Source of the DNA: Puniceicoccaceae bacterium
Lineage (GTDB): Bacteria; Verrucomicrobiota; Verrucomicrobiia; Opitutales; Oceanipulchritudinaceae
NCBI GenBank assembly: GCA_040830765.1
Contig: JBFOMH010000017.1
Coordinates: 192,001 to 256,000 of the forward strand
DNA length: 64,000 nucleotides
Reading direction: 5' to 3'
Shown: positions 1-64,000 of the stretch, piece after piece
Layout of the letters: every line of letters starts with the position of its first letter
How positions within the stretch are numbered: position 1 is the first letter of the stretch
Translations under genes and position numbers: made by a program
Notes under the pieces: model-generated
Database searches by the model: none
What the model saw: the letters and a program-made list of their open reading frames with translations, nothing else
Told to the model about the DNA's origin: nothing

Positions 1-3000
1 GCCCCGGCTAAATCCACTTGGGTGGCTTCCGGGAACACCTACACCTCGTCCCTCGACGGAAAGAACTACTGGTCAATGGCCATTCTGCCGGCCGGTACAC
101 CTGCGACCCTCGCCGCCGCCTGGCAGGCGTATGCCTACGTTGAGCCGGTGGACACCCAGGTCAGCTGGTCCTATGACGAGGCTACTGCGGTCCTGCGGAC
201 CGACTATACGACCACTGTCGCCATTCACGAAGGGGAGGGCACTACAGTGGTCCAAGGTCTGCTCCCGCACCAATGGGGGCATCTGGCCTCCGACGCCCCG
301 GCCTTGTCCAGCCAGTCGCTTTCCTCCATCCGGGGTGAGTTGAAGCTCCTCGCTGCCAACACCTTCGCCACCGAACGCACCTTCAAGGGGATCCTGCCGA
401 CCCTGCCGGCCCGGGCCGCGCAGAGTCCTGGCTTTGATCCCGCCCGACTGAATGAAAAAATCACCTCGATGGAAAATGACACGCTGGCCACGTGGACGGA
501 CTCCTACAACGAGGGTCAGGTCATGAACCGCCTCATCCAGACGGCCCGCATTGCCCACGAGACAGGTAATTTCACGGCCCGGGACAAGTTTATCGCGACC
601 GTCAAGGAACGCCTCGAGGACTGGCTCACCGCCGAGCCAGGCGAAGTTGCCTTCATATTCCATTATCAGCCCACCTGGACGGCCCTCCTCGGCTACCCGG
701 CCGGCCATGGGCAGGACACCAACATCAACGACCACCACTTTCATTGGGGCTACTTCATTCACGCGGCTGCCTTCATGGAGCAATTTGAGCCCGGCTGGGC
801 AGAACAGTGGGGCGGGATGATTGATCTTTTGGTCCGTGATGCCGCCAGTCCCAACCGGGACGATCCGATGTTTCCCTTCCTGCGCAACTTCAGTCCCTTC
901 GCCGGACACTGCTGGGCCAACGGATTCGCCTCTTTCCCCTTCGGCAACGACCAGGAATCGAGTTCCGAGAGTATGCAGTTCAACTCCTCCCTCATCCACT
1001 GGGGGGCAATCACCGGTAACAAGGCTATTCGCGACCTCGGTATCTACCTCTACGTCACTGAGCAGACCGCCATTGAGGAATACTGGCTCGATATCAACGA
1101 CCGGACCTTCAAGGACGGCTATGGCTACTCCCTGGTGTCCCGTATCTGGGGGAACGGCTACGACAACCAGACCTTCTGGACCAGCGACATCGCTGCGGCC
1201 TATGGCATCGAACTCTATCCCATCCATGGTGGCTCGCTCTACCTCGGCCACGACATCGAATACGCGGAAAGCCTGTGGGCCGAAATGGCCGCCAACACGG
1301 GTGTGCTGAACCAGGTGGCCAATGATAACCTCTGGCATGACATCTACTGGCAGTTCCTCGCCTTCACCGACCCGGAGGCGGCGATTGCCCTTTATGATGG
1401 CAATCCCGACCGCAACCTGAAGTTTGGCGTTTCCGACGCCCAGACCTACTACTGGCTGCATGCCATGAACGGGCTTGGTCAGGTCGATGCCGGGGTCATT
1501 GCCGATGACCCCCTGGCGGTGGTCTTCAATCGCAATGGCGAGAAGACCTATGTCGCGCACAACTACAGCACCACTCCCAAGACCGTGTCCTTTTCCGACG
1601 GGACCCTGCTGGATGTCCCGGCGAACAGCCTGGCCACGAGCGAGGATCTGCCGCTCCGCGGAACCATCACAACGCCCTTTGCGGTCGCCCCGGCGGGCAA
1701 CAGTGTGCCCCTCGAACTGAGCCTAACCGGTGACACCTCCTCCCTCACCGCTGTCGAGTTTTTCGATGGACCGACCTCCATCGGCACCCTCACGGAAGCG
1801 CCCTTTGTCCTCCAGACGGGTGCTCTCGGGGTGGGGGTCCATACCTTCCGGGCACGACTCTACGCCGGCGAAAAGTTCACCGACTCCGGCCTGGCCTCCG
1901 TCCGGGTGGGGGATAGCTTCCCCTACACCGGGACACCGATTGCCATTCCCGGCAGCTTTGATGCCGGTGACTACGACTGGTTCGAGGGCGGTTCCGGACA
2001 GGACATCACCTACTTCGATTCCTCTATTGGTAACAACGGGGACTATCGTACCGGTGAATCGGTCGATACTGCATGGGATACCAATGAGGGTGCCGTGGTC
2101 GGTTGGATTGGCGATGGCGAATGGATAGACTACACTGTCCAGGTCGCCTCCAGCGGGCTTTACGAGGTCAGCTTCCGCTATGCCTCCGACAACGACGCCG
2201 GTGGCGGGCCGTTCTATTTTGAATTGGACGGGCGGCGGGCCAGTGGCGATATCACCGTCGCCTCTACTGGAGACTGGAGTACTTTCTCTACCAGGGTGGC
2301 CGGCAACATTGAGCTCCGCGAAGGGCGGCATGTCCTGCGGATTCACTTCAGCCGGGGCGAGTTCAACCTCGGGGAATTGACCTTTACCCGCACCGGCGAT
2401 TTGCCCTATGACCCGCCGGTAGCGGATGCCGGGATGGATTTCATAACGCCGCCCGGCAGCACCAGGGTCGATGGCTCTGGCAGTACTGCGCCATCCGGCG
2501 GTTCCCTTTCCTACGCATGGGAGCAACTCGCCGGCCCCTCTGTGGCAACCATTGTCGATCCGGATTCTGCGGATACGCACATTTCCGGTTTGAATATTTC
2601 CGGTCTCTATCGCTTCCGCCTGACCGTTGATGACGGTGCCCGCGACGATTTCGATGACGTTGAAATCTTTGTCGGCAGCCCCATCAACCGTCCGCCGACA
2701 GCCTCCATTCTCAGTCCGGCCAATGGCTCTGTGGGCGTTGCCGGCCAGCCGCTGGTGGTAACCGTTGCAGCTAACGACCCGGAGGGCGAAGTGGCTCTCG
2801 TCGAGCTGTTCAATGGCGATGTCCTTCTTGGGACCCTGAACGCGCCCCCCTACGCATTTGAATGGTATCCGCCTGTCGGGTCACACAGCCTGACGGCCCG
2901 GGTGACCGACGCTGAGAACCTCACGGCGAGTTCAACACCTGTCAGCTTTACCGCCAATCCTCCCTTGCCCTGTACCCGGACCTCCGCCAGCGGGGATTTC

Positions 3001-3705
3001 GAGTACGTCTTCTCGGACGACCTCAATAACCCAACCCTGACCTTTGTCCCGCTGCGGGCGGGTGTCGGGTCGAGCCTCATCCTCTTTTACTATGGAACTG
3101 GCGGCGGTCCCAAGCCGGGCTATTCCATTACCGCCAACACGCCCTTCAGGCTCAATGCGACCGAGGGCCAGACCATCGGGTTCTACTTCACCTACAACGT
3201 CCCGGAGGGCGGCGAGCGCAATACCCTTGGTGAAAACATGGCCTACACCATCGGGACCTGCGCCGAGTCCGTGGCCGTGGACCCGGATGTTGCCCTGCTG
3301 GACTGGCGTACCGCCCACTTTGATCCGGCTGACCTTGCCGATTCCGAACTGGAGGCAACCCTCTGGGGCGATGCCGCGGACCCGGAAGGGGACACCGTGG
3401 CCAACCTCATTGAGTTCTCCACTGGGAGTGACCCTGTAATGGAGTCCTCGCTACCGCTGCAGTGGCAGGTCAGTCCGGTCGACGGCAAGCTGCGGGTTCG
3501 CTTCCACCGGCGCGCCGAGCTTCCGGAGAGCTGGTTGCGGCTGCAATGGTCGGCCGACCTCGTGACCTGGAGCAGCGAAAACGTGCAGTTGACCGTGGTC
3601 AGTCTTCAGGACGGGTTCGAGCTCGTCGAGGCCAGTATCGGAAATCTCGATACCAACGGGGCACCAGTCCACGTCCGCCTCGTTGCCAGCCAGGGCGGAC
3701 TCTGA
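1..3705 (+). CDS. Multimodular GH81 endo-1,3-beta-glucanase (5'-truncated): GH81 catalytic domain, Ig-like, CBM6-like, PKD, Ig-like, CBM56-like and C-terminal anchoring-type domain
   Basis: Frame is open from base 1 (APAKSTWVASG...). GH81 motifs NDHHFHWGYF and GNDQESSSES are present, as are a CBM6-like segment (VGWIGDGEWIDYTV...TGDWSTF) and a PKD-like segment (PPVADAG...YRFRLTVDDG). Confidence 0.85.
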   Translation, partial: APAKSTWVASGNTYTSSLDGKNYWSMAILPAGTPATLAAAWQAYAYVEPVDTQVSWSYDEATAVLRTDYTTTVAIHEGEGTTVVQGLLPHQWGHLASDAPALSSQSLSSIRGELKLLAANTFATERTFKGILPTLPARAAQSPGFDPARLNEKITSMENDTLATWTDSYNEGQVMNRLIQTARIAHETGNFTARDKFIATVKERLEDWLTAEPGEVAFIFHYQPTWTALLGYPAGHGQDTNINDHHFHWGYFIHAAAFMEQFEPGWAEQWGGMIDLLVRDAASPNRDDPMFPFLRNFSPFAGHCWANGFASFPFGNDQESSSESMQFNSSLIHWGAITGNKAIRDLGIYLYVTEQTAIEEYWLDINDRTFKDGYGYSLVSRIWGNGYDNQTFWTSDIAAAYGIELYPIHGGSLYLGHDIEYAESLWAEMAANTGVLNQVANDNLWHDIYWQFLAFTDPEAAIALYDGNPDRNLKFGVSDAQTYYWLHAMNGLGQVDAGVIADDPLAVVFNRNGEKTYVAHNYSTTPKTVSFSDGTLLDVPANSLATSEDLPLRGTITTPFAVAPAGNSVPLELSLTGDTSSLTAVEFFDGPTSIGTLTEAPFVLQTGALGVGVHTFRARLYAGEKFTDSGLASVRVGDSFPYTGTPIAIPGSFDAGDYDWFEGGSGQDITYFDSSIGNNGDYRTGESVDTAWDTNEGAVVGWIGDGEWIDYTVQVASSGLYEVSFRYASDNDAGGGPFYFELDGRRASGDITVASTGDWSTFSTRVAGNIELREGRHVLRIHFSRGEFNLGELTFTRTGDLPYDPPVADAGMDFITPPGSTRVDGSGSTAPSGGSLSYAWEQLAGPSVATIVDPDSADTHISGLNISGLYRFRLTVDDGARDDFDDVEIFVGSPINRPPTASILSPANGSVGVAGQPLVVTVAANDPEGEVALVELFNGDVLLGTLNAPPYAFEWYPPVGSHSLTARVTDAENLTASSTPVSFTANPPLPCTRTSASGDFEYVFSDDLNNPTLTFVPLRAGVGSSLILFYYGTGGGPKPGYSITANTPFRLNATEGQTIGFYFTYNVPEGGERNTLGENMAYTIGTCAESVAVDPDVALLDWRTAHFDPADLADSELEATLWGDAADPEGDTVANLIEFSTGSDPVMESSLPLQWQVSPVDGKLRVRFHRRAELPESWLRLQWSADLVTWSSENVQLTVVSLQDGFELVEASIGNLDTNGAPVHVRLVASQGGL

Positions 3706-3721
3706 CCAAGCCCCGTAATCC

Positions 3722-4906
3722 CTACAAGAGAAAAGAGCCAGCCCCGCCGCAGAGCAGCACCAGCAGCCACGGTGGTGTCGGGGTGAAGCGAAGGAGTCCA
3801 AACGCAACCAGGGCAAAGGCGAGGCGGGTGGAGTCGGTCACCGAGCTGGTCCAGATGGGATCATGGAACGCTGCCACGAGCAGGCCCACTACCGCGGCGT
3901 TGGTTCCCATCAGGGCAGCACGGGCACTGGCGAACGTCCGCAGCCGTTCCCAGTAGGGCAGCGCCCCAAGGACCAGCAGCCAGGAGGGAACGTAAATCAT
4001 TACCAATGCCAGCAGAGCGCCGATGATTCCACCCGGGCCGATGGAAAGGGATCCGCCAAGGAAGGCCGAGAAGGTGAAGAGGGGCCCGGGAACGGCCTGC
4101 ACGGCCCCGTATCCGGCGAGAAAGGTGTCTTCGGTAACCCAGCCAGGGTTCACCGTGTAAGCATCCAGCAGTGGCAATACAACATGCCCTCCACCGAAGA
4201 CCAGTGAACCGGCCCGGTAAAAGGCATCGCTGACGGCCAGCCACGCCGCGGGGTGAAATTCCCTGAGAACCGGCAATCCCAGCAATAAGACCGCAAAGGC
4301 AGCGAGGTACAACCACGCCTTGCCAGTAGCTGTTTCATGGGGCGGGTTGTCCGATTGTTGAGCATCCTCCCGCAGGAGGACAAGACCGGCCAGTGCCCCG
4401 GCCCCTATGACCGCGACTTGCCAGAGGGGATGGTCCACCACAACCAGCCAGGCCGCCCCGGCAAGCGCCATCAGCGCCCGTTTCCGGTCCGGGCAAAGCT
4501 TGGTTGCCATATTCCAGATCGCATTGGCCACCACAGCCACAGCCGCCAGCTTGAGGCCGCTGATCCAGCCGGCATTGCCGATATCACCCAAGGCGGCCAG
4601 GCCAAGGGCGAAGCCTATCATCAAAACAGCCGAGGGAAGGGTGAATCCGGTCCAGGCAAGAAAGGCCCCGGCCAATCCGCCCCGCTTCAAGCCAATGGCA
4701 AAACCCACCTGGCTGCTGGCCGGGCCGGGCAGGAACTGGCACAGGGCGACGAGGTCCGCATATTCTGCCTCCTGCAGCCACTTGCGCCTCCGGACGAATT
4801 CCTCCTGGAAGAAGCCCAGGTGTGCCACCGGACCACCAAAGGCCGTGCAGCCCAGCTTAAGGAAGCTGAGAAAGATGGTGCCTCGCGATGACCGTTGCTC
4901 CGGCAT
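3722..4906 (-). CDS. chrA: Chromate efflux transporter (long-chain CHR family)
   Basis: Two CHR halves with FLKLGCTAFGGPVAHL, LPGPASSQ, GSLVFGGGHVVLPLL and AVPGPLFT motifs. Confidence 0.9.
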   Translation of the reverse strand: MPEQRSSRGTIFLSFLKLGCTAFGGPVAHLGFFQEEFVRRRKWLQEAEYADLVALCQFLPGPASSQVGFAIGLKRGGLAGAFLAWTGFTLPSAVLMIGFALGLAALGDIGNAGWISGLKLAAVAVVANAIWNMATKLCPDRKRALMALAGAAWLVVVDHPLWQVAVIGAGALAGLVLLREDAQQSDNPPHETATGKAWLYLAAFAVLLLGLPVLREFHPAAWLAVSDAFYRAGSLVFGGGHVVLPLLDAYTVNPGWVTEDTFLAGYGAVQAVPGPLFTFSAFLGGSLSIGPGGIIGALLALVMIYVPSWLLVLGALPYWERLRTFASARAALMGTNAAVVGLLVAAFHDPIWTSSVTDSTRLAFALVAFGLLRFTPTPPWLLVLLCGGAGSFLL

Positions 4907-4915
4907 GGACTGACT

Positions 4916-6310
4916 CTATTCCTTGGTCGTTTCCCGTCCGAGCCCGGTCACCGCCGCAGCGAACATGACGACGACCAGGAACCAGCCATGGAAGACAAAC
5001 ATCCACACATCGGTCGGATTGACCACGGGCAACTTGGGATAATTTTCCGTCAGGGTGGTCAGGGTGACATAGCCGATGAGCACCCCGCCTCCCCAGGGGA
5101 AGATGTAACCCAGCGCGGAGGTGATGGCATCAAGCAGGTTGGCCCGGCGGTAGGGATGGATTTTCAGCTTCTTGCCGATCTCACTGACCATGGGCGCCGC
5201 GGCAATTTCCGCGGCCGTGTTCACGGTGATAAAGACATTCAGGGTGGCCACGAAGCTGCAGATGACCAGCTCCGCCCGGCGGACCGAATCCTTGATGAAG
5301 CTGAAGGCGATTTCCTGGATTTTCCCGAAGGCCCCACCGACCATCATGATGTGACTGGCGGAGAGGATCAGCAGGGTCAGGACCGCCATGTCCACGTAAC
5401 CGCCAATGCCCTCGGTCAGGGCTCCATCCAAGGTTCCCGCGGCAGCATTGATATGAACAATGTCCTGCAGGGTTCCAAGGCCGGTCAGGAGGATGACCGC
5501 GACGGCGACCACCAGGCCCACTGTAATGGAGACAATGATGTGATGGTGCCGCATGGCCAGGAAGATGACCAATGCGAAGGGGACGAGGAGGACCAAGCCG
5601 GTCGGGGAAACGTTGTCGGCCAGCGACTGGTTGGCCAGTTTGATTTCCTCGGTTGCCCCGCCGAGAAAGACGAATAGCAGCAGGGCGGGAATGGCTGCTG
5701 TGATGGCATACTTGAAACGGGATCGGACAACACCCGGGATATCCGTCTCCTGGGTCGTGGCGGAGACGATGGTGGTGTCGGAGACCGGGGCGAGATTATC
5801 CCCGAAGGCGGCCCCCGAGAGGATGGCCCCGAACATGAAGACAGGCTCCGCCCCGAGGACGATGCCTGCCGGATACATCAGTGTACAGAAGGCGACAGTG
5901 GTCCCATAGCCGGTGCCGACGGCTGATGAAAAGAGGGCGGCGAGAAGAAAGGTGACCCCGACATAGAGTCCTCCCTGGACGTTGGATGCCATACCCAGCC
6001 AGACAAGCCCATCGACCAGTCCGCCGGCCCGTAATACCTGGGCAAACATGCCCGCCCACAGCCAGGCAACGATGGTCACGCTACCGATGCGGTTGGCCAT
6101 GCCGGTAAAGATGGCTTCGCAGTAGTCCCAGCGACTGCCCTTGACCAGGGCCATGGCCAGTCCGAGACCGATGATGATCCCCAGAGCTAATCCTCTCACG
6201 TCCGGCGCACCGCGCAGGCAGATGGTGATCGCCCAGATGATGAAGAAGACCATGGGGAGGGCAGATATCGCCACTCCTCCGCGAAATACGAGGGGTTTGT
6301 TTCCGTCCAT
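4916..6310 (-). CDS. Na+/H+ antiporter NhaC-family transporter (substrate possibly an amino acid); start may extend to 6346
   Basis: Polytopic membrane protein with GTGYGTT and GAAFGDNLAPVSDTT motifs typical of the NhaC family. Confidence 0.75.
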   Translation of the reverse strand: MDGNKPLVFRGGVAISALPMVFFIIWAITICLRGAPDVRGLALGIIIGLGLAMALVKGSRWDYCEAIFTGMANRIGSVTIVAWLWAGMFAQVLRAGGLVDGLVWLGMASNVQGGLYVGVTFLLAALFSSAVGTGYGTTVAFCTLMYPAGIVLGAEPVFMFGAILSGAAFGDNLAPVSDTTIVSATTQETDIPGVVRSRFKYAITAAIPALLLFVFLGGATEEIKLANQSLADNVSPTGLVLLVPFALVIFLAMRHHHIIVSITVGLVVAVAVILLTGLGTLQDIVHINAAAGTLDGALTEGIGGYVDMAVLTLLILSASHIMMVGGAFGKIQEIAFSFIKDSVRRAELVICSFVATLNVFITVNTAAEIAAAPMVSEIGKKLKIHPYRRANLLDAITSALGYIFPWGGGVLIGYVTLTTLTENYPKLPVVNPTDVWMFVFHGWFLVVVMFAAAVTGLGRETTKE

Positions 6311-6438
6311 GGTCGGGAGATTGGCAATTCTGTCCTTCGTTGGCAATCCGTTCCCTCTGCCTAAGGGTTAAAGGACAGTCAGCTCGTTTCCGTCTGGCAC
6401 CTTTCCCGCCTTGTAGTCCATTTCGACCGACTCCGGTG

Positions 6439-6495
6439 TTGACATGCAAATTTCATATGCATAAAAATATATTTCATTATTTCATATGAAATAAT
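6439..6495 (+). promoter_or_regulatory. Putative sigma70 promoter with a palindromic operator upstream of the TonB-dependent receptor
   Basis: TTGACA at 6439-6444, an AT-rich -10 region near 6462-6468, and a perfect 20-bp palindrome ATTATTTCATATGAAATAAT at 6476-6495. Confidence 0.6.
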
Positions 6496-6580
6496 ATACA
6501 ATTTCCCCCTTGCTTAGGCGCTTCACCCAAACCAAGGGAAACCCATCCGATATAACCCATAAATACCCTAAACCCATCCG

Positions 6581-9500
6581 ATGCCTAAGATTAGCGGCAT
6601 TCTCACCATTTTTACCGCAATCCTGCCTTTCGCCCTTCCCCTGGCAGCCCAGGTGCCTGAAACAGGCACTATTGAAGGTCGTGTTTTCAATGAAATAACG
6701 AGGCGTTATGTCGTCAAGGCAGAGATCATGGTCGAAGGTACCCCGATCCGGGCCTTCAGTAATGAGTTCGGCGAATTTTCCCTGCGCAATGTGCCGGTTG
6801 GCCAGCAGGCGGTTACGGCATCCTTCACCGGGTTGGTTTCAAAGACAGTCCGGGTACAGGTCCAATCCGGTGAACCGGCTACTGCGAATTTCCGCTTTGA
6901 TCAACGAGTTGGCAGTGCGGAGACCATCTTTGAACTGGAGGAATTTGTCGTCAATGCGGACAACTTCCAGAGCATGGAGGAACTGGCCATCCATCAGGAG
7001 CGGCATTCGGTCAACTTGAAGCACGTTGTCTCGACGGAGGCTTACGGCATTGTCAGCCAGGGAAACATCGGGGAATTCGTAAAGTACATGCCCGGGGTGA
7101 CCATTGGTTATGGAGGCAGCAATGTGGCAGGAGGAACGTATGCTTCCGGTGCCGATGCCAATACCATCCAGATACGTGGTTTCAGCGCGCGCGAAACAAC
7201 GATCACCATTGACGGGATGCCGATTGCCAATGCCGCTCCCGGCACCCTCGATCCGGCCGTCGGGCTGGACATGATGTCGATCAACAATGCCGCACGGGTC
7301 GAGGTCATCAAGGTCCCGTCGCCGGACCAGCCAAACGCGGGAGTTGGAGGCACCGTCAACCTGATCAGCATGTCCGCCTTCGAGTATCCGAAACCGACCC
7401 TGCGGTTTCGCGTCTACCTGAGCATGAACTCGGAACAACTGGACATCTTTTCCAAAACCCCGGGGCCGATGAACAAGCCGACCTACAAGGCCCTGCCGAG
7501 TTTTAACATGACCTACGCGCATCCCTTTTCCGATCGCTTGGGCATATCGGTGACGCTGGCCTCTGACAATCAGGCCAACGCCAACTACACCCTGAAATCG
7601 AGAGTGCGCCGTCGCCCGGAGGATGGCAGGCCAACCCGGCGAACGGAATCGTCCGGATTCAAGATGGGTGGTGAGGACTTCAGCTACTGGCTGGTCAACG
7701 ATCCGCACTTTGAATCGTGGCAGGCAACCTACGGTGAGGACTGGACTCAATGGACCGAGGAGCAGTTTCTCGAAATGTACAGCTCTTCCGGGGCCAGCAG
7801 TTCGTTGGTAGAGACGCGCATGCGGCAGGTCAAACGGCTGCCACGCTATGACCAGCAGGGCAATCTCGTCGGTGCCTGGGCCCCATCGGACAAGGAGGCT
7901 TTTGAAGAGGAGCTTCCGTTATACTATGACGAGGAAGGTAATCTCGTTGGCCGTGTATTCAACGATTGGGGACATCCCTACGTGAACCGTGTCCAGGTCA
8001 CTGATTCGCCGCGTATTGCGCACCGGAACTCGGCGGCCTTCAAGGTGGACTGGCGGCCCATCGACGGATTCCTCCTTTCGGCCAATTACCAGATCTCGAC
8101 TTTCAATGATGAGGATGCCAATCGCCGGGTGCACCAGATTTCCGGGACGCCGGCGGAATACGGACCAAACTACCTTCTGAGCAATGACGGCGGTGTTCGT
8201 CTCGATACGGACGCCTTCGAGCGGGAAGGCATTACCCACAGCGCTTACATCAAAGCCAGTTATATCAAGGGACCTTGGGACATCCGCGGAAATCTCGGTT
8301 TTTCAACATCCAACAGTGACCTCCTTTCGGAAGAAAACGGCCATTTTTCAGTGATTGAAGTGAACATGGGAGGAATCGATTTCACTGAGTTTCTCGATAT
8401 CGACAAGGATGGCGTTCCGGGCAGTATCAATTACTATCGCAACCTGACAGACGGGGACGGAAACGTAACCGGCCGGGAGTTGATCGACATTGGCAATCTC
8501 TCCAACTACAGAATTGCCAACTTCGATCCGGACAATCCCAATGCGGGTACCCTGAAGGTCCGGTCCGGAGGGATTCGTTCCGAAAGCACGGTCAAGAGTG
8601 CCAAGCTGGATGTTCGGAGAGACCTCGACTTTATCCCGCGAAGCCTGATGCACCTTGCCATCAAGGTAGGGTTCGATTGGGAAGAACGGGAGAATATCAA
8701 GTCGGGTCGTGGAGTGAACTACGAGTACGTCTACCTCGGTGAGGAGGGCAAAGTTCTTTCACTCGCTGACTTTCGTGACGAGAAGTACCTCGGGGTGCAA
8801 CCCGGCTTCGGGCTCGACCCGCTTGAGTGGCCGGATCCTTTTGCCCTCTACCGGTATGCCCAGGAGTACCCGGGAGCCTTCAGTGATACCGACGACACAG
8901 TCCCGACCGGTTCTGGAGAGATGTCGGTGGCCGGGCACAACTACCTGGAACAAGTCAACACCTCCAAGTCCCTCACGGAGACCAAGTATGCCTACTATGG
9001 GCAATTGGAAGCAGACTTTTTCAACAACCGCTTGTCCATCGTTGGCGGCTTTCGCATGGGCTATGCCGAACGAAAGGGCTATGACCGTGGACAGGATAAT
9101 TTCTGGAACTACCTCCATTTCGACTATGACGAAAACGGTGATGGCATCCGGGACGTCTTCAAGGATTACGGGGACATTGAGATCGATCCCACCTATAACA
9201 CCGATATCATCGGGGAGTTCGATGTAACGGGCCCGCTCATTCTCCTGAGCGCATTGCGCACCCAGCGCGTCAATTCCTTTGACCAGCTGACGCCGGAATC
9301 CCAGCAGCGAATCCTGACCTGGTATGGCTATTATGAACAGGCGGGAGCCGTCTATGCGGACGGAGCCCCATTTATCGCCTCGGAGTTCGATCCCATCAAG
9401 AAGGGCTCCCTGAGGGCCACTCAATTCCAGTACCTCAAGGACTTCCCCATCAACCAGAAAGCCCAGGGTAAGCCGCAACCCATCATCAGCGCGGCCTATG

Positions 9501-10498
9501 ACATTACCGACAACCTCGTGGCCCGGGTATCCTGGTCAACCACGTATTCAAATCCTCCCTACGAATCGAGTGAGGGCGCTGGGGGAACATTGCGACGGGT
9601 ACAATTTATCGAGAATCCCGATGGCAGCGGAAGTATGTTTGTCACCAATCCCGAGTTGGAAATCTCCAAGACGGTAGGTTGGGACGTCGGACTCAGTTAT
9701 TACACCGATAGTGGCGGCAAGTATTCCATCACACTTTATCATCGCGAGGAGGAAGGAAGGCCCATTGACGTCTCCTACTCGCAAAGCGGCTCACTCGATG
9801 CCTGGGACTTCGTCATGGATTCCCTTGGGTACGGCCCCGGCAGTTATTTCTACGACAACGACTGGTCCGTCCGCACGTCGATCAATGCTGACGGAACGTT
9901 CATTGACTACGGATATGAGCTTGAAGGGCGGCAGGATCTCAGGAGCCTCGGTAACTGGGGGAAGTATGTCTACGTCTATGGAACTTTCTTCCAGCAGTTC
10001 CAAAAGGCCGGAAGCGTTCCCGAGGACGAGGAAGGCGATTTCAATATCTCCCTCAGCAATGAAAAGCGCATCAATGCCGCGGGCGGGATCAATATTGCCT
10101 ACAAGCGGCTGGAATTCAGGGTGAATGCCACCTGGCGCAATGAGCGGACACAGGATGGCGATGATGCCCTGATTAATGCCATCTTCTGGGATGATGCCAC
10201 CGTCGGGAATCCGGGATGGTACACCCCGAGTCCTGATGATGACGAGGTGGACGCCTATGAGAAGCGGATGCGACTGGTCCGGCCGGCGAGCCTGCAGGTG
10301 GACCTCTCCGCCAAGTTCCGCCTGACCAAGCACCTGACCCTTGATTTCTCGGCACGGAATATCACCCAGGATTATCCGGAGCCAATCTACGTCCGTGAAG
10401 ACGGGACGAAACTGCCATTCCTGGGTCATCTCCATGACGGAACGGAAAAGTCCCTCTACGGCATCAATTTCACGCTGGGCATCAGCGGTGTTTATTGA
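6581..10498 (+). CDS. TonB-dependent outer-membrane receptor with N-terminal carboxypeptidase-regulatory-like domain and plug
   Basis: Signal peptide; GTIEGRV...GEFSLRNVPVG N-domain; plug motifs NIGEFVKYMPGV, IQIRG and RVEVIK...GGTVNL; amphipathic beta-strands ending in an aromatic residue (ISGVY). Confidence 0.9.
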   Translation: MPKISGILTIFTAILPFALPLAAQVPETGTIEGRVFNEITRRYVVKAEIMVEGTPIRAFSNEFGEFSLRNVPVGQQAVTASFTGLVSKTVRVQVQSGEPATANFRFDQRVGSAETIFELEEFVVNADNFQSMEELAIHQERHSVNLKHVVSTEAYGIVSQGNIGEFVKYMPGVTIGYGGSNVAGGTYASGADANTIQIRGFSARETTITIDGMPIANAAPGTLDPAVGLDMMSINNAARVEVIKVPSPDQPNAGVGGTVNLISMSAFEYPKPTLRFRVYLSMNSEQLDIFSKTPGPMNKPTYKALPSFNMTYAHPFSDRLGISVTLASDNQANANYTLKSRVRRRPEDGRPTRRTESSGFKMGGEDFSYWLVNDPHFESWQATYGEDWTQWTEEQFLEMYSSSGASSSLVETRMRQVKRLPRYDQQGNLVGAWAPSDKEAFEEELPLYYDEEGNLVGRVFNDWGHPYVNRVQVTDSPRIAHRNSAAFKVDWRPIDGFLLSANYQISTFNDEDANRRVHQISGTPAEYGPNYLLSNDGGVRLDTDAFEREGITHSAYIKASYIKGPWDIRGNLGFSTSNSDLLSEENGHFSVIEVNMGGIDFTEFLDIDKDGVPGSINYYRNLTDGDGNVTGRELIDIGNLSNYRIANFDPDNPNAGTLKVRSGGIRSESTVKSAKLDVRRDLDFIPRSLMHLAIKVGFDWEERENIKSGRGVNYEYVYLGEEGKVLSLADFRDEKYLGVQPGFGLDPLEWPDPFALYRYAQEYPGAFSDTDDTVPTGSGEMSVAGHNYLEQVNTSKSLTETKYAYYGQLEADFFNNRLSIVGGFRMGYAERKGYDRGQDNFWNYLHFDYDENGDGIRDVFKDYGDIEIDPTYNTDIIGEFDVTGPLILLSALRTQRVNSFDQLTPESQQRILTWYGYYEQAGAVYADGAPFIASEFDPIKKGSLRATQFQYLKDFPINQKAQGKPQPIISAAYDITDNLVARVSWSTTYSNPPYESSEGAGGTLRRVQFIENPDGSGSMFVTNPELEISKTVGWDVGLSYYTDSGGKYSITLYHREEEGRPIDVSYSQSGSLDAWDFVMDSLGYGPGSYFYDNDWSVRTSINADGTFIDYGYELEGRQDLRSLGNWGKYVYVYGTFFQQFQKAGSVPEDEEGDFNISLSNEKRINAAGGINIAYKRLEFRVNATWRNERTQDGDDALINAIFWDDATVGNPGWYTPSPDDDEVDAYEKRMRLVRPASLQVDLSAKFRLTKHLTLDFSARNITQDYPEPIYVREDGTKLPFLGHLHDGTEKSLYGINFTLGISGVY

Positions 10499-10541
10499 AT
10501 GTAACCAAAATTAACTACTCGAATGTAATAAAGGAAACCCA

Positions 10542-12818
10542 ATGAAGAACAAATCCACAATCGCCAATATCCTCAGGACAGTCGCTGTGCCCGTCCTGTT
10601 GATGCTTGCCACGGTGGCCTCTGTCGAGGCAGATACCCTGACCTATGAAGGCTTTGACATTACCCCGGGAGAGCTTGACAACACCATCGGGGAAACCAGC
10701 TGGGGCTGGGGAAAGATTATCGGCATTTACGACAAGACCTGGTGGGCATGGGACCAGGTTAATAATGATTTCTTCCACGCCATCAGCGATGGTGGTCTGG
10801 AGTATCCCGGCCTGCCTTCCAAGGGGAACGCTTTCGAGTTCACCCTCGAGACCCCGAATGCCGACTACAACAAGGTCTACCGGGAATTGAACAAGTTTTA
10901 TTCCTACGCCTCGACCGGGCAACTCTGGTTCAGTGCCATCGTCAAACCGAAGATTGACGGGGACCCGACCGGGTACGGTTGGTTTCAGGTCTGTCTTTCC
11001 AGCTTCCACAATGCGGTATACTTCGGCGTCTCCAATTCCGATGACCAGACGGTATGGTCCGGCGGTGGCGAACGCATGTACATCCGCACGGATGAGAATC
11101 CTGACGGAATCCAGGGTGCGAAATGGGCCTACAGCGAAGTCCCGATCGAGGATGGTGTGGAAGCCTTCCTGGTCATGCACCTCGATTTCGACAACAAACT
11201 GGCTCACTTCTACGTCAATCCTCCAGTGGATACTGAGGACCCCGGAGAGCCGGTGGCCGACTTTGTCATGCTAACGGACCTGTACGTCGATAAGGTGATG
11301 ATGTGGATCAACAACAATGGGCCCTCCATTGAAGGTCCCGGGGCGGACTACATCGGTACGCAGGTGGACGAAATCCGCCTGGGTGATACCTATGCCTCCG
11401 TGGCCGCTGGTGCCGACCTGACCGATCCCGGAGGAGGCGAAGTGGATGTTGACCCGCCCGTGATCACCGGACCTACCGGTGAACCGGGAGCGGCTACGTC
11501 CTCGGTTTCGATCCCGGAGAATGTCGTCAAGGCAGCCACCATGGAAGCTGATGAGACCGTTACCTGGTCCATTTCCGGTGGGGCGGATGCCGACTTCTTT
11601 ACCATTGGTTCCGGAACTGGTGGACTCAGCTTCAAGGTATTTGCCGACTTTGAAACCCCGCTCGATGCAGATGGCAACAACGAGTATGTCGTCACCGTCC
11701 AGGCGATGGATGAAGCCGGGAACACTTCCACCCAGGATGTCCTCGTCAGTGTCACCGACATTGTCGATGAAATTCCACCAGTTGTCACGGGCCTTTCCGG
11801 TGCTCCGGGGGATCCGGAGACATCCGCCAGCGTCAATGAGAACACAGTCCTCGTCGGGACTTATACTGCTGACAAGACCGTGACCTGGGATCTCTCGGGT
11901 GGCATGGACAGGTCATTTTTCCAGATCGGGGCGGAAACAGGCGAATTGAGCTTCCTGGCAGCGCCTGACTTCGAGGATCCGGTCGACGACGGAGCAGACA
12001 ACATCTATGAAGTCGAGGTCCGGGCCCGGGATGAATCGCTAAACGCCGGTATCCAGCTGGTCTTCGTTACGGTTCTGGACGTCAATGAAGACGGGGATTT
12101 GACTCCGCCTGTCATTACCGGTTTCTCGGGCAGTGCAGGGGATGCGGCATCCTCCGCCAGCATCGATGAGAATACTACGGATGTCGGATCCCTGACCGCT
12201 GACGAGGAGGTGACCTGGCTCATTTCCGGTGGCGCCGACAGTGCTGCCTTCGAGCTCGATATCAGCTCGGGTGCACTTGCATTCCTATCCGCCCCCGACT
12301 TTGAAGAACCCGGGGATGCGGACATGAACAATGATTATGTGGTCGAAGTCGAGGCCACCGATACCTCCGGAAATGCCTCAACCCATACCGTCACCGTGAC
12401 GGTCCTTGATGTTGAGGAAATCGTCACTTGGGGATTCTGGACACCAGACGACCTTGGCTGGATCGACACCAATGCCGATGGAGGGCTCTTCATGGGCTGG
12501 GTCAATGTCCACCAGCAGCCATGGGTCTGGGTCATCGCAATGAACAAGTACATCTACATGCCCGACGGTTTCATCTCGGATTCCGGTTCATGGAGCTACA
12601 CACCGGCCACACTGGACAATCCGGTTCCGGGCGAGTGGGGCTACTGGTCCAAGGCGGAACTGGATTGGGTCGACACCACCGATGGCTTCCTTGGCTGGGT
12701 CAATGTTTTCGACGATCCTTGGATTTTCAGCCAGTCCATGGGCAATTACCTGTATCTCTCACAGGACGCCCTGACCTCGTCGGGTGCCTGGCTCTATGTC
12801 CTGTTGAATAAGCCGTAA
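10542..12818 (+). CDS. Secreted protein with three tandem cadherin-like domains and two C-terminal Trp-rich repeats
   Basis: Signal peptide; three repeats of PPVITG...ENT...DFExPxDxxxxNxYxVxVxAxD...VxVxDV (~11450-12420); two aromatic-rich C-terminal repeats. Confidence 0.8.
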   Translation: MKNKSTIANILRTVAVPVLLMLATVASVEADTLTYEGFDITPGELDNTIGETSWGWGKIIGIYDKTWWAWDQVNNDFFHAISDGGLEYPGLPSKGNAFEFTLETPNADYNKVYRELNKFYSYASTGQLWFSAIVKPKIDGDPTGYGWFQVCLSSFHNAVYFGVSNSDDQTVWSGGGERMYIRTDENPDGIQGAKWAYSEVPIEDGVEAFLVMHLDFDNKLAHFYVNPPVDTEDPGEPVADFVMLTDLYVDKVMMWINNNGPSIEGPGADYIGTQVDEIRLGDTYASVAAGADLTDPGGGEVDVDPPVITGPTGEPGAATSSVSIPENVVKAATMEADETVTWSISGGADADFFTIGSGTGGLSFKVFADFETPLDADGNNEYVVTVQAMDEAGNTSTQDVLVSVTDIVDEIPPVVTGLSGAPGDPETSASVNENTVLVGTYTADKTVTWDLSGGMDRSFFQIGAETGELSFLAAPDFEDPVDDGADNIYEVEVRARDESLNAGIQLVFVTVLDVNEDGDLTPPVITGFSGSAGDAASSASIDENTTDVGSLTADEEVTWLISGGADSAAFELDISSGALAFLSAPDFEEPGDADMNNDYVVEVEATDTSGNASTHTVTVTVLDVEEIVTWGFWTPDDLGWIDTNADGGLFMGWVNVHQQPWVWVIAMNKYIYMPDGFISDSGSWSYTPATLDNPVPGEWGYWSKAELDWVDTTDGFLGWVNVFDDPWIFSQSMGNYLYLSQDALTSSGAWLYVLLNKP

Positions 12819-12853
12819 GCTTCATTGTTCGGCTTGCCCTATCGCTTGTCATC

Positions 12854-15177
<2,324 letters not shown>

Positions 15178-15199
15178 GCAATCGGATAGCCTGTCTTTT

Positions 15200-15946
15200 A
15201 TGAAACGGAATGTCGCGTCCCTGCGGCAGGGCCTGTTGGCGCTAGCCACAACCTGCCTCCTCCTCACTTTTCCCGGTTGCGAGACAACGTCGGAACCAGA
15301 GCCGGAACCGGTTGTCCCGATGTTTGTCGGGCAGTTTCTCAGTTATGAGGAAAGCGGGTTCATGGATGCCCGGACTGGATGGATCTATCCCCAGTCGTTA
15401 CCAGGGGGTCTCTACGCTACCCAGGCCTGGGAATTCGACCGCATGGTTGTTGGTATCGAGTATTCCCATACCGATGGCGTGCCGGAAATATCCAATGTCC
15501 CGCTGCCTGTTCCGGAATCCGCTGTCGAGGGTGGAACCGTCACCATCATGGCGTACCCGGCCGGCTTCCAGTACGGCGATCTGTCCGGAACCCCCGACCT
15601 TGGTCCGGTACCCTATTTCATGGGGCTTGGTCATGGCCATCTCAATTCAATGGACGAATTCTGGGCCTACCATGGTGTCCTTGAAAAGGCCGGTTACAAC
15701 CTCTGGAAGCTGGTCAAGTTAGCGGATGCTGACGCCCCGGGCCGCATCTTTCATTCCTTTCTCGTCTTGCAAAAACTTTCTGAAGAGAAAAGTGAGGGAT
15801 TTGTCGTTACGGTCGGACTGGTCGACGATGTCTACGTCCTCATCGTCAATCGCCGCTATGTTCGCACCAAGGAGGATGTCGACACGTTCGGCGACTGGGC
15901 CTACGATGTCCTGAAGGACATGGGGTTGGTGGCGATAAGCAGTTGA
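15200..15946 (+). CDS. Hypothetical lipoprotein
   Basis: ATG at 15200 gives MKRNVASLRQGLLALATTCLLLTFPGC, a lipobox-like signal, followed by a PEPEP linker. Confidence 0.65.
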   Translation: MKRNVASLRQGLLALATTCLLLTFPGCETTSEPEPEPVVPMFVGQFLSYEESGFMDARTGWIYPQSLPGGLYATQAWEFDRMVVGIEYSHTDGVPEISNVPLPVPESAVEGGTVTIMAYPAGFQYGDLSGTPDLGPVPYFMGLGHGHLNSMDEFWAYHGVLEKAGYNLWKLVKLADADAPGRIFHSFLVLQKLSEEKSEGFVVTVGLVDDVYVLIVNRRYVRTKEDVDTFGDWAYDVLKDMGLVAISS

Positions 15947-15949
15947 GTC

Positions 15950-16540
15950 CTACGCCTCCTCGTAAACATATTGCAGGGTCTGGCTCCAGTCCTTGCCGAT
16001 TTCCCAGTGTTCGTGGATAAGGCTGCCCCCGCTGCCATATTGGTAGGTGATGGTACCAACAGGTTGACCATCCCTTTCGATGGTTCCCCTGGTGCGCTTG
16101 CCCTGGGACTCGAAGGCGAAGCTGATGATGCCGATCAGCCAACCCTTGTAGCCCTCACAAATCATGCGGGCAGCGTTGCCGTTTTCATCGTATTCGTAGC
16201 GGGTGTTACCTTCAGCGCCACTGGAATCGTTGAAGCTCTCATGACTCAATTGGCCATCCGGATTGTAGTGAAAAAGTTCCTCGGAGGTCTGGCCATCGTT
16301 GTACTCGCGCCACTTGCGGACCATGCGGCCCTCGTCGTCAAACTCGTGATGATTTTTTGAGGAGAGATTGCCGGATATCTGTTGGTAGAAGGCCATCGTA
16401 TTGCGGCCCTTCTTGTCGTAGATAAAGCGTGTCGCGGCGAGCTCACCATTGGAATTGGCATAATTTAGACAATAAACCCGTTCCACACCATCATAATAAG
16501 TGTGGTAGTAGGGAACAAGGAGGATAGCCGTTTTGCCCAT
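15950..16540 (-). CDS. Hypothetical protein with YD/RHS-like beta-hairpin repeats
   Basis: Repeated YDxxG-type motifs (IYDKKGR, FDDEGR, YNPDGQ, YDENGN, YGSGGS); start MGKTAILL at 16540. Confidence 0.6.
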   Translation of the reverse strand: MGKTAILLVPYYHTYYDGVERVYCLNYANSNGELAATRFIYDKKGRNTMAFYQQISGNLSSKNHHEFDDEGRMVRKWREYNDGQTSEELFHYNPDGQLSHESFNDSSGAEGNTRYEYDENGNAARMICEGYKGWLIGIISFAFESQGKRTRGTIERDGQPVGTITYQYGSGGSLIHEHWEIGKDWSQTLQYVYEEA

Positions 16541-16611
16541 GGTAGGTGGAGGGCAATCGTGGTGATGGCCGTGCCGGACAGCAACCCTAAATAGTTCGCA
16601 CACGCCCGGCC

Positions 16612-18198
16612 TCAAAGACCCCTGGCCGCGTAAATCCATGGCCAGGTGCTTGAGCCGGTCCAGAACCAGATTCCGGAAGTGTGCCGGGACCAGTAACCTT
16701 GACCGCTTTCGTAAAGGTACATCCAGCCGAGGTCCTCATGGTGGATCCATGGGTATTCGAGACCGTTGAGTGTCCCCCACCAGTTTGAAACGGTGGAACC
16801 ATCCGCTTCCATGGGAGCTGCCTGGAGGGGCTCCGGTAATTGCGGCGAGCGAACATCCATGACCAGGACCAGGTGATCCGAAATGAAGGTGTCCCCGGCC
16901 TCCAAATTCAGTTGCTCGAGAGCAGATGAAGGGAGGACGTCGGTATCGAGGATGAATGCCTTGTCACGGAAGAGGGTGGCGGGATCAAAAAGAATGAAGT
17001 CCAGGCGGCTGGAGCCCCAGAAGGAACCGAGGCTACCCCAGGTGTATTGGTCATACTCATACAAATGGCGGGGACTGGCCATCTCCAGGGGAACCAGGGA
17101 GGTCGTCAGGTCGATCAGTTCGGGGGCACGCCCACCGGAGTTCAAGTCACCACCAATGATCAGTGACTGGGGGAATGACGTGGTATCCTGAAGCCGGGTC
17201 CCCAGCAATTGAATCAGGTTGGCGGCCTCGTTGACCCGGCCAGACTCGTTCTCGCAACAAGGGAAGTGGTTGTTGGCGATCAGCAGGTCCGCCCCGATGG
17301 CTTCGCCGGTCAGGTGGCGGCTGACGATATTGCCATTGGAAGGCCAACTGTTCTCTATGGGAAAACGGCTCAGGGTGATGCAGTCATGCATGCGGGCGAT
17401 TTCCCACTGCTGGTCCGAGGCGGTTTGCAGGTTGTCCTGAAAATAACGTAGCAGAAGAGCCGTGGAGACATCGTAGAATTCCTGGAAGAGGACAATGTCC
17501 GGGTTCAGGGCCTCGAGGATGCGCAGGAAGGCAGCTTGGTTGTCCGACTTGAATGGGGCGTCGCGTAACACATTCCAGCTGACGATGCGGATGGCGCGGG
17601 GATCCTTGAAGGGATCAATCGGCATCGGCTGGACAGACAACGGCCCTTCAAGTGTGTAGGAAAACGCGGAACCTGAATCCGGGACACGATCCCGGCTGTT
17701 CTCCTCCTTGAGGATAATGTGAACAGGGTCCCGCGTCTGGGCAGCTGGAAGCGCTTCCAGACTGATGGCAATTTCATGAATGGTGGCGGATGCGTCAGGG
17801 GCAATGCGCTCGACCAGATTGCCCCGGCCGATGTCTCCCCGAGAGGTCAGCGTGCTGGTCCCCCGGTTACGGTCGAAGTCCCAGATGAAATCCATCCCGC
17901 GGCCACTGTCGGGAAATCCCGTCGCTGGATTGTCATCGGCGTCAATCAACAGGGTCAGGTCGGCGGTTCGCAGGTTAACCGGTGCGGAAAACTCCACCAG
18001 CAGGTAAAGGTTGTAGGCGTCATTGGTGGCGCTGACCCTGACAAAATCGGGTCCGGCGAGCAGGGTGTCGCTCGTGGCATCAGTCAAGGTGCTGGCATCG
18101 ATAGGCCAGTCGTCCTCAAGGCCATCGACGAGGGTCCCGTTTAACTCGCCCACTGCGAAAAGAACCAATGGAAGGATCAGCTGGTGCAGATTACCCAT
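16612..18198 (-). CDS. Secreted endonuclease/exonuclease/phosphatase (EEP) family protein with C-terminal Trp-rich domain
   Basis: EEP motifs RIVSWNV, PDIVLFQE, IGGDLN, RLDFI and SDH; hydrophobic N-terminus; C-terminal YPWIHHEDLGWMY. Confidence 0.8.
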   Translation of the reverse strand: MGNLHQLILPLVLFAVGELNGTLVDGLEDDWPIDASTLTDATSDTLLAGPDFVRVSATNDAYNLYLLVEFSAPVNLRTADLTLLIDADDNPATGFPDSGRGMDFIWDFDRNRGTSTLTSRGDIGRGNLVERIAPDASATIHEIAISLEALPAAQTRDPVHIILKEENSRDRVPDSGSAFSYTLEGPLSVQPMPIDPFKDPRAIRIVSWNVLRDAPFKSDNQAAFLRILEALNPDIVLFQEFYDVSTALLLRYFQDNLQTASDQQWEIARMHDCITLSRFPIENSWPSNGNIVSRHLTGEAIGADLLIANNHFPCCENESGRVNEAANLIQLLGTRLQDTTSFPQSLIIGGDLNSGGRAPELIDLTTSLVPLEMASPRHLYEYDQYTWGSLGSFWGSSRLDFILFDPATLFRDKAFILDTDVLPSSALEQLNLEAGDTFISDHLVLVMDVRSPQLPEPLQAAPMEADGSTVSNWWGTLNGLEYPWIHHEDLGWMYLYESGQGYWSRHTSGIWFWTGSSTWPWIYAARGL

Positions 18199-18255
18199 GA
18201 CAGGTCCAGCTGGACTTTTCGTTTTGTTGGCAAACAGCCTCACCGCAACCTTACC

Positions 18256-19215
18256 TCAGGGCCAGATTTTGAGGGACTGGAGGAAGAAGGATTCCATGGC
18301 GGCATCATCCCTCATGTTTAGGGCCAGCAGCCCTGTGGTGGATTCCAATGCGGCCACGGCCCTGGCCAGGAGGCCGGCCGGGAAGGGGACGTGATGGCTC
18401 AGCTCAATCGCCGCCAGACGGGTGTTTTCCTCGACCTCGATCAGCAACTTGTCTCGGATGCCTTTCTTCAGTCCTACTTTGAGGGCTTCAATCTCCTCGT
18501 CGGTAATTGTGTCCGGAAGGGTTTCCTCCTGAAGTTTCCAGGCTGTTTCCGACTCCGCCTCCACTTGCTGGACGAAGCGGGTCACCAATCCGTAGGCTTG
18601 CAGGATGGCGCGGTCAGGATGACCGCGGGCTTCCTGAGGTTCCCGGTGCAGCCACTGGATCCAGTGACGGTAATCTTCCAGCCAGGTTGTCCATTCGGGG
18701 GAGTCGCCCGTGCGAAGAGTGGAGGGAATCTTGAACTGGAAACAACGGGAGCGAATGGTCTCCATCAATTCATAGGGACGCGTGCTCAGGAGGAGGATAA
18801 TGGTCTGCGGTGGCGGTTCCTCGAGGGTCTTGAGGAAGGCATTGGCTGCGGCGGGATTCATCCGATCGGCCTCGTAGACCACGGCGACCTTGTAACCGCC
18901 CTGGTTAGAGGTCTGGTTGAGTTCGCGAATAAGCAGCCGCATGGTATTGGGCAGCTCCTTGTTGCGCTCACCGACCTTGATGAAGCGGGCCTTGCCGGCC
19001 GGGCGAAGGGTGAAGAAGTCCGGGTGGTGGGCCGGATCGGGAGTGTTGTCGAGCAAAGCCCCGGCGATCGCATGGGCAACTTTCTCCAGGGAAGCGAGGT
19101 CCTCCCCTTTGAGGAGGATGGCATGGGCGAGGCGGCCTTTCTCGAGGTTGGCTTCCAGCGTCTGGACCGGACGCAACGAGCGCAGGCTGGCGGGCAATGA
19201 ACTCAGGCCGGGCAT
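18256..19215 (-). CDS. holB: DNA polymerase III delta-prime subunit
   Basis: RLAHAILL, HPDF, EADRMNPAAANAFLKTLEEPP and TIRSRC motifs; lies directly after tmk, the canonical tmk-holB order. Confidence 0.85.
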   Translation of the reverse strand: MPGLSSLPASLRSLRPVQTLEANLEKGRLAHAILLKGEDLASLEKVAHAIAGALLDNTPDPAHHPDFFTLRPAGKARFIKVGERNKELPNTMRLLIRELNQTSNQGGYKVAVVYEADRMNPAAANAFLKTLEEPPPQTIILLLSTRPYELMETIRSRCFQFKIPSTLRTGDSPEWTTWLEDYRHWIQWLHREPQEARGHPDRAILQAYGLVTRFVQQVEAESETAWKLQEETLPDTITDEEIEALKVGLKKGIRDKLLIEVEENTRLAAIELSHHVPFPAGLLARAVAALESTTGLLALNMRDDAAMESFFLQSLKIWP

Positions 19216-19216
19216 G

Positions 19217-19870
19217 CTAGATGACGCGCTGGCGGAGTTCCTTCCAGATCTTGTTTTCCAACTCGACGCGCGGCAGCTCACCATCAACGACGATAAAGCG
19301 TTCCGGCATCGCCTTGGCCAGCATGAGATAGCCGTTGCGAACCTTCTGGTAGAACTCGATGTTCTCTTCCTCCATCCGGTCAGGCAGGTCATTGGCCCGG
19401 TGCTTGATGCGGGCCAGTCCGACTTCCGCGTCGAGGTCGATGACCACGGTGACGTCGGGAGTCATGTCACCAACGGCAAAGGTGTTGATGAAATGGACCG
19501 GCTCCGACTGGATGTTGCGGGCCACTCCCTGGTAGACGGTAGTGGAATCCATGAAGCGGTCGCAGAGGACAATTTTCCCCTCCTCGACGGCTGGCAGAAT
19601 GACTTCGCGGACGAGCTGGGCACGGCTGGCGGCGAAGAGCAGGAGCTCCGTTTCCGGAATCATGTTATCGCTCTCCGAGGCATGCATGAGAATGTGCCGG
19701 ATTTCCTCACCAATCGGCGTGCCGCCCGGTTCTCGGGTCACTACCACCTCGTAGCCGGCATCCTCGAAGCGATCCGCGATGCGGCTGATCTGGGTGGACT
19801 TGCCGCTTCCCTCCGAGCCCTCGAAGGTAATCAGGAATCCGCGTGTGTCATCGTTCTCAGTCATGGTCAC
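19217..19870 (-). CDS. tmk: Thymidylate (dTMP) kinase
   Basis: ITFEGSEGSGKSTQ, TREPGGT, LLFAASRAQ and CDRFMDSTTVYQG motifs. Confidence 0.95.
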   Translation of the reverse strand: MTMTENDDTRGFLITFEGSEGSGKSTQISRIADRFEDAGYEVVVTREPGGTPIGEEIRHILMHASESDNMIPETELLLFAASRAQLVREVILPAVEEGKIVLCDRFMDSTTVYQGVARNIQSEPVHFINTFAVGDMTPDVTVVIDLDAEVGLARIKHRANDLPDRMEEENIEFYQKVRNGYLMLAKAMPERFIVVDGELPRVELENKIWKELRQRVI

Positions 19871-19872
19871 AA

Positions 19873-21000
19873 TTAATCAGATAAAGCGCCTGAGGTCCAG
19901 CTTTCGATGAAGCGTGCGGTTTCGCTCAGGGAGGGGCTGCGGCCGGTCCGGACATACTGGCCGCTGGTGGCGACGGCCACCGCGAGGCAGCTCTCCGGAG
20001 AGAGTCCGAGGACCTCCGCGGCCGAGAAACCGGCATTGAAATGGTCCCCCGCTCCGGTGGAGATTTTCGGGTTCTTGCAGAAGGGTCCCTCGACCCACCA
20101 ACTGCCATCCTTGGTGGCACAGGCCGCGCCCTCACGTGGATGGATAACGACACAGGAAAGGTTGAGGGCATTGCGGATCCGGGTGGCTTCCGCCTTCAAG
20201 GCGTCCCCGTCACTGCCGGGTGTTTCCAGGCCGAGAACCTCAGAGACCTGCCGTGCCTCGGACCTGTTCAAGCCAAGGGTGACAAAGCCATGCGACCGAA
20301 ATCGCGAGATGACCGAAAGGACTTCCTTCAAGTCACTTTTGGAACGCTTGGCCGGATCGGTCAGGTCAAAGTAGAAGTAGCGTCCGGATTCCTTGGGGCC
20401 GAGGTTGGGGAAGACCCGCACCAGGAGGTCCTCAAAGAGGGCGGTCATGTTTGGAATCATGGTCCAGTTGACCATTGAGATGAGGTCCGCACTGTCGACG
20501 ACGTCAAGAAACGCGCCTTCACCCATGGTATCGAGGATGCGCTGGTAGGTCACATCGTCCAGGCCCTTCATGGACCCGAACATGATCTTGCCGTCATCAA
20601 ACTCCACCGCATGGGTGATGCCCGGATCGGCAATACTGGAGGCATGGTTTTTCTCGGCGAATTCCTGGAAGACCTCGTGAACCGGCAGTCCTAGCGCTCC
20701 GATATAGGAGACCTTGAGGCCTTCCGAAGCCAGCGCATTGGCCATGATAGGACCGTTGCCACCAAGCTTCTGGTAATCCTCGTAAAGTTCAATGTTGGCC
20801 GAGTGACCGGCGGCATCAAGAATCCGTTGGCCGAAGGCTTCAATGGTTGGAATGGGCTCGAAATCCTTGCCCTGGCCGTAACGGTTGCCTACCGGGCGGA
20901 TGATCTTGTCCACGAAGCCGTCAAATCCGACGAGGGCTTCCTTGGTGCCGGCCGCCGCCATCTTCTCGGTCAGTTCCTGTAATACTTTTTCTACGTTCAT
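19873..21000 (-). CDS. PfkB/ribokinase-like carbohydrate kinase
   Basis: GGNGPIMANAL motif and the C-terminal anion-hole motif STGAGDHFNAG. Confidence 0.8.
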   Translation of the reverse strand: MNVEKVLQELTEKMAAAGTKEALVGFDGFVDKIIRPVGNRYGQGKDFEPIPTIEAFGQRILDAAGHSANIELYEDYQKLGGNGPIMANALASEGLKVSYIGALGLPVHEVFQEFAEKNHASSIADPGITHAVEFDDGKIMFGSMKGLDDVTYQRILDTMGEGAFLDVVDSADLISMVNWTMIPNMTALFEDLLVRVFPNLGPKESGRYFYFDLTDPAKRSKSDLKEVLSVISRFRSHGFVTLGLNRSEARQVSEVLGLETPGSDGDALKAEATRIRNALNLSCVVIHPREGAACATKDGSWWVEGPFCKNPKISTGAGDHFNAGFSAAEVLGLSPESCLAVAVATSGQYVRTGRSPSLSETARFIESWTSGALSD

Positions 21001-21128
21001 GATTAGCTAAGGGAAATGGGATTTGAATACCAAAGGTTTTCCGTGGCGATAGGCTTGTCGAGAAAAATGCAGGTTGCCCGGACTTTTCCATTGCCGCGCA
21101 GGGGAGTGGGGCAATTATTCAGGAACGC

Positions 21129-21812
21129 ATGTTTAGTATGGATTTGGTAACGGCTTCCCTCGATCTTCCCTCGCTTGCCTTGTTGCAGGCATTTTCCCAA
21201 TCCAACCTGGCCGGCAAGGCAATCGTCTGCCTGCTTCTTATTTTCAGTCTGCTTGCCTGGACGGTGATGGTCGGCAAGTACCTTGAACTGGCCAAGTTCC
21301 GGGACCAGAACCGCTCCTTCCAGCGGCGACTCGATGCCACGGACCGGATCCTCCAGATTGATCCCCAGTTGCCGGGCGCGATGGGCCCCTACGCCCACCT
21401 CGGCCGGGAAGCGCTCACCACTTATCATGGCAGTGCTCGAAGCAATCATGCTATCGGGCATGTCGAAAACGCCATTCAGCGGGCTGTCTCGTGGTCCCTG
21501 CTGCGTTACGAAAGCCGTATGACCCTGCTTGGTTCGATTGTTTCAGGCGCTCCTTTTCTTGGTCTCCTGGGAACGGTCTGGGGCGTCATGGATGCCTTTG
21601 GCTCCATATCGGGATCGGAGGGGGCCAGTATTGCCACCCTCGCTCCGGGCGTCTCCGGTGCACTCCTGACGACCGTCGCCGGCCTCCTGGTGGCCATCCC
21701 TTCCGTTTTCGGGTACAATTACCTCCTTACCCAGGTCAAGCTGCAGATCACCGACCTGGAGAACTTCGCCAGCACCTTGGCGGACCGCGTTGAACTGGAA
21801 GCCAACGACTGA
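21129..21812 (+). CDS. MotA/TolQ/ExbB proton channel protein
   Basis: APFLGLLGTVWGVM and LAPGVSGALLTTVAGLLVAIP motifs. Confidence 0.92.
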   Translation: MFSMDLVTASLDLPSLALLQAFSQSNLAGKAIVCLLLIFSLLAWTVMVGKYLELAKFRDQNRSFQRRLDATDRILQIDPQLPGAMGPYAHLGREALTTYHGSARSNHAIGHVENAIQRAVSWSLLRYESRMTLLGSIVSGAPFLGLLGTVWGVMDAFGSISGSEGASIATLAPGVSGALLTTVAGLLVAIPSVFGYNYLLTQVKLQITDLENFASTLADRVELEAND

Positions 21813-21817
21813 TTTCC

Positions 21818-22231
21818 ATGGCCCGTTCCTTCCATCGCAGCAAGCCGCTGTCGGCGATGTCCGAGCTCAACGTCACTCCGTTGATCGACCTCGCCTTTGC
21901 CTTGCTGATAATCTTCATGATCACCGCCCCGTTGCTGCAGCAGACCATTGATATTCAGGTCCCCACGGAATCCGCCCGCCCCCAGCCACAGGACCGGGAA
22001 GAGCCCCTGATGCTCTCCATTGATCCCAGCGGGCAGTTTTTCTGGGGAACGGATGCCGTCAGTGACAACGAGATGAAGTCCCGCCTGGCCCTTATGGCGG
22101 ATACCGACGAACCGCCGGTGGTCCAAATCCGGGCTGATTCGCAATTGCCTTACCAGCGGGTGGTCGACCTGCTGGACCTCGTCAAGGGGGCCGGGTTAAG
22201 CAAGATCAGCCTCGAAACCAAGGCCCGATAG
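21818..22231 (+). CDS. ExbD/TolR biopolymer transport protein
   Basis: ELNVTPLIDLAFALLIIFMITAP and IRAD...Y motifs. Confidence 0.92.
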   Translation: MARSFHRSKPLSAMSELNVTPLIDLAFALLIIFMITAPLLQQTIDIQVPTESARPQPQDREEPLMLSIDPSGQFFWGTDAVSDNEMKSRLALMADTDEPPVVQIRADSQLPYQRVVDLLDLVKGAGLSKISLETKAR

Positions 22232-22240
22232 GGAAAGGCC

Positions 22241-22990
22241 ATGGCCATGGAGCGCCAGACCCGGCAGTCGGTTACTATTTCCGTCCTCATTCATGGCGGT
22301 TTTGTTGCCCTTGCGCTGCTTTTCCTCTTGCTCGAGCGCTGGCTGGAGGAGCCGGAGCCAATCGTCTTTGAACTGGTCGCCGGGGCGCCTGCCCCAGTCA
22401 CCCAGGAGCGCCCGGCCGAGCCGATTGAAGAATCACCACTTGAACCGCTCGAAGTGCCGGATACGGAGCCCATCAAGCCCCTGCCGGATGTGCCCGAGTT
22501 GCCGGAACCGGAGCCTGATCCGCCGCCTGAGCCGGAACCCGAACCGGTAAAGACCATTTCCGCCGAGGAATTCTTCCGCAACCGCGACCGGCCGGACCGC
22601 GTCCAGCGGGTCCAGCAGCCCCGGACTCGACCGGTCACCGCCCCGGAAATCGAGACCAACGTCCGGGACCGCCTGTCCCAGCTCCCGGAAATCCAGATCC
22701 AGGGAGCGGAAATCGGCCAGTTTGAGAGCAATGATGCCCTCCTGCGCTACCTCGCCGCCCTCCGGCAGCAGATTCAGGCAGCCTTTGAGCCGACCGGTTC
22801 CAACCTCCAGGCGGAGGCCTATTTCACGGTCACCGCCCAAGGCCGCATCACCAATGCGCGGATCCATAAGTCATCCGGCGATGCCGCCTTCGACCGTTCT
22901 GCCATCCGCACCCTCCAGGTCGCCCGCACCCCCGGTCCGCCGCCGGGCGGCAGGGACTATACCTTCTCCCTCGTCTTCCGGAGCGAGTAG
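22241..22990 (+). CDS. TonB/TolA-like energy transducer
   Basis: N-terminal TM with SxxxH (SVLIH), a Pro/Glu-rich linker, and a C-terminal SSGDAAFDRSA motif. Confidence 0.85.
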   Translation: MAMERQTRQSVTISVLIHGGFVALALLFLLLERWLEEPEPIVFELVAGAPAPVTQERPAEPIEESPLEPLEVPDTEPIKPLPDVPELPEPEPDPPPEPEPEPVKTISAEEFFRNRDRPDRVQRVQQPRTRPVTAPEIETNVRDRLSQLPEIQIQGAEIGQFESNDALLRYLAALRQQIQAAFEPTGSNLQAEAYFTVTAQGRITNARIHKSSGDAAFDRSAIRTLQVARTPGPPPGGRDYTFSLVFRSE

Positions 22991-23000
22991 GCCGCTTCCC

Positions 23001-23057
23001 TTGGAATGCGGCGGCTTGACGCCGCCTTGCAAAGCGGCGACATGTCGCCGCACTCCA
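23001..23057. repeat. Inverted REP doublet (GGAGTGCGGCG-type palindromic repeat)
   Basis: TTGGAATGCGGCGGCTTGACGCCGCC followed by the inverted copy AAAGCGGCGACATGTCGCCGCACTCCA; each has a GCGGCG/CGCCGC hairpin. Confidence 0.7.
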
Positions 23058-23124
23058 CGGAGGTTCGTTAAAAAATAAGTTGACGCCACTCATTCGCCCT
23101 CTTTGCTTTTCCTTTCCTTTTGAT

Positions 23125-23200
23125 GGGGCCGTAGCTCAGTTGGAAGAGCGCCACAATGGCATTGTGGAGGTCGACGGTTCGATCCCGTTCGGCTCCACCA
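23125..23200 (+). tRNA. tRNA-Ala (anticodon GGC)
   Basis: 76 nt; acceptor GGGGCCG/CGGCTCC with G3:U70; anticodon stem CCACA/TGTGG with loop ATGGCAT; GTTCGA T-loop; encoded CCA. Confidence 0.97.
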
Positions 23201-23411
23201 TCTGAGTCACCCGACTTTTTGGTAAGGTCGCCTGTTGCGTCGGCAACGTTCTGAGCAGTAAATAACAGTATCCCAGCATCGTTGCCACTTTTTGCGCCAG
23301 GCGAAGGGCCGGAGGCAGACAGGGCAGACTTTCTCGGGTAGGCAGGCCTTGCGGTGGGTCATTTTCAAAAGCAGAGGCCCCGGAATTGTTTCCCGGGGAT
23401 TGATGAAACAG

Positions 23412-25298
23412 TCAATTTCCCTGCATCGAGTGGACGGCAGCCTTTGGATGAATGACCTTCATCTCGTTCTCTCCATGAACCGTGATGGTGGTTTCTATCA
23501 GGGAACGTACCTCAGCCACACTGAGTGCGGGATCAATGGCCCAGAGCTTGGCGGCGAGGTTGGTGACATAGGGAGCGGCGAGGGAGGTCCCGGAAATCAT
23601 GGTTGGCTTGCCGCCCGGCATTTTTGTCTGAACTTCGAAGCCATTGGCATAAAGGTTGATCGACTTCCCGAAGCTGGTAAAGGATGCCGGTTCGAGCGCG
23701 GAATCAACGGCACCCACTGTGAGGACATTGGGCAGTTGGATGCCAGCTGGCATGCTGCGCACGAAATCGACGCTTTCGTCCTCATTGCCGGCGCCAGCCA
23801 CAAAGAGAATTTCCGGGGCGGATTCAAAAGCGCTGACCAAGGCGGCCAGCATGGTGTCGTAGATGGCGATGGCCCGATCCCGCCGAAGCTGCTCATCCGG
23901 TTCCACTGAGGCCAGGGATCCTTCAATCATCGGGGTGGTGACCCGCCAGCTCATGTTGACGACCCGGGCGTTGGCTTCCTTCAGGTAGTCCACGGTGCGC
24001 TGGATGTATTTGGAGAAGCTCTCGGCGTAGGCTTCATCAAACGGGTCAGGCACCGGCTTGACGTCAAAAGTGAAGCGGACATAAAGCAGGCGGGCTGCCG
24101 GATTGTCCTCAACCGAGGTGTAGGCGGTCATCGTACCATGGGAGTAGAGGCCCAAGCGGCCCAGCATCATGACATAGTCCTGGACGTCCTCCGGGGCGAG
24201 GGCGGCAATAGTCCCGCGGAGCTTGCGCGCTGCCTCACTGTCGATGTTGGCTTGTTGATCCATGGCCCCAACAATAAGATCAAGCAGATCATCAATCCGG
24301 GCCAGATCTTCTTCCGGCATCGGTTGCAGGGCGCCGGTTGAAGGCTCATTGTCGATCCCGAAGGCGATGCCGTGGATATCATCAACAAATCCATTTCCAT
24401 CGTCGTCCTGCCCGTTGGCGGTCTCGTTTTCGTTAACCCATAATCTGCCTGGGAACACAGATGGGTCCATACCGCTGTCCCAATTGCCGACCACAACCGG
24501 GGTCAGGTTTTCTGCTTCTGAAAGGTCGACCAGCCGTTCTGACCAGCGATCCGGCTTCTCAATGGTGTTTGCCTCGAGGTAGGCCATTAATGGCTCCAGG
24601 ATGGCCTGCTTTTGCTCAACCAGCTGCACGGTCCGCATGACGCCAAGGATGGTCGCCGCAAAGTCGCGGCTCACTTCCATTCCCTGTGCCTCCGCATTGG
24701 GATCCATACCGCCCATGGCATGCCCGAGGACCAGATGAGGTGTCATCATCTCAAACTGTCCCTTAAGGAACTGCAGATTGTCCTGCACCAGTTCATAATC
24801 AAGCAGCTCCAGGCGCTGGGCCAACTGCTTTGAAAATTCCTCAGCAAAACCTTCCGAATCGGCCCCTCCAGCCGCCAGGGATGCTGCTGCGTAGCTATCC
24901 GAGATGATATTGGAAACGGCCTTCTGGGCGGGCTTTGTATGGAGCGGTTTCACCTTGGCCCCCAATTCGAGGACGGCATTCCACTCGCCGCGAACGAAGG
25001 CTACGGCGTAGAGGTTGTCGTAAAAGCCCTTGAGGGCGGTTTCGTCCCCGATTTCATATTGCTCCAGAATCTCCCGGGCATCCTTTTCGACATCTGTCAA
25101 AAGAGCCTCAAGGGGAGCGCCGCCATCGTTGACTATGGCGCTGGGCATTGCCTGCAGGGAAATGAGCTTACGGGGGAGGTCGTTTACGGATTCAATCTTC
25201 ATTTTCTCTGCTTTCGCTGTGGTTGTCGTCACGGCCATGATGGCTGCCACGGCAACCAAACAGGCTGCCGGCAAGTTTCGTGTGCGTTGTCTGGTCAC
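23412..25298 (-). CDS. Secreted S8 (subtilisin-family) serine peptidase
   Basis: Triad motifs NWDSG, SHGT and GTSLAAP; oxyanion [19 protein letters not shown] loop; GTG start at 25298 with an AGGA RBS and a signal peptide. Confidence 0.85.
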
Positions 25299-25466
25299 TG
25301 GTTTTCCTTTCGGTGCATTGGCAGTTCTTTCAGCCTGGTAACTTGGGAGAGAACGTTCGTCCGTCAATTGAGGCCACACAAAAATAATTCCTTCCCTTTG
25401 CGGCCAAGGTCACAGGGGTGAAATTAATCCGTTTACCTGCAGGCGGCCTGAGCGTCAGCCAACGAC

Positions 25467-26531
25467 CTATTGGCCCAATATCTGGCCGGAGTGTGGCATC
25501 TTGAGGGTTTTCCCGAGGACCAGGGTTCCATGGACATGCAAATCGGTCTGGGGATGTGATGGACCGAACTGCCCGCGGTTCAGCATGGCGACGATGAGAT
25601 CGATTCCCTGTCGGCCGATTGTCTTGCCGTCTTCATGGATGCCGCAGCGATCGGGGTCATTGGAAAACAGGGAAGTCCAGGCCAGGGATAGGTCTTCCGG
25701 GACGCGAATACCTGCCTCCTTGAGGACGGATTCATAGTCGTCGTTTTGGTGCAGCACGAGGGCATCAAAGCGGTATTCCCTGACCCATTCCAGGAACTTT
25801 GGCTTGGTCTCCTCGTTGAGGTCTTCCTGAAAAAGTGGGGCCGGAAGGTGATCGGGAAGGTATTCCTGATGAGCTCCCAGGAAACCTGCCGCGAATCCGA
25901 AATTAACCCGTTGGTTGATCCAGCGTGGGCAGGCAAGTCCAATTCGCTTGAAGCCTGACCGGACAAGAAATTTGAAAAGCGTAATCGTGTTACCAACCTG
26001 ATCCGGGGTTACGGAAGGCAGATTTGTCGCCCGCAGACTGTGCCCGAGACGCACAGCGGAGAACTTCTCCCAGTCGAATTCAAGGGTTTGTACCCCCGCG
26101 TCCAACGGCGGGATGAGCACGCCCTTGATACCCCGGGCGATGAGAATACTGGTCGCCCGCTTGTCTGTCATGCGAGGGTTCTGAAGCCAGAAGTTCTCCA
26201 GCTTGTACCCCAGCTCCTCAACGCGCTCCTTTGCCCCGCAGTAACATTCCCAACCGATGCCTCTCTGTCCCTGGGTCGGTTCCGGAGTTGGATGGGTGTT
26301 TATCCAGGCAATGGTCGCGGAACGCCGGTCAATCTTCTTGCTGCAGCGGTAGGCATTCAAGGCCGCCAGTATCGGATCCGGTTTGTATCCCAGCTCCTTT
26401 GCCGCCTCACTTACCCGCTTCTTTGTCTTTTCACTGATCCGGGGCGAGTTCCTCAACGCTTCCGCCACCGTCGTGTAATGCATCCCGATGTGTTTCGCGA
26501 TGTCACGGGTCGTTATCCGTTTCATGTTCAT
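25467..26531 (-). CDS. LacI-family transcriptional regulator
   Basis: N-terminal HTH (ITTRDIAKHIGMHYTTVAEALRN...LGYKPDP) and sugar-binding domain (GIRVPEDLS). Confidence 0.9.
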   Translation of the reverse strand: MNMKRITTRDIAKHIGMHYTTVAEALRNSPRISEKTKKRVSEAAKELGYKPDPILAALNAYRCSKKIDRRSATIAWINTHPTPEPTQGQRGIGWECYCGAKERVEELGYKLENFWLQNPRMTDKRATSILIARGIKGVLIPPLDAGVQTLEFDWEKFSAVRLGHSLRATNLPSVTPDQVGNTITLFKFLVRSGFKRIGLACPRWINQRVNFGFAAGFLGAHQEYLPDHLPAPLFQEDLNEETKPKFLEWVREYRFDALVLHQNDDYESVLKEAGIRVPEDLSLAWTSLFSNDPDRCGIHEDGKTIGRQGIDLIVAMLNRGQFGPSHPQTDLHVHGTLVLGKTLKMPHSGQILGQ

Positions 26532-26859
26532 TTTCCTTCCTGTATAAAAATGGCTTTCAGCCGCCCCGTCAACGCATCTCCTACAGAAAGGAAATTCATC
26601 GGTAGCTTGGCTTTGGAAGAGGAAGGAAGGCGGGAAGGGCTTGCTTGTCAGATCCAGCGACCGTGGTGACATTTTTGGAGCCCGCAATCATACAGTAAGG
26701 ACGGCAACAACCTTCAAATCCCGGGGCTGTCAGCAGATAGTTTCTGACAGAGAGGTGCCCCGATCCACTACTCCTGCGAGGAAAGGCTCCTGACGGGTGA
26801 TGCCTGGGCCATGGACCGGGGAATATCTCCTCAACCCTGAACAGAACGAACCCAAGACA

Positions 26860-29445
26860 ATGAAGGAAATGAGACAAATCCCAAGATTCCCCAAGACCAC
26901 CTTGATGGCCACTTTGGCGACCGTGGCGTTTTTCAGTGGGCCGGTACAGGCCGACTGGCAATTGATAACCGATTTTTCCACCGAAGCACGTGAAGATGTG
27001 TACGCATGGAAGCGCTTCGGATATGGCACCCTGTACTTTGACGGCCTTGATGTTACGGATGCGACCAACCGCGCCCTCTACATGGACGGCGAAGAGCCGG
27101 ACGAAAACCGCGGCAATACCATCCATGTTGCGATGCCACTGCCCGAAGGCGGTGTAGCCGAAGGTGCCGATGCCACCCTGAAGTTTGATTTTTTCACCTA
27201 TGGTGCAGCGTCGCAGTTCCTGATTGGCCTGAGCGATGTGGCCATCACCGTTGATGATAACCTTACGCTGGATAACGGCCGGTTGCTGACCCCGAATGCC
27301 TTTGGCGATTACGAGACCACATCACGCATGCGCACCACATTTGATGCCCGCGAAGGAAACCTCTATGTCGTCTCGGAAGAAACCATCCCGGTCGGCGAAT
27401 GGATGACCTGTTACCAGTACATCGACAACGCGACGGATACCTATGAAATCTACATCAAGACGCAGGCGGACTCCGAACCGCGTCAGCTCATTGCTGAAGG
27501 CATATTCAGCTTCGCTTTCCGCAACGGTACAACGGATGCCCTGGAGACCCTGTTCCTGGCCGCGACCCGCGGAACGGGAGATGCCTATACGGACGTTTTC
27601 GTCGTGGACAACATTTACATCGACCTGGCTGGCCGGAATGCCGAGCTCCCGGAACCGGTAACTGAGCCCAAGACGGAGGCCCTCGGTTATCCTCTTCAGG
27701 ATGGCTACATTGATACCGCTGACTGGCTGGGCTGGCTTTATGCTGAAGAAGATCCGTTCTTCTGGAACATCACCTGGAACAACTGGTGCTACGTTGACGA
27801 GGCTGGATTTGACCAGAAAGCTGGCGGCTGGGTCTATTTCTACTACGGCGATACACCGTGGGAAGACTGGATCATTGGCCAGGACGGCAATGTCGACACC
27901 GGCAATTTCATGCAGTGGATCTACATCGCCGACGGCACAGATTACGTCTACAGCTATACGCTGGCCCGCTGGATCTACATGCCGCAGCCAAGCGCCGGGA
28001 ACCCGGGCGCATGGGCCTATGTTGCCCCGTTAAGTATTATCCCCGCCGCTAACTATACAATTACCGGGACAACGATTGCCCCGCTGATTGACGGCATTGC
28101 CAGCGAAGGCGAATGGGCCGATGCAACGGTCATCAGCCTGACCTACGACGCGCTTGTGACAAATGGTATCGGGACCAGCAAGATTGACCGCGATGCGGGC
28201 TCACCGCAGCCGGACGCTGTTCGCGCGGAAGGCACGGCCTACATGACGGCCACCGCCTACGGCATCTACCTTGGATTTGATATCACCGATGGGGACATTA
28301 CGCCGAATCCCGGATTTGGAGCGAGTGGCAACACCTATGATGGAGTCCAGATTGGCATCGATGTGAATCCCGAGCCGGTCGACCGGACCTCAACGGTCCT
28401 GCTGGACATCAATCCGGTATCGGAAGTCGAAGGCAACCCGACCAATGTCTATGCCCGCTGGGCCATTGCCGGTTATGATCCTGCATGGGGTGTCCAGGCC
28501 TCCTCGACCCTGACCGAAACGGGTTATTTCGTGGAAACGGTCATCCCGTGGTCCTTCGTGACCTCCTTCGGGGTAGAAAACCCGCTCGATGCCGGTTCCC
28601 TTCTGAAGCTGACCCTGATTGTCGTGGACCGCGACGAAACTGGAGCCGTGCGTGAACTGCTCTGGGACAGTGGCGAAGGAACGATTTCCATCGGAAATGC
28701 CGCCACGTGGCCGGATGCAGTCATTGGTGAGGACCTTGGCCAGGTGCCGGGCAGTTACTCGATTCCGAAGGTTGTAACGGCACCAACTGTCGACGGGACC
28801 ATTGGTGAAGGTGAGTGGCTTTATGCCACACATACCGCCGCCACCTATGAGAACTGGATCGAAACCAACGGTGGAACCAGCCGGTTGGACCGTGACACCG
28901 CAATGTCCAATCCGGACGCAGAGCGATCCGAAGGGGACATCTACATGGCTGCCACTGATGAAGCGCTCTACTTCGGGGCTATCATCAACGATGCCACTCC
29001 CTATTGGAACACCGAGTTTGGCAACGCCAGTAACAACAATGACGGGGTGCAGCTTTGCATCGACTTGAATCCGAATTCCGTTGACCGCTCAACCGCAACC
29101 CTCTGGGACTTCACTCCGGTCACCTCTGTTGGTGGTGAACTGACCGGGCCAGCCAATATCTTTACCCGCTTTGCGCTGGCAGGATATGATGCAGCCTGGG
29201 GTGTTGAAGCTGCCGGCAGCTTGTTTGAAGGCGGCTACATCATCGAGGTGAAGATGCCCTGGCAGACGCTGCGGGACATCGGCTTCGACAATCCGCTCGA
29301 CGCGGGTTCCCTCTTCAGGATCGGTTTCATTGTCGTCGACATGGGTGAGGATGGCGTTGCCAATGACCTCATCATCGATTTCGGCTCCCGTGTCTGGCAA
29401 GTAGCCAATACGGAGCTGTGGAACAATGCAGTCCTGGATGACTGA
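26860..29445 (+). CDS. Secreted protein with internal Trp-rich repeat pair and two tandem CBM9/DOMON-like sugar-binding domains
   Basis: Signal peptide; two repeats of APxIDG...EW...DGVQxxID...GYxxExxxPW; internal GWLY/QWIY repeats. Confidence 0.7.
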   Translation: MKEMRQIPRFPKTTLMATLATVAFFSGPVQADWQLITDFSTEAREDVYAWKRFGYGTLYFDGLDVTDATNRALYMDGEEPDENRGNTIHVAMPLPEGGVAEGADATLKFDFFTYGAASQFLIGLSDVAITVDDNLTLDNGRLLTPNAFGDYETTSRMRTTFDAREGNLYVVSEETIPVGEWMTCYQYIDNATDTYEIYIKTQADSEPRQLIAEGIFSFAFRNGTTDALETLFLAATRGTGDAYTDVFVVDNIYIDLAGRNAELPEPVTEPKTEALGYPLQDGYIDTADWLGWLYAEEDPFFWNITWNNWCYVDEAGFDQKAGGWVYFYYGDTPWEDWIIGQDGNVDTGNFMQWIYIADGTDYVYSYTLARWIYMPQPSAGNPGAWAYVAPLSIIPAANYTITGTTIAPLIDGIASEGEWADATVISLTYDALVTNGIGTSKIDRDAGSPQPDAVRAEGTAYMTATAYGIYLGFDITDGDITPNPGFGASGNTYDGVQIGIDVNPEPVDRTSTVLLDINPVSEVEGNPTNVYARWAIAGYDPAWGVQASSTLTETGYFVETVIPWSFVTSFGVENPLDAGSLLKLTLIVVDRDETGAVRELLWDSGEGTISIGNAATWPDAVIGEDLGQVPGSYSIPKVVTAPTVDGTIGEGEWLYATHTAATYENWIETNGGTSRLDRDTAMSNPDAERSEGDIYMAATDEALYFGAIINDATPYWNTEFGNASNNNDGVQLCIDLNPNSVDRSTATLWDFTPVTSVGGELTGPANIFTRFALAGYDAAWGVEAAGSLFEGGYIIEVKMPWQTLRDIGFDNPLDAGSLFRIGFIVVDMGEDGVANDLIIDFGSRVWQVANTELWNNAVLDD

Positions 29446-29500
29446 ACAACAGCTTTGTGAGTAATTCCCGTCCTAACTCAATTAGGACAGGGTAGGGTTA

Positions 29501-29540
29501 AGCCGCCACTTGGACTTGTTCTGGGTGGCGGCTATTTTTT
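29501..29540 (+). terminator. Rho-independent terminator between convergent genes
   Basis: Stem AGCCGCCAC/GTGGCGGCT followed by ATTTTTT. Confidence 0.75.
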
Positions 29541-29556
29541 CCGAAAAAGAGGAATC

Positions 29557-30876
29557 CTACCGGTCCCGCTGGAGAGGCTTTGCGGTTGAATCCAGCCAAG
29601 CCTGCAATTCGGCTTTCAGCTTGGAAACCTTCTCCGGTTGCATAGATGAAAGATCCTTACGGTCGGAAAGGTCTTCCCTGAGGTCGTAGAGTTCCGTCCG
29701 GTCGGTCCAGGCGATTATCTTGTCCCAGCCCTTGATGAGGACCCGGGAGTCAAGATTACTGTCGAGGTCGTTGAGACGGGAAAGGTCGATATCATGGGCA
29801 TAGTCCTCGACGATGACCCTGTCTCGCTTGGCGAGCCCATTCACATCCCGCAAGTCGAGGCCGGCCATTTCGCAGGGAATCTCAATGCCGGCGGCCTTGA
29901 GGATGGTCGGGGCAATGTCGATGTTGCTGACCAGGGTTACAGAGTCCCGCTGAGGGGTGACCTTCCCGGGATACTTAATCATGATGGGGGTGCGGATACC
30001 GTCCTCATAGGGCTCCCGCTTCGACCGAATGGAGCGCTCGGCCTGCTCCGGGTTGGAGACCCAGCCATTGTCGCAGGTGTAGATAATCATCGTTTCATCG
30101 GTGATCCCCTTTTTATCGAGATAATCCAGCACTTCTCCACAGACTTCATCGAACCACTCGATATTGGCCCAGTAGCGGGCGGTGGACTCATTCGGGGCGA
30201 CCTTCAAGTATTTTTCGACAAGCTCTGCCCGGGCATTGTGCGGGGTATGGGGAAGGAAAACCCCATACCAGACGAAGAACGGTTTTTGTTCTTCGAGGGC
30301 CTTGTCGACAAAGTCGTAATAGGGCTCATGGGTTGTCCGGCCAATTTCCAGACCGACATCACCATGGCGTCCGCCCTCAAGGGTCCTGCCGTGGGTCATG
30401 GCATCCGTGAATCCATGGTCGATTGGATTTTCTTCCCACCACTTGCCGGTTTGCAGGGTGAGGTAGCCATTGTCCTTCAGGAGGCGGACAAAGGAAGGTA
30501 ACTTGTGCATGGGCGCGGTCATTTTCGTCCGCCATTTGTCGAACAGCTCCTTGTTGTTGCGGTGGTGGACCTTGCCCGGTAGAACCGGGTCATTGCCGCG
30601 GATTAAGTGCTGATGCGGATGCATTCCGGTAACCAGGCTGGCCAGGGATGGCCGGCAAAGGGGTGCCGAAACGTAGCCGCGCTCGAAGAGCAGCGATTGA
30701 CTGGCTAGCTTGTCAAGGCGCGGGGTCGCCACTTGCTCGTGTCCCATGAAGCCATAGTCATTCCAAGTCTGATCATCACTGATGATCAAAACGACGTTGG
30801 GCGGCTTTGCGGAAACGAGGGATGCTGCGATAAGGAGACACGCAAGGAGAAGGAATGAATATACTTTCATTTTCAT
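29557..30876 (-). CDS. Secreted formylglycine-type (S1) sulfatase-like hydrolase
   Basis: PNVVLIISDDQ, TPRLDKLA, LCRPSLASLVTG, GKW, PHTPH and DNG motifs; signal peptide. Confidence 0.88.
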   Translation of the reverse strand: MKMKVYSFLLLACLLIAASLVSAKPPNVVLIISDDQTWNDYGFMGHEQVATPRLDKLASQSLLFERGYVSAPLCRPSLASLVTGMHPHQHLIRGNDPVLPGKVHHRNNKELFDKWRTKMTAPMHKLPSFVRLLKDNGYLTLQTGKWWEENPIDHGFTDAMTHGRTLEGGRHGDVGLEIGRTTHEPYYDFVDKALEEQKPFFVWYGVFLPHTPHNARAELVEKYLKVAPNESTARYWANIEWFDEVCGEVLDYLDKKGITDETMIIYTCDNGWVSNPEQAERSIRSKREPYEDGIRTPIMIKYPGKVTPQRDSVTLVSNIDIAPTILKAAGIEIPCEMAGLDLRDVNGLAKRDRVIVEDYAHDIDLSRLNDLDSNLDSRVLIKGWDKIIAWTDRTELYDLREDLSDRKDLSSMQPEKVSKLKAELQAWLDSTAKPLQRDR

Positions 30877-30905
30877 GGCTAAGGTGGGGAAACGTGCCGA
30901 CGGCA

Positions 30906-32645
30906 CTAGGCTTCTTTTGACTTGTTGCCGCTCTTGCGCAGGAGGACACCAATTCCCAGGACGCAGCCGCCACAGAACAGGAAGGCAAGCCGGCCGAACA
31001 TCGGGTTTGGGATCATGGAGAGCAGGAGAATAAAGCTGCCGAATCCCATGGCGACGCCCCCCATGAGGTGGGCCTGCTTGTAGTCCGTGGTCGTGCCCTC
31101 GATTTCGTCCTCCGTGATCGGTCGGCGCATCCGGTCGTTGAAGGATTCAATTTCCTTCCGGCGCTGTTCCGGGAGGCGGTTCCACCACAACGAGCTGAGG
31201 AGAAACCAGCTGCCACAAATGACAATGTTAACAAACACACTGATACCGGCCAGGTAATAGTTGACCTCCGCCCCTTCAATCGGGCGCCCGATGACCCCCT
31301 CGGCAAATTCAACATTAAAGAATGTGTTGATAATGAGAGAATTGCAAAATCCGATCACGGTCGTGGTCCATGCCGCCCATGGGGCCGGCTTGCGGAAGAT
31401 CATGACCAGCATCAGGGGAATGGTCATCGGGAACATGACCATGGAACCGAACCATTGCACCAGTTCGAATATCCCGACCGTCTTCAGACGGGTAATGTTG
31501 AGCGCGGCAATGATGATCAGGGCTCCCAGAAAGCAAGTCGTCAGCCGGCTGACAATGACCAGCTCCTTCTCGCTGGCCTTCGGTCGCAGGACCGGCAGAT
31601 AGAAGTTCCTGACAAAGATGCCCGCGTTACGGTTTAACCCGGTATCCATGCAGGAGACGGTGGCTCCCAGCATGGCGCAGATCATCAGCCCCATCATGCC
31701 CATCGGGAGCAGTTTCATCGCGACCGCGACATAGGCGGCCTCCTCCGGCTTGTTCAGCTGGGGAAACATGCCGGCCAGGTCGGGGAACATGATCGCTGCC
31801 GCCAGGGGTGGCGTAAACCAGACCAGGGGACCGAGATAGGAGAGAATGGCCGCCAGGGCCGCCGCCTTGCGCGCGTGCTCGGAGTTCTTGACGGCGAGGT
31901 AGCGTCCGGACTCGATGAGATTGTTACAGTTGATGAACTGCCGGACAATGTTGGAAATCAGCCAGAAGAGGAGCAGGCCGTTGGCAAAGGGGGCGGACAG
32001 GTCAAGATGCCCCTCCGGCATCTTGTCAAAGAACCCGGAAACACCGCCAACCTCATGCAGGGCCGCCACAGCTGCCACGATGGTCACTGGAATCATGACC
32101 AAAAGCTGGACGAAGTCGTTCGAGGAGGAGGCCCATGAACCGCCCAGCAGGGTGGAAATGATGACCACTGTCCCGGTGATGATGATAGCCCACTGGAGGG
32201 GTATGCCAAAGGCAAGGGAGACGAAAATACAAAGGCCAAAGAGCCAGATCGACCCGCCAAACACCCCGAACGGGACACTGAGCCAGGTGTAGAATTGCTG
32301 GCTGAACTTGTCGAAGCGCTCACGGACGGCTTCGATAGAGGTGATCACCCGTAACTGCCTCGACCGGGCAGCGAAGTAAAAGTAATTGATGGTGAATCCG
32401 ATGGCGTTACCAAGGTAGATGGTCAGGACGCCCCATCCCTCACTGTAGGCGCTTGATGCCGCACCGGTGAAGGTCCAGGCACTGAACTGGATCATGAAGG
32501 CCGAGGAACCGACCAGCCACCAGACCATCGTCCCGCCCCCGCGGAAGTAATCACTGGTGTTGGTGACAAATTTGGAGGTGAGGTAGCCGACTGTCAGGAG
32601 AAGGCAGAAGTAGGCTGCGATGACGATGTAGTCGTAAGGGGTCAT
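30906..32645 (-). CDS. Sodium:solute symporter (SSS) family transporter
   Basis: SDYFRGGG, WWLVGSSAFM and FSAWTFTG motifs with many TM segments. Confidence 0.88.
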   Translation of the reverse strand: MTPYDYIVIAAYFCLLLTVGYLTSKFVTNTSDYFRGGGTMVWWLVGSSAFMIQFSAWTFTGAASSAYSEGWGVLTIYLGNAIGFTINYFYFAARSRQLRVITSIEAVRERFDKFSQQFYTWLSVPFGVFGGSIWLFGLCIFVSLAFGIPLQWAIIITGTVVIISTLLGGSWASSSNDFVQLLVMIPVTIVAAVAALHEVGGVSGFFDKMPEGHLDLSAPFANGLLLFWLISNIVRQFINCNNLIESGRYLAVKNSEHARKAAALAAILSYLGPLVWFTPPLAAAIMFPDLAGMFPQLNKPEEAAYVAVAMKLLPMGMMGLMICAMLGATVSCMDTGLNRNAGIFVRNFYLPVLRPKASEKELVIVSRLTTCFLGALIIIAALNITRLKTVGIFELVQWFGSMVMFPMTIPLMLVMIFRKPAPWAAWTTTVIGFCNSLIINTFFNVEFAEGVIGRPIEGAEVNYYLAGISVFVNIVICGSWFLLSSLWWNRLPEQRRKEIESFNDRMRRPITEDEIEGTTTDYKQAHLMGGVAMGFGSFILLLSMIPNPMFGRLAFLFCGGCVLGIGVLLRKSGNKSKEA

Positions 32646-32869
32646 GATTCAGAATTTTGGATAGGATTGATTTTCATCAAGGCACTATCAGTACCGATAC
32701 TCCAGTGGTGGCTTTTCATAACTGTCTGATTGGGCGATGAATCGCGAACCGAAAGTTGTGCCAGCTGCCTTGCGATTTTGAAAGAAATTGCCTTGTTGAA
32801 TACTGGCAGTTAAAACGGTCGCAAAAGGGTCTGGATGACGCCAGACTGCAGTTAAACTATCTTTAGTAA

Positions 32870-35092
<2,223 letters not shown>

Positions 35093-35145
35093 CGGCTCAA
35101 CACCGCCGGGTATCTTCACAGTGGTACTGGAAGGATTCGCGGGGC

Positions 35146-35403
35146 TCAGTCAACGAGCTCCGCGAATTCCGGGTGCCGCTTCAGGAAAACGTCGATAAAG
35201 GAACAGTCGGGGACGATGCTCCACCCATTTTCGCGGGCGTGTTCAAAGGCGGCGGTTGCCAGCTTCCCGGCAACGCCCTGACCGCGCAATTCAGGCGGCA
35301 CAACCGTGTGGTCAAAATGGTAGCGGCCATCCTTGACGGTGTAGCTCAGGACAGCGCCTTCCGGCGTGCGGAAACAGTTTTCACTGGGGACATGCTCGAT
35401 CAT
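35146..35403 (-). CDS. Small GNAT-family N-acetyltransferase (YjdJ-like)
   Basis: HTVVPPELRGQGVAGKL...IVPDCSF motif; start MIEHV at 35403. Confidence 0.85.
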   Translation of the reverse strand: MIEHVPSENCFRTPEGAVLSYTVKDGRYHFDHTVVPPELRGQGVAGKLATAAFEHARENGWSIVPDCSFIDVFLKRHPEFAELVD

Positions 35404-35416
35404 TTTCCGGCAGCAA

Positions 35417-36250
35417 TCAGATGTGGAAATTATCCCCTTCGCAGAAGACGCGGAATGGGGCCTGACAATCCTTGAAGCCAATCTTCTCATAGAGACTTTG
35501 GGCCATTTCAGTAGAATGAAGGACGCCTTTGGTGTAGCCCAGGCGCCGGGCTTCATGAAAGGCCATAACGGTCATTTTCCGGGCCAGGCCGAGTCCGCGT
35601 ACCTCCGGCTTGGTCGCCACCCCATAGATGCCGGCAACACCCGCTCCGAGGTTGAGGACAACCTTCGATACGGGAACTCCCATGTGCCAGGCAATCCAGC
35701 AGCGCAGCGGTCCCTCGGATTCACCTACCGGAAACTGATTGGTCACTTCCGGTAACAACGGCTTGATTTCCGGCGGGACTTCCCAGCGCCAGGCAATCAA
35801 TTCATATATGGCATTCAAGTCATCCTTGGTGACCGCCTCGCGGATCTGGATGCCCGGCGTGGTCTCTTCGGTGATTTCTGGGAGGTCGGCCAGTTCCATC
35901 GTCATGCCCGGACAGGACTCGGCTTCCGAAAAGCCGCGTGTTTCCAGGCGCTTGCCAAGATCGGCCGGGGTCGACGTCGGGTGGACAATCCAGAAGAAGG
36001 GCATGCCCCGGTCATGGTAATGCTTGAAGATGGCGTCAATCCGTTGTTCAGCAGTCTCCTCCCTGAGGCGGCTCCGGATGACCCCGTTATAGGGGAGGGT
36101 CCGGATGGGCGTGTCGAAGTAAGTCACTTCATCATCCTCATGCAGACTGCAGCCGTGCCCCATGCCGAACATGCGCCACATTGTCCACAGGTTCTCTTCC
36201 AGGGCGCGCAGGTTTTCTCCTCCCGAACTGCTGTCTGCAGTTTGTTCCAT
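35417..36250 (-). CDS. GNAT-family N-acetyltransferase
   Basis: GIYGVATKPEVRGLGLA and SLYEKIGF acetyl-CoA-binding motifs. Confidence 0.85.
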   Translation of the reverse strand: MEQTADSSSGGENLRALEENLWTMWRMFGMGHGCSLHEDDEVTYFDTPIRTLPYNGVIRSRLREETAEQRIDAIFKHYHDRGMPFFWIVHPTSTPADLGKRLETRGFSEAESCPGMTMELADLPEITEETTPGIQIREAVTKDDLNAIYELIAWRWEVPPEIKPLLPEVTNQFPVGESEGPLRCWIAWHMGVPVSKVVLNLGAGVAGIYGVATKPEVRGLGLARKMTVMAFHEARRLGYTKGVLHSTEMAQSLYEKIGFKDCQAPFRVFCEGDNFHI

Positions 36251-36351
36251 GCAACAGGAATACGATCGGGCTCATCGCGGGTCAAGTTGCATTGGAAGCT
36301 GGTGTCTTTCCCCGTTGCCATGGCTCCTGGTCTCCGCTAAGGTTGCCAGCC

Positions 36352-37374
36352 ATGAAACGTAGACACTTCCTGACAACCCTCGCCGCTGCCGCCCCCGCTG
36401 CTGCCATGGCCGATACAAATCCGGGAAAACCCGCCCTTGAAGCCTGCCGCGATTCCCTCGGGGAAGTGCTTCCCCTGAGGCCGCTGGGAAGAACCGGTGA
36501 ATCGGTCACCATGCTCGGAATCGGGGGATTCCATGTTGGATGGACCACCGAAAAGGACGCTGCCGAAGTCATCGAGGCGGCCCTGGAAGGGGGTGTCCGG
36601 TTTTTTGATTCCGCGGAGTCCTACCAGCAAGGCGAAAGTGAGCGCCGTTATGGCAAGTACCTAACCCCGAATTATCGAGACCACATATTCCTTATGACTA
36701 AAACCCAGGCCAAGGATGCCAGGACCGCCCGGGAACACCTCGAGGGATCCCTCAAGCGGATGAAGACGGATTACCTCGACCTCTGGCAGATTCATTCCTT
36801 GCGCAATCCGGACGATGTCGACGGACGGCTCCAGGAAGGTGTGCTGGATGTTGTCATGAAGGCCAAGGAGGAGGGAAAGGTCCGCTTCACCGGCTTTACC
36901 GGGCACAGTAATCCGGAGGCGCATCTGCGCATCCTTGAAAAGACCGGAAGTAGCGATCCTTTCGATACATGTCAGATGCCGGTGAATGCCATCGATCCGA
37001 GTTACCACAGTTTTATCGAGCAGGTGACACCCATCCTCCTGAAAAGAAACATCGGTTTGCTGGCCATGAAGACCCTCGCCGACGGCCGTTTCTTTGCCAT
37101 GAAGTCCAACCTGCGCCGGGGTGTCGTCTGGCGGTCGGATGACCCCGCCATCCCGAATCGACTCAGTATCCGCGATGCCATGTGTTTTGCCTGGTCCCTG
37201 CCGATCAGCACCCTTATCACCGGGGCGGAGAATGCCTCCCTGGTGCGGGAAAAGGTCGACCTTGCCCGTGCCTACAGCGGCATGACCGAAGAAGAGCGCA
37301 CGGAGCTCGTCGACAAAGTGGCCGATCTCGCCGACGGCCAGGTGGAGTACTACAAGCGGCCGGTTGAGGCCTGA
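36352..37374 (+). CDS. Aldo/keto reductase with twin-arginine (Tat) signal
   Basis: MKRRHFL signal; AKR tetrad motifs FDSAESY, MTKT and LDLWQIH. Confidence 0.88.
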   Translation: MKRRHFLTTLAAAAPAAAMADTNPGKPALEACRDSLGEVLPLRPLGRTGESVTMLGIGGFHVGWTTEKDAAEVIEAALEGGVRFFDSAESYQQGESERRYGKYLTPNYRDHIFLMTKTQAKDARTAREHLEGSLKRMKTDYLDLWQIHSLRNPDDVDGRLQEGVLDVVMKAKEEGKVRFTGFTGHSNPEAHLRILEKTGSSDPFDTCQMPVNAIDPSYHSFIEQVTPILLKRNIGLLAMKTLADGRFFAMKSNLRRGVVWRSDDPAIPNRLSIRDAMCFAWSLPISTLITGAENASLVREKVDLARAYSGMTEEERTELVDKVADLADGQVEYYKRPVEA

Positions 37375-37385
37375 ATTTTCCTTAC

Positions 37386-40300
37386 CTAGAGTTCGGCATC
37401 TTCCACGCCGGCCGCATAGTCGAGGGCTGTTGAGAGGGGCAGGGTAGCCCCCTCCTGTACCTTGGCATTGAGGTCAACCCCTTGCAGCATTGCTCCGGCT
37501 TCATCGATTGCCTGGCCGACTCTTTTGGCGTCCGCTTCCGGCAGGGGAGCACCGATCGATTGCCGGATTGCCTTGGCAGCTCCAAAGAGGCGCAGGCTGC
37601 GGTCAGGTTTCTCCAGGTTAAGGGCGTTGAAAGCGAAGGTTTCAAGGATGAAGGCGAGGGAGCGCATATTGCCCAGTTCCCGTGCTACCCGCAGGCTTTC
37701 CAGCAGGTAGGCTTCACAAGCCGCTGCATCCTTTTGGTCGAGCGCTACTTCGGCGAGAGAGTTGTAGGTGTTGGCAATTTCCCCGCGGTCACCGACCTTC
37801 TGCAGGTATTCCATCGCTTTTTCGAGGTCCTTGCGGGCTCCGGCGAGGTCGCCGAGGTAGCGTTTGGCCATCCCGAGATTGTTGTAGGAGTTCCCGATGT
37901 AAAAGGGATCATTCAATTTCAGGCGGATGGCCAGGGCCTCTTCCTGGTAGTCCAATGCCTCGTCCAGCTTTCCCTGGAAGCGAAGGATAATGCCGGTATT
38001 GCTAAGGAGGCTGGTGACGTGTTTCTCCTGGCCCAGTTTGCGGCGGATTTCAATGCTTTGGGCATAGACTTCCCGGGCCTTGTCATACTGTCCGGTCTGT
38101 GCAGCGAGGGTGCCTTCACTGTGCAGGACGTCACCCATGCCTGATTCATCACCCAACGCGGTATAGGCTTCCCGGGCCTGCTCCAGCCATTTCCCTGCCT
38201 CCTCCATGGCACCGGTCTTGCGGTGAAGGTCCCCGATATCGAGGCGGCAATTGGCGATTTCCCCCTCCATTTGCAGGGATTCCGCCAGTTGCAGGGCATC
38301 CTCGTAGGTTTGCATGGACTCCTTCCAGTCGCCCGTTACTTCCAGAACCTTTCCGAGGTTGCTCAGGACAGGAACTTTATCCGGACCGTCAAGGAGTGGT
38401 AACAAGGACCTGTAATAACCAGCAGCGGTCCCAGCGGCATAGGCCTCGCGGGCGGCATCGCCCGCCAGGAGGAAATATTTCCGCTGCTTTTCCCGGTTCG
38501 GGCTGCGGCCGAAGTGGAAGGCCAGAAGATCGAGCATCTGGGTATTCTCCTCCCGGTAATGTTTCTCCAGAAAAAGGCCGATGGCTTCGTGCAGAATTGC
38601 CCGTAACTGTTTGGTCAGGCTTTCATAAGCGACCTCATGGATGACCACGTGCTTGAAGAGATAGGCCAGCTCAGCATCCTCTTCGTCGGGCGAGGTAAAG
38701 TCATTTTCGGTCAGGGCAGACAAGGCTTTCCGAACCTCCCGCTCGCCTCCCAAGTCGGGATAGACCCCCCAGACAACAGCGGCCCGGAAAATGCGCCCGA
38801 CCACACTGGCCACCTTCATGGTGATACGGGAATTCTCATTCAGCTGGTCCATCCGGCTGAGGACGAGTGCATACAAGCTGACCGGAAGATCGGCCTTCTC
38901 GAGGTCAGAGACAGAGGTCACTTCAATCTGCTCGTGATGCAGCCAGTTCATGACCTCATCGATGAAGAACGGATTGCCTCCGGTTTTCCGGGCAATGGTC
39001 TCAACAACTGCTTCCGGCACGTTCTGGTCGGCTCCAAATAGCTGGGCGAATTTCAGGCTGATTAACTCGGCTGCTTCCGCACTGTTGAATTCCGGTAATT
39101 CCAGGGAGACAACATAATCGAGACCGGACTCTGCCTCCGAAAAGAGTTCATTATCGTTATTGGGCCGGCGGGCGATGAGCAACATTACCGGCATCCGGGC
39201 GATGGCCTGGACGAGACTCCGAAATAATTCCCCGGAAACATCGTCAATCGCATGGGCATCCTCAAGGACGATAAGTATTGGATTGTCCTCGGAGGCATGG
39301 CGCAGGCACTCCACGAGCATACTCTCCAATGAAGCACGCCTTAGTTTCGCGTCGAAGGTCCGGGTCAATTCATTGTCAGCAATCTGAAGGTCCAAAACGG
39401 CACCAAGGAGGGGAAGGCGTGGCCCCAGGCGTTCATCAATTGTCTTCAGTTGGCGGCGCAGGGACGCTTCTGCTTCTTCCACGGGAATGGCCGGGTTAAG
39501 GCCAAAGAACTCGCGCCAGATTCGCCACCACGGGGCGTAGAGCGTGCTGTTGCCGAAGGTTTGGCACTCGCCGCTGTAAATCCGGAAGCCGGCAGACCGG
39601 GCCAATTTTGCCGTCTCCGCGACAAGGCGGCTCTTGCCCATTCCGGCATCGGCCTGCAGGGAAACCACCTGGCCAAACCCTTCCCGGGTCCGGTTCAGGC
39701 AATTTTCGATGGCCGCCAATTCCTCTTTTCGCCCGACCATGGGAAATGCCGAGCCTTCTCCTCCATCTGTTGCCAGGGAGCGCTCGGACTTGCCCTCCAG
39801 GCGAAAAACAGCCACTGGCTCGGACTTTCCCTTCACCCGGATATGGGGAAGGGTCTGCAGTTGAAAAGCCCGGCGTCCCTCCTTGTATGCCGGTTCGGAG
39901 ACGAGAATTTCCCCGGGGTCCGCCTTTCCCATCAAGCGGGCGGACAAGTTGACCTGGTCGCCAAGGACCCCATAGGTCCTTCTTGAAGGCCCGCCGTAGG
40001 CTCCGGTACGGGTGGAGCCCCGGCCAATGCCGATGCGGACAGCGGAGATGAAGTCCAGGTTTGCGGTCAGTTGTTGAATCTCCAGCGCGGCGGCCATGGT
40101 CCTCAATGTATCGTCCTCGTGGGAGATGGGGGCACCGAAGGCAGCATAAAGGAAGCTGCCTTTGTCACCAACCGTCAGCTGGTGGACAACCCCTTCGTAT
40201 TCATTGACGATCACCTGTACCCAGGAGAAAAAGGCATCCAGCTTTTTGTCTGCCTGCGAGTCCCCTTCAAAGTCGATGCCCTCGAACTTGACGAACATGG

Positions 40301-41078
40301 CCGTTGCCGGCCTCAGCTCGGTGAAGAATTCGCCCAATCCGGAGGAAATACGATTGCGGATGGCTGAAATAATCCACGGGTCAACCAGACCCGGCGGAAC
40401 TTCCAGAAAGCCGAGGTTTGGCCATGGCTCCTGCTCGACCGGGTTCACCAGCGAATGGATGACCCAGGCCAAAGTTTGGCCGGTGTCATCCTGCCGTTCT
40501 TCACCCAGCTCGGCATCACCGCCCAGGTTTTCGCGGGTTTCCGGGTCGATGAGCACTTCACCACGTTCTGCCAGTCCCTCGACTACGGCCACCCGGTAGA
40601 CCGGATCGCCGGCAAGGACATCGACCTTCTGGATGGATTCATCCCCAACCGCGAAGCGTTTAACCGTGCCGCTGGTCACCGCCGCCTTCAAACCAAGACC
40701 AATCGAACCGCCTCCAGGTGAGGGAATAGCCTGGAACGCTTCCATTCCTTTCTGCATCGCCAATGCGCATCCTACGGCCCGATGGCCGTCATCCTCCTCA
40801 AACCAGCAAGTAATGGCGTCTCCGGCGAATCCGATGACACTGCCCCGCACCCGGTCCACCTCCCCGATAAGCATGGCGTAAACCTCATTGAGGACCCGGG
40901 TAAGTTCCTCACCTCCCAAGCGCGAACCCAGATGAGCCTCAAAGGCCTCCGTCAAGGGGGTGAATCCCGAAATATCGGCAAACAATACCGTCCCTGCAGA
41001 CTGCTCCGGCAGGTCACCCGCCGAGGCCAAGGCCAACAGGCGGTCGCGGGGGACGTAAGCGTTGTAAGACTCCTTCAT
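37386..41078 (-). CDS. Class III nucleotidyl cyclase (two cyclase domains)-STAND AAA ATPase-TPR protein (soluble adenylyl cyclase-like)
   Basis: C1 motifs FADISGFT and FAGDA; C2 motifs GDKG and VNLSARLM; Walker A ADAGMGKS; Walker B LIVLEDAH; GGNPFF; C-terminal TPRs (YNNLG, LSNLG). Confidence 0.9.
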   Translation of the reverse strand: MKESYNAYVPRDRLLALASAGDLPEQSAGTVLFADISGFTPLTEAFEAHLGSRLGGEELTRVLNEVYAMLIGEVDRVRGSVIGFAGDAITCWFEEDDGHRAVGCALAMQKGMEAFQAIPSPGGGSIGLGLKAAVTSGTVKRFAVGDESIQKVDVLAGDPVYRVAVVEGLAERGEVLIDPETRENLGGDAELGEERQDDTGQTLAWVIHSLVNPVEQEPWPNLGFLEVPPGLVDPWIISAIRNRISSGLGEFFTELRPATAMFVKFEGIDFEGDSQADKKLDAFFSWVQVIVNEYEGVVHQLTVGDKGSFLYAAFGAPISHEDDTLRTMAAALEIQQLTANLDFISAVRIGIGRGSTRTGAYGGPSRRTYGVLGDQVNLSARLMGKADPGEILVSEPAYKEGRRAFQLQTLPHIRVKGKSEPVAVFRLEGKSERSLATDGGEGSAFPMVGRKEELAAIENCLNRTREGFGQVVSLQADAGMGKSRLVAETAKLARSAGFRIYSGECQTFGNSTLYAPWWRIWREFFGLNPAIPVEEAEASLRRQLKTIDERLGPRLPLLGAVLDLQIADNELTRTFDAKLRRASLESMLVECLRHASEDNPILIVLEDAHAIDDVSGELFRSLVQAIARMPVMLLIARRPNNDNELFSEAESGLDYVVSLELPEFNSAEAAELISLKFAQLFGADQNVPEAVVETIARKTGGNPFFIDEVMNWLHHEQIEVTSVSDLEKADLPVSLYALVLSRMDQLNENSRITMKVASVVGRIFRAAVVWGVYPDLGGEREVRKALSALTENDFTSPDEEDAELAYLFKHVVIHEVAYESLTKQLRAILHEAIGLFLEKHYREENTQMLDLLAFHFGRSPNREKQRKYFLLAGDAAREAYAAGTAAGYYRSLLPLLDGPDKVPVLSNLGKVLEVTGDWKESMQTYEDALQLAESLQMEGEIANCRLDIGDLHRKTGAMEEAGKWLEQAREAYTALGDESGMGDVLHSEGTLAAQTGQYDKAREVYAQSIEIRRKLGQEKHVTSLLSNTGIILRFQGKLDEALDYQEEALAIRLKLNDPFYIGNSYNNLGMAKRYLGDLAGARKDLEKAMEYLQKVGDRGEIANTYNSLAEVALDQKDAAACEAYLLESLRVARELGNMRSLAFILETFAFNALNLEKPDRSLRLFGAAKAIRQSIGAPLPEADAKRVGQAIDEAGAMLQGVDLNAKVQEGATLPLSTALDYAAGVEDAEL

Positions 41079-41258
41079 TAGTGGGTTCGGGGCGGATGAT
41101 AGACTTCAGCGGGTAGGCGTCAAAGGACACTTTCGTAAAATTTAAAGTCTAGTCCACTTAATAGTTGCAATTAGCGTAAATCATGCCTCAAATTTCGTGC
41201 GACGCCACCCGTTCACCACTAAGGCAAATCACTCATTAAATTACGAGGACATTGTACC

Positions 41259-44200
41259 ATGCGCTCACGTCATGTTCTTTTCTGCTGCCTGAATTTCTTT
41301 TTTGGCATTATCGTTACACCGCTGCAAGCAGCTGAAATAAAAGTTGATTCCACCGCCGATCCAGGTCCCCTGCGGGACGCCATCATCGGCGCCGCGCCAG
41401 GCGACGTGGTGCTCCTGCGGGCTGAAGGAGAAGTCCTTCTCACATCCCCGTTGCCCGTTCGCCGCGGTATTCGAATTGAAGGACAAAGCGGTCCGTTGGC
41501 CCACACGCTCAAGGTGAGTGGAGATTTCCGACATTTCGATGTCAGCGGCCTTCCCGTTGACGAGACGGCGACCATTGCCCGGCTGACCCTTGAGGGAAAT
41601 CTGCCCGAAGATGCCGGGGGCGGTATCAGCAGCCGTTCCAATCTTCTTCTCGAAAGTGTCCAGGTGGTGGACAGCAGCGCAGAGCATGGCGGGGCGATTG
41701 CCCAAACGGGAGCATCCCTTGGTATTGATTTGTCCTATTTCGCCCGCAATGAATCTGAACTGGCTGGTGGATTGGAAGGCTCCGGGGGAGCTGTTTACGC
41801 TAGTGGAGCGGAGTTGACCGTTACCTCGACAGGATTTGTCAGCAACGTGGCCGGCAGTGGGGGGGCAATTGCCTTTGCGGGACCAGACTCCAGCCTTATT
41901 GTCCGCAGCAGCACATTTTCTGGAAATAGGGCTGTTATCTCAGGGGGTGCGGTATCGCTGGCCAGTGGAGATGGCCGATTCATCAACCTGACACTGGTCG
42001 ACAACAATAGTGGAGCAGATACGCTTTCCCACATAAATGCGGGTACCAATGCAATCACTGTGGGAAACTCACTGGTGGTTGGTGAGGGTGATGGGTTGCC
42101 TGGAATCCTCGGTGATCTGCAAGCAGAAGGAACGGGAACCAACCGTTCAGGCACAGACCTGTCCTTGGGTCTGGGAATGCCTGCCGGAGCCTATGGCGGT
42201 CTCCGTCCGACCTATCTCCTTCATCCTGGCAGGACGGCCCTCCCTGACGGGAGTAATTTGCTGCTTCCCGAAACCGACCGTGACCAACGCGGATTGGCCC
42301 GCTTTTCCGACGGTGATGGCGAAGGCGGGGACATTGTCGATCAGGGAGCATTTGAGGTGCAGCACTACAAGGTATCCGCCTTGCAGATCCGCGGTTCGGC
42401 CACGGGTGGCAAGGACGACGGCGGTTACGGAAATCCCTTTGATCCAAGTGATGATGCGGATTCCATCGCCTCGGCGGATGTCTTTGTCCAACTGACAAAC
42501 ACCAACAAAGCTGACATCGGGGATGCGGTGGGAGCCAATAATGCCGCTGGCGGTGGATCGGTTTCGTTTGATGAAAGAACCTGGGGAGGGCGTGTTGTTC
42601 TCAAGGGCCGGGAGCTGGAGGTTCGCCGGGATATTGCGATTTATGGACCCGGGGCGACCCGGATGTTTATTGACGGAAGTGCCAGTTCACCGGTCTTCCG
42701 GATTGGTGAAGCAGGCCAGGACGTCCTTGCCTACATGGAGGGCATCTCCATCGAGAACGGGCTCGCAGAGACCGGAGCCGGAATTGTTGTTCAGGATGGA
42801 GGGCGCGTTTCACTCAAGGAAGTACAATTAAAAGGTAATTCCGCCAGTCTGGCCGGCGGGGGGATTGCCGTCCTTTCCGGTGCGACGGATCTTTATCGGA
42901 GTTCCCTCATCGATAACCAGGCAGGTGACCAGGGTGGGGGCATCTTCGGTTCGATAGATTCCGTTATCGTCATTGATACGAGCACCCTTTCTGGAAATTC
43001 AGCAGGTTCCATGGGTGGAGCCGTGGCAAGCTCGGGTGACCTGACCATCGACTCCTCGACCATCGTGGCAAACGGAGCGAACTCCAATACCGGTCTCCTG
43101 GTTGAAGGGGCCACTGGCATTATCCAGAATACAATCCTCTCCCTCGGTACGGCCGATACCATCGATGCCGGCTCTGGGACATCGGTGAACTCAGGTGGAT
43201 ACAACCTTTCCGAGGCCAGCGAGGGCGGCTTCCTCCTTAATGCCACTGATTTGAGCGGTACTGATCCGGAATTAAACGTTCGCTCATTGAATGATGGTGA
43301 AACGCTTTCCCATGCCCCCAAGGGCACCAGTCCGGCCATTGATGCCGGGAGCAGCTATTTTCCGCTTGTCGATGGCCAGCTGGACCAGCCGGGTAATGAC
43401 CGGGTCAAGGGGGCCGCTATCGATATTGGTTCTGTTGAGCTGCAGAACGATTCTCCAACTATCGAATGTATCAGCGAACCGGATACAGAGTGTGTTTCCT
43501 CCTCCGGTGCGCTGGTTGCTGTTGACGTGCTTGTCGATGACGTCGACAAGGATGACCTGACTGTGACCTGGAGTGCGGCGGGTGTTTCTGAGACGCAGAA
43601 TGTTGCTGGGGCAGAGTTGCCGCTAGCCAGTCCATTGTCACAGGACTTGCTCCTGCCAATCGGTACGACAACTGTCACCATCACGGTTTCGGATGGATTT
43701 ACCTCAGCCAGTTGTGCGGTCATGGTCAAGGTGGCAGACACCACCGCCCCGACTGTAACCCTTTCCGGCCCAACCTCCATCAATCTGGAGTGCGGTATCG
43801 ATGCGTATGTTGAATATGGAGCGACGGCTTCCGATATCTGTGATCCGGGCCCCACTGTAGTCATTTCACCGATACTGGACAGTTACCCGGAAACCGGTAC
43901 CTATACGGTTACCTACACTGCAGCCGATGCGGCGGGCAACTCCAGCTCCGCAACCCGGACGGTCAACGTCGTGGACACGACGGATCCTGTCGTTACCCTC
44001 AACGGGAGCGCTCTCGTCACATTGCAGTGTGGGGTTGATACATTTTCGGATCCGGGTGCAACGGCCCTGGATGACTGTGAGGGAGCGTTGGACGTCGGCC
44101 TCCCGGTCCGGACGGACTTGGAGCTACTGACCGAGAACTCCGTCGAGACTTACCGGTTAACCTACAGTGTCACGGATTCCTCCGGGAACACCGGCAGTGC

Positions 44201-47200
44201 AAGCCGGGTTGTGGATGTCATCGACACTGTTGCCCCGTCCATATCCCTCAACCAGCCGGATTATGGAACGATTGTCTGTGGTGTGGACAGCTATGTGGAA
44301 TACGGTGCCAGTGCCACGGATAATTGCCAGACCTCCATTTCAGTGGGTGCCCCGATCCGGACGGACCTGCCATTGGCGAGTGTAGATTCCTTTGAAACCT
44401 ACTTGCTGACATACACGGCCACTGATGCCACCGGAAACGCTGCCTCGGTTTCCCGCACAGTTGACATCATCGACAACAGCGCCCCAACGTTTACTTCCGT
44501 TCCTGCAGACTCACAGCCCCTCACGGATGCGGGGTACTGCTTTGCCACGGTGGAGTTCGAAGCCGTTGCTACGGATACCTGTGATACCGATCTGACCATT
44601 ACCTACGACATCCTTCCCAACGAAGCTTATCCTGACGGCCTGAATGGGATCCAGTCTGGTCACCGCTTCCCGCCACTTCCCGATGGTCAGGGTGGGTGGT
44701 TGCCTCATGTTGTCCGCGTTACCGCCACCGATGATACCGGGAAATCCGTTTCCGACACCTTCGACGTGACGGTCGAAGACAAGTATAACAACTGCGCCTT
44801 CAATGTGGCCTGGCCCGCTTCCCTCGACCTGAGTTTCGAACAAAGGGATGGATTTGTTGAAGCAACCCAGCAGCAGTTGCTGGGGCTGACCGACCAGTCC
44901 CGCTGGTACAAGTTTTCGGTGACGCCAGGCAGCCGGGTGACGATTATCCTTTCCAGCCTCCCGGCCAATTATGACATCGTCGTTTACCGTGATATACGGG
45001 AAGAATTCGAACGTATCCTCGATCTTTTCCTCAATGGCACATCCGAGGAACAGGAGCTTTCCCTTCTCGGTGCGGAATTCGCCCCGGAAAGCTTCACTCC
45101 GGAAAGTTTCCTCCCCGAAAGCTTCCTCCCGGAAAGTTTCCTTCCGGAAAGCTTCCTCCCGGAGAGCTTCCTGCCTGAGAGTTTTCTCCCGGAAAGTTTT
45201 ATTGCCGAAGCCTTCTCCCCGGAAAGTTTTCTCCCGGAAAGCTTCATCCCGGAGAGCTTCCTCGTGGACAGTTATTCACCGGAAAGCTTCCTTCCGGAAA
45301 GTTTCCTTCCCGAGAGCTTCCTGCCTGAGAGTTTTCTCCCCGAAAGTTTTCTTCCAGAGAGTTTTATAGGAGAAGAGAATTTTACCCCCGAGTCGTTTAT
45401 CGCCGCCCAGCTGTCGAGCATGATTGCCTATTCCGCATTTCCGGGCGTGGCCAGTGAAGGAGTAACCATCAATACCTACACCACAAGCGGGGATTTCTAT
45501 GTTCGCGTGCGCGGAGCCAATGGTGTCTTTGACGGTATTAATCCGTTCACCTTGTCGGTCTTCATTGAGGAAGAAGTCTGTGGTGATCCCGATGGGGAAG
45601 GACCCTTGACGGGAGTCCAGGGTCCGGAGTCCTTTGCCGGAGCAGTTCCCCAGGGACTAGCTGGCGACTTCCAGACTCTCATCCTCTGGGATTCCTCCCG
45701 CACAGCTGGAAGCGATACCGACATCGCAACACTCGGCTCCATGTTGGAGACCTTCAAGCAGCGCACCGAGGTCAATGGTGAAATCATCGACCTGGCCCTT
45801 CAGGATCGCGTCGTGGAGGCAAATATCCAGGCGGATGCCTACCCAACCTGCCCATACGCCAAGAATCTCGTCGCTGAGGAAATAAAGGCTGTCATCGATG
45901 CCTGGAGGGATTCCACCACGGTCGACGGGGTTTCCTCCCTGAAGTACATCATGCTACTGGGTAATGATGATGTCATTCCGTTCTTCCGGACAACCGATCA
46001 GGCTTTCCTGGCCAACGAATCCAATTACGTCCCACCGGTGCGGGATAACAACCATTCCCAGTCCAGCTTGCGCTACGGGCAAATCCTGACCCAGGATCCT
46101 TATGGAGCAGATTGCGTGGTCAACCTTTCGACCGGTCCCTATCCCTACGGGGGACTTGCTGTGGGCCGTCTTGTGGAATCCGCTGCCGACATGATTGGCC
46201 AATTGGAAAACTACAACGCCTTGAGCGGTGGCCTGCTTCCCGTTCCGGATACCGCACTGGTTACCGGGTATGACTTCCTTGATGACCTTGCCGGTGCAGT
46301 CGAATTCGAATTGGAAGCAGCCCTTGGGAGCCAGATCGATACCTTGGTCGATGCCTCGACAACAGCCCCGGCCGATGGCTGGACAGCGACTGAGCTGGCG
46401 GACATTTTCCTCGGCTCCCATCATGACATCGTATTCCTTGCCGGTCACTTCAGCACCGGTAGCGCCCTGGCAGCCGACTACGAGACCCGTCTGACGGCAG
46501 CCCAGGTCAGGGAATCTGGTGCCGACTTGCTAAACACTTTAATCTTCAGCATCGGCTGTCACTCCGGTTACAACACCGTGGACAGCCATGCCATCAACGG
46601 GATTACCAAGCAGCCGGACTGGGCCCAGGCCTTTGCCCAGATGGGGGCCACCCTGATTGCCGGTACCGGCTACCAGTACGGTGATACCGAGTTTGTTGAG
46701 TACAGTGAACGCCTCTATCTGGAGATGGTGCGTCAGCTTCGGACCGGACCCGGCGCGGTGTCGGTTGGGGAAGCATTGGTCAATGCCAAGAAGAAGTACC
46801 TTGCCGAAACCGAATTGATGCGGGGGATTCATGAAAAATCCCTCCTGCAGGCGACGCTCTTCGGGTTCCCGATGCTGAAAATGAATGTGCCCGGTGACCG
46901 CATTACTTCTCCGTCAGGAAGTTCGGTGGTCCCTGCATCCCTTCCTGTGGTAGGCAGCAATCCAGGTCAATACCTCGGGCTTTCAGCTCATGACCTGAAC
47001 CTCGATTACAGCAGTCTGCCCCTTGTCGAGCCCAACACCTTGACCGTCTTTGATCCGGGAGCTGATCCTGGCGACAAGTCGGATGACACTGAATACACCT
47101 TGAAGTGGTATGAGGGTGGGAACGGCATTGTCAGTAATCCGATCGAGCCGGTGCGTCCATTGGACAGTTATTTCGTTTCAGTCCCCGGCAATCTGCTCCG

Positions 47201-49421
47201 CGGTGTCGGATTCCGGGGCGGTGATTATATCGATGAAAGCAATTTCCTCACTCTCACGGGTGCCCCGACTACGGAAATCCGCGGGGTCTTTGGTGAGTTC
47301 ATAACGGAAGTCTTCTATCCCGTGCAGCCATACAGCACCAACTATTTCGGCGCTATCTGTGGCGCTAACGAGGGCGAGCGGCTCAATGTCTACCGTACCC
47401 AGTACTACAACCCGGATGATGGAATCGAGGGCGGTACGCTGCGGAAGTACAGCAGCATGAACTTCCGTTTGTACTACAACAACAACCGGGAAACGTACTA
47501 CAATGCCAATGGGGATGCCATCATCCCGGCCTTGACGGCTCCACCCTCCATTTCCCGGGTTCTCTCATCAACTGATGGGTCATCGGTCGATTTCGATATC
47601 ACGGTGCTCGCTTCCCCGGCAGTCGGTGTCCAGGAAGTCTGGATTACCTACACCGGCATACCCGGCTCAGCCCTCCATGGCTCATGGCAATCCTTCGACC
47701 TGGGGCAAGGCGCTCTTCCGGACACAATGGTCTGGTCGGGGAACCTGCCTTTGCCCGAAGGCGTTCATCCCGACGAGGTCCGTTTCATGGTTCAGGCGGC
47801 ATCCGGCATAGGCCTGGTATCCCTGAAGAGCAACTTCGGCCAGTATTATCAGGTCGGTGTCGATGAACTGGCCGCGCGAATGACATCGGAGATTTCCATA
47901 ACGGAAGTTTTGCCCGCAGCGGCCGACTATGGCTACGGTGAGACCTTGACCGTCAAAGCCCTCCTGAAGGGTTACAGCGAGTCGAGCCAATCCTTTGAAG
48001 CCCTTGCCGGCAAGCGGGTGGGGATCCGGGTCGGTGCCTCGCGGGTTTCCGGGACGACCGGGGCGGACGGTATTGTCACCCTTGACCTTCCCCTTCAGGT
48101 GCGCCCTGCCACCGAGTTGCTGCAGGCCTATTTTACCGGGGACCTGCTCTTCAGCCCAAGCGCGGTTGATCAACCTATCACTATCACAAAGCAGGACACG
48201 GTTCTTGCTTTCGATGAAGGCATTCCGGTTCCACCCAATGAGATCTTCGGATCGGATGTGGTGGTTAGCCTGCGCGATGCCATTGGTACGCCCTTGAAGG
48301 AACGGACGGTCTTCTTCCTCGTCGATTACGGCTCCTTCCAGATTGGCAACTCTGTCATCACGGACATCGCCGGGCGGGCTGATTTGAGCGAAATCTTCCT
48401 GCCCTCTGGAAGTGCTACCATTACGGCCTACTTCAATGGCACTATTCCCTTGCCGGACGCCGATCCGGTGACGATTACCGATTTGCTCTACAAAGCCGCA
48501 ACCCCGGTCAGTATCGACGTTCTCCTGGATCAGCCGATCAGGGAGGATAGCCTGGGCTTCGATCCGCAACAGGTGGATATCTATTACAAGTCCAGTGGCA
48601 ACGGGAGAAACGCCATTCCTCTCTATGAGAACGCTTCCATAGCCGGTGACGTGGCTTTTAATGTACCGCTTCAGCCTGATGACTTGACAGCAGATCTTGA
48701 GAATCCGGATTACATCTCCGGCTATGTTTTTGCCACCCTGGCGGGTGAAGTTATCGTCGATGAACCGGTTACCCTGGACACGCGCGGCGACAACGGCAAT
48801 CACTGGACGACGACCAGTCAGCCCGGACAGGCAGCTGCCTACGTTGGCATTCACTGGTCGGATGCACCTCGCTTCGACAGTGCCCTGTCCGAGAGTCCAG
48901 GCCCCAGGATTTCCACTGTTTTCATCGGTAACAACTTCACTGAGTTCCGGTACGTCCCTCTACCGGGTACTGGCAGCTATACCACGACATTCCCCAATGG
49001 TGGACCAACGATCGTGGTCAAGCGGGGAGTTGTCGATCCTGAGGCCAGCGGTCTGGCGGAAGGAGAGTACGGTCTTGATGAGGGTGGTCTGGTCTTCACT
49101 GTCAAATTTGGACTGGAACCGGGAATGAGCTTCCTCACACGGGACAGTTCGAACAACAATCCGTTCCCGGATATCGAAGTGGAGGTGATTCCTGAGATTA
49201 ACTATCTCACCGAAGGCGGGCGCATGATCATCCGGCTTCAGGCGGTTCCCGGCATGCCGGAATTTCCGCCGGCATCGAATGCGGAACCCAACCTTTTCGA
49301 GTGTCGGTTTATCCTCGGGCCCGATGATGGTGTCCAGGTCCGCTCCATCGCACGGATTGGAGAAGGTCTTTACGCAATTCCCTGGACCAGTGAAGATCCC
49401 GGGCACAAACAATACCGGTGA
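41259..49421 (+). CDS. Giant (2720 aa) secreted modular protein: two beta-helix/choice-of-anchor-Q modules, Ig-like/HYR repeats, PPC-like domain with xPESF array, C25/caspase-clan peptidase domain, Ig-like domains
   Basis: Signal peptide; GGA(I/V) repeats and SPAIDAG...DIGSVE; DTTAPTVTL repeats; peptidase motifs YIMLLG, VGRL, AGH, GCHSG, GEALVNAK and LFGFP. Confidence 0.8.
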   Translation: MRSRHVLFCCLNFFFGIIVTPLQAAEIKVDSTADPGPLRDAIIGAAPGDVVLLRAEGEVLLTSPLPVRRGIRIEGQSGPLAHTLKVSGDFRHFDVSGLPVDETATIARLTLEGNLPEDAGGGISSRSNLLLESVQVVDSSAEHGGAIAQTGASLGIDLSYFARNESELAGGLEGSGGAVYASGAELTVTSTGFVSNVAGSGGAIAFAGPDSSLIVRSSTFSGNRAVISGGAVSLASGDGRFINLTLVDNNSGADTLSHINAGTNAITVGNSLVVGEGDGLPGILGDLQAEGTGTNRSGTDLSLGLGMPAGAYGGLRPTYLLHPGRTALPDGSNLLLPETDRDQRGLARFSDGDGEGGDIVDQGAFEVQHYKVSALQIRGSATGGKDDGGYGNPFDPSDDADSIASADVFVQLTNTNKADIGDAVGANNAAGGGSVSFDERTWGGRVVLKGRELEVRRDIAIYGPGATRMFIDGSASSPVFRIGEAGQDVLAYMEGISIENGLAETGAGIVVQDGGRVSLKEVQLKGNSASLAGGGIAVLSGATDLYRSSLIDNQAGDQGGGIFGSIDSVIVIDTSTLSGNSAGSMGGAVASSGDLTIDSSTIVANGANSNTGLLVEGATGIIQNTILSLGTADTIDAGSGTSVNSGGYNLSEASEGGFLLNATDLSGTDPELNVRSLNDGETLSHAPKGTSPAIDAGSSYFPLVDGQLDQPGNDRVKGAAIDIGSVELQNDSPTIECISEPDTECVSSSGALVAVDVLVDDVDKDDLTVTWSAAGVSETQNVAGAELPLASPLSQDLLLPIGTTTVTITVSDGFTSASCAVMVKVADTTAPTVTLSGPTSINLECGIDAYVEYGATASDICDPGPTVVISPILDSYPETGTYTVTYTAADAAGNSSSATRTVNVVDTTDPVVTLNGSALVTLQCGVDTFSDPGATALDDCEGALDVGLPVRTDLELLTENSVETYRLTYSVTDSSGNTGSASRVVDVIDTVAPSISLNQPDYGTIVCGVDSYVEYGASATDNCQTSISVGAPIRTDLPLASVDSFETYLLTYTATDATGNAASVSRTVDIIDNSAPTFTSVPADSQPLTDAGYCFATVEFEAVATDTCDTDLTITYDILPNEAYPDGLNGIQSGHRFPPLPDGQGGWLPHVVRVTATDDTGKSVSDTFDVTVEDKYNNCAFNVAWPASLDLSFEQRDGFVEATQQQLLGLTDQSRWYKFSVTPGSRVTIILSSLPANYDIVVYRDIREEFERILDLFLNGTSEEQELSLLGAEFAPESFTPESFLPESFLPESFLPESFLPESFLPESFLPESFIAEAFSPESFLPESFIPESFLVDSYSPESFLPESFLPESFLPESFLPESFLPESFIGEENFTPESFIAAQLSSMIAYSAFPGVASEGVTINTYTTSGDFYVRVRGANGVFDGINPFTLSVFIEEEVCGDPDGEGPLTGVQGPESFAGAVPQGLAGDFQTLILWDSSRTAGSDTDIATLGSMLETFKQRTEVNGEIIDLALQDRVVEANIQADAYPTCPYAKNLVAEEIKAVIDAWRDSTTVDGVSSLKYIMLLGNDDVIPFFRTTDQAFLANESNYVPPVRDNNHSQSSLRYGQILTQDPYGADCVVNLSTGPYPYGGLAVGRLVESAADMIGQLENYNALSGGLLPVPDTALVTGYDFLDDLAGAVEFELEAALGSQIDTLVDASTTAPADGWTATELADIFLGSHHDIVFLAGHFSTGSALAADYETRLTAAQVRESGADLLNTLIFSIGCHSGYNTVDSHAINGITKQPDWAQAFAQMGATLIAGTGYQYGDTEFVEYSERLYLEMVRQLRTGPGAVSVGEALVNAKKKYLAETELMRGIHEKSLLQATLFGFPMLKMNVPGDRITSPSGSSVVPASLPVVGSNPGQYLGLSAHDLNLDYSSLPLVEPNTLTVFDPGADPGDKSDDTEYTLKWYEGGNGIVSNPIEPVRPLDSYFVSVPGNLLRGVGFRGGDYIDESNFLTLTGAPTTEIRGVFGEFITEVFYPVQPYSTNYFGAICGANEGERLNVYRTQYYNPDDGIEGGTLRKYSSMNFRLYYNNNRETYYNANGDAIIPALTAPPSISRVLSSTDGSSVDFDITVLASPAVGVQEVWITYTGIPGSALHGSWQSFDLGQGALPDTMVWSGNLPLPEGVHPDEVRFMVQAASGIGLVSLKSNFGQYYQVGVDELAARMTSEISITEVLPAAADYGYGETLTVKALLKGYSESSQSFEALAGKRVGIRVGASRVSGTTGADGIVTLDLPLQVRPATELLQAYFTGDLLFSPSAVDQPITITKQDTVLAFDEGIPVPPNEIFGSDVVVSLRDAIGTPLKERTVFFLVDYGSFQIGNSVITDIAGRADLSEIFLPSGSATITAYFNGTIPLPDADPVTITDLLYKAATPVSIDVLLDQPIREDSLGFDPQQVDIYYKSSGNGRNAIPLYENASIAGDVAFNVPLQPDDLTADLENPDYISGYVFATLAGEVIVDEPVTLDTRGDNGNHWTTTSQPGQAAAYVGIHWSDAPRFDSALSESPGPRISTVFIGNNFTEFRYVPLPGTGSYTTTFPNGGPTIVVKRGVVDPEASGLAEGEYGLDEGGLVFTVKFGLEPGMSFLTRDSSNNNPFPDIEVEVIPEINYLTEGGRMIIRLQAVPGMPEFPPASNAEPNLFECRFILGPDDGVQVRSIARIGEGLYAIPWTSEDPGHKQYR
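45081..45398 (+). repeat. In-frame 15-bp tandem repeat encoding 18 xPESF pentapeptides plus degenerate units (IAEAF, LVDSY, IGEENF)
   Basis: Counted from DNA (consensus CTY CCN GAR AGY TTY); codons vary synonymously. Confidence 0.95.
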
Positions 49422-49544
49422 GGATTCCCTGCCGGTTTGGATAATTACGGGATTGACGCCTCACCATGTGCACCAAATCTTTGTCCGCATGCCCGCGCCG
49501 GTGTGTGCATATCAGAATAACCAGACTATAGTTGCATCCGTTTT

Positions 49545-49898
49545 ATGCTGACCCTTTTTGAGCAAGCCCTCGTCATGCACATCATTGGCGATTGGATCCT
49601 CCAGAACGATTGGATGGCCAACAACAAGCTGAGCCTGAAACATCCAGCTGCCTGGATACATGCCGGTATTCACGCTGTCCTCCTGGGCTTAGTCCTCGGG
49701 TGGCCAGCGGGGCTGATTATCGGGGTTTTCCACATGTTGATCGATACCCGGGTTCCTTTTCGCTGGTGGCAGCGCACGTTTCGCATGACGGAGGATGGGC
49801 CCACCGCTGTCCATGTCGCCATCTGGACGGATCAGGTGATGCACGTCCTATGTCTTGCCATCTGGGTACAATTCTTTGCAGACTTTACCCTGAATTAA
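49545..49898 (+). CDS. DUF3307-like membrane protein
   Basis: HIIGDWILQxxWMAxxK, HAGIH, HMLID and DQVMH motifs. Confidence 0.8.
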   Translation: MLTLFEQALVMHIIGDWILQNDWMANNKLSLKHPAAWIHAGIHAVLLGLVLGWPAGLIIGVFHMLIDTRVPFRWWQRTFRMTEDGPTAVHVAIWTDQVMHVLCLAIWVQFFADFTLN

Positions 49899-49935
49899 TT
49901 CTCTCTCAGACAACCGATAACTGGATATCCTTCCC

Positions 49936-50319
49936 ATGAGTGATAAAATCAAGTTCAAGATTCTCAAGCACGCCGGCAACCTCGATGAATTCAAGCAAGG
50001 TGATACTATCTTCAAAAAGGGAGATCCCGGCGAGACGATGTTTGTCGTGGCCTCTGGAACAGTGGACATCGTTGCCGAGGGTTCGGTTGTGGACCAGTTG
50101 ACCGAAGGCGATATTTTTGGGGAAATGTCCCTTATCGACAAGCAGGTACGCAGTGCCGATGCTGTGGCCAATACCGACTGTTCCCTCGTCACTATCGACG
50201 AGAAGCGCTTCCTGTACATGACCGACCACACGCCACGATTTGCCCTGCAGGTGATGCGCCTGGTGGCCAATCGTCTGCGCGACCGCATGGCTGAGCTGGA
50301 AGAGCTGCGTAAGCAGTAG
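49936..50319 (+). CDS. Stand-alone cyclic-nucleotide-binding (CNB) domain protein
   Basis: IFKKGDPGETMFVVASG and the phosphate-binding cassette FGEMSLID...RSADA; no HTH. Confidence 0.9.
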   Translation: MSDKIKFKILKHAGNLDEFKQGDTIFKKGDPGETMFVVASGTVDIVAEGSVVDQLTEGDIFGEMSLIDKQVRSADAVANTDCSLVTIDEKRFLYMTDHTPRFALQVMRLVANRLRDRMAELEELRKQ

Positions 50320-50409
50320 GGTTCCGCCAGGCTAGCGGATTGTTCGCCTGAAAATATACTCGATTGGCGAATTGGGCACAATAGATGCTCAATCCAAGGC
50401 TCATCAGCA

Positions 50410-52242
50410 ATGAGCCTTTTTACCTCCTCTCTCAACAGTATCCGGCACCTCATTGAGGAAATCCACGAGAACCACCGGCATCTCTACGAAGGTGAGATCG
50501 CGGATTACATCCCGGAACTGACTCGGGCCAACCCGGACTGGTTCGGGATCGCCATCACGACCGTTGACGGTCGGCAGTACCTCGTTGGTGACACGGCCAT
50601 CGAGTTTACTATCCAGTCCGTTTCCAAGCCCTTTATTTATGGTCTGGCACTGGATGCCATCGGGCCTGAGGCGGTTCGGCACAAGATAGATGTCGAGCCG
50701 TCGGGTGAGGCCTTCAATTCGATCAGCCTGAAGCCGACAACGGGTCAGCCGATGAATCCGATGATCAATGCCGGGGCCATTGCGGCAACGGGCATGATCC
50801 CGGCAAGCTCGGCCGAGGAGCGGTTTGCCTTTATCCTGCAAAAATTCAGCGACCTGGCCGGATGCCAACTGACCCTCGATGACTCCGTCTACCGCTCGGA
50901 AAGCGAAACAGGATTCCGCAACCGGGCCATTGGCAACCTGATGCGCAACTTTGATATCCTCGAGGGAGAGGTCGATCCCATCCTTGAGGCTTACTTCATG
51001 CAGTGTGCCATCCTTGTCGATAGCAAGTCATTGTCTGTTATGGGAGCAACCCTTGCCAATGGGGGAGTGAATCCTCTCACCGGCGAACGGGTCCTGAGCC
51101 GGGCCTCTGTGGAGAAGGTAATCAGTGTCATGAGTACCTGTGGCATGTACGACTATTCTGGCAACTGGGCCTTTGAGGTCGGGATTCCGGCCAAAAGTGG
51201 CGTGGGTGGCGGCATCATCGGGGTACTGCCGGGACAGCTCAGTGTGGCGGTCTTCTCGCCCTTGCTGGACCCGAATTTCAACAGTGTCCGGGGTATCGCC
51301 ACTTTTCGGGACTTGTCACAGAGCTTTGGACTCCACTTGTTCAACCGGCCCTCATTGACCGACTATGTCATTCGTCGCTCTTACACTTTGGCGGAATTCC
51401 AATCGAGCCACTTCCGGCCCAAGGAGGCGCATGATATCCTCCAGAGAGAGGGAGAACGGGTACGCATTTTCGAACTGCAGGGTGATCTCTATTTCGGTGC
51501 CCTGGAAAGGCTTATCCATGCATACCTGCAGAACTTCGACAATATGGAGCGGGCGGTTATCGACCTGACCCGGATTGGGAGTATTGATGAAGCAACGCGG
51601 GAAATCGTCTTCCGTTTTGCCAGGCAGGGATTTGAGAAGGGGAAGCGTATCGTCCTCGTCGATCCGGGCGGGATTTTCACAGAAGAGGAACGACGCAGCC
51701 TGGTCCCGATGGCCTTTGTTTACAATGATTGCGACGAGGCCCTTGAGGATGCCGAAGAAAACCTTCTCGCCCAATTTGGGGCCCGTACGGAGGCCACCCT
51801 GGCCGTTCCATTCGAGGCCATGGACCTTCTCCAGGATATGGAGACGGCAGCCCTGGATGAGCTCATGGCATTATGCGAACGCCGTTCCATTTCAGCGGGT
51901 TCAACGATTATCAAGCAAGGCACTCCTCCCTTGGAGATGTACTTCCTTTCGAAAGGCACGGTTGGCGTGCTCCTGCCACGGGAGAATGGTAAAGACTTCC
52001 GTCAGGTCTCCAGTTTTACCCCGGGCATGAGTTTTGGTGAACTGGGATTCCTGCAGGGCCAAATCCGGACCGCAGATGTGAAAGCGATCACGGACGTCGA
52101 GCTCTATGCATTGGACCAAAAGGCTATCGGGGCATTCCGGAAGTCACATCCGGAAGGTTACCAAACGATTCTCCACAACGCCTTGCTTTCCATGTCCGAC
52201 CGCCTGCTGCGTGCGAACAGGGAAGTGGCGGCATTGAAATAA
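50410..52242 (+). CDS. glsA: Glutaminase A fused to STAS and cNMP-binding domains
   Basis: ADYIPEL, FTIQSVSKP (catalytic SxxK), NPMINAGAI and PAKSGVGGG; STAS-like ELQGDLYFG...IDLTRI; CNB motif FGELGF...RTADV. Confidence 0.9.
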   Translation: MSLFTSSLNSIRHLIEEIHENHRHLYEGEIADYIPELTRANPDWFGIAITTVDGRQYLVGDTAIEFTIQSVSKPFIYGLALDAIGPEAVRHKIDVEPSGEAFNSISLKPTTGQPMNPMINAGAIAATGMIPASSAEERFAFILQKFSDLAGCQLTLDDSVYRSESETGFRNRAIGNLMRNFDILEGEVDPILEAYFMQCAILVDSKSLSVMGATLANGGVNPLTGERVLSRASVEKVISVMSTCGMYDYSGNWAFEVGIPAKSGVGGGIIGVLPGQLSVAVFSPLLDPNFNSVRGIATFRDLSQSFGLHLFNRPSLTDYVIRRSYTLAEFQSSHFRPKEAHDILQREGERVRIFELQGDLYFGALERLIHAYLQNFDNMERAVIDLTRIGSIDEATREIVFRFARQGFEKGKRIVLVDPGGIFTEEERRSLVPMAFVYNDCDEALEDAEENLLAQFGARTEATLAVPFEAMDLLQDMETAALDELMALCERRSISAGSTIIKQGTPPLEMYFLSKGTVGVLLPRENGKDFRQVSSFTPGMSFGELGFLQGQIRTADVKAITDVELYALDQKAIGAFRKSHPEGYQTILHNALLSMSDRLLRANREVAALK

Positions 52243-52249
52243 ACCGCCC

Positions 52250-54682
52250 TCAGGGCAATGCGGTTTCAAATTGCAGAAAGAGTGGTCCCGATTGCAGGGA
52301 ATCCAGAGTCCAGGAAAATTCGACTGACTTAAACTCCGGTCCATCAGTTGGGTGATCCGTCCAGTTGACGGCATGAAGGCCGTCGGAGGCCCAGTTTTGC
52401 AAGTCCGAACCGCTGTATGGATTGAGCGCGTTTTCCATAACGGATGCCACCCTGTTGAATCGTGCCACGAGACCGGTCCCGGTTTCGACGGAGAGACTGA
52501 ACGGCTGGCCCGGATCCCCTTCGAGAGGGCTTCCTCCAAAGACGAACTCCTCGATTAAACTCCATCCGTCTCCGTCCAGGTCTGTGTCCGGGTCCTGGTT
52601 GACGACGAGGAAATACTCCCGCAGCCAGGCAACAAACGCATCGTGTTGGGTTGATAGGGAGGCAGCAGGGGTGTAGCGGAAAATGAATCCCGGCCCAACT
52701 TCTGGATCCGAGGTATCCGAGGTCAGCCCTCCGAATACACTGATTCCATAGAATGAACCCTGGTGGTAGAGGAGCCTGCGCATGGGTGTGTTGCCCTGTA
52801 GCCCGGAGGTGAATCGGTGGAAGACGGTAAAGTCCGTCCCGTCCTCCATCATGCTGAAAAGTGTTCCTGCTTCGCCCCCTGTTCCATTGCTGCCATGGGC
52901 GACCCCATAAAGTGCGCCACTTGCGTCAATTGAGATCAAGGCGCCGTTTGGTTTCGAACCCGTACCGGGGTTCAGGCCGAAATCGTGGAGAATATCCAAC
53001 TCGCCGGTGGAAGTTGAGTAGGCGAATATGTTCCCCATGCTGTTGGCGGTGAATACCTCCCCGAATGTCGTTCCGATAAACGTGTCACCACCATCCCAAT
53101 ACAAGTCGTCATAGGGGTGACCGCTCTCGCCAGCACCATCGAAGCTGTGCAACAGCTCAAACACATGACTGTCTTTGTTGATTCGGTAGAGGCTGCCGAA
53201 ATTGTCCGAGCCATGCTCAAAGAAGTCTGAGGCGGTTCCGTAGAGCCAGTCACCAACTGGCAGCAGTTGTCCAGTCGGGTGGCGGCCGGTATCGACTGTA
53301 AAGCTATGGAGCAACTCGATGGGCCCGGTCGGCAAGGGGAACTTGTAGAGGGCGCCACCAAAACCCGTGCTGCCACCATGGTAGGTTGTTCCGTAGAGGG
53401 CACCGTCCATAAGGATAGGCGCGGAGTGAGGGGCCCATCCAGTACCTGATGCCAGGGTGAATTCATGGAGGGTTTGAAAATTAGTGCCGTCCAGATCCAC
53501 CTTGAACAGTGTTCCCCGGTCATCTGATCCGCCAAACTTAGTCACTCCGTAGAGGGTGGTTCCGTCGGTGGCCAATCCGTTGAAGACCTCCCTGCCATCC
53601 ACTCCGTCAAATGCATGCAGGGTAGTCAACTTGAGGGTCGAGGGGTTGAAGCAAAAGACGGTGCCGGCATCATCGGGTCCCCCCTTGTAGGTTGAGCCGT
53701 AGAGCTTGCCTCCGGTCTCTATCAACTCACTGAAGCTACGGAATCCGTCACTGCCTTCAAACAGGTGCACCGGACTGAAATGACCATGTATTTCCGGATA
53801 TCCATTCAATTTGAATATCTGCAGGAAGGCCTCGATTTCCAGGAGGCTGAGGTGGATCACCGGTTTGTCTTCCAGTGAAAATTCCGGCAGGTACAGAAAG
53901 AATGCATGCGACTTGCCTTCCCATAGCCGTAGTTTTGCGGGATTACCCAATAAGCGTACCGCTTCCGCAAAATCCGAGGATTGGTCGGGGGGAACAACGG
54001 AGTCGGCATCACCGTGGAGTAGCAGGGCCGGCGGATCATTGCTGTCGATATGCAGTAGTGGTGAAATGGATTCAGCTAATGCAACATCCGATGGCGTCAA
54101 GCCGGGTTTAGTCATGGCCCATGAAATGGAGGTCAGAAGGGTAATCGGATTGACCAGTATGGTGGCGGCCGGGTAGGGCTGGGGTACCGGAATGCCAGAG
54201 GAGCGAGGATCCTCAATGTATCCAATGCAACCGGCAAGGTGACCCCCTGCAGATTCTCCACCAACGATGATTTTGTTCGCATCGACGCCCAGGGATTCAG
54301 CATTTTCATGAATCCAATAGAAGGCATCCCGGACATCCTCCACGCAGTCGAAGATCGTTGATGAGTCACCGGCAAGCCGGTACTCGATGGAAATGGCGGT
54401 ATACCCGAGGCGAGCAAAGTAGGCAGCATGCGGGTACAGCTGTTGGGGGTTTCCGTTCTCCCATCCCCCACCATGAATCCAGACGATGCAGCTGCGGCGG
54501 GTATTGTCCTCGGGTAATGGCTCAAAGACGTGAAGCGAGAGATCGGTGTTTCCGACTGTCTTGTAGGCGATTACCTGGTCCGGTCCCGTATCGAGCAAGG
54601 CGTCCTCAAACAGGCCCGCGACGTCCCTCGCAGTAGTGACTTGCAAGCTACAGAGGAGAACCGGTATCGCGAGCCATCGCAT
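52250..54682 (-). CDS. Secreted alpha/beta-hydrolase (esterase) fused to a beta-propeller repeat region and C-terminal anchoring-type domain
   Basis: HGGGW, GESAG, HGDADSVV and SHAF motifs; repeats LYGxTxxGG...G(T/A)(V/L)F...LHxF. Confidence 0.82.
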   Translation of the reverse strand: MRWLAIPVLLCSLQVTTARDVAGLFEDALLDTGPDQVIAYKTVGNTDLSLHVFEPLPEDNTRRSCIVWIHGGGWENGNPQQLYPHAAYFARLGYTAISIEYRLAGDSSTIFDCVEDVRDAFYWIHENAESLGVDANKIIVGGESAGGHLAGCIGYIEDPRSSGIPVPQPYPAATILVNPITLLTSISWAMTKPGLTPSDVALAESISPLLHIDSNDPPALLLHGDADSVVPPDQSSDFAEAVRLLGNPAKLRLWEGKSHAFFLYLPEFSLEDKPVIHLSLLEIEAFLQIFKLNGYPEIHGHFSPVHLFEGSDGFRSFSELIETGGKLYGSTYKGGPDDAGTVFCFNPSTLKLTTLHAFDGVDGREVFNGLATDGTTLYGVTKFGGSDDRGTLFKVDLDGTNFQTLHEFTLASGTGWAPHSAPILMDGALYGTTYHGGSTGFGGALYKFPLPTGPIELLHSFTVDTGRHPTGQLLPVGDWLYGTASDFFEHGSDNFGSLYRINKDSHVFELLHSFDGAGESGHPYDDLYWDGGDTFIGTTFGEVFTANSMGNIFAYSTSTGELDILHDFGLNPGTGSKPNGALISIDASGALYGVAHGSNGTGGEAGTLFSMMEDGTDFTVFHRFTSGLQGNTPMRRLLYHQGSFYGISVFGGLTSDTSDPEVGPGFIFRYTPAASLSTQHDAFVAWLREYFLVVNQDPDTDLDGDGWSLIEEFVFGGSPLEGDPGQPFSLSVETGTGLVARFNRVASVMENALNPYSGSDLQNWASDGLHAVNWTDHPTDGPEFKSVEFSWTLDSLQSGPLFLQFETALP

Positions 54683-54687
54683 TGGTA

Positions 54688-55428
54688 TTAAATCTTGTTG
54701 ATCATGTTGGCGAGGTAGGCAGCTCCGAAGCCGTTGTCGATATTGACCACACTTAGCCCGGAAGCGCAGGAGGTAAGCATTCCCAGCAAGGCCGCTACTC
54801 CGCCAAAACTGGCCCCGTAACCGACACTGGTTGGAACGGCAATGACCGGAACGCTGACAAGGCCACCAACAACGCTGGGCAGAGCCCCTTCCATACCGGC
54901 CACCGCGATAACCACCTTGGCCTTGCGCAATGTCTCAAGGTCGGCAACCAACCGGTGCAACCCGGCAACCCCGGCATCATAGATGGTGTTGACCGTGTTG
55001 CCGTAAAACTCGGCGGTTATGCGAGCTTCCTCTGCCACTGGCAGGTCGGAAGTACCAGCACAGACTATGCTGATGAAGGATTCTGTTCCCGTTGTGGGGG
55101 AATTTTTAAGGACCACCGTCCGGGCGGTTTCTGAATGCTCCGCCTTGGGAAAAGTCGCTGTTAAGACTTCCGCTTTCTCCGGAGCCACGCGTGTGATGAG
55201 AACATCCTGGTCCCTTTGCAGGAGGCTGTTGGTGATATCGACCAGTTGTTGGGGTGTCTTGCCCTCGCCAAAAATGACTTCGGCAGCCCCGTTCCGTTCG
55301 AGTCGATCGTGATCCACCCGCGAGTGGCCAATGTCTTCATAGAGGCTGGAGCGCAGCTTTTCGACAGCGGCATCCACTTCCATCTGGCCGCTTTCCACGG
55401 CCTCAAGTATTTTTCTAAGATGCGACAT
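54688..55428 (-). CDS. larB: Nickel-pincer cofactor biosynthesis carboxylase/hydrolase
   Basis: AGTSDLPVAEEA, DAGVAGLHRL, AGMEGALPSV, PTSVGYG and NIDNGFGA motifs. Confidence 0.93.
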   Translation of the reverse strand: MSHLRKILEAVESGQMEVDAAVEKLRSSLYEDIGHSRVDHDRLERNGAAEVIFGEGKTPQQLVDITNSLLQRDQDVLITRVAPEKAEVLTATFPKAEHSETARTVVLKNSPTTGTESFISIVCAGTSDLPVAEEARITAEFYGNTVNTIYDAGVAGLHRLVADLETLRKAKVVIAVAGMEGALPSVVGGLVSVPVIAVPTSVGYGASFGGVAALLGMLTSCASGLSVVNIDNGFGAAYLANMINKI

Positions 55429-55429
55429 G

Positions 55430-56587
55430 CTAATCCTTCAATTTTTCTTCAACTTCCCTGAGTGAAAGGTTGTTTTCCCGGGCAATGCGACTGAGGTCAT
55501 CAAACTCCACTTTCGAGCGGATAAGCCTACCATCCAGGAATGCGGACTTTACCCGGACCTTGCCGAGTGGGGTTTCTTTTTCCGAGATCTCCCGGTCCAG
55601 GATGGTCCGGTTCCATGAACGCCAGCGCACCCCGAGGGTCGTGCTGTGTTCCAGCAGAATCGTCGTGATGCTTTCCCGATCACCTGGCTGTATCAGGATC
55701 GACAATACACAACCCATGCGGCCTTTCTTGAAGGTGGCTGGTGTTTGCCAGACGTCGAGGGCTCCGGCTTTCAATAATTCCTCAACCAGGAAGGCGACAT
55801 GTTCCGGGGACATGTCATCGAGATTGGTGGCCAGTTCGATAACCTCACCCGAAGGGGCTGTTGCCTCGCTCGTTTCCTCGATCAGGGAGACATAGACGAC
55901 ATTGGCCGCCGCAGGATCGTCCCGCTGGCCGATACCGATGCCCGTGGCGAGTGTTTTCCCAGTAATGGCCTCGCCGAAATGGCACTCTTTTCCCACAAGG
56001 AGGGCGGCACCCGTCGGGGTGGTGGCTTCACCGGAGGTACCGCCGAACGAGACCGGAAGATCTTTCACCAGCTTGGCTGTTGCCGGGGCGGGTACAGGCA
56101 TGCGGCCATGGGCACACTGGACGGTTCCACTACCCAGCTCCACGGTGGAGGCGGCAACCCGGTCAATCCCCAAAAGTTTCCAGCAGATGGCGGCGCCCGT
56201 TATATCGATGATGGAATCGATGGCTCCGACCTCATGGAAATGGATGGCTTCGGGTGGCTTGCCATGAACGGCACCTTCCGCTTCCGCCAATGCCCGGAAG
56301 ACCGCAATCGCATCCCGTTGCACATCCGAATCAAGCGCCGAGTTCTCAATGATATCCTTGATATCAGCAAACGTGCGGTGGTGATGGGAGTCCTCGTGCG
56401 TGACATCACAGCGCGTCCCGGCGATTCCCTTCCGCTTGTCCTTTTCAAACCGCAGGGACCATCCCTCAAGATGGAGCTTTTGTAATTCCTCAACAATGGC
56501 ATCCGGCTCAACACCAAGGTCGACCATGGCTCCAAGGTTCATGTCTCCGCAGAGGCCGGCTGGACAGTTGTAGAATAAGGTCTTCAT
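55430..56587 (-). CDS. larC: Nickel-pincer cofactor nickel insertase
   Basis: GDM, HFHEVGAIDSI, HGRMPVPAPAT, TPTGAA, NLDD, KKGR and TTLGVR motifs; single uninterrupted ORF. Confidence 0.93.
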   Translation of the reverse strand: MKTLFYNCPAGLCGDMNLGAMVDLGVEPDAIVEELQKLHLEGWSLRFEKDKRKGIAGTRCDVTHEDSHHHRTFADIKDIIENSALDSDVQRDAIAVFRALAEAEGAVHGKPPEAIHFHEVGAIDSIIDITGAAICWKLLGIDRVAASTVELGSGTVQCAHGRMPVPAPATAKLVKDLPVSFGGTSGEATTPTGAALLVGKECHFGEAITGKTLATGIGIGQRDDPAAANVVYVSLIEETSEATAPSGEVIELATNLDDMSPEHVAFLVEELLKAGALDVWQTPATFKKGRMGCVLSILIQPGDRESITTILLEHSTTLGVRWRSWNRTILDREISEKETPLGKVRVKSAFLDGRLIRSKVEFDDLSRIARENNLSLREVEEKLKD

Positions 56588-57304
56588 TTAAAATCCAAGA
56601 TGAATAGCGGTTCCACACAGTAGAATGATGAGGCCGGCCATGACATGGCCATAACGGCTGAAGCGCCGGAAAGGAATCCATTCCATGCCGCGTTGCATGA
56701 GATAGACCACACCCATCATGGTGCCGATAGTCGATGCGGCAAACAGGAGGGTCGTCATCCCCGCCAACCACCAGTCGTGTTGCACAGCCGGGAAGAAGAG
56801 GATGGGAATAAATGCCTCACAGGGGCCGAAAATGAAAATGACGAACAGGCTCCATGCGGTGACGGTGTGACGTTGATTGGCTAAATGGGGATGAGCGTGT
56901 TCTCCCTTGTGGGTATGCGGATGGCGGTGGATGGTTCCGTCTGCATGGACATGGGTGTGGCTGTGCTCCTTCTTGCGCCCCAGTCCCTTGATGGCCCAGG
57001 CCAGGTATATTGCTCCCATGCCAGTCAGTAACCAGGCAGCGATGGTTCCCCGCGCGGATTCAATCCACTCCAGGCTTCCAAGACTCCAGCCCGCGAGGAC
57101 ACCGATGGCTCCGAGCGCAATCGAACCAAGGACGTGACCAAGGCCGCAAATACCCGTCAGGAGCAGGGTTTTCCGGGCGGACCATTTTCGGGCTTTGGCC
57201 AGGGCGACAAAGGGCAGGTAATGGTCCGGTCCCAGCAAGGTGTGTGTCACACCGACGACCATGGCCGTCAAGAGGAGAGCGCCTGAACTGGAATCAATGA
57301 GCAT
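56588..57304 (-). CDS. Nickel/cobalt transporter (UreH/RcnA/NiCoT-like) with His-rich loop
   Basis: HTLLGPDH motif in TM1; loop HSHTHVHADGTIHRHPHTHKGEHAHPH; GPCE motif; lies directly upstream of larC. Confidence 0.78.
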   Translation of the reverse strand: MLIDSSSGALLLTAMVVGVTHTLLGPDHYLPFVALAKARKWSARKTLLLTGICGLGHVLGSIALGAIGVLAGWSLGSLEWIESARGTIAAWLLTGMGAIYLAWAIKGLGRKKEHSHTHVHADGTIHRHPHTHKGEHAHPHLANQRHTVTAWSLFVIFIFGPCEAFIPILFFPAVQHDWWLAGMTTLLFAASTIGTMMGVVYLMQRGMEWIPFRRFSRYGHVMAGLIILLCGTAIHLGF

Positions 57305-57410
57305 ACCGCTAGAACGCTAACTGCAGTCGGCCGCTTCGCAAATCAAATTCCCATTTCCCATTGTCCAGCTTCATTTGACAAGCTGCAGCATCGTGGCATC
57401 ATGGTTATTC

Positions 57411-58235
57411 ATGTCCAATGACCTCCCCATTGATGACTGTCTTGCCCGCCTGTCCGGGTGGTTTGCCGATGCGCCCGGTGTTCTGGTGGCATTTTCCGGA
57501 GGCGTGGACAGCTCCCTGGTGGCGTTTCTGGCACATCACTATTTAGGCGATGAGCGTTCACTGGCCGTGATATCCGCGTCACCCAGCCTGAAGATGTCCG
57601 AACTGGACGGGGCACGGGCCTTTGCCCGACGGCACAAGATACCGCTGGAGGTCATTACTACCCGGGAGATGGAGAATCCCAATTACACCAGCAATCCGGC
57701 CAATCGCTGTTATTTTTGTAAGCATACGCTCTATACCGAGCTGGCGGAGATGCGGGAAAAGTACCCTGATTGGTGGGTCCTGAACGGGCAAAACACGGAT
57801 GACCTTGGTGATTATCGTCCGGGCCTGCAGGCAGCGCGGGAGTTTGAAGTCCGGGCTCCTCTCGGTGAATGCGGCATCGACAAGGAAACGGTACGGCGGC
57901 TCGCGGCCCATTTCGGTCTGGAGTGCTGGGACAAGCCTGCCAGTCCCTGTCTATCCTCCCGCGTGCCCTACGGGCAGGAAGTAACCTTTGAGAAGCTGCG
58001 CCAGATTGAGAGTGCTGAACAGTTCCTCAACGAATCAGGATTTCCGGTATGCCGGGTTCGCCATTACGGTGATACCGCGCGCATTGAATTGCCCGCGGAG
58101 AAGATAGCCGCCATACAGGCAATGCAGGAGATTGTCCGGGAGAAATTCCAGGAAATTGGTTTTCAGCATGCGGAAATTGATCCCGAAGGATTTGTCTCCG
58201 GAAAACTGAACCGCGTGCTGGGCACAGCGAACTAG
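57411..58235 (+). CDS. larE: Nickel-pincer cofactor ATP-dependent sulfur transferase
   Basis: PP-loop AFSGGVDS, RCYFCK, DDLGDYRPG, PCLSSR and RVRH motifs. Confidence 0.93.
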   Translation: MSNDLPIDDCLARLSGWFADAPGVLVAFSGGVDSSLVAFLAHHYLGDERSLAVISASPSLKMSELDGARAFARRHKIPLEVITTREMENPNYTSNPANRCYFCKHTLYTELAEMREKYPDWWVLNGQNTDDLGDYRPGLQAAREFEVRAPLGECGIDKETVRRLAAHFGLECWDKPASPCLSSRVPYGQEVTFEKLRQIESAEQFLNESGFPVCRVRHYGDTARIELPAEKIAAIQAMQEIVREKFQEIGFQHAEIDPEGFVSGKLNRVLGTAN

Positions 58236-58238
58236 TCC

Positions 58239-59453
58239 TTAAGCAAAGTAGCGTTCCGAGCGCCGGGCGATTTCCGGGTAATCCACGTTATAGTGGCAAT
58301 CATCGCGCAGGCGGGATAGATCCAGTCCGCTGTGCTGACGTTCGCTGGCGTTGAGGCTGGCAAAGTAGTTGCGCGCCTCGATTTCCCCGTCCCGTTCATA
58401 ATAAGTGACATAGCGGGAAATGTCCTGGAAGGCATATTCGGTCTTGTTGGCCCAGTCGTTGCAACTGGGGCATCCCGGGCACATGGGGGCCTTGGTCATG
58501 TAGGCGATTTCCCCGAGGGTGTCACGAATCTGCTGGTCCACCGGCTTGGAGTAGGCCAGGGCGGCGCCGACGTTTTCCTCGATTTGTTCCACGTTCTTCA
58601 TGGAAGAGCAGATGGAAGCGATACGGGTGTCGCTCCAGACGGAGTGGAGCAGAGCCTGCTGGGTCGTCAAGCCGGTTCCCTCAAGATTGGGGTGTGTCTT
58701 TGGCGACTCGGCAAAGGGTTGCATCTCCTTCATGGCAATCAGTCCGATGCCCGCCTTGTGGAGGGCATCAAGAGCCTGGTCCAGTTCGTCCCCTGGTTGC
58801 ATCAGGGGATTGTACTTCAACATGATGGCATCGCAGAATCCGCCTTCCGCAGCGGCGTTGAGGTACTCAATGAGCTTGGCATCATGGCAGGAGAAACCGC
58901 AGTACTTGACCTTGCCGCTGGCCTTCAATTCATCAAAGACATTCTTCAGGCGCTCGCTCTTGGGCCATTCCAGGGACTCCTTGCCGTACTGGCGTGTCCC
59001 GATGCCGTGAATGAAAAAGAGGTCCATGTACTCCATGCCCATGTTTTCAAGGCGCTTGTCGACCATGGTCAGCAGTTCCTCGGGTCCCTTGGTCGGATGG
59101 TCCTTGGTGACAATGAAGACGTCCTTGCGACGCTCCGGGTAACGCCGGCACCAGGCACCGACATTCTTTTCCGATTGTCCCTTCATGTAGCAGTCTGCTG
59201 TATCGAAATAGCGGATACCCATGTTCCAGGCAATGTCGAGGTACTGCGGGCTGTGGGCATTCATCATGCCCCCGATGTTAAGCATTGTTACCATGGGCCC
59301 GTTTTTTCCGAGCTGACGCATGGGAAGGGCCTTGGCGGATTCGGACTTTCCCTCGGCGGCAGCTGCAGTTGCGGGAATGGCGGCAACGGCAGCCGGGATG
59401 GCGACGGAGGACTTGAGAAAGTTTCGGCGGGAAGTGGATGGATTCTTTTTCAT
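58239..59453 (-). CDS. Tat-signal aldo/keto reductase with C-terminal Cys cluster
   Basis: SRRNFLK signal; FDTADCY, VTK and FFIHG tetrad motifs; C-terminal CPGCPSC...C. Confidence 0.85.
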   Translation of the reverse strand: MKKNPSTSRRNFLKSSVAIPAAVAAIPATAAAAEGKSESAKALPMRQLGKNGPMVTMLNIGGMMNAHSPQYLDIAWNMGIRYFDTADCYMKGQSEKNVGAWCRRYPERRKDVFIVTKDHPTKGPEELLTMVDKRLENMGMEYMDLFFIHGIGTRQYGKESLEWPKSERLKNVFDELKASGKVKYCGFSCHDAKLIEYLNAAAEGGFCDAIMLKYNPLMQPGDELDQALDALHKAGIGLIAMKEMQPFAESPKTHPNLEGTGLTTQQALLHSVWSDTRIASICSSMKNVEQIEENVGAALAYSKPVDQQIRDTLGEIAYMTKAPMCPGCPSCNDWANKTEYAFQDISRYVTYYERDGEIEARNYFASLNASERQHSGLDLSRLRDDCHYNVDYPEIARRSERYFA

Positions 59454-59467
59454 AACTTTGGGATGGT

Positions 59468-59671
59468 TTACTTGATTTTCCTTTCGAGGCTTTGGATCCG
59501 TTTCCCCATGCGGGTCAGGATCTTGCGATAGTGGGATGGAAGCTCAGCGCACAACTCGCAATGGAACCGGGTCGCCGTGCTGTTTTTCTCGGGGTAAGTG
59601 TACTTTTCGCCACAGGCCCCGCAGGTCTTTTCGCGGGTTGCCGGTTGCAGCTTTAATTCCTTAACGGGCAT
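59468..59671 (-). CDS. Small CxxC-CxxC zinc-ribbon-like protein
   Basis: 67 aa with CGAC and CELC; fills the gap within the operon. Confidence 0.6.
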   Translation of the reverse strand: MPVKELKLQPATREKTCGACGEKYTYPEKNSTATRFHCELCAELPSHYRKILTRMGKRIQSLERKIK

Positions 59672-59680
59672 AAATGATTC

Positions 59681-61423
59681 CTAACGCTTTTTCTTCACCA
59701 GGTCGAGCAAACTGGAGGGATCACCGCCATCCATGAGGAGGCGTCGGTCGGTGGAACGGGTTTCCCCGATGGCCGTAACCCGGATGGCAGCATGGTCCTT
59801 GACCGGGCATTCGTGTTCACAAATGCCGCAGCCGATGCAGAGGGAAGGATCAACATAGGGACGCCGGACGGTCATGGAGCCGCCGTCGCGTTTCCGGATG
59901 GTGACCTCATGCGAATAAATGGCCTTGGGTGATGTTGGGCACACTTCCTCGCAGACCACACAGGGGGTTTCCATGGCCCAGGGAAGGCAGCGACCGTGGT
60001 CGTAGAAGGCGGTTCCGATCTTGACCGGACCCTGTTCGGCAAACTGGCCACGGCCGTTTTTCTCCTCGATGGAGATTCGCTGGATGGCACCGGTCGGGCA
60101 GACCTGTCCACAAAGGGTGCAGTTGAGCTCACAATAACCCACCTTCATGTTGAGGATGGGCGTCCAGAATCCTTCCAGACCGGCTTCCATGACGGTTGGC
60201 TGGAGGACATTGGTCGGACAGACGCGGATGCACTGGTCGCACTTGATGCAGCGTTCGAGGAAACCTTCCTCGGCCACGGAACCTGGCGGACGGATGACCT
60301 TCTTGTTGAAGTTGGCGTCGCTGTCCCCGGAAGCCCGGGCGACCGCGTAGCCGGCTACACCCAGCAGGGAGGCGAGGGCGGCCCGTCTTCCCGGAAGGGG
60401 CGGGCCAGCGACCTCATGTTCCTTGTTGGGCATGAAGCTGAAGGAGATGGCATCGACCGGGCAGTCATCGATGCATTCAAAGCAGACAAAGCACTCGCTC
60501 TTGCGCAACTGGGTGTGGGGATCGCTGGCTCCCTGGCAGTTCTTGAGGCAGGCATCACAATCGATGCACTTGTTGGGATCGCGCTCGATACGGATGACGG
60601 AAAACCGTGAAAGAACCCCGAGAAAGGCCCCCAAGGGGCAGACCGCGCGGCAGAAAAAGCGCGGGATGATGACGTTCATCCCGACAAAGAAGAGAAGGAT
60701 ACCCCCGATCAACCAAGCCCCGACATGAAAGTACTGTTCAACGTAGAAGGTGTCCGGGAAGATCAGGTTGATCCCCGGGAGGATGGCCGTGGCCATGGAG
60801 CGGTGGAAGAGACAGATTGGGTCGAGGAGGCCTATCTGCAAGGAGCCGAACAAGGCGGCGACGATCATCGCCAGCCAGATAACATACTTCAGTTGCTGCA
60901 GGTTGGAGAAGCGGTTCGACTCGATGCGCTGCTGTTCATCCCGGCTGCCGAAAAGGAAATTGGTCAGTTGGTGGAGCGTCCCGTAGGGACAGATCCAGTT
61001 GCAGAAAAAGCGGCCCAGGAGAAGGGTGGGGATAAGCAGGATGAGCCCGAGAATGAGGGCTTTGTAGACAGTGCCGGTGGTTATCGCGGTGGCCACGCCG
61101 ACCAGTGGATCAACTTCAAGGAAGAGGGAGACCGGATAGCCCTTGAGGTAGCGCAGGTCGGTGATGACGACAAAAAACAGGAAAAGGATGAAGAAGAAGG
61201 CCTGGGAAATGATCCGCACCCGGGTGATGCGCATGTCGGCCATGATGGTGCTGAAAAACCAGCCTATGGCCCGGGCGAAGGCATTCCGCGGGTCCGGTAC
61301 GCTTCCGCGGGAATTATTCTTGGCGGACTTGATATAATCGGTGACCGGAGATTCCGGGCGTGTTTCCTGTTCCGGTTGATGGCCCTTGCCGCCACATCCA
61401 CAGTTGCCGCTGCCACAGCTCAT
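59681..61423 (-). CDS. Membrane polyferredoxin (NapH/MauN-like membrane part fused to NapG/MauM-like 4Fe-4S part)
   Basis: FCNWICPYG and FCRAVCPLG motifs plus multiple CxxCxxCxxxCP clusters and RPPG. Confidence 0.88.
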
Positions 61424-62427
61424 ACGCGAACCTCCTTCCAGATGGTTTGCTGCCAGTTCATGTTGCCGAGGCCCCGCTCGTGGGCCTTGTGGAGGTAATC
61501 CAAGCCCGCGATGTCGCGCTCGAGAAGATTCGTGTAGCCATAGCTGTCGACGGCGACCATGTCAGTCCCGGCCACGACGGTGCCCATCTCCTTGACGTCC
61601 GAAAGCCGACCGCCGGTTGGCCCGTTGCTGATGAGCACGCTCATGCCGTCAAGGACGACCAGTGAGGGCTTAACCATCAGCGCAAAATCGGAAATGATGC
61701 TGTGAATGTGCTGGTGAAACTGGTTGCGACGTCCGCCGAGGAGCCCGTACCAGTTCTTCATGGTCATGGAGGCGCTGCAGAGGTTGTGGTCCTTGCAGGG
61801 GGCAATCCCGATGACCTTGTCAGCCTTTTCGAAGGGACGGTAGAAAAGGGGCCAATGGCGGAGGATTTCCCCTTCCAGCTCAAGGTTGGTAAAGGCGCTT
61901 TGCTCGGGATACATGAGCTCGAGGTCCAGCTCCCCGGCCACGGCCTGGAGGCCGCTCTTGAGGAAGCATCCCGCCGGGCTGTTGATCGGATTGTCCGCGA
62001 CAATGATCTTTTTTGCTCCGGCCTCGAGGACCAGTTGGGCAATCACTCGCAGGCTGTCCGGATGGGTTGTTGCTGCCAGGGCCGGCGGCCGGTCAAAGGC
62101 CACGTTCGGTTTCAGCAAGACCACATCTCCCTTACTAATAAATCGTTGAATGCCCCCGAGGGCATCAATGGCCGCCCGTGTCACGGCAAAGCGATCGGAG
62201 CCATGGGCAATTCCCAGATCTGCCTGGGAAGCGGTTTTTTCTGCAACAAAGCTAGGGAGGGTAATGCCTGACTGTTCCTGAAAACCGGGGACAAAATGCT
62301 CCCGCTGCCAGAGGTAGAATCCGGCTGCCATCGCCCCTGCCGATGCTGTCCCCGTCAAGGCCATGTGCCGCAGGAATTGGCGGCGGTTCATGCCTTTGGG
62401 ATCGGGTTCGACGGGTGGACGGGGCAT
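61420..62427 (-). CDS. DUF362 domain protein with Tat-like signal
   Basis: NRRQFL; VLLKPN, THP, KDH, MKNWYG, GPTGG and DMVAVD motifs. Confidence 0.85.
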
Positions 62428-62440
62428 TTTTCGGTTCCTT

Positions 62441-63556
62441 TTAAAAGATGTATTCCTCCTCGGATTCGGCTTCAGCAGTCCCAAAATGGGTTTGCAGGAA
62501 ATTAACGGCAAGGTCCCGGTCGTTTGCGTTGACGACCCCCGCGACGGTTTGTCCGGAGGTCAGGATGATGTTCCATTGGCCAAAGCTCTCAGCGACAAAG
62601 ACCTCAGCATCTCCGATTGCCGGAGCTTCCTCGAGCGAGCCAAATTTTCCATAGAAGTCACGAACCGCCTCCCATGTGCCGCTGGCTTCTTCCGCGGTGG
62701 GGGCGTTCATGCCAAAGAGCGTCAATTCCTGTCCGCCGGATTCGTATTTGGCTTCAAAGATACCGGAAAGGGCGCTTTGTCCGTAGGCATCTTCGCTGAT
62801 ATACGTTAGGCTGCCAGGGATTTGTCCCTCCGCCGGGAGAAGGAATCGGCCCTCAAGGCCGGCATTGTTTTCGGGAAGACTGGCCGCCAACTCCTTCGAC
62901 AAGGACTCCGCCAGTGTCATGATTGCCGGATCGCTGGAGGAGGTGATGACTTGCACGTAGGTTGTCCCCTGGCGCATGAAATAACCCATCCCGCTGCGAT
63001 ATCCATCGGCGATGAAATCCAAGGTGGCACCAGCCTCACTGCGCTCGATTGAGAATATTCCGAAGGCGTTGATCGGGGAATCCATCCGGAAGAGGTAGGC
63101 ATCGATGAAGTCACCGGCGGTGCCCTCAACGAGGAAGGAACGGGAGATCAGTTCCTGGAAATTGAATTGGAAATAAGCAGGGGCCCGGCCGTTGATTTTT
63201 TCGAAGAGGGTTGCCTCATTGTAAATTTCTGTCGGCCCGAGGGGACTCAATCCGGCCACGGCGGTGGCAAGTTCCTTGCCGGTGGTGGTTGTAACGGATT
63301 GCCCGGATCCTGCCATCTCGTAGGCGCGCAGGTCGCCGGCTCCGCGCACGGTGGCGGCTTTGCCTTCAACCGCGACACGGGTCGACTCGAGTGCTTCGGG
63401 GTCCCCCGTATAGAGGGTGGCGTCGTAGGAACGGCCCTTGTACACCAGTCCGATGCCGAGAATCACGAGGATAAGGAGGATGCCCCCACCAATGGATTTC
63501 TCCAACAAACTTATGTCGGTGCGGTAGAAATCCCTTTTGTTAACGCTTTGCGGCAC
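62441..63556 (-). CDS. Membrane-anchored periplasmic protein (DUF6599-like)
   Basis: N-terminal TM; LFEKINGRAxxY and FRMxSxxNAFGIFSxER motifs. Confidence 0.65.
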   Translation of the reverse strand: MPQSVNKRDFYRTDISLLEKSIGGGILLILVILGIGLVYKGRSYDATLYTGDPEALESTRVAVEGKAATVRGAGDLRAYEMAGSGQSVTTTTGKELATAVAGLSPLGPTEIYNEATLFEKINGRAPAYFQFNFQELISRSFLVEGTAGDFIDAYLFRMDSPINAFGIFSIERSEAGATLDFIADGYRSGMGYFMRQGTTYVQVITSSSDPAIMTLAESLSKELAASLPENNAGLEGRFLLPAEGQIPGSLTYISEDAYGQSALSGIFEAKYESGGQELTLFGMNAPTAEEASGTWEAVRDFYGKFGSLEEAPAIGDAEVFVAESFGQWNIILTSGQTVAGVVNANDRDLAVNFLQTHFGTAEAESEEEYIF

Positions 63557-63713
63557 AGGTTAAGGAAAAATATAATTTCCGCCGCTAGGCAATGACGAAT
63601 TCAGTGGGGCTGTTTTGAGGTCATATAAAATGAAGCCCCCGGCGAGGCATAAAGCACTCCACCGGGGGCGGCTTAGGAGGGAAAGGAACCCGTTAAGTTA
63701 GATAAAGAAGCAC

Positions 63714-64000
63714 TTACTCACCGGCGGGCGGGAGGATAACTGCATCGAGGACATGGATGACCCCATTCGAGGCGGCCACGTCAGTGGCAATGATATTGGC
63801 ATCATTGATCTTGAGGGTGCCTGCTTCGGTGACGGACAGGGTGGCCATGTCTCCATTTGCCATCGTCGGATCGCCTGGGCTCACTTCACTGGAGTAGACC
63901 TGGGCTTCGATGACGTGGTAGAGAAGGATGTCGGCCAATGCCTCAGGGGACAGGGCGGCTACCAGGTCCGGGCCAGTATTTCCTTCACCAAGGACGGCAG
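63714..64000 (-). CDS. Fasciclin (FAS1) domain protein, C-terminal fragment (start lies outside window)
   Basis: ILLYHV and DVAASNGVIHVLDAVILP motifs; frame is open to the window end. Confidence 0.9.
   Translation of the reverse strand, partial: AVLGEGNTGPDLVAALSPEALADILLYHVIEAQVYSSEVSPGDPTMANGDMATLSVTEAGTLKINDANIIATDVAASNGVIHVLDAVILPPAGE

Follow-up and report, generated by a model that had tools for sequence, protein, structure and literature searches.

A candidate cyclic-nucleotide signalling module centred on a recurrent gene pair encoding a soluble adenylyl cyclase-like STAND-TPR protein and a giant secreted C25-like protein

Several described systems resemble parts of the locus analyzed here, which lies in a 64,000-nucleotide stretch of Puniceicoccaceae DNA (the window). 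Full-length human soluble adenylyl cyclase (ADCY10) carries a P-loop NTPase and a TPR region after its catalytic domains; its base-specifying positions are Lys334 and Thr405, and another pair of residues forms its bicarbonate site. The Phr signals of RRNPP/Rap-Phr systems are five residues long. Gingipains belong to the Peptidase C25 family of clan CD, and glutaminase A with C-terminal STAS and cyclic-nucleotide-binding (CNB) domains is a known database architecture. A passage in a review (PMC11006738) describes bicarbonate activation of a Chloroflexus cyclase as a property in common with the mammalian enzyme. No named cultured Chloroflexus was found among the loci examined here. The first-pass annotation of the window knew of no characterised system with the composition of this locus, and none was found in the literature searched. 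The present analysis showed that many unrelated bacteria encode a look-alike of human soluble adenylyl cyclase next to a protease-like secreted protein of giant size and that, in the window's genome, two adjacent genes, one of them for a glutaminase, appear suited to reading the cyclase signal.

Open reading frame calling confirmed five genes at positions 37386..52242 of the window. As first described, the cyclase-STAND-TPR gene (37386..41078, minus strand, 1230 aa) is divergent from a run of four co-oriented genes, from which it is separated by a 180-bp intergenic region (41079..41258). The four plus-strand genes encode a giant secreted protein (41259..49421, 2720 aa), a small DUF3307 membrane protein (49545..49898, 117 aa; Pfam), a stand-alone CNB protein (49936..50319, 127 aa; Pfam) and a Glutaminase-STAS-CNB fusion (50410..52242, 610 aa; Pfam and NCBIfam), with gaps of 123, 37, and 90 bp between them. 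Promoter and terminator scans of the locus had yields no higher than those for shuffled sequence and thus were uninformative on operon structure. The host genome is 97% complete; its single class III cyclase match is the locus cyclase, and it encodes five more CNB proteins outside the locus.

A conflict circuit had been proposed as one role for the locus. The STAND-TPR part would sense an invader, the cyclase would make an alarm nucleotide, and CNB effectors would respond, for example by glutamine depletion, as in Pycsar/CBASS. Cyclase and CNB-effector logic is common to Pycsar, where a cyclase gene likewise has adjacent genes for CNB-domain proteins, and the block is patchily distributed within the genus. 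Published abstracts describe STAND sensors as frequent in bacterial immunity. PADLOC matched PycC to the cyclase (1.7e-9) and PycTIR to the CNB domain only (4e-19); these matches are limited, however, to generic cyclase and CNB domains. The locus also lacks a killing effector such as a TIR or membrane-disrupting domain, and in the annotated parts of the 64-kb window its surroundings are ordinary chromosomal genes, with neither defence nor mobile-element genes detected among them. The tandem, soluble type of cyclase with a STAND-TPR input sets the locus apart from Pycsar/CBASS, and an invariant giant secreted partner is foreign to such systems; the text of a 2020 eLife survey of NTP-dependent conflict systems contains neither "gingipain" nor "C25." We consider a defence function very improbable and the proposal of a conflict circuit unsupported.

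The domain content of the cyclase gene product was borne out by Pfam. Guanylate_cyc matched two stretches (5e-17), C1 (aa 28-180, 40539-40997, minus strand) and C2 (aa 236-433, 39780-40373, minus strand), and these are followed by an AAA_16 NTPase (aa 447-760, 38799-39740, minus strand; 5e-19) with the Walker A residue Lys482 and by a TPR region (aa 880-1190, 37509-38441, minus strand; TPR_12, 1e-44). The best match among solved structures was human ADCY10 for both C1 and C2 (E 1e-24), and the two proteins share the order of tandem C1-C2 in one chain followed by the P-loop NTPase and TPR region. Metal-binding Asp and transition-state Asn and Arg residues were found at positions aligned to ADCY10, and D35, D87, N377, R381, and K482 were invariant in an alignment of 33 orthologs (33/33). 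No hydrophobic or membrane segment was found in the protein, which is predicted to be cytosolic and whose cyclase part most resembles that of human soluble adenylyl cyclase. The locus cyclase differs from ADCY10 in that Gly83 and Ala164 replace the bicarbonate pair, and Gln300 (29 of 33 orthologs) and Gly370 (30 of 33) align to Lys334 and Thr405, respectively. Because the base-specifying positions are replaced, the product is not predictable from sequence. We know of no partner of ADCY10 that is like the giant protein.

The giant protein starts with a signal-like segment (aa 1-24, plus strand), and its sole hydrophobic segment is at aa 4-25, consistent with its original description as secreted; a signal was also present in 49 of 61 giant homologs with a called start. 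The N-terminal part, to about aa 1150, varies between lineages and contains, after the signal-like segment, two beta-helix/Pmp-like regions with a choice-of-anchor Q domain and HYR/Ig-like domains. It is followed by a PPC-like domain (aa ~1195-1440, 44841..45578, plus strand), a weak likeness that scored under the Pfam cut-off (E 0.013), and by a Peptidase C25-like domain (aa ~1510-1845) with a conserved extension to about aa 2200 (together 45786..47858, plus strand). Ig-like domains (Big_3_5, aa ~2335-2450) lie C-terminal to this conserved core. His1730 (46446-46448, plus strand) was invariant and Cys1767 (46557-46559, plus strand) at least 90% conserved in 78 giant homologs, and both were invariant in a 62-sequence set. 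At E<=1, PF01364 (Peptidase_C25) was detected in 19 of 62 homologs; in a set of 58 homologous cores, 16 passed the Pfam cut-off, matching positions ~45-374 of 374; and C25 clusters made up 29 of the 30 named matches for ESM-Atlas features of aa 1500-1900. The window's own giant sequence had no Pfam match in aa 1500-2100 even at E<=10 and no PDB chain match in the C25-like region; its identity to C25 is too low to score. The earlier label of His-Cys peptidase thus holds for the conserved residue pair and for the homologs, while the window's sequence itself is below the C25 threshold. The core looks like a gingipain-type His/Cys domain with presumed catalytic activity. Like gingipains, the protein is secreted and multi-domain, with His preceding Cys by 37 residues and Ig-like domains after the catalytic part. 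To our knowledge, neither a PPC-like domain with an inserted pentapeptide array nor linkage to a cyclase occurs in gingipains.

The array that splits the PPC-like domain (aa 1270-1385, 45066-45413, plus strand) consists of about 17 five-residue units, mostly FLPES, and was detected by TRF as a 15-bp period at 45083-45361 coding for FLPES-type units, so the giant protein is repeat-bearing as first reported. An array was present at the equivalent site in all 69 aligned giant homologs (69/69), typically with about 19 units that are homogenised inside each protein and species-specific between proteins. No residue of the unit was universal; SPSPG and FSGAA units occur. A cytosolic TPR sensor encoded beside a secreted protein with short peptide units is reminiscent of Rap-Phr, in manner of working only, and the units are as long as Phr signals. 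However, the partner here is a 2720-aa enzyme-like protein instead of a small pro-peptide, and the output is a cyclase behind a STAND ATPase instead of an HTH domain or phosphatase. The near-constant array length speaks for a structural function of the repeats and against a signal precursor. The repeat-unit and TPR sequences did not clearly co-vary.

A search with the giant core found 496 relatives in 185,579 species genomes. The best 80 loci per scan were examined; most are from Chloroflexota MAGs, and they are not mutually independent. Among the best 80 of the 496, 49 had a cyclase ortholog of almost full length (38-46% identity over ~1200 aa) next to the giant gene. When only loci with 8 kb or more of flanking sequence on each side were considered, the ortholog was beside the giant gene in 22 of 29, at a distance of 0.2-5.8 kb. 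Six of the seven genomes whose fully flanked giant loci lacked an adjoining cyclase carry the ortholog elsewhere, as evident within the same assembly for two (L017/L106 and L028/L102) and by separate search for four further genomes; both genes are present in 28 of the 29 genomes. Anchoring on the cyclase instead, the giant core was present in 16 of 31 fully flanked loci, 13 of 16 at 700 bits or more vs. 3 of 15 below. In the cyclase tree, 57 of the 62 linked cyclases fall into a single clade of 69 tips that includes the window's protein (support 0.97). Linkage changed five times on the tree; shuffling gave a mean of 10.4 changes, and none of 1000 shuffles equalled the observed value. The pair was found in every relative orientation and in Chloroflexota, Actinomycetota, Verrucomicrobiota, and Pseudomonadota. 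At seven pair loci outside Chloroflexota (Verrucomicrobiota, Actinomycetota, two MAGs titled beta proteobacterium and one unplaced; 46 ORFs), all neighbours checked were unrelated genes, and CNB genes occurred only at the unplaced locus (L100). The linkage is not due to chance, and the giant and cyclase genes are the invariant core of the locus. The expectation that the cyclase would co-occur with giant homologs across phyla was thereby confirmed, but the five-gene block is a unit only in Puniceicoccaceae (the window and L008, L009, and L010). Of 61 related genomes, three were found to carry the giant core, and precisely these three also carry the Glutaminase-STAS-CNB fusion; the cyclase was found in them and in a fourth.

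Linkage without direct coupling would place both genes in one programme, such as protein scavenging and nitrogen handling, and have them co-transferred horizontally. The pairwise identities of the giant and cyclase proteins were correlated (r 0.74; Mantel 0/2000), which co-inheritance alone would lead one to expect, the two genes are separated in 7 of the 29 fully flanked loci, and a glutaminase is part of the block in the window's genome. Adjacency was nevertheless retained in four phyla despite the replacement of every other neighbour, and co-occurrence in 28 of 29 genomes exceeds what is usual for loosely related functions. Mere co-residence is improbable in our view, and the giant protein and the cyclase are very probably functionally coupled.

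Our best, tentative explanation is a cyclic-nucleotide signalling module centred on this fixed partnership. The two cyclase domains of the cytosolic protein would jointly make up a single active site in the manner of soluble adenylyl cyclase, the STAND ATPase and TPR sensor would set its output, and the product would be a cyclic nucleotide, most likely cAMP. The stand-alone CNB protein and the CNB domain of the fusion would be adjacent receptors for this nucleotide. Since the readers vary, leaving the giant protein as the one constant component apart from the cyclase, we place the giant protein on the input side, an assignment that is itself tentative. Its extracellular activity, most likely proteolysis, would generate a peptide cue that would determine the state of the TPR-STAND part and, through it, the cyclic-nucleotide level; supply of the cyclase input by a protease, as envisaged in the first-pass annotation, is possible. 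No conserved transporter or receptor gene accompanied the pair among the loci examined.

The same linkage data would fit the reverse direction, in which the TPR-STAND cyclase senses an intracellular cue and its nucleotide governs how the giant protein is made, exported, processed or released. By analogy with second-messenger control of giant adhesins, the giant surface protein would then be the dedicated output and the CNB enzymes side branches. Such a scheme needs no membrane-crossing step; in many loci the pair is co-directional and close, compatible with co-transcription and autoregulation, and the five other CNB proteins of the genome could include a transcription factor. The divergent promoter region also contains an imperfect inverted-repeat block (41157-41181; core TAATAGTTGCAATTA) that is partially retained in three related loci (four sequences compared). 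However, a CRP-type regulator was found in just one cluster (two loci) among the scanned neighbours, the linked readers are enzymes whose outputs show no obvious connection with a secreted protein, and strictly local control of one neighbouring gene by a diffusible messenger is unusual. We regard the reverse direction as somewhat less likely than the input-side placement.

The two CNB domains of the locus, its candidate readers, have 35% identity over 75 aligned residues. The stand-alone CNB protein, whose identity was upheld by Pfam (cNMP_binding, 1e-22), has no output domain and an intact phosphate-binding cassette (FGEMSL...RSA); relatives with 44-47% identity adjoin the cyclase in L013, L025, L029, L032, and L053. 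The cassette of the fusion (FGELGF...RTA) also is intact. We consider it probable that the cyclase is active and that the adjacent CNB domains read its product. Around the giant gene, 37 CNB ORFs were detected per 1.40 Mb of giant-anchored loci compared to a background of 48 CNB domain matches in ~23.9 Mb from five of the same genomes, an enrichment of about tenfold in which local density and background were measured by different methods. This agrees with the predicted co-occurrence of CNB genes; in one of the five background genomes, all four CNB matches (4/4) were located at the module. The linked CNB genes had fused outputs that included PP2C, patatin, histidine kinase, HD, HEAT, and CRP. 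In a minority of loci (13 of 49), the cyclase had a CNB gene at a distance of 5 kb or less.

The fusion is a full-length member of the glutaminase A architecture, with Glutaminase (50491-51342, plus strand; Pfam 1e-114), STAS (51454-51672, plus strand) and CNB (51883-52143, plus strand; cNMP_binding, 6e-17) domains. NCBIfam NF002134 spans aa 11-446, and TIGR03814 (glutaminase A) scored 342 bits vs. a cut-off of 255. The first reading of this gene thus stands for glutaminase and CNB; the STAS match is weak here (E 0.0065, below the Pfam cut-off), although precomputed STAS matches are present in many homologs. Proteins of ~606 aa with the same three domains and 46-50% identity occur in Verrucomicrobiales, Nitriliruptor and others, and 70 of 80 glutaminase-anchored loci matched through to the CNB domain. 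Neither the giant protein nor an orthologous cyclase was found at the 80 glutaminase-anchored loci from other lineages (0/80). The Glutaminase-STAS-CNB enzyme is widespread in its own right and accompanies the giant-cyclase pair only in Puniceicoccaceae, so glutamine hydrolysis, proposed initially as the output of the circuit, is a lineage-specific output rather than the point of the system. There, the CNB domain would tune glutamine hydrolysis. The literature search found no paper containing both "glutaminase" and the CNB terms used.

The DUF3307 assignment was confirmed by Pfam (42.5 bits vs. a cut-off of 23). Its co-occurrence with the pair held for a minority of loci only: DUF3307 was within 1.5 kb of the cyclase in 7 of 49 loci, and it is an occasional companion of cyclases, sometimes where the giant protein is absent. 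The protein has hydrophobic segments at aa 40-67 and aa 98-116, and residues H12, D16, Q20, K28, H39, H63, and D67 were conserved in an alignment of 20 relatives.

The module at 37386..52242 comprises five open reading frames, and ORF calls with Pfam and NCBIfam searches bore out both the positions and the make-up assigned to them in the first-pass annotation. A cyclase-STAND-TPR protein of 1230 aa is encoded on the reverse strand (37386-41078) and contains two Guanylate_cyc stretches, AAA_16 and a long TPR array (Pfam). Divergent from it, across a 180-bp intergenic gap, is the forward-strand gene for a giant protein of 2720 aa (41259-49421) with Ig-like/HYR domains and a choice-of-anchor Q domain (Pfam/NCBIfam). 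Three genes follow on the same strand, encoding a DUF3307 protein (49545-49898; Pfam), a bare cNMP_binding protein (49936-50319; Pfam), and a fusion of glutaminase, a weak STAS domain and a cNMP_binding domain (50410-52242; Pfam/NCBIfam). The gaps between the co-oriented genes are 123, 37 and 90 bp. Promoter and terminator scans of the module gave site numbers no higher than in shuffled sequence, so this spacing is the sole hint of co-transcription, which it suggests for the co-oriented genes. Rfam found no RNA elements in the module, and one tRNA-Ala is present in its surroundings.

Among 61 related genomes, the core of the giant protein was present in three, and the full-length glutaminase-STAS-CNB fusion in the same three. 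The cyclase was present in these three and, at 43% identity, in one fragmentary genome. The order of the five genes was identical in both other related genomes holding the block, and the cultured relative Verrucomicrobiae bacterium DG1235 (locus L010) has the same five-gene block. The 43%-identical cyclase, from a fourth genome of the same genus that is 84% complete (G003:C126:45-3035), lies on a 3-kb contig and contains one internal stop; it represents either a decaying gene or an additional copy gained independently. The core query used detected no giant core in that genome.

A forward scan of 185,579 species genomes recovered 496 relatives of the giant core, and the best 80 loci were fetched, which by record title belong to Chloroflexota (52), Actinomycetota (12), Verrucomicrobiota (10), Thermomicrobiota (2) and Myxococcota (1), with three unplaced. 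In 49 of the 80 loci, or in 53 when contig-end fragments are counted, the giant gene is adjoined by a cyclase ortholog that is 38-46% identical over about 1200 residues. The first-pass annotation had proposed these genes as one circuit, and for the cyclase the neighbourhood of the giant homologs upheld the link: 22 of the 29 loci flanked by at least 8 kb on each side hold a cyclase ortholog 0.2-5.8 kb away, and the adjacency spans four phyla. These counts, drawn from the best 80 loci per scan, describe a pattern among kin and are not independent trials. The cyclase lies upstream or downstream of the giant gene, on either strand. For six of the seven fully flanked giant loci without an adjacent cyclase, an ortholog was present elsewhere in the genome, as seen in two genomes through an assembly shared by a giant-only and a cyclase-only locus and in four by genome search; a fifth genome searched in this way yielded none.

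The reverse scan agreed for close orthologs. Thirty-one of the best 80 cyclase loci were fully flanked, and the giant core was present in 16 of these, comprising 13 of 16 at 700 bits or more and 3 of 15 among more distant paralogs. A genome scan seeded with a Chloroflexaceae cyclase recovered no named cultured Chloroflexus. A FastTree phylogeny of 91 cyclases had one clade of 69 tips (support 0.97), that of the window among them, which contained 57 of the 62 linked cyclases and three fully flanked unlinked ones, two of which have the giant protein elsewhere in the genome. Linkage changed five times on this tree, whereas 1000 shuffles of the labels gave 10.4 changes on average and never fewer than 8. 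Pairwise identities of the cyclase and giant proteins were correlated (r 0.74), as co-inheritance predicts. Because the adjacency outlasts replacement of all other neighbours in four phyla, and because the two genes co-occur even when split, the giant protein and the cyclase are very probably functionally coupled.

The catalytic part of the cyclase resembles the human soluble adenylyl cyclase ADCY10, which was the best solved match to its first 440 residues and covered both catalytic domains (E 1e-24); the two Guanylate_cyc stretches both align to C1 and C2 of chain 4clf_A. Counted on the pairwise alignment, D35, D87, N377 and R381 correspond to residues 47, 99, 412 and 416 of the ADCY10 chain, and all four are invariant in 33 of 33 orthologs. 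We take D35 and D87 to be the metal-binding Asp residues of C1, and N377 and R381 to be the transition-state Asn and Arg of C2; on this alignment the cyclisation chemistry looks intact. ADCY10 residues 334 and 405, presumably the base-specifying positions at which adenine is set by a Lys and Thr/Asp pair, are occupied by Gln300 (29 of 33 orthologs) and Gly370 (30 of 33), so that the adenine-specifying pair is absent at the aligned positions. Invariant K306 and T368 lie near these positions. Since the base-specifying residues are not kept, the sequence does not tell which nucleotide is made; cAMP would be the likeliest product. The bicarbonate-binding Lys and Arg, which we assume to be ADCY10 residues 95 and 176, are likewise absent at the aligned positions and are replaced by Gly83 (G in 17, S in 8 and A in 6 of 33) and Ala164 (31 of 33). 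Thus, the tandem C1-C2 arrangement and the metal and transition-state residues are shared with ADCY10, whereas the base-specifying and bicarbonate residues are not.

The remainder of the cyclase has the STAND layout of a P-loop NTPase followed by a repeat sensor (AAA_16 5e-19, then TPR_12 1e-44; Pfam). The Walker A motif has invariant G479, G481 and K482 (the last in 33 of 33 orthologs), and the protein has no hydrophobic segments. Only two class III cyclase profile matches were detected in the 97%-complete genome, and both are this protein's own domains; of seven CNB domain matches in the genome, two lie within the block.

The only hydrophobic segment of the giant protein is at aa 4-25, and a crude window test detected a signal-like hydrophobic N-terminus in 49 of 61 homologs whose ORF start fell within the locus. 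Precomputed domain lists showed that the N-terminal parts vary from lineage to lineage; in the window's protein the N-terminal half contains beta-helix/Pmp-like and Ig-like parts. An alignment of 14 full-length relatives placed most of the conservation at aa ~1150-2190, a core with three parts: a PPC-like region that carries a repeat array, a His/Cys domain, and a conserved extension with Ig-like domains. The PPC assignment is marginal in the window's protein (E 0.013; 16.7 bits, cut-off 25.9) and covers the first 32 profile positions only, before the repeat insert. The insert spans aa 1270-1385 and consists of about 17 five-residue units in tandem, most of them FLPES; TRF also detected it as a 15-bp period at 45083-45361. 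All 69 aligned homologs have an array at this site, and about 19 units was the commonest length. Each unit starts with an aromatic and then a small residue, usually continues with Pro and ends in two variable positions; it is near-identical inside one protein and different across species (FSPEA, FSPDA, FSPSA, FSPSV, YSPDV, WAPDQ, FSGAA, even SPSPG). One homolog (locus L084) has an X run, from withheld or masked bases, inside the array, which hides its unit count.

The first-pass annotation described the giant protein as a His-Cys peptidase. In favor of that description, His1730 and Cys1767 of the ~335-aa domain are invariant in 62 sequences and fall within the stretch matched to the C25 profile. 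Peptidase_C25 was matched by 19 of 62 homologous cores at E<=1, and the Pfam cut-off was passed by 16 of 58 homologs that are 44-51% identical to the window's protein, over profile positions ~45-374 of 374. C25 clusters also made up 29 of the 30 named ESM-Atlas feature matches for aa 1500-1900. Against it, the window's own His/Cys domain matched no Pfam family at E<=10 and no solved chain, and PDB sequence searches with the core as a single sequence, as a profile or as the best C25-scoring homolog gave nothing meaningful. The homolog profile matches, the His/Cys conservation and the ESM-Atlas matches together support the label C25-like for the domain. The family is large and unstudied: among clusters made at 50% identity, the core profile matched 2246 with an E-value of 1e-30 or lower and 4095 with one of 1e-3 or lower, and members are named in their sources only as 'CSLREA domain-containing', 'choice-of-anchor Q' or 'hypothetical'. 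It is a set of giant secreted, gingipain-like proteins with an unusual, positionally fixed pentapeptide array. In a Verrucomicrobiales locus (L120:1-3975), an alpha-2-macroglobulin-type protease inhibitor gene adjoins the giant gene, a single sighting that would agree with genuine protease activity of the giant protein.

ORF clustering over the 80 giant loci revealed no third gene near the frequency of the pair, and the next cluster was present in 16 loci. A scan of 61 neighbour proteins showed that this cluster and others were cyclic-nucleotide readers and partner-switching parts, including stand-alone CNB proteins of 121-127 aa; CNB fusions to PP2C/SpoIIE, patatin lipase, histidine kinase, HD, HAMP or HEAT repeats; and one CRP-type regulator plus STAS and RsbW-like proteins. 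With HMMs built for the analysis, families were counted in 80 loci each anchored on the giant, cyclase or glutaminase gene. CNB domains were detected in 22 giant-anchored loci (37 ORFs in 1.40 Mb), 12 cyclase-anchored loci and 73 glutaminase-anchored loci, mostly as the anchor's own domain in the last. SpoIIE was found in 8, 2 and 1 loci, respectively, and STAS and RsbW-like proteins each in 6, 1 and 1. HD-domain genes (7, 8 and 5 loci) at first looked like part of the module but were rejected because the glutaminase-anchored controls contain almost as many. Across five of the same genomes (about 23.9 Mb), 48 CNB domain matches give the background, which corresponds to a roughly tenfold enrichment around the pair, with density and background measured by two different methods; in one of the five, all four CNB matches were at the module.

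Outside Chloroflexota, the 46 neighbour ORFs in seven pair loci (from Verrucomicrobiota, Actinomycetota, two MAGs titled beta proteobacterium and one unplaced record) were unrelated genes, with CNB genes in the unplaced locus only. The pair is therefore the minimal unit, and the readers are lineage-specific add-ons. Chloroflexota loci L012, L019, L020, L045, L048, L085 and L086 have STAS, RsbW-like kinase or PAS-SpoIIE phosphatase genes beside the pair, and L018, L025, L029 and L032 encode CNB-SpoIIE phosphatases, a hint that in these Chloroflexota the nucleotide controls a sigma-factor switch. Both CNB proteins of the block matched the Pfam CNB profile. The consensus phosphate-binding cassette of CNB domains is Gly-Glu ... 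Arg-Ser/Thr-Ala, and it is kept in the translations of both, whose CNB domains are 35% identical over 75 aligned residues.

The glutaminase part of the fusion scored 342 bits against TIGR03814 (equivalog cut-off 255), and S70 and K73 of the Ser-x-x-Lys motif are invariant in 10 fusion proteins. A word-based search gave at least 8000 scored homologs, and among the matches listed, full-length relatives of the fusion were present in Verrucomicrobiales and Nitriliruptor at 46-50% identity. The 80 glutaminase-anchored loci came also from Pseudomonadota, Planctomycetota, Cyanobacteriota and other Actinomycetota. None of the 80 held the giant core or an orthologous cyclase, and 11 held some other cyclase domain. 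By this gene-neighbourhood evidence, the fusion is a general, predicted nucleotide-read enzyme that one lineage has set beside the pair. Since it adjoins the only class III cyclase found in the genome, second-messenger control of glutamine breakdown is directly testable here.

The DUF3307 gene product scored 42.5 bits against a cut-off of 23 (Pfam), and its conserved His, Asp and Lys residues are located within membrane segments or close to them. DUF3307 was present in 11 of the 80 giant-anchored loci, usually directly beside the cyclase (within 1.5 kb in seven), and in five of the 80 cyclase-anchored loci, three of which (L112, L113 and L123) encode a paralogous cyclase and no giant protein. 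It was also detected in four of the 80 glutaminase-anchored loci, three of which have some class III cyclase domain as well. Synechococcus loci among L205, L235 and L239 combine DUF3307, a class III cyclase and a glutaminase-STAS-CNB gene with no giant partner. DUF3307 looks like a companion of cyclases and not of the giant protein, and it could, as a membrane protein, accompany cyclic-nucleotide signalling more generally. An Atlas search with DUF3307 returned nothing beyond the family itself, and the full-text literature searched mentioned it in one unrelated phage paper only; its recurrence beside class III cyclases gives this membrane protein a first functional context.

In the proposed working of the block, the cyclase would make a cyclic nucleotide under the governance of its own STAND-TPR part, both adjacent CNB domains would bind that nucleotide, and binding would shift the activity of the glutaminase, possibly relayed through the STAS domain. 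The direction of coupling between cyclase and giant protein is a separate question. We lean, tentatively, toward placing the giant protein on the input side, because it is the sole constant besides the cyclase while readers vary, and because the input domain of the cyclase is a TPR array and the giant partner has a peptidase-like domain. TPR arrays commonly bind peptides. Three observations speak against an input role: no conserved gene bridges the membrane, the fixed length of the repeat array looks structural, and no clear co-variation links the repeat unit with the TPR sequence. The TPR identity residual was +0.049 for same-unit pairs (n=42) and -0.005 for others (n=393), a difference confounded by kinship, and the TPR part is 92-94% identical in two comparisons where the unit differs (L012 with L019, and the window with its relative L009). 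In the main rival, the nucleotide would control the giant protein; we regard this reversed direction as somewhat less likely than the input role. An input role could take a more specific form, in which the pentapeptide array is a polyprotein signal precursor that the C25-like domain cuts outside the cell, releasing about 19 identical peptides that are taken up and bound by the TPR array. We consider this form improbable. If true, a cyclic-nucleotide signal would report the self-cleavage of a surface protein (or cell density), the repeat units that differ between species would be private signal dialects and, by extension, the STAND-TPR tail of animal soluble adenylyl cyclase would derive from a peptide sensor. 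To our knowledge, no organism has yielded an established cue for the long STAND-TPR region of its soluble-type adenylyl cyclase, and a gene partner kept over four phyla is a concrete, testable lead on that input.

The block differs from known systems with similar parts. Pycsar and CBASS carry a toxic effector (TIR, transmembrane or nuclease), whereas PADLOC matched only the cyclase and CNB domains of the block. The suggestion in the first-pass annotation of a conflict circuit was not borne out, with no effector domain detected by PADLOC and no mobile-element or defence genes seen in the annotated parts of the 64-kb window. In RRNPP systems, a small secreted pro-peptide is encoded beside a TPR receptor with an HTH or phosphatase output; here the neighbour has 2720 aa and the output is a cyclase. 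The component families (soluble-type class III cyclase, STAND NTPase, CNB, glutaminase A, DUF3307 and C25-like peptidase) are known, and a cyclase plus CNB readers is a kind of module already known. Three features appear to be new: a giant secreted C25-like protein as conserved partner of the cyclase, the fixed position of the pentapeptide array in that protein family, and the recurrence of DUF3307 beside cyclases. The full-text literature searched, with most subscription journals outside its scope, yielded no description of these combinations, of a glutaminase with CNB or STAS, or of Peptidase_C25 with adenylate cyclase, in keeping with the first-pass view that no characterised system has this composition. 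The text of an eLife 2020 survey of NTP-dependent conflict systems contains neither 'gingipain' nor 'C25'.

The block is surrounded by ordinary chromosomal genes, including katG, an aldo-keto reductase, an esterase with GloVer repeats, larB/larC/larE, holB, tmk, tolQ, a TonB-dependent receptor and a sulfatase. Downstream are the esterase, with five GloVer repeats (52250-54682), and larB-larC-(membrane protein)-larE (54688-58235), a set for nickel-pincer cofactor synthesis. The esterase and lar genes are kept beside the block in one relative only and do not belong to the module; esterase, larB and larC were not found on the downstream flank of one of the two block-bearing relatives. An empty site was sought in five genomes of the same genus, in which the flanking aldo-keto reductase and esterase genes were non-adjacent or not found; the comparison therefore defined no insertion boundary. 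The divergent promoter region of the cyclase and giant genes contains an imperfect inverted repeat (41157-41181; core TAATAGTTGCAATTA), partly conserved in three related loci (L008, L009 and L010), that could be a putative operator for some regulator; it bears no evident likeness to the CRP consensus. Upstream of the block, the aldo-keto reductase ORF as listed (36181-37374) overlaps a GNAT ORF (35417-36250), and its homologs align from about aa 43-57 onward only; translation probably begins about 130-170 bp downstream of 36181.

Follow-up and report, generated by a model that had tools for sequence, protein, structure and literature searches.

A pentapeptide array inside a split PPC-type sandwich adjoins a predicted gingipain-fold peptidase domain in a giant, predicted secreted bacterial protein

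Results

Organization of the locus

The window (that is, the whole 64,000-nucleotide stretch of DNA that was analysed) carries a single open reading frame that encodes a giant multidomain protein and, divergent from it, a partner gene (Table 1). Judged by eye, the N terminus of the giant protein is hydrophobic and signal-peptide-like, and the protein is predicted to be secreted and multidomain. Searches of Pfam and NCBIfam placed in it PMP/choice-of-anchor-Q beta-helix repeats, HYR and three Bact_surface_Ig-like domains, followed further along by a split PPC-like sandwich that holds a pentapeptide array, a C25-like peptidase domain, a conserved C-terminal extension and Big_1/Big_3_5-like domains. 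In the partner, Pfam identified Guanylate_cyc (with two cyclase-homology stretches), an AAA_16 STAND ATPase and TPR; hydropathy revealed neither a signal peptide nor a membrane segment, and the protein is predicted to be cytoplasmic. No obvious CRP-like palindrome was seen by eye in the 180-bp divergent intergenic region.

Table 1. Features of the locus, in positions of the window (residue ranges refer to a 760-aa piece of the giant protein unless stated otherwise).
Feature	Position	Strand	Basis or remark
Partner gene, cyclase-AAA_16 STAND-TPR, divergent from the giant gene	37386..41078	-	Pfam, hydropathy, conserved adjacency
Giant multidomain protein gene, 2720 aa	41259..49421	+	Single ORF containing the whole array
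Sandwich N-terminal half (PPC/collagen-binding-type), residues 7-56	44838..44987	+	Pfam PF04151, AlphaFold pLDDT 83-94
Two short helices from sandwich to array, residues 59-72 and 75-86	44994..45077	+	AlphaFold
Pentapeptide array	45066..45398	+	TRF, in-frame reading, pLDDT <50 over residues 83-185
Return helix (FIAAQLSSMIAYS) and sandwich C-terminal half	45387..45569	+	AlphaFold, Foldseek
Isolated GPESF in the sandwich-peptidase linker, residue 1455 of the whole protein	45621..45635	+	In-frame reading
C25-like (gingipain-fold, clan CD) cysteine peptidase domain	45675..46919	+	Foldseek, conserved His/Cys, pLDDT mostly >90
His1730 codon (AGHFS)	46446-46448	+	Putative catalytic dyad
Cys1767 codon (GCHSG)	46557-46559	+	Putative catalytic dyad

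The array at the peptide and DNA levels

Residues 1276-1380 of the giant protein (45084-45398) comprise 18 exact PESF units in a five-residue register: eight start at residues 1276-1311, three at 1321-1331 and six at 1341-1366, while the last starts at residue 1377, after one six-residue unit. The original prediction of an 18-copy PESF array at 45081-45398, broken by IAEAF, LVDSY and IGEENF and accompanied by an extra GPESF, is confirmed in frame. When read in the register of the wider family, the array begins one unit before the first PESF unit, at LGAEF (45066), and runs through 20 in-register units to LPESF, followed by IGEENF and TPESF; the deviant IAEAF and LVDSY are units 10 and 14, respectively. 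The isolated GPESF is kept in the 83%-identical orthologue L003, and is absent from the G007 orthologue L004 and from the aligned Chloroflexota relatives. An array of this kind is far beyond chance, since orthologues and distant relatives have an equivalent array in the same place.

At the DNA level, TRF reported over 45083-45361 a period of 15 (16 copies, score 147; 18.1 copies, score 97) and a period of 30 (8.9 copies, score 222). The 13 identical PESFL units are encoded by 11 DNA versions, with a mean pairwise difference of 2.74 per 15 nt, and the synonymous codon variation claimed for the units is therefore real. Short ORFs in other frames (44971-45369 on the plus strand and 44984-45247 on the minus strand) are side products of the repeat. 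G036, G008 and G039 also gave matches to it (E from 3e-7 to 7e-4); these are of the low-complexity kind, fall in unrelated ORFs and were rejected.

The split sandwich and the peptidase domain

On the N-terminal half of the sandwich, Pfam PF04151 (PPC) was matched over profile positions 1-32 of 70 (E 0.0043; 18.3 bits, below the cut-off of 25.9), and among 32 relatives it exceeded the cut-off in one (P0239, 28.1 bits). In two AlphaFold runs, the second of which used an in-register alignment of 34 arrays, the sandwich was modelled with pLDDT of 76-94 and the array with 34-39 in the first run and 32-40 in the second; the array has one-turn helices at each PxxF and no strands. The helix pair before the array ends in a family-invariant AEF-A junction (E92, F93 and A94 being invariant in alignment A3). 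With the sandwich of the second model as query, Foldseek returned 5sv5 (TM 0.63), 1nqj (0.59-0.70), 3jqw (0.61) and also 5iku, at E of 1e-2 to 7e-2 and probability of 0.97-1.0 over ~230 columns across both halves; these matches, which span the insert, are the ColG/ColH collagen-binding domains and the collagenase PPC domain. That the sequences on either side of the array together form a single PPC-type beta-sandwich, as had been proposed, is supported by the sub-cut-off match on the N-terminal half together with the models and fold matches across the insert. As modelled, the array is a flexible loop of ~100 residues that splits a PPC/collagen-binding-type sandwich directly before the peptidase. 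ESM Atlas gave weak leads (0.90-0.92), some of which are PPC-labelled clusters.

The domain after the array, which had been taken for a Cys-peptidase, has a gingipain fold by Foldseek: the matches were led by RgpB (4ief_D, E 1.4e-12, TM on target 0.58; 1cvr, E 3.7e-12, TM 0.60) and included 4rbm (E 1.3e-7) and PorU (6za2_B, E 6.1e-4), with Kgp, separase, CHAT and caspases listed below RgpB. In the AlphaFold model of the 760-aa piece, His1730 follows strand 537-540 and Cys1767 follows strand 574-578. In alignment A1 the Cys is invariant and the His near-invariant, and both are kept in 252 of 253 relatives, the one exception having Arg for His. The array is thus adjoined by what is predicted to be an intact gingipain-fold (C25, clan CD) domain. 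At the sequence level, PF01364 (C25) matched neither the window protein nor its 493-aa peptidase piece even at E<=10; among 32 relatives it scored above the 23-bit cut-off in five, with one more at 22.5 bits. Precomputed PF01364 annotations are present on several relatives. A sequence search of solved structures with the window piece returned nothing relevant, and the A1 profile recovered only DotG/IcmE repeats (E 5e-4) and no gingipain.

The array across relatives

The family is represented by 3351 cluster representatives that match at E<=1e-3, and by 516 loci in species-representative genomes of Chloroflexota and Verrucomicrobiota; it is common in filamentous Chloroflexota and in Verrucomicrobiota. 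At least five period-5 units are found at the same spot in 250 of 253 relatives (median of 20 units), with P at unit position 2 in 94% and F/Y at position 5 in 98%. In the window, the xPESF array represents a cassette of the whole family, with the consensus S-P-[D/E/S]-A-[F/Y], whose Pro, aromatic residue and following small residue stay constant while positions 3 and 4 vary. The comparison with homologues that had been proposed as a check on the original prediction does not refute it, as the repeat, its position and its five-residue period are kept while the unit sequence varies.

Array length ranges from 6 to 59 units across the family, with a mode of exactly 20 (34 of 64 arrays; 69 of 208 in a second count) that spans several unit types and two phyla. 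The natural relatives L056 and L085 have arrays of only 6-8 units, and a much shorter loop is thus tolerated. Moreover, deviant units reappear at the same indices in different arrays: unit 14, for example, contains D in the window, L019, L028/31/41/42 and L048.

Evolution of the units

Scrambled codons are a general feature of these arrays. Identical-peptide units have 11 DNA versions for 14 units in one orthologue and 14 for 14 in another, and across 67 arrays their median difference is 2.98 per 15 nt, with only four of the 67 having two or fewer DNA versions of the main unit. At unit positions 3 and 4, identity is 0.82 and 0.78 within an array, vs 0.34 and 0.42 between arrays. As these sequence comparisons show, it is selection, not DNA homogenisation, that keeps the peptide of each unit like those of its neighbours; the earlier preference for protein-level selection over recent slippage is accordingly backed by the codon scrambling in the window and in the 67 arrays.

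The sister species L019 and L026 (84.9% nt identity; compared with the use of a quick tree) have arrays of equal length with the deviant unit at the same index, and they differ, E vs D, in 17 of 18 units, whereas outside the array two of 150 D/E sites do so (binomial 2e-31). On a FastTree phylogeny of 254 relatives, at least 13 D/E and at least 14 acidic/neutral switches were counted. The unit type has thus been switched repeatedly, and in concert, during evolution.

Five residues after the catalytic His, the peptidase domain has S alongside 101 of 115 D-type arrays but either G or R alongside 39 of 60 E-type arrays, and this position is a candidate lead for the reader of the units. In a distance-matched Fisher scan of the D/E switches across the 254 relatives, residues 1872 (10/20 vs 1/53) and 1735 (17/20 vs 15/53) passed Bonferroni correction; a scan with unmatched distances was discarded as confounded. 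Independent-pair sign tests on the FastTree phylogeny (6-7 pairs) were not significant (median p 0.125 for residue 1735 and p 0.25 for residue 1585), and residue 1872 has only three changes on that tree.

Linkage to the partner gene

Of 79 loci from two phyla, 45 have a full-length cyclase-AAA_16-TPR gene directly next to the giant gene, in four different orientations and with a median gap of 145 bp; in the others the partner is partial (nine loci), absent with flanks of 4.5 kb or more on either side (eight) or not assessable (17). It is adjacent in both same-genus orthologous loci too, and full-length partners occur in only four of 41 related genomes, including all three that have the giant gene. 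The neighbouring TPR gene to which attention had been drawn is thus a conserved partner of the giant gene. A proposed co-variation between the array and the TPR region was not detected: given peptidase-domain distance, the partial Mantel correlation of TPR distance with unit distance was 0.084 (p 0.22; n=40 of the 45 pairs, with L046, L054, L055, L064 and L089 dropped for cut or unclear arrays), and the corresponding values for CHD2 and NTPase were ~0. Furthermore, in the L019/L026 switching pair the divergence of the TPR region (0.056 vs 0.048-0.114 in the rest of the partner) is not in excess. No peptide importer was found among the conserved neighbours. A predicted complex of the TPR region (A2 860-1229) with the array (A1 75-205) scored 0.00 and was weighed neither way.

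Discussion

The array is a real, selected element. Because its units are uniform and switch in concert, a sequence-specific partner probably reads them one by one, and the most likely reader would be the adjoining peptidase domain. We therefore tentatively favour, at less than even chances, the reading that the array is a tandem recognition and cleavage array for this peptidase. The loop would then act as a tandem substrate or pseudo-substrate array, in a position that we take to resemble that of the gingipain pro-region. Cleavage would probably fall between [F/Y] and [S/A]-P, behind the aromatic residue; the constancy of the aromatic residue, the small residue and the Pro fits such a frame. 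The loop may alternatively act as the autoinhibitory or bait element of the original prediction. Processing might open or shed the giant protein and free up to ~20 identical pentapeptides, and the cytoplasmic cyclase-STAND-TPR neighbour would be part of the same module. Characterised clan CD peptidases, however, are known to cut after Arg, Lys, Asp, Asn or Leu, and an aromatic P1 would be new for the clan, which counts against cleavage. Also counted against it were the lack of spacers between units, the missing PF01364 match in the window protein, the non-significant independent-pair tests and the fact that AlphaFold gave no confident placement of the loop in the active site. Moreover, the exact 20-unit mode and the fixed-index deviants suggest positional or structural roles beyond those of a simple substrate array.

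Such roles are what would be expected if the loop were never cut, a reading that we hold to be rather doubtful: a flexible, turn-rich multivalent platform or an entropic/elastic cell-surface element, comparable to the heptads of the RNA polymerase II CTD or to elastomeric pentapeptide repeats, whose 20 identical Pro/aromatic units would associate with one another or with an external periodic or oligomeric partner. The low pLDDT with a one-turn helix at each PxxF is consistent with it, as are the recurrence of exactly 20 units in several unit types and two phyla and the fixed-index deviants (such as the D-containing unit 14), by which units keep a positional identity. Yet a mere spacer should allow mixtures of D/E and F/Y, whereas the units are uniform and switch together. 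In addition, no external partner is known, the length of the array does vary (6-59 units), and the constant pairing with the peptidase and that with the cyclase-STAND-TPR protein would go unexplained.

It is unlikely that the array is a multi-copy precursor, as had been one of the original suggestions, from which the C25 domain excises, and possibly cyclises, ~20 pentapeptides that are then taken up and bind the TPR sensor, with cyclic nucleotide made in response and species-specific unit types serving as signal dialects. Equally improbable, in our estimate, is the corresponding proposal for the two genes as a whole, namely that the giant protein and its neighbour form an unrecognised cell-to-cell or self-sensing system, in which self-cut pentapeptides are sensed by the TPR arm with cyclic-nucleotide output; the pentapeptides would perhaps be cyclised by transpeptidation, of which other clan CD enzymes are capable, and unit switches would perhaps be changes of signal dialect. 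What was found includes tandem identical core-type units kept by selection, as in a multi-core precursor, and these are uniform within an array, divergent between species and repeatedly switched in concert; the adjacency of the partner (also in both same-genus loci), its restriction to few related genomes, all giant-gene genomes among them, and its predicted cytoplasmic location argue in the same direction. Against this stand the missing co-variation between TPR divergence and unit type, the TPR region that is not extra-diverged in L019/L026 and the lack of an importer among the conserved neighbours, while neither a conserved copy number nor units that deviate at set positions would be expected of a simple precursor. 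Furthermore, regulating the giant gene, or sensing proteolysis products in general, is just as plausible a role for the cyclase.

Very improbable is a beta-solenoid related to Rfr, with four units per coil and five coils, that would fold perhaps only outside the cell or with a cofactor. Although 20 units equal 5 x 4, Pentapeptide_4 (PF13599) reaches sub-threshold scores in four of 32 homologues (17.9-32.5 bits vs a cut-off of 38), the DotG/IcmE repeat region is matched weakly by the profile, and deviant units are fewest on one of the four phases (28 vs 42-55, as summed without correction for relatedness), the window protein has no Pfam pentapeptide match, the acidic residue would come to lie at the inward-pointing i-2 position of the Rfr consensus, and the original solenoid or polymerising option is disfavoured by an array left unfolded and strandless in both AlphaFold runs. 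Finally, functionless replication slippage or an assembly artefact, to which a short-period tandem repeat could point, is next to impossible given codons scrambled among identical peptide units, so few arrays with near-uniform DNA and a position conserved across two phyla.

No description of the array was found in full-text searches of the literature (for the repeat strings, CSLREA and C25/pentapeptide/Chloroflexi, among others), and the passages of PMC7159879 on gingipains, pentapeptide repeats and cyclases do not mention the module. The array is named by no domain library, and the conserved pairing of the gingipain-like secreted protein with its cytoplasmic STAND-cyclase neighbour constitutes a two-gene module without described counterpart. 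A very large family, of over 3000 sequence clusters, is concerned, and its mode of evolution is unusual, in that ~20 units are kept identical in peptide without DNA homogenisation and are repeatedly switched together. This combination implies a sequence-specific reader and renders the function testable. If the units are released, they would reveal a novel way of making peptide signals and a novel specificity of clan CD peptidases; if they are not, the array would be a new kind of extracellular multivalent repeat.

Among known systems, the catalytic fold of the window peptidase is common to the gingipains RgpB and Kgp and the PorU sortase of Porphyromonas (C25). As in gingipains, the His precedes the Cys, each at the end of a strand, and the protein is secreted and multidomain with Ig-like domains after the catalytic domain. 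It differs in that its sequence similarity lies at or below the Pfam limit, in having Phe rather than Gly after the His, in the occurrence of its family in Chloroflexota and Verrucomicrobiota, and in that the peptidase is preceded by a split PPC-type sandwich and not by a gingipain prodomain, which does not appear in the 50 best fold matches to the sandwich. The sandwich fold is in turn shared with the PPC/collagen-binding domains of clostridial collagenases, likewise accessory domains of a secreted peptidase; here, however, the sandwich stands before rather than after the peptidase, is interrupted by the array and scores below the Pfam cut-off. Pentapeptide repeat proteins (Rfr; MfpA/Qnr, DotG) have the same five-residue period, a small residue after a central aromatic or aliphatic one, and weak profile similarity, whereas units of the window family each contain Pro, have the acidic/small order reversed, show no predicted beta-helix and are far more uniform.

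Peptide-TPR signalling of the Rap/Phr (RRNPP) type, yeast alpha-factor and the fungal UstA multi-copy precursors offer a further comparison, with units the size of a pentapeptide, identical copies in tandem, a nearby protease and an adjacent TPR gene. In contrast to these, the window repeats make up a spacer-less loop of the 2720-aa giant protein; the adjacent TPR protein combines a STAND ATPase with a nucleotide cyclase and is no RRNPP regulator, no importer gene is linked, and the pair is not one of an RRNPP receptor with a small exported precursor. The partner resembles cyclase-ATPase-TPR STAND proteins of the mycobacterial Rv0386 type, with which it has Guanylate_cyc, AAA_16 and TPR in common, and differs from them in its two cyclase-homology stretches, in having no detected LuxR-type HTH and in its linkage to a giant C25 gene.

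A pentapeptide loop ahead of a clan CD peptidase

The array is enclosed in a single ORF encoding a 2720-aa protein (P0001), where 18 exact PESF units, all in one 5-residue register, span residues 1276-1380, the run being broken by IAEAF, LVDSY and the 6-residue IGEENF. Tandem Repeats Finder reported periods of 15 and 30 in this region (scores 97-222), and 13 identical PESFL peptides are encoded by 11 distinct DNA versions. The original prediction was right in every detail of the array that was checked (the 18 PESF units, their interruptions, the additional GPESF and the codon variation). The domain libraries Pfam and NCBIfam hold no named model for the array, and no description of it was found in those portions of the literature reached by full-text searches.

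Coordinates of the array-bearing gene, its partner and related features
Feature	Location	Strand	Remark
Giant gene (P0001)	window 41259-49421	+	single ORF
Main array	window 45084-45398	+	
Deviant unit IAEAF	window 45204-45218	+	index 10; relatives deviate here too
Deviant unit LVDSY	window 45264-45278	+	index 14; relatives deviate here too
Extra GPESF	window 45621-45635	+	beyond main array
PMP and choice-of-anchor-Q beta-helix repeats	in P0001		Pfam/NCBIfam
HYR and three Bact_surface_Ig-like domains	N-terminal to array region of P0001		Pfam/NCBIfam
Big_1/Big_3_5-like domains	C-terminal to array region of P0001		Pfam/NCBIfam
Partner gene: nucleotide cyclase (two stretches), AAA_16 STAND ATPase, TPR	window 37386-41078	-	divergent from giant gene
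Glutaminase-cyclic-nucleotide-binding fusion	window 50410-52242	+	downstream of giant gene
CBM9-like to catalase-peroxidase-like genes	window 26797-35092		
L019 array	L019:5329-5703		positionally orthologous to L026 array
L026 array	L026:10166-10540		positionally orthologous to L019 array
Partner homologue in genome G003	G003:C126:45-3035		one internal TAA

An exhaustive profile-free search retrieved 3351 cluster representatives (E<=1e-3), 982 of them at E<=1e-30. A second search yielded 999 relatives, to which their sources give generic names such as CSLREA domain-containing, choice-of-anchor Q or Ig-like domain-containing. The nearest belong to Puniceicoccaceae/Opitutales and 'Verrucomicrobiia bacterium DG1235', and the remainder mostly to Anaerolineae and other Chloroflexota. 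At least five period-5 units lie at the same place in 250 of 253 proteins; of the other three, one has a degenerate array of Arg type and two are records truncated at the N-terminus. These arrays (median 20 units) use 81 different main units, with the consensus S (79%), P (94%), D/E/S (43/21/21%), A (61%) and F/Y (83/15%), and the commonest unit makes up a median 82% of an array. From 516 loci in species-representative genomes, 79 were kept for analysis. The giant gene is present in three of the 13 genomes of the window's genus, counting the window's own, and the units there are LPESF, IPESF and SPESF. Loci L005 and L008 (genome G036) encode unrelated proteins, whose long DDGKD/TDD acidic repeats matched the query by low complexity alone, on the opposite strand.

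Immediately ahead of the array, the Pfam match to PPC is weak and below cut-off (E 0.0043; profile positions 1-32 of 70). An AlphaFold model of a 760-aa piece (window 44820-47099; alignment of 53 rows; mean pLDDT 78) placed a confident beta-sandwich at residues 7-56 plus 201-250, helices at 59-86 and 190-200, and the array at 83-185 with pLDDT of 34-39. A second model, of the canonical relative L017 (SPDAF x19; in-register alignment of 34 arrays), agrees with the first (array pLDDT 32-40), and its sandwich resembles collagenase collagen-binding and PPC domains (TM 0.59-0.70) in alignments covering both halves. Because the fold matches span both halves and the array is of low pLDDT, the array is predicted to be a loop inserted in a PPC-type sandwich, which upholds the insertion first proposed from the flanking sequence; the loop is probably flexible.

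The domain C-terminal to the sandwich (pLDDT mostly >90 in the first model) matches gingipain R by predicted-structure comparison (4ief_D, E 1.4e-12; 1cvr, 3.7e-12), followed at lower rank by Kgp, separase, CHAT proteases and caspases. His1730 (AGHFS) and Cys1767 (GCHSG) each follow a strand, as in clan CD, and both are retained in 252 of 253 relatives; judged by these residues, the clan CD peptidase domain next to the array appears intact. The Pfam C25 model has no match in the window protein; among 32 relatives it scores above its cut-off in five.

Concerted switching of unit type

Units encoding the same peptide differ by a median of 2.98 of 15 nt across 67 arrays, and in only four of these is the main unit encoded by no more than two DNA versions; since identical peptides differ in their codons, ongoing DNA homogenisation is not what keeps the units alike. 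At unit position 3, whose residue defines the type (D-, E- or S-type; acidic or neutral), identity is 0.82 within and 0.34 between arrays, and at position 4 it is 0.78 and 0.42. A FastTree phylogeny of 254 relatives requires at least 13 changes between D and E at position 3, and at least 14 between acidic and neutral residues.

Switching is seen most closely in the sister species carrying loci L019 and L026 (quick tree support 100), whose genes are 84.9% identical over 5052 nt. Their arrays are equal in length and share their deviant unit (index 14), but at 17 of the 18 canonical units SPEIF in one sister stands opposite SPDIF in the other, versus swaps at 2 of 150 D/E sites outside the array (binomial 2e-31 if sites are independent). 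Serine codons moved between the AGY and TCN families in nine units, and the arrays changed much more than the remainder of the gene.

Array length is constrained: among 64 arrays uncut by a contig end, 34 are exactly 20 units long and 52 fall in the range 19-24 (exactly 20 in 69 of 208 distinct arrays), with extremes of 6 and 59. The longest, in P0007 (residues about 190-515), comprises 59 aromatic units in SPDAF blocks parted by a recurring SEDEAAPDAF, which suggests growth by block duplication. The indices of deviant units are also fixed: SPDAY recurs as unit 6 in S-type arrays, and a D-containing unit as number 14 in those of E type (the window, L019, L028/31/41/42 and L048), the Asp being kept in several of them in both phyla. 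Taken together, these observations point to a reader that recognises each unit by its sequence, and also to units that have some identity by position in the array.

In the main ORFs of L063 and L089 and in proteins P0058, P0118 and P0130, units with Arg (APGSR/SPDEF, ARGART, APASR, PRARSP, IPSRF) alternate with those of the array or stand in their place; were the peptidase Arg-specific, they would be cleavage sites of the gingipain type.

A conserved partner gene

The partner protein has no signal peptide or membrane segment. Of the 79 loci, 45 have a full-length homologue directly next to the giant gene, in four orientations: on the same strand it lies downstream in 28 and upstream in 3, and it is convergent in 8 and divergent in 6. 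The median gap is 145 bp and the maximum 1758 bp. Nine further loci have a partial copy, eight whose flanks reach 4.5 kb or more on each side have none, and 17 are not assessable. Where no partner adjoined the locus, three of five searched genomes encoded a full-length homologue elsewhere. The pair is retained at both same-genus orthologous loci. Of 41 related genomes, just four have a full-length partner, namely the three with the giant gene and one that is fragmented. The two genes thus form a conserved module in two phyla.

In G003, a same-genus assembly (84% complete, about 420 contigs) in which no giant gene was found, a 43%-identical partner lies on a 3-kb contig; the repeat-bearing gene may be unassembled. 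The glutaminase fused to a cyclic-nucleotide-binding domain, a homologue of which lies near the giant gene in four loci, is a possible target of the neighbouring cyclase. The CBM9-like protein, sulfatase, sodium:solute symporter and catalase-peroxidase-like genes of the window showed no link to the array.

Function of the array

Established here are a selected, family-wide pentapeptide loop, modelled within a PPC-type sandwich ahead of an apparently intact clan CD peptidase, the joint switching of units from one type to another, and a conserved cyclase-STAND-TPR partner gene. We tentatively read the loop as a tandem series of sites that the adjoining peptidase would recognise and cleave; the constant aromatic, small and Pro residues would form a processing frame and the variable positions 3 and 4 the species-specific part. 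Associations of unit type with peptidase residues offer leads rather than findings. At residue 1735, five past the catalytic His, S predominates in D-type arrays (101 of 115) and G or R in E-type arrays (39 of 60); at residue 1585, acidic arrays mostly go with A (163 of 175) and neutral ones with G (62 of 70). With distance-matched controls, residue 1735 survives Bonferroni correction; six to seven phylogenetically independent pairs gave trends only (median p 0.125 and 0.25).

Alternatively, the insertion may serve uncleaved, as a multivalent or elastic loop, a reading only slightly less likely than the first. That pentapeptide signals are released and then sensed by the TPR partner is unlikely: the co-variation of unit type with the TPR region raised by the original prediction was not detected beyond phylogeny (partial Mantel r 0.084, p 0.22), and this region shows no excess change in the switching sisters. 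A solenoid, set beside the low pLDDT of the array in both models, is highly improbable, and a junk repeat can practically be dismissed.

As a kind, C25-type secreted peptidases with PPC-type accessory domains are already known; here they are joined by an evolutionary signature of the array that is so far unexplained, and by a new gene partnership.
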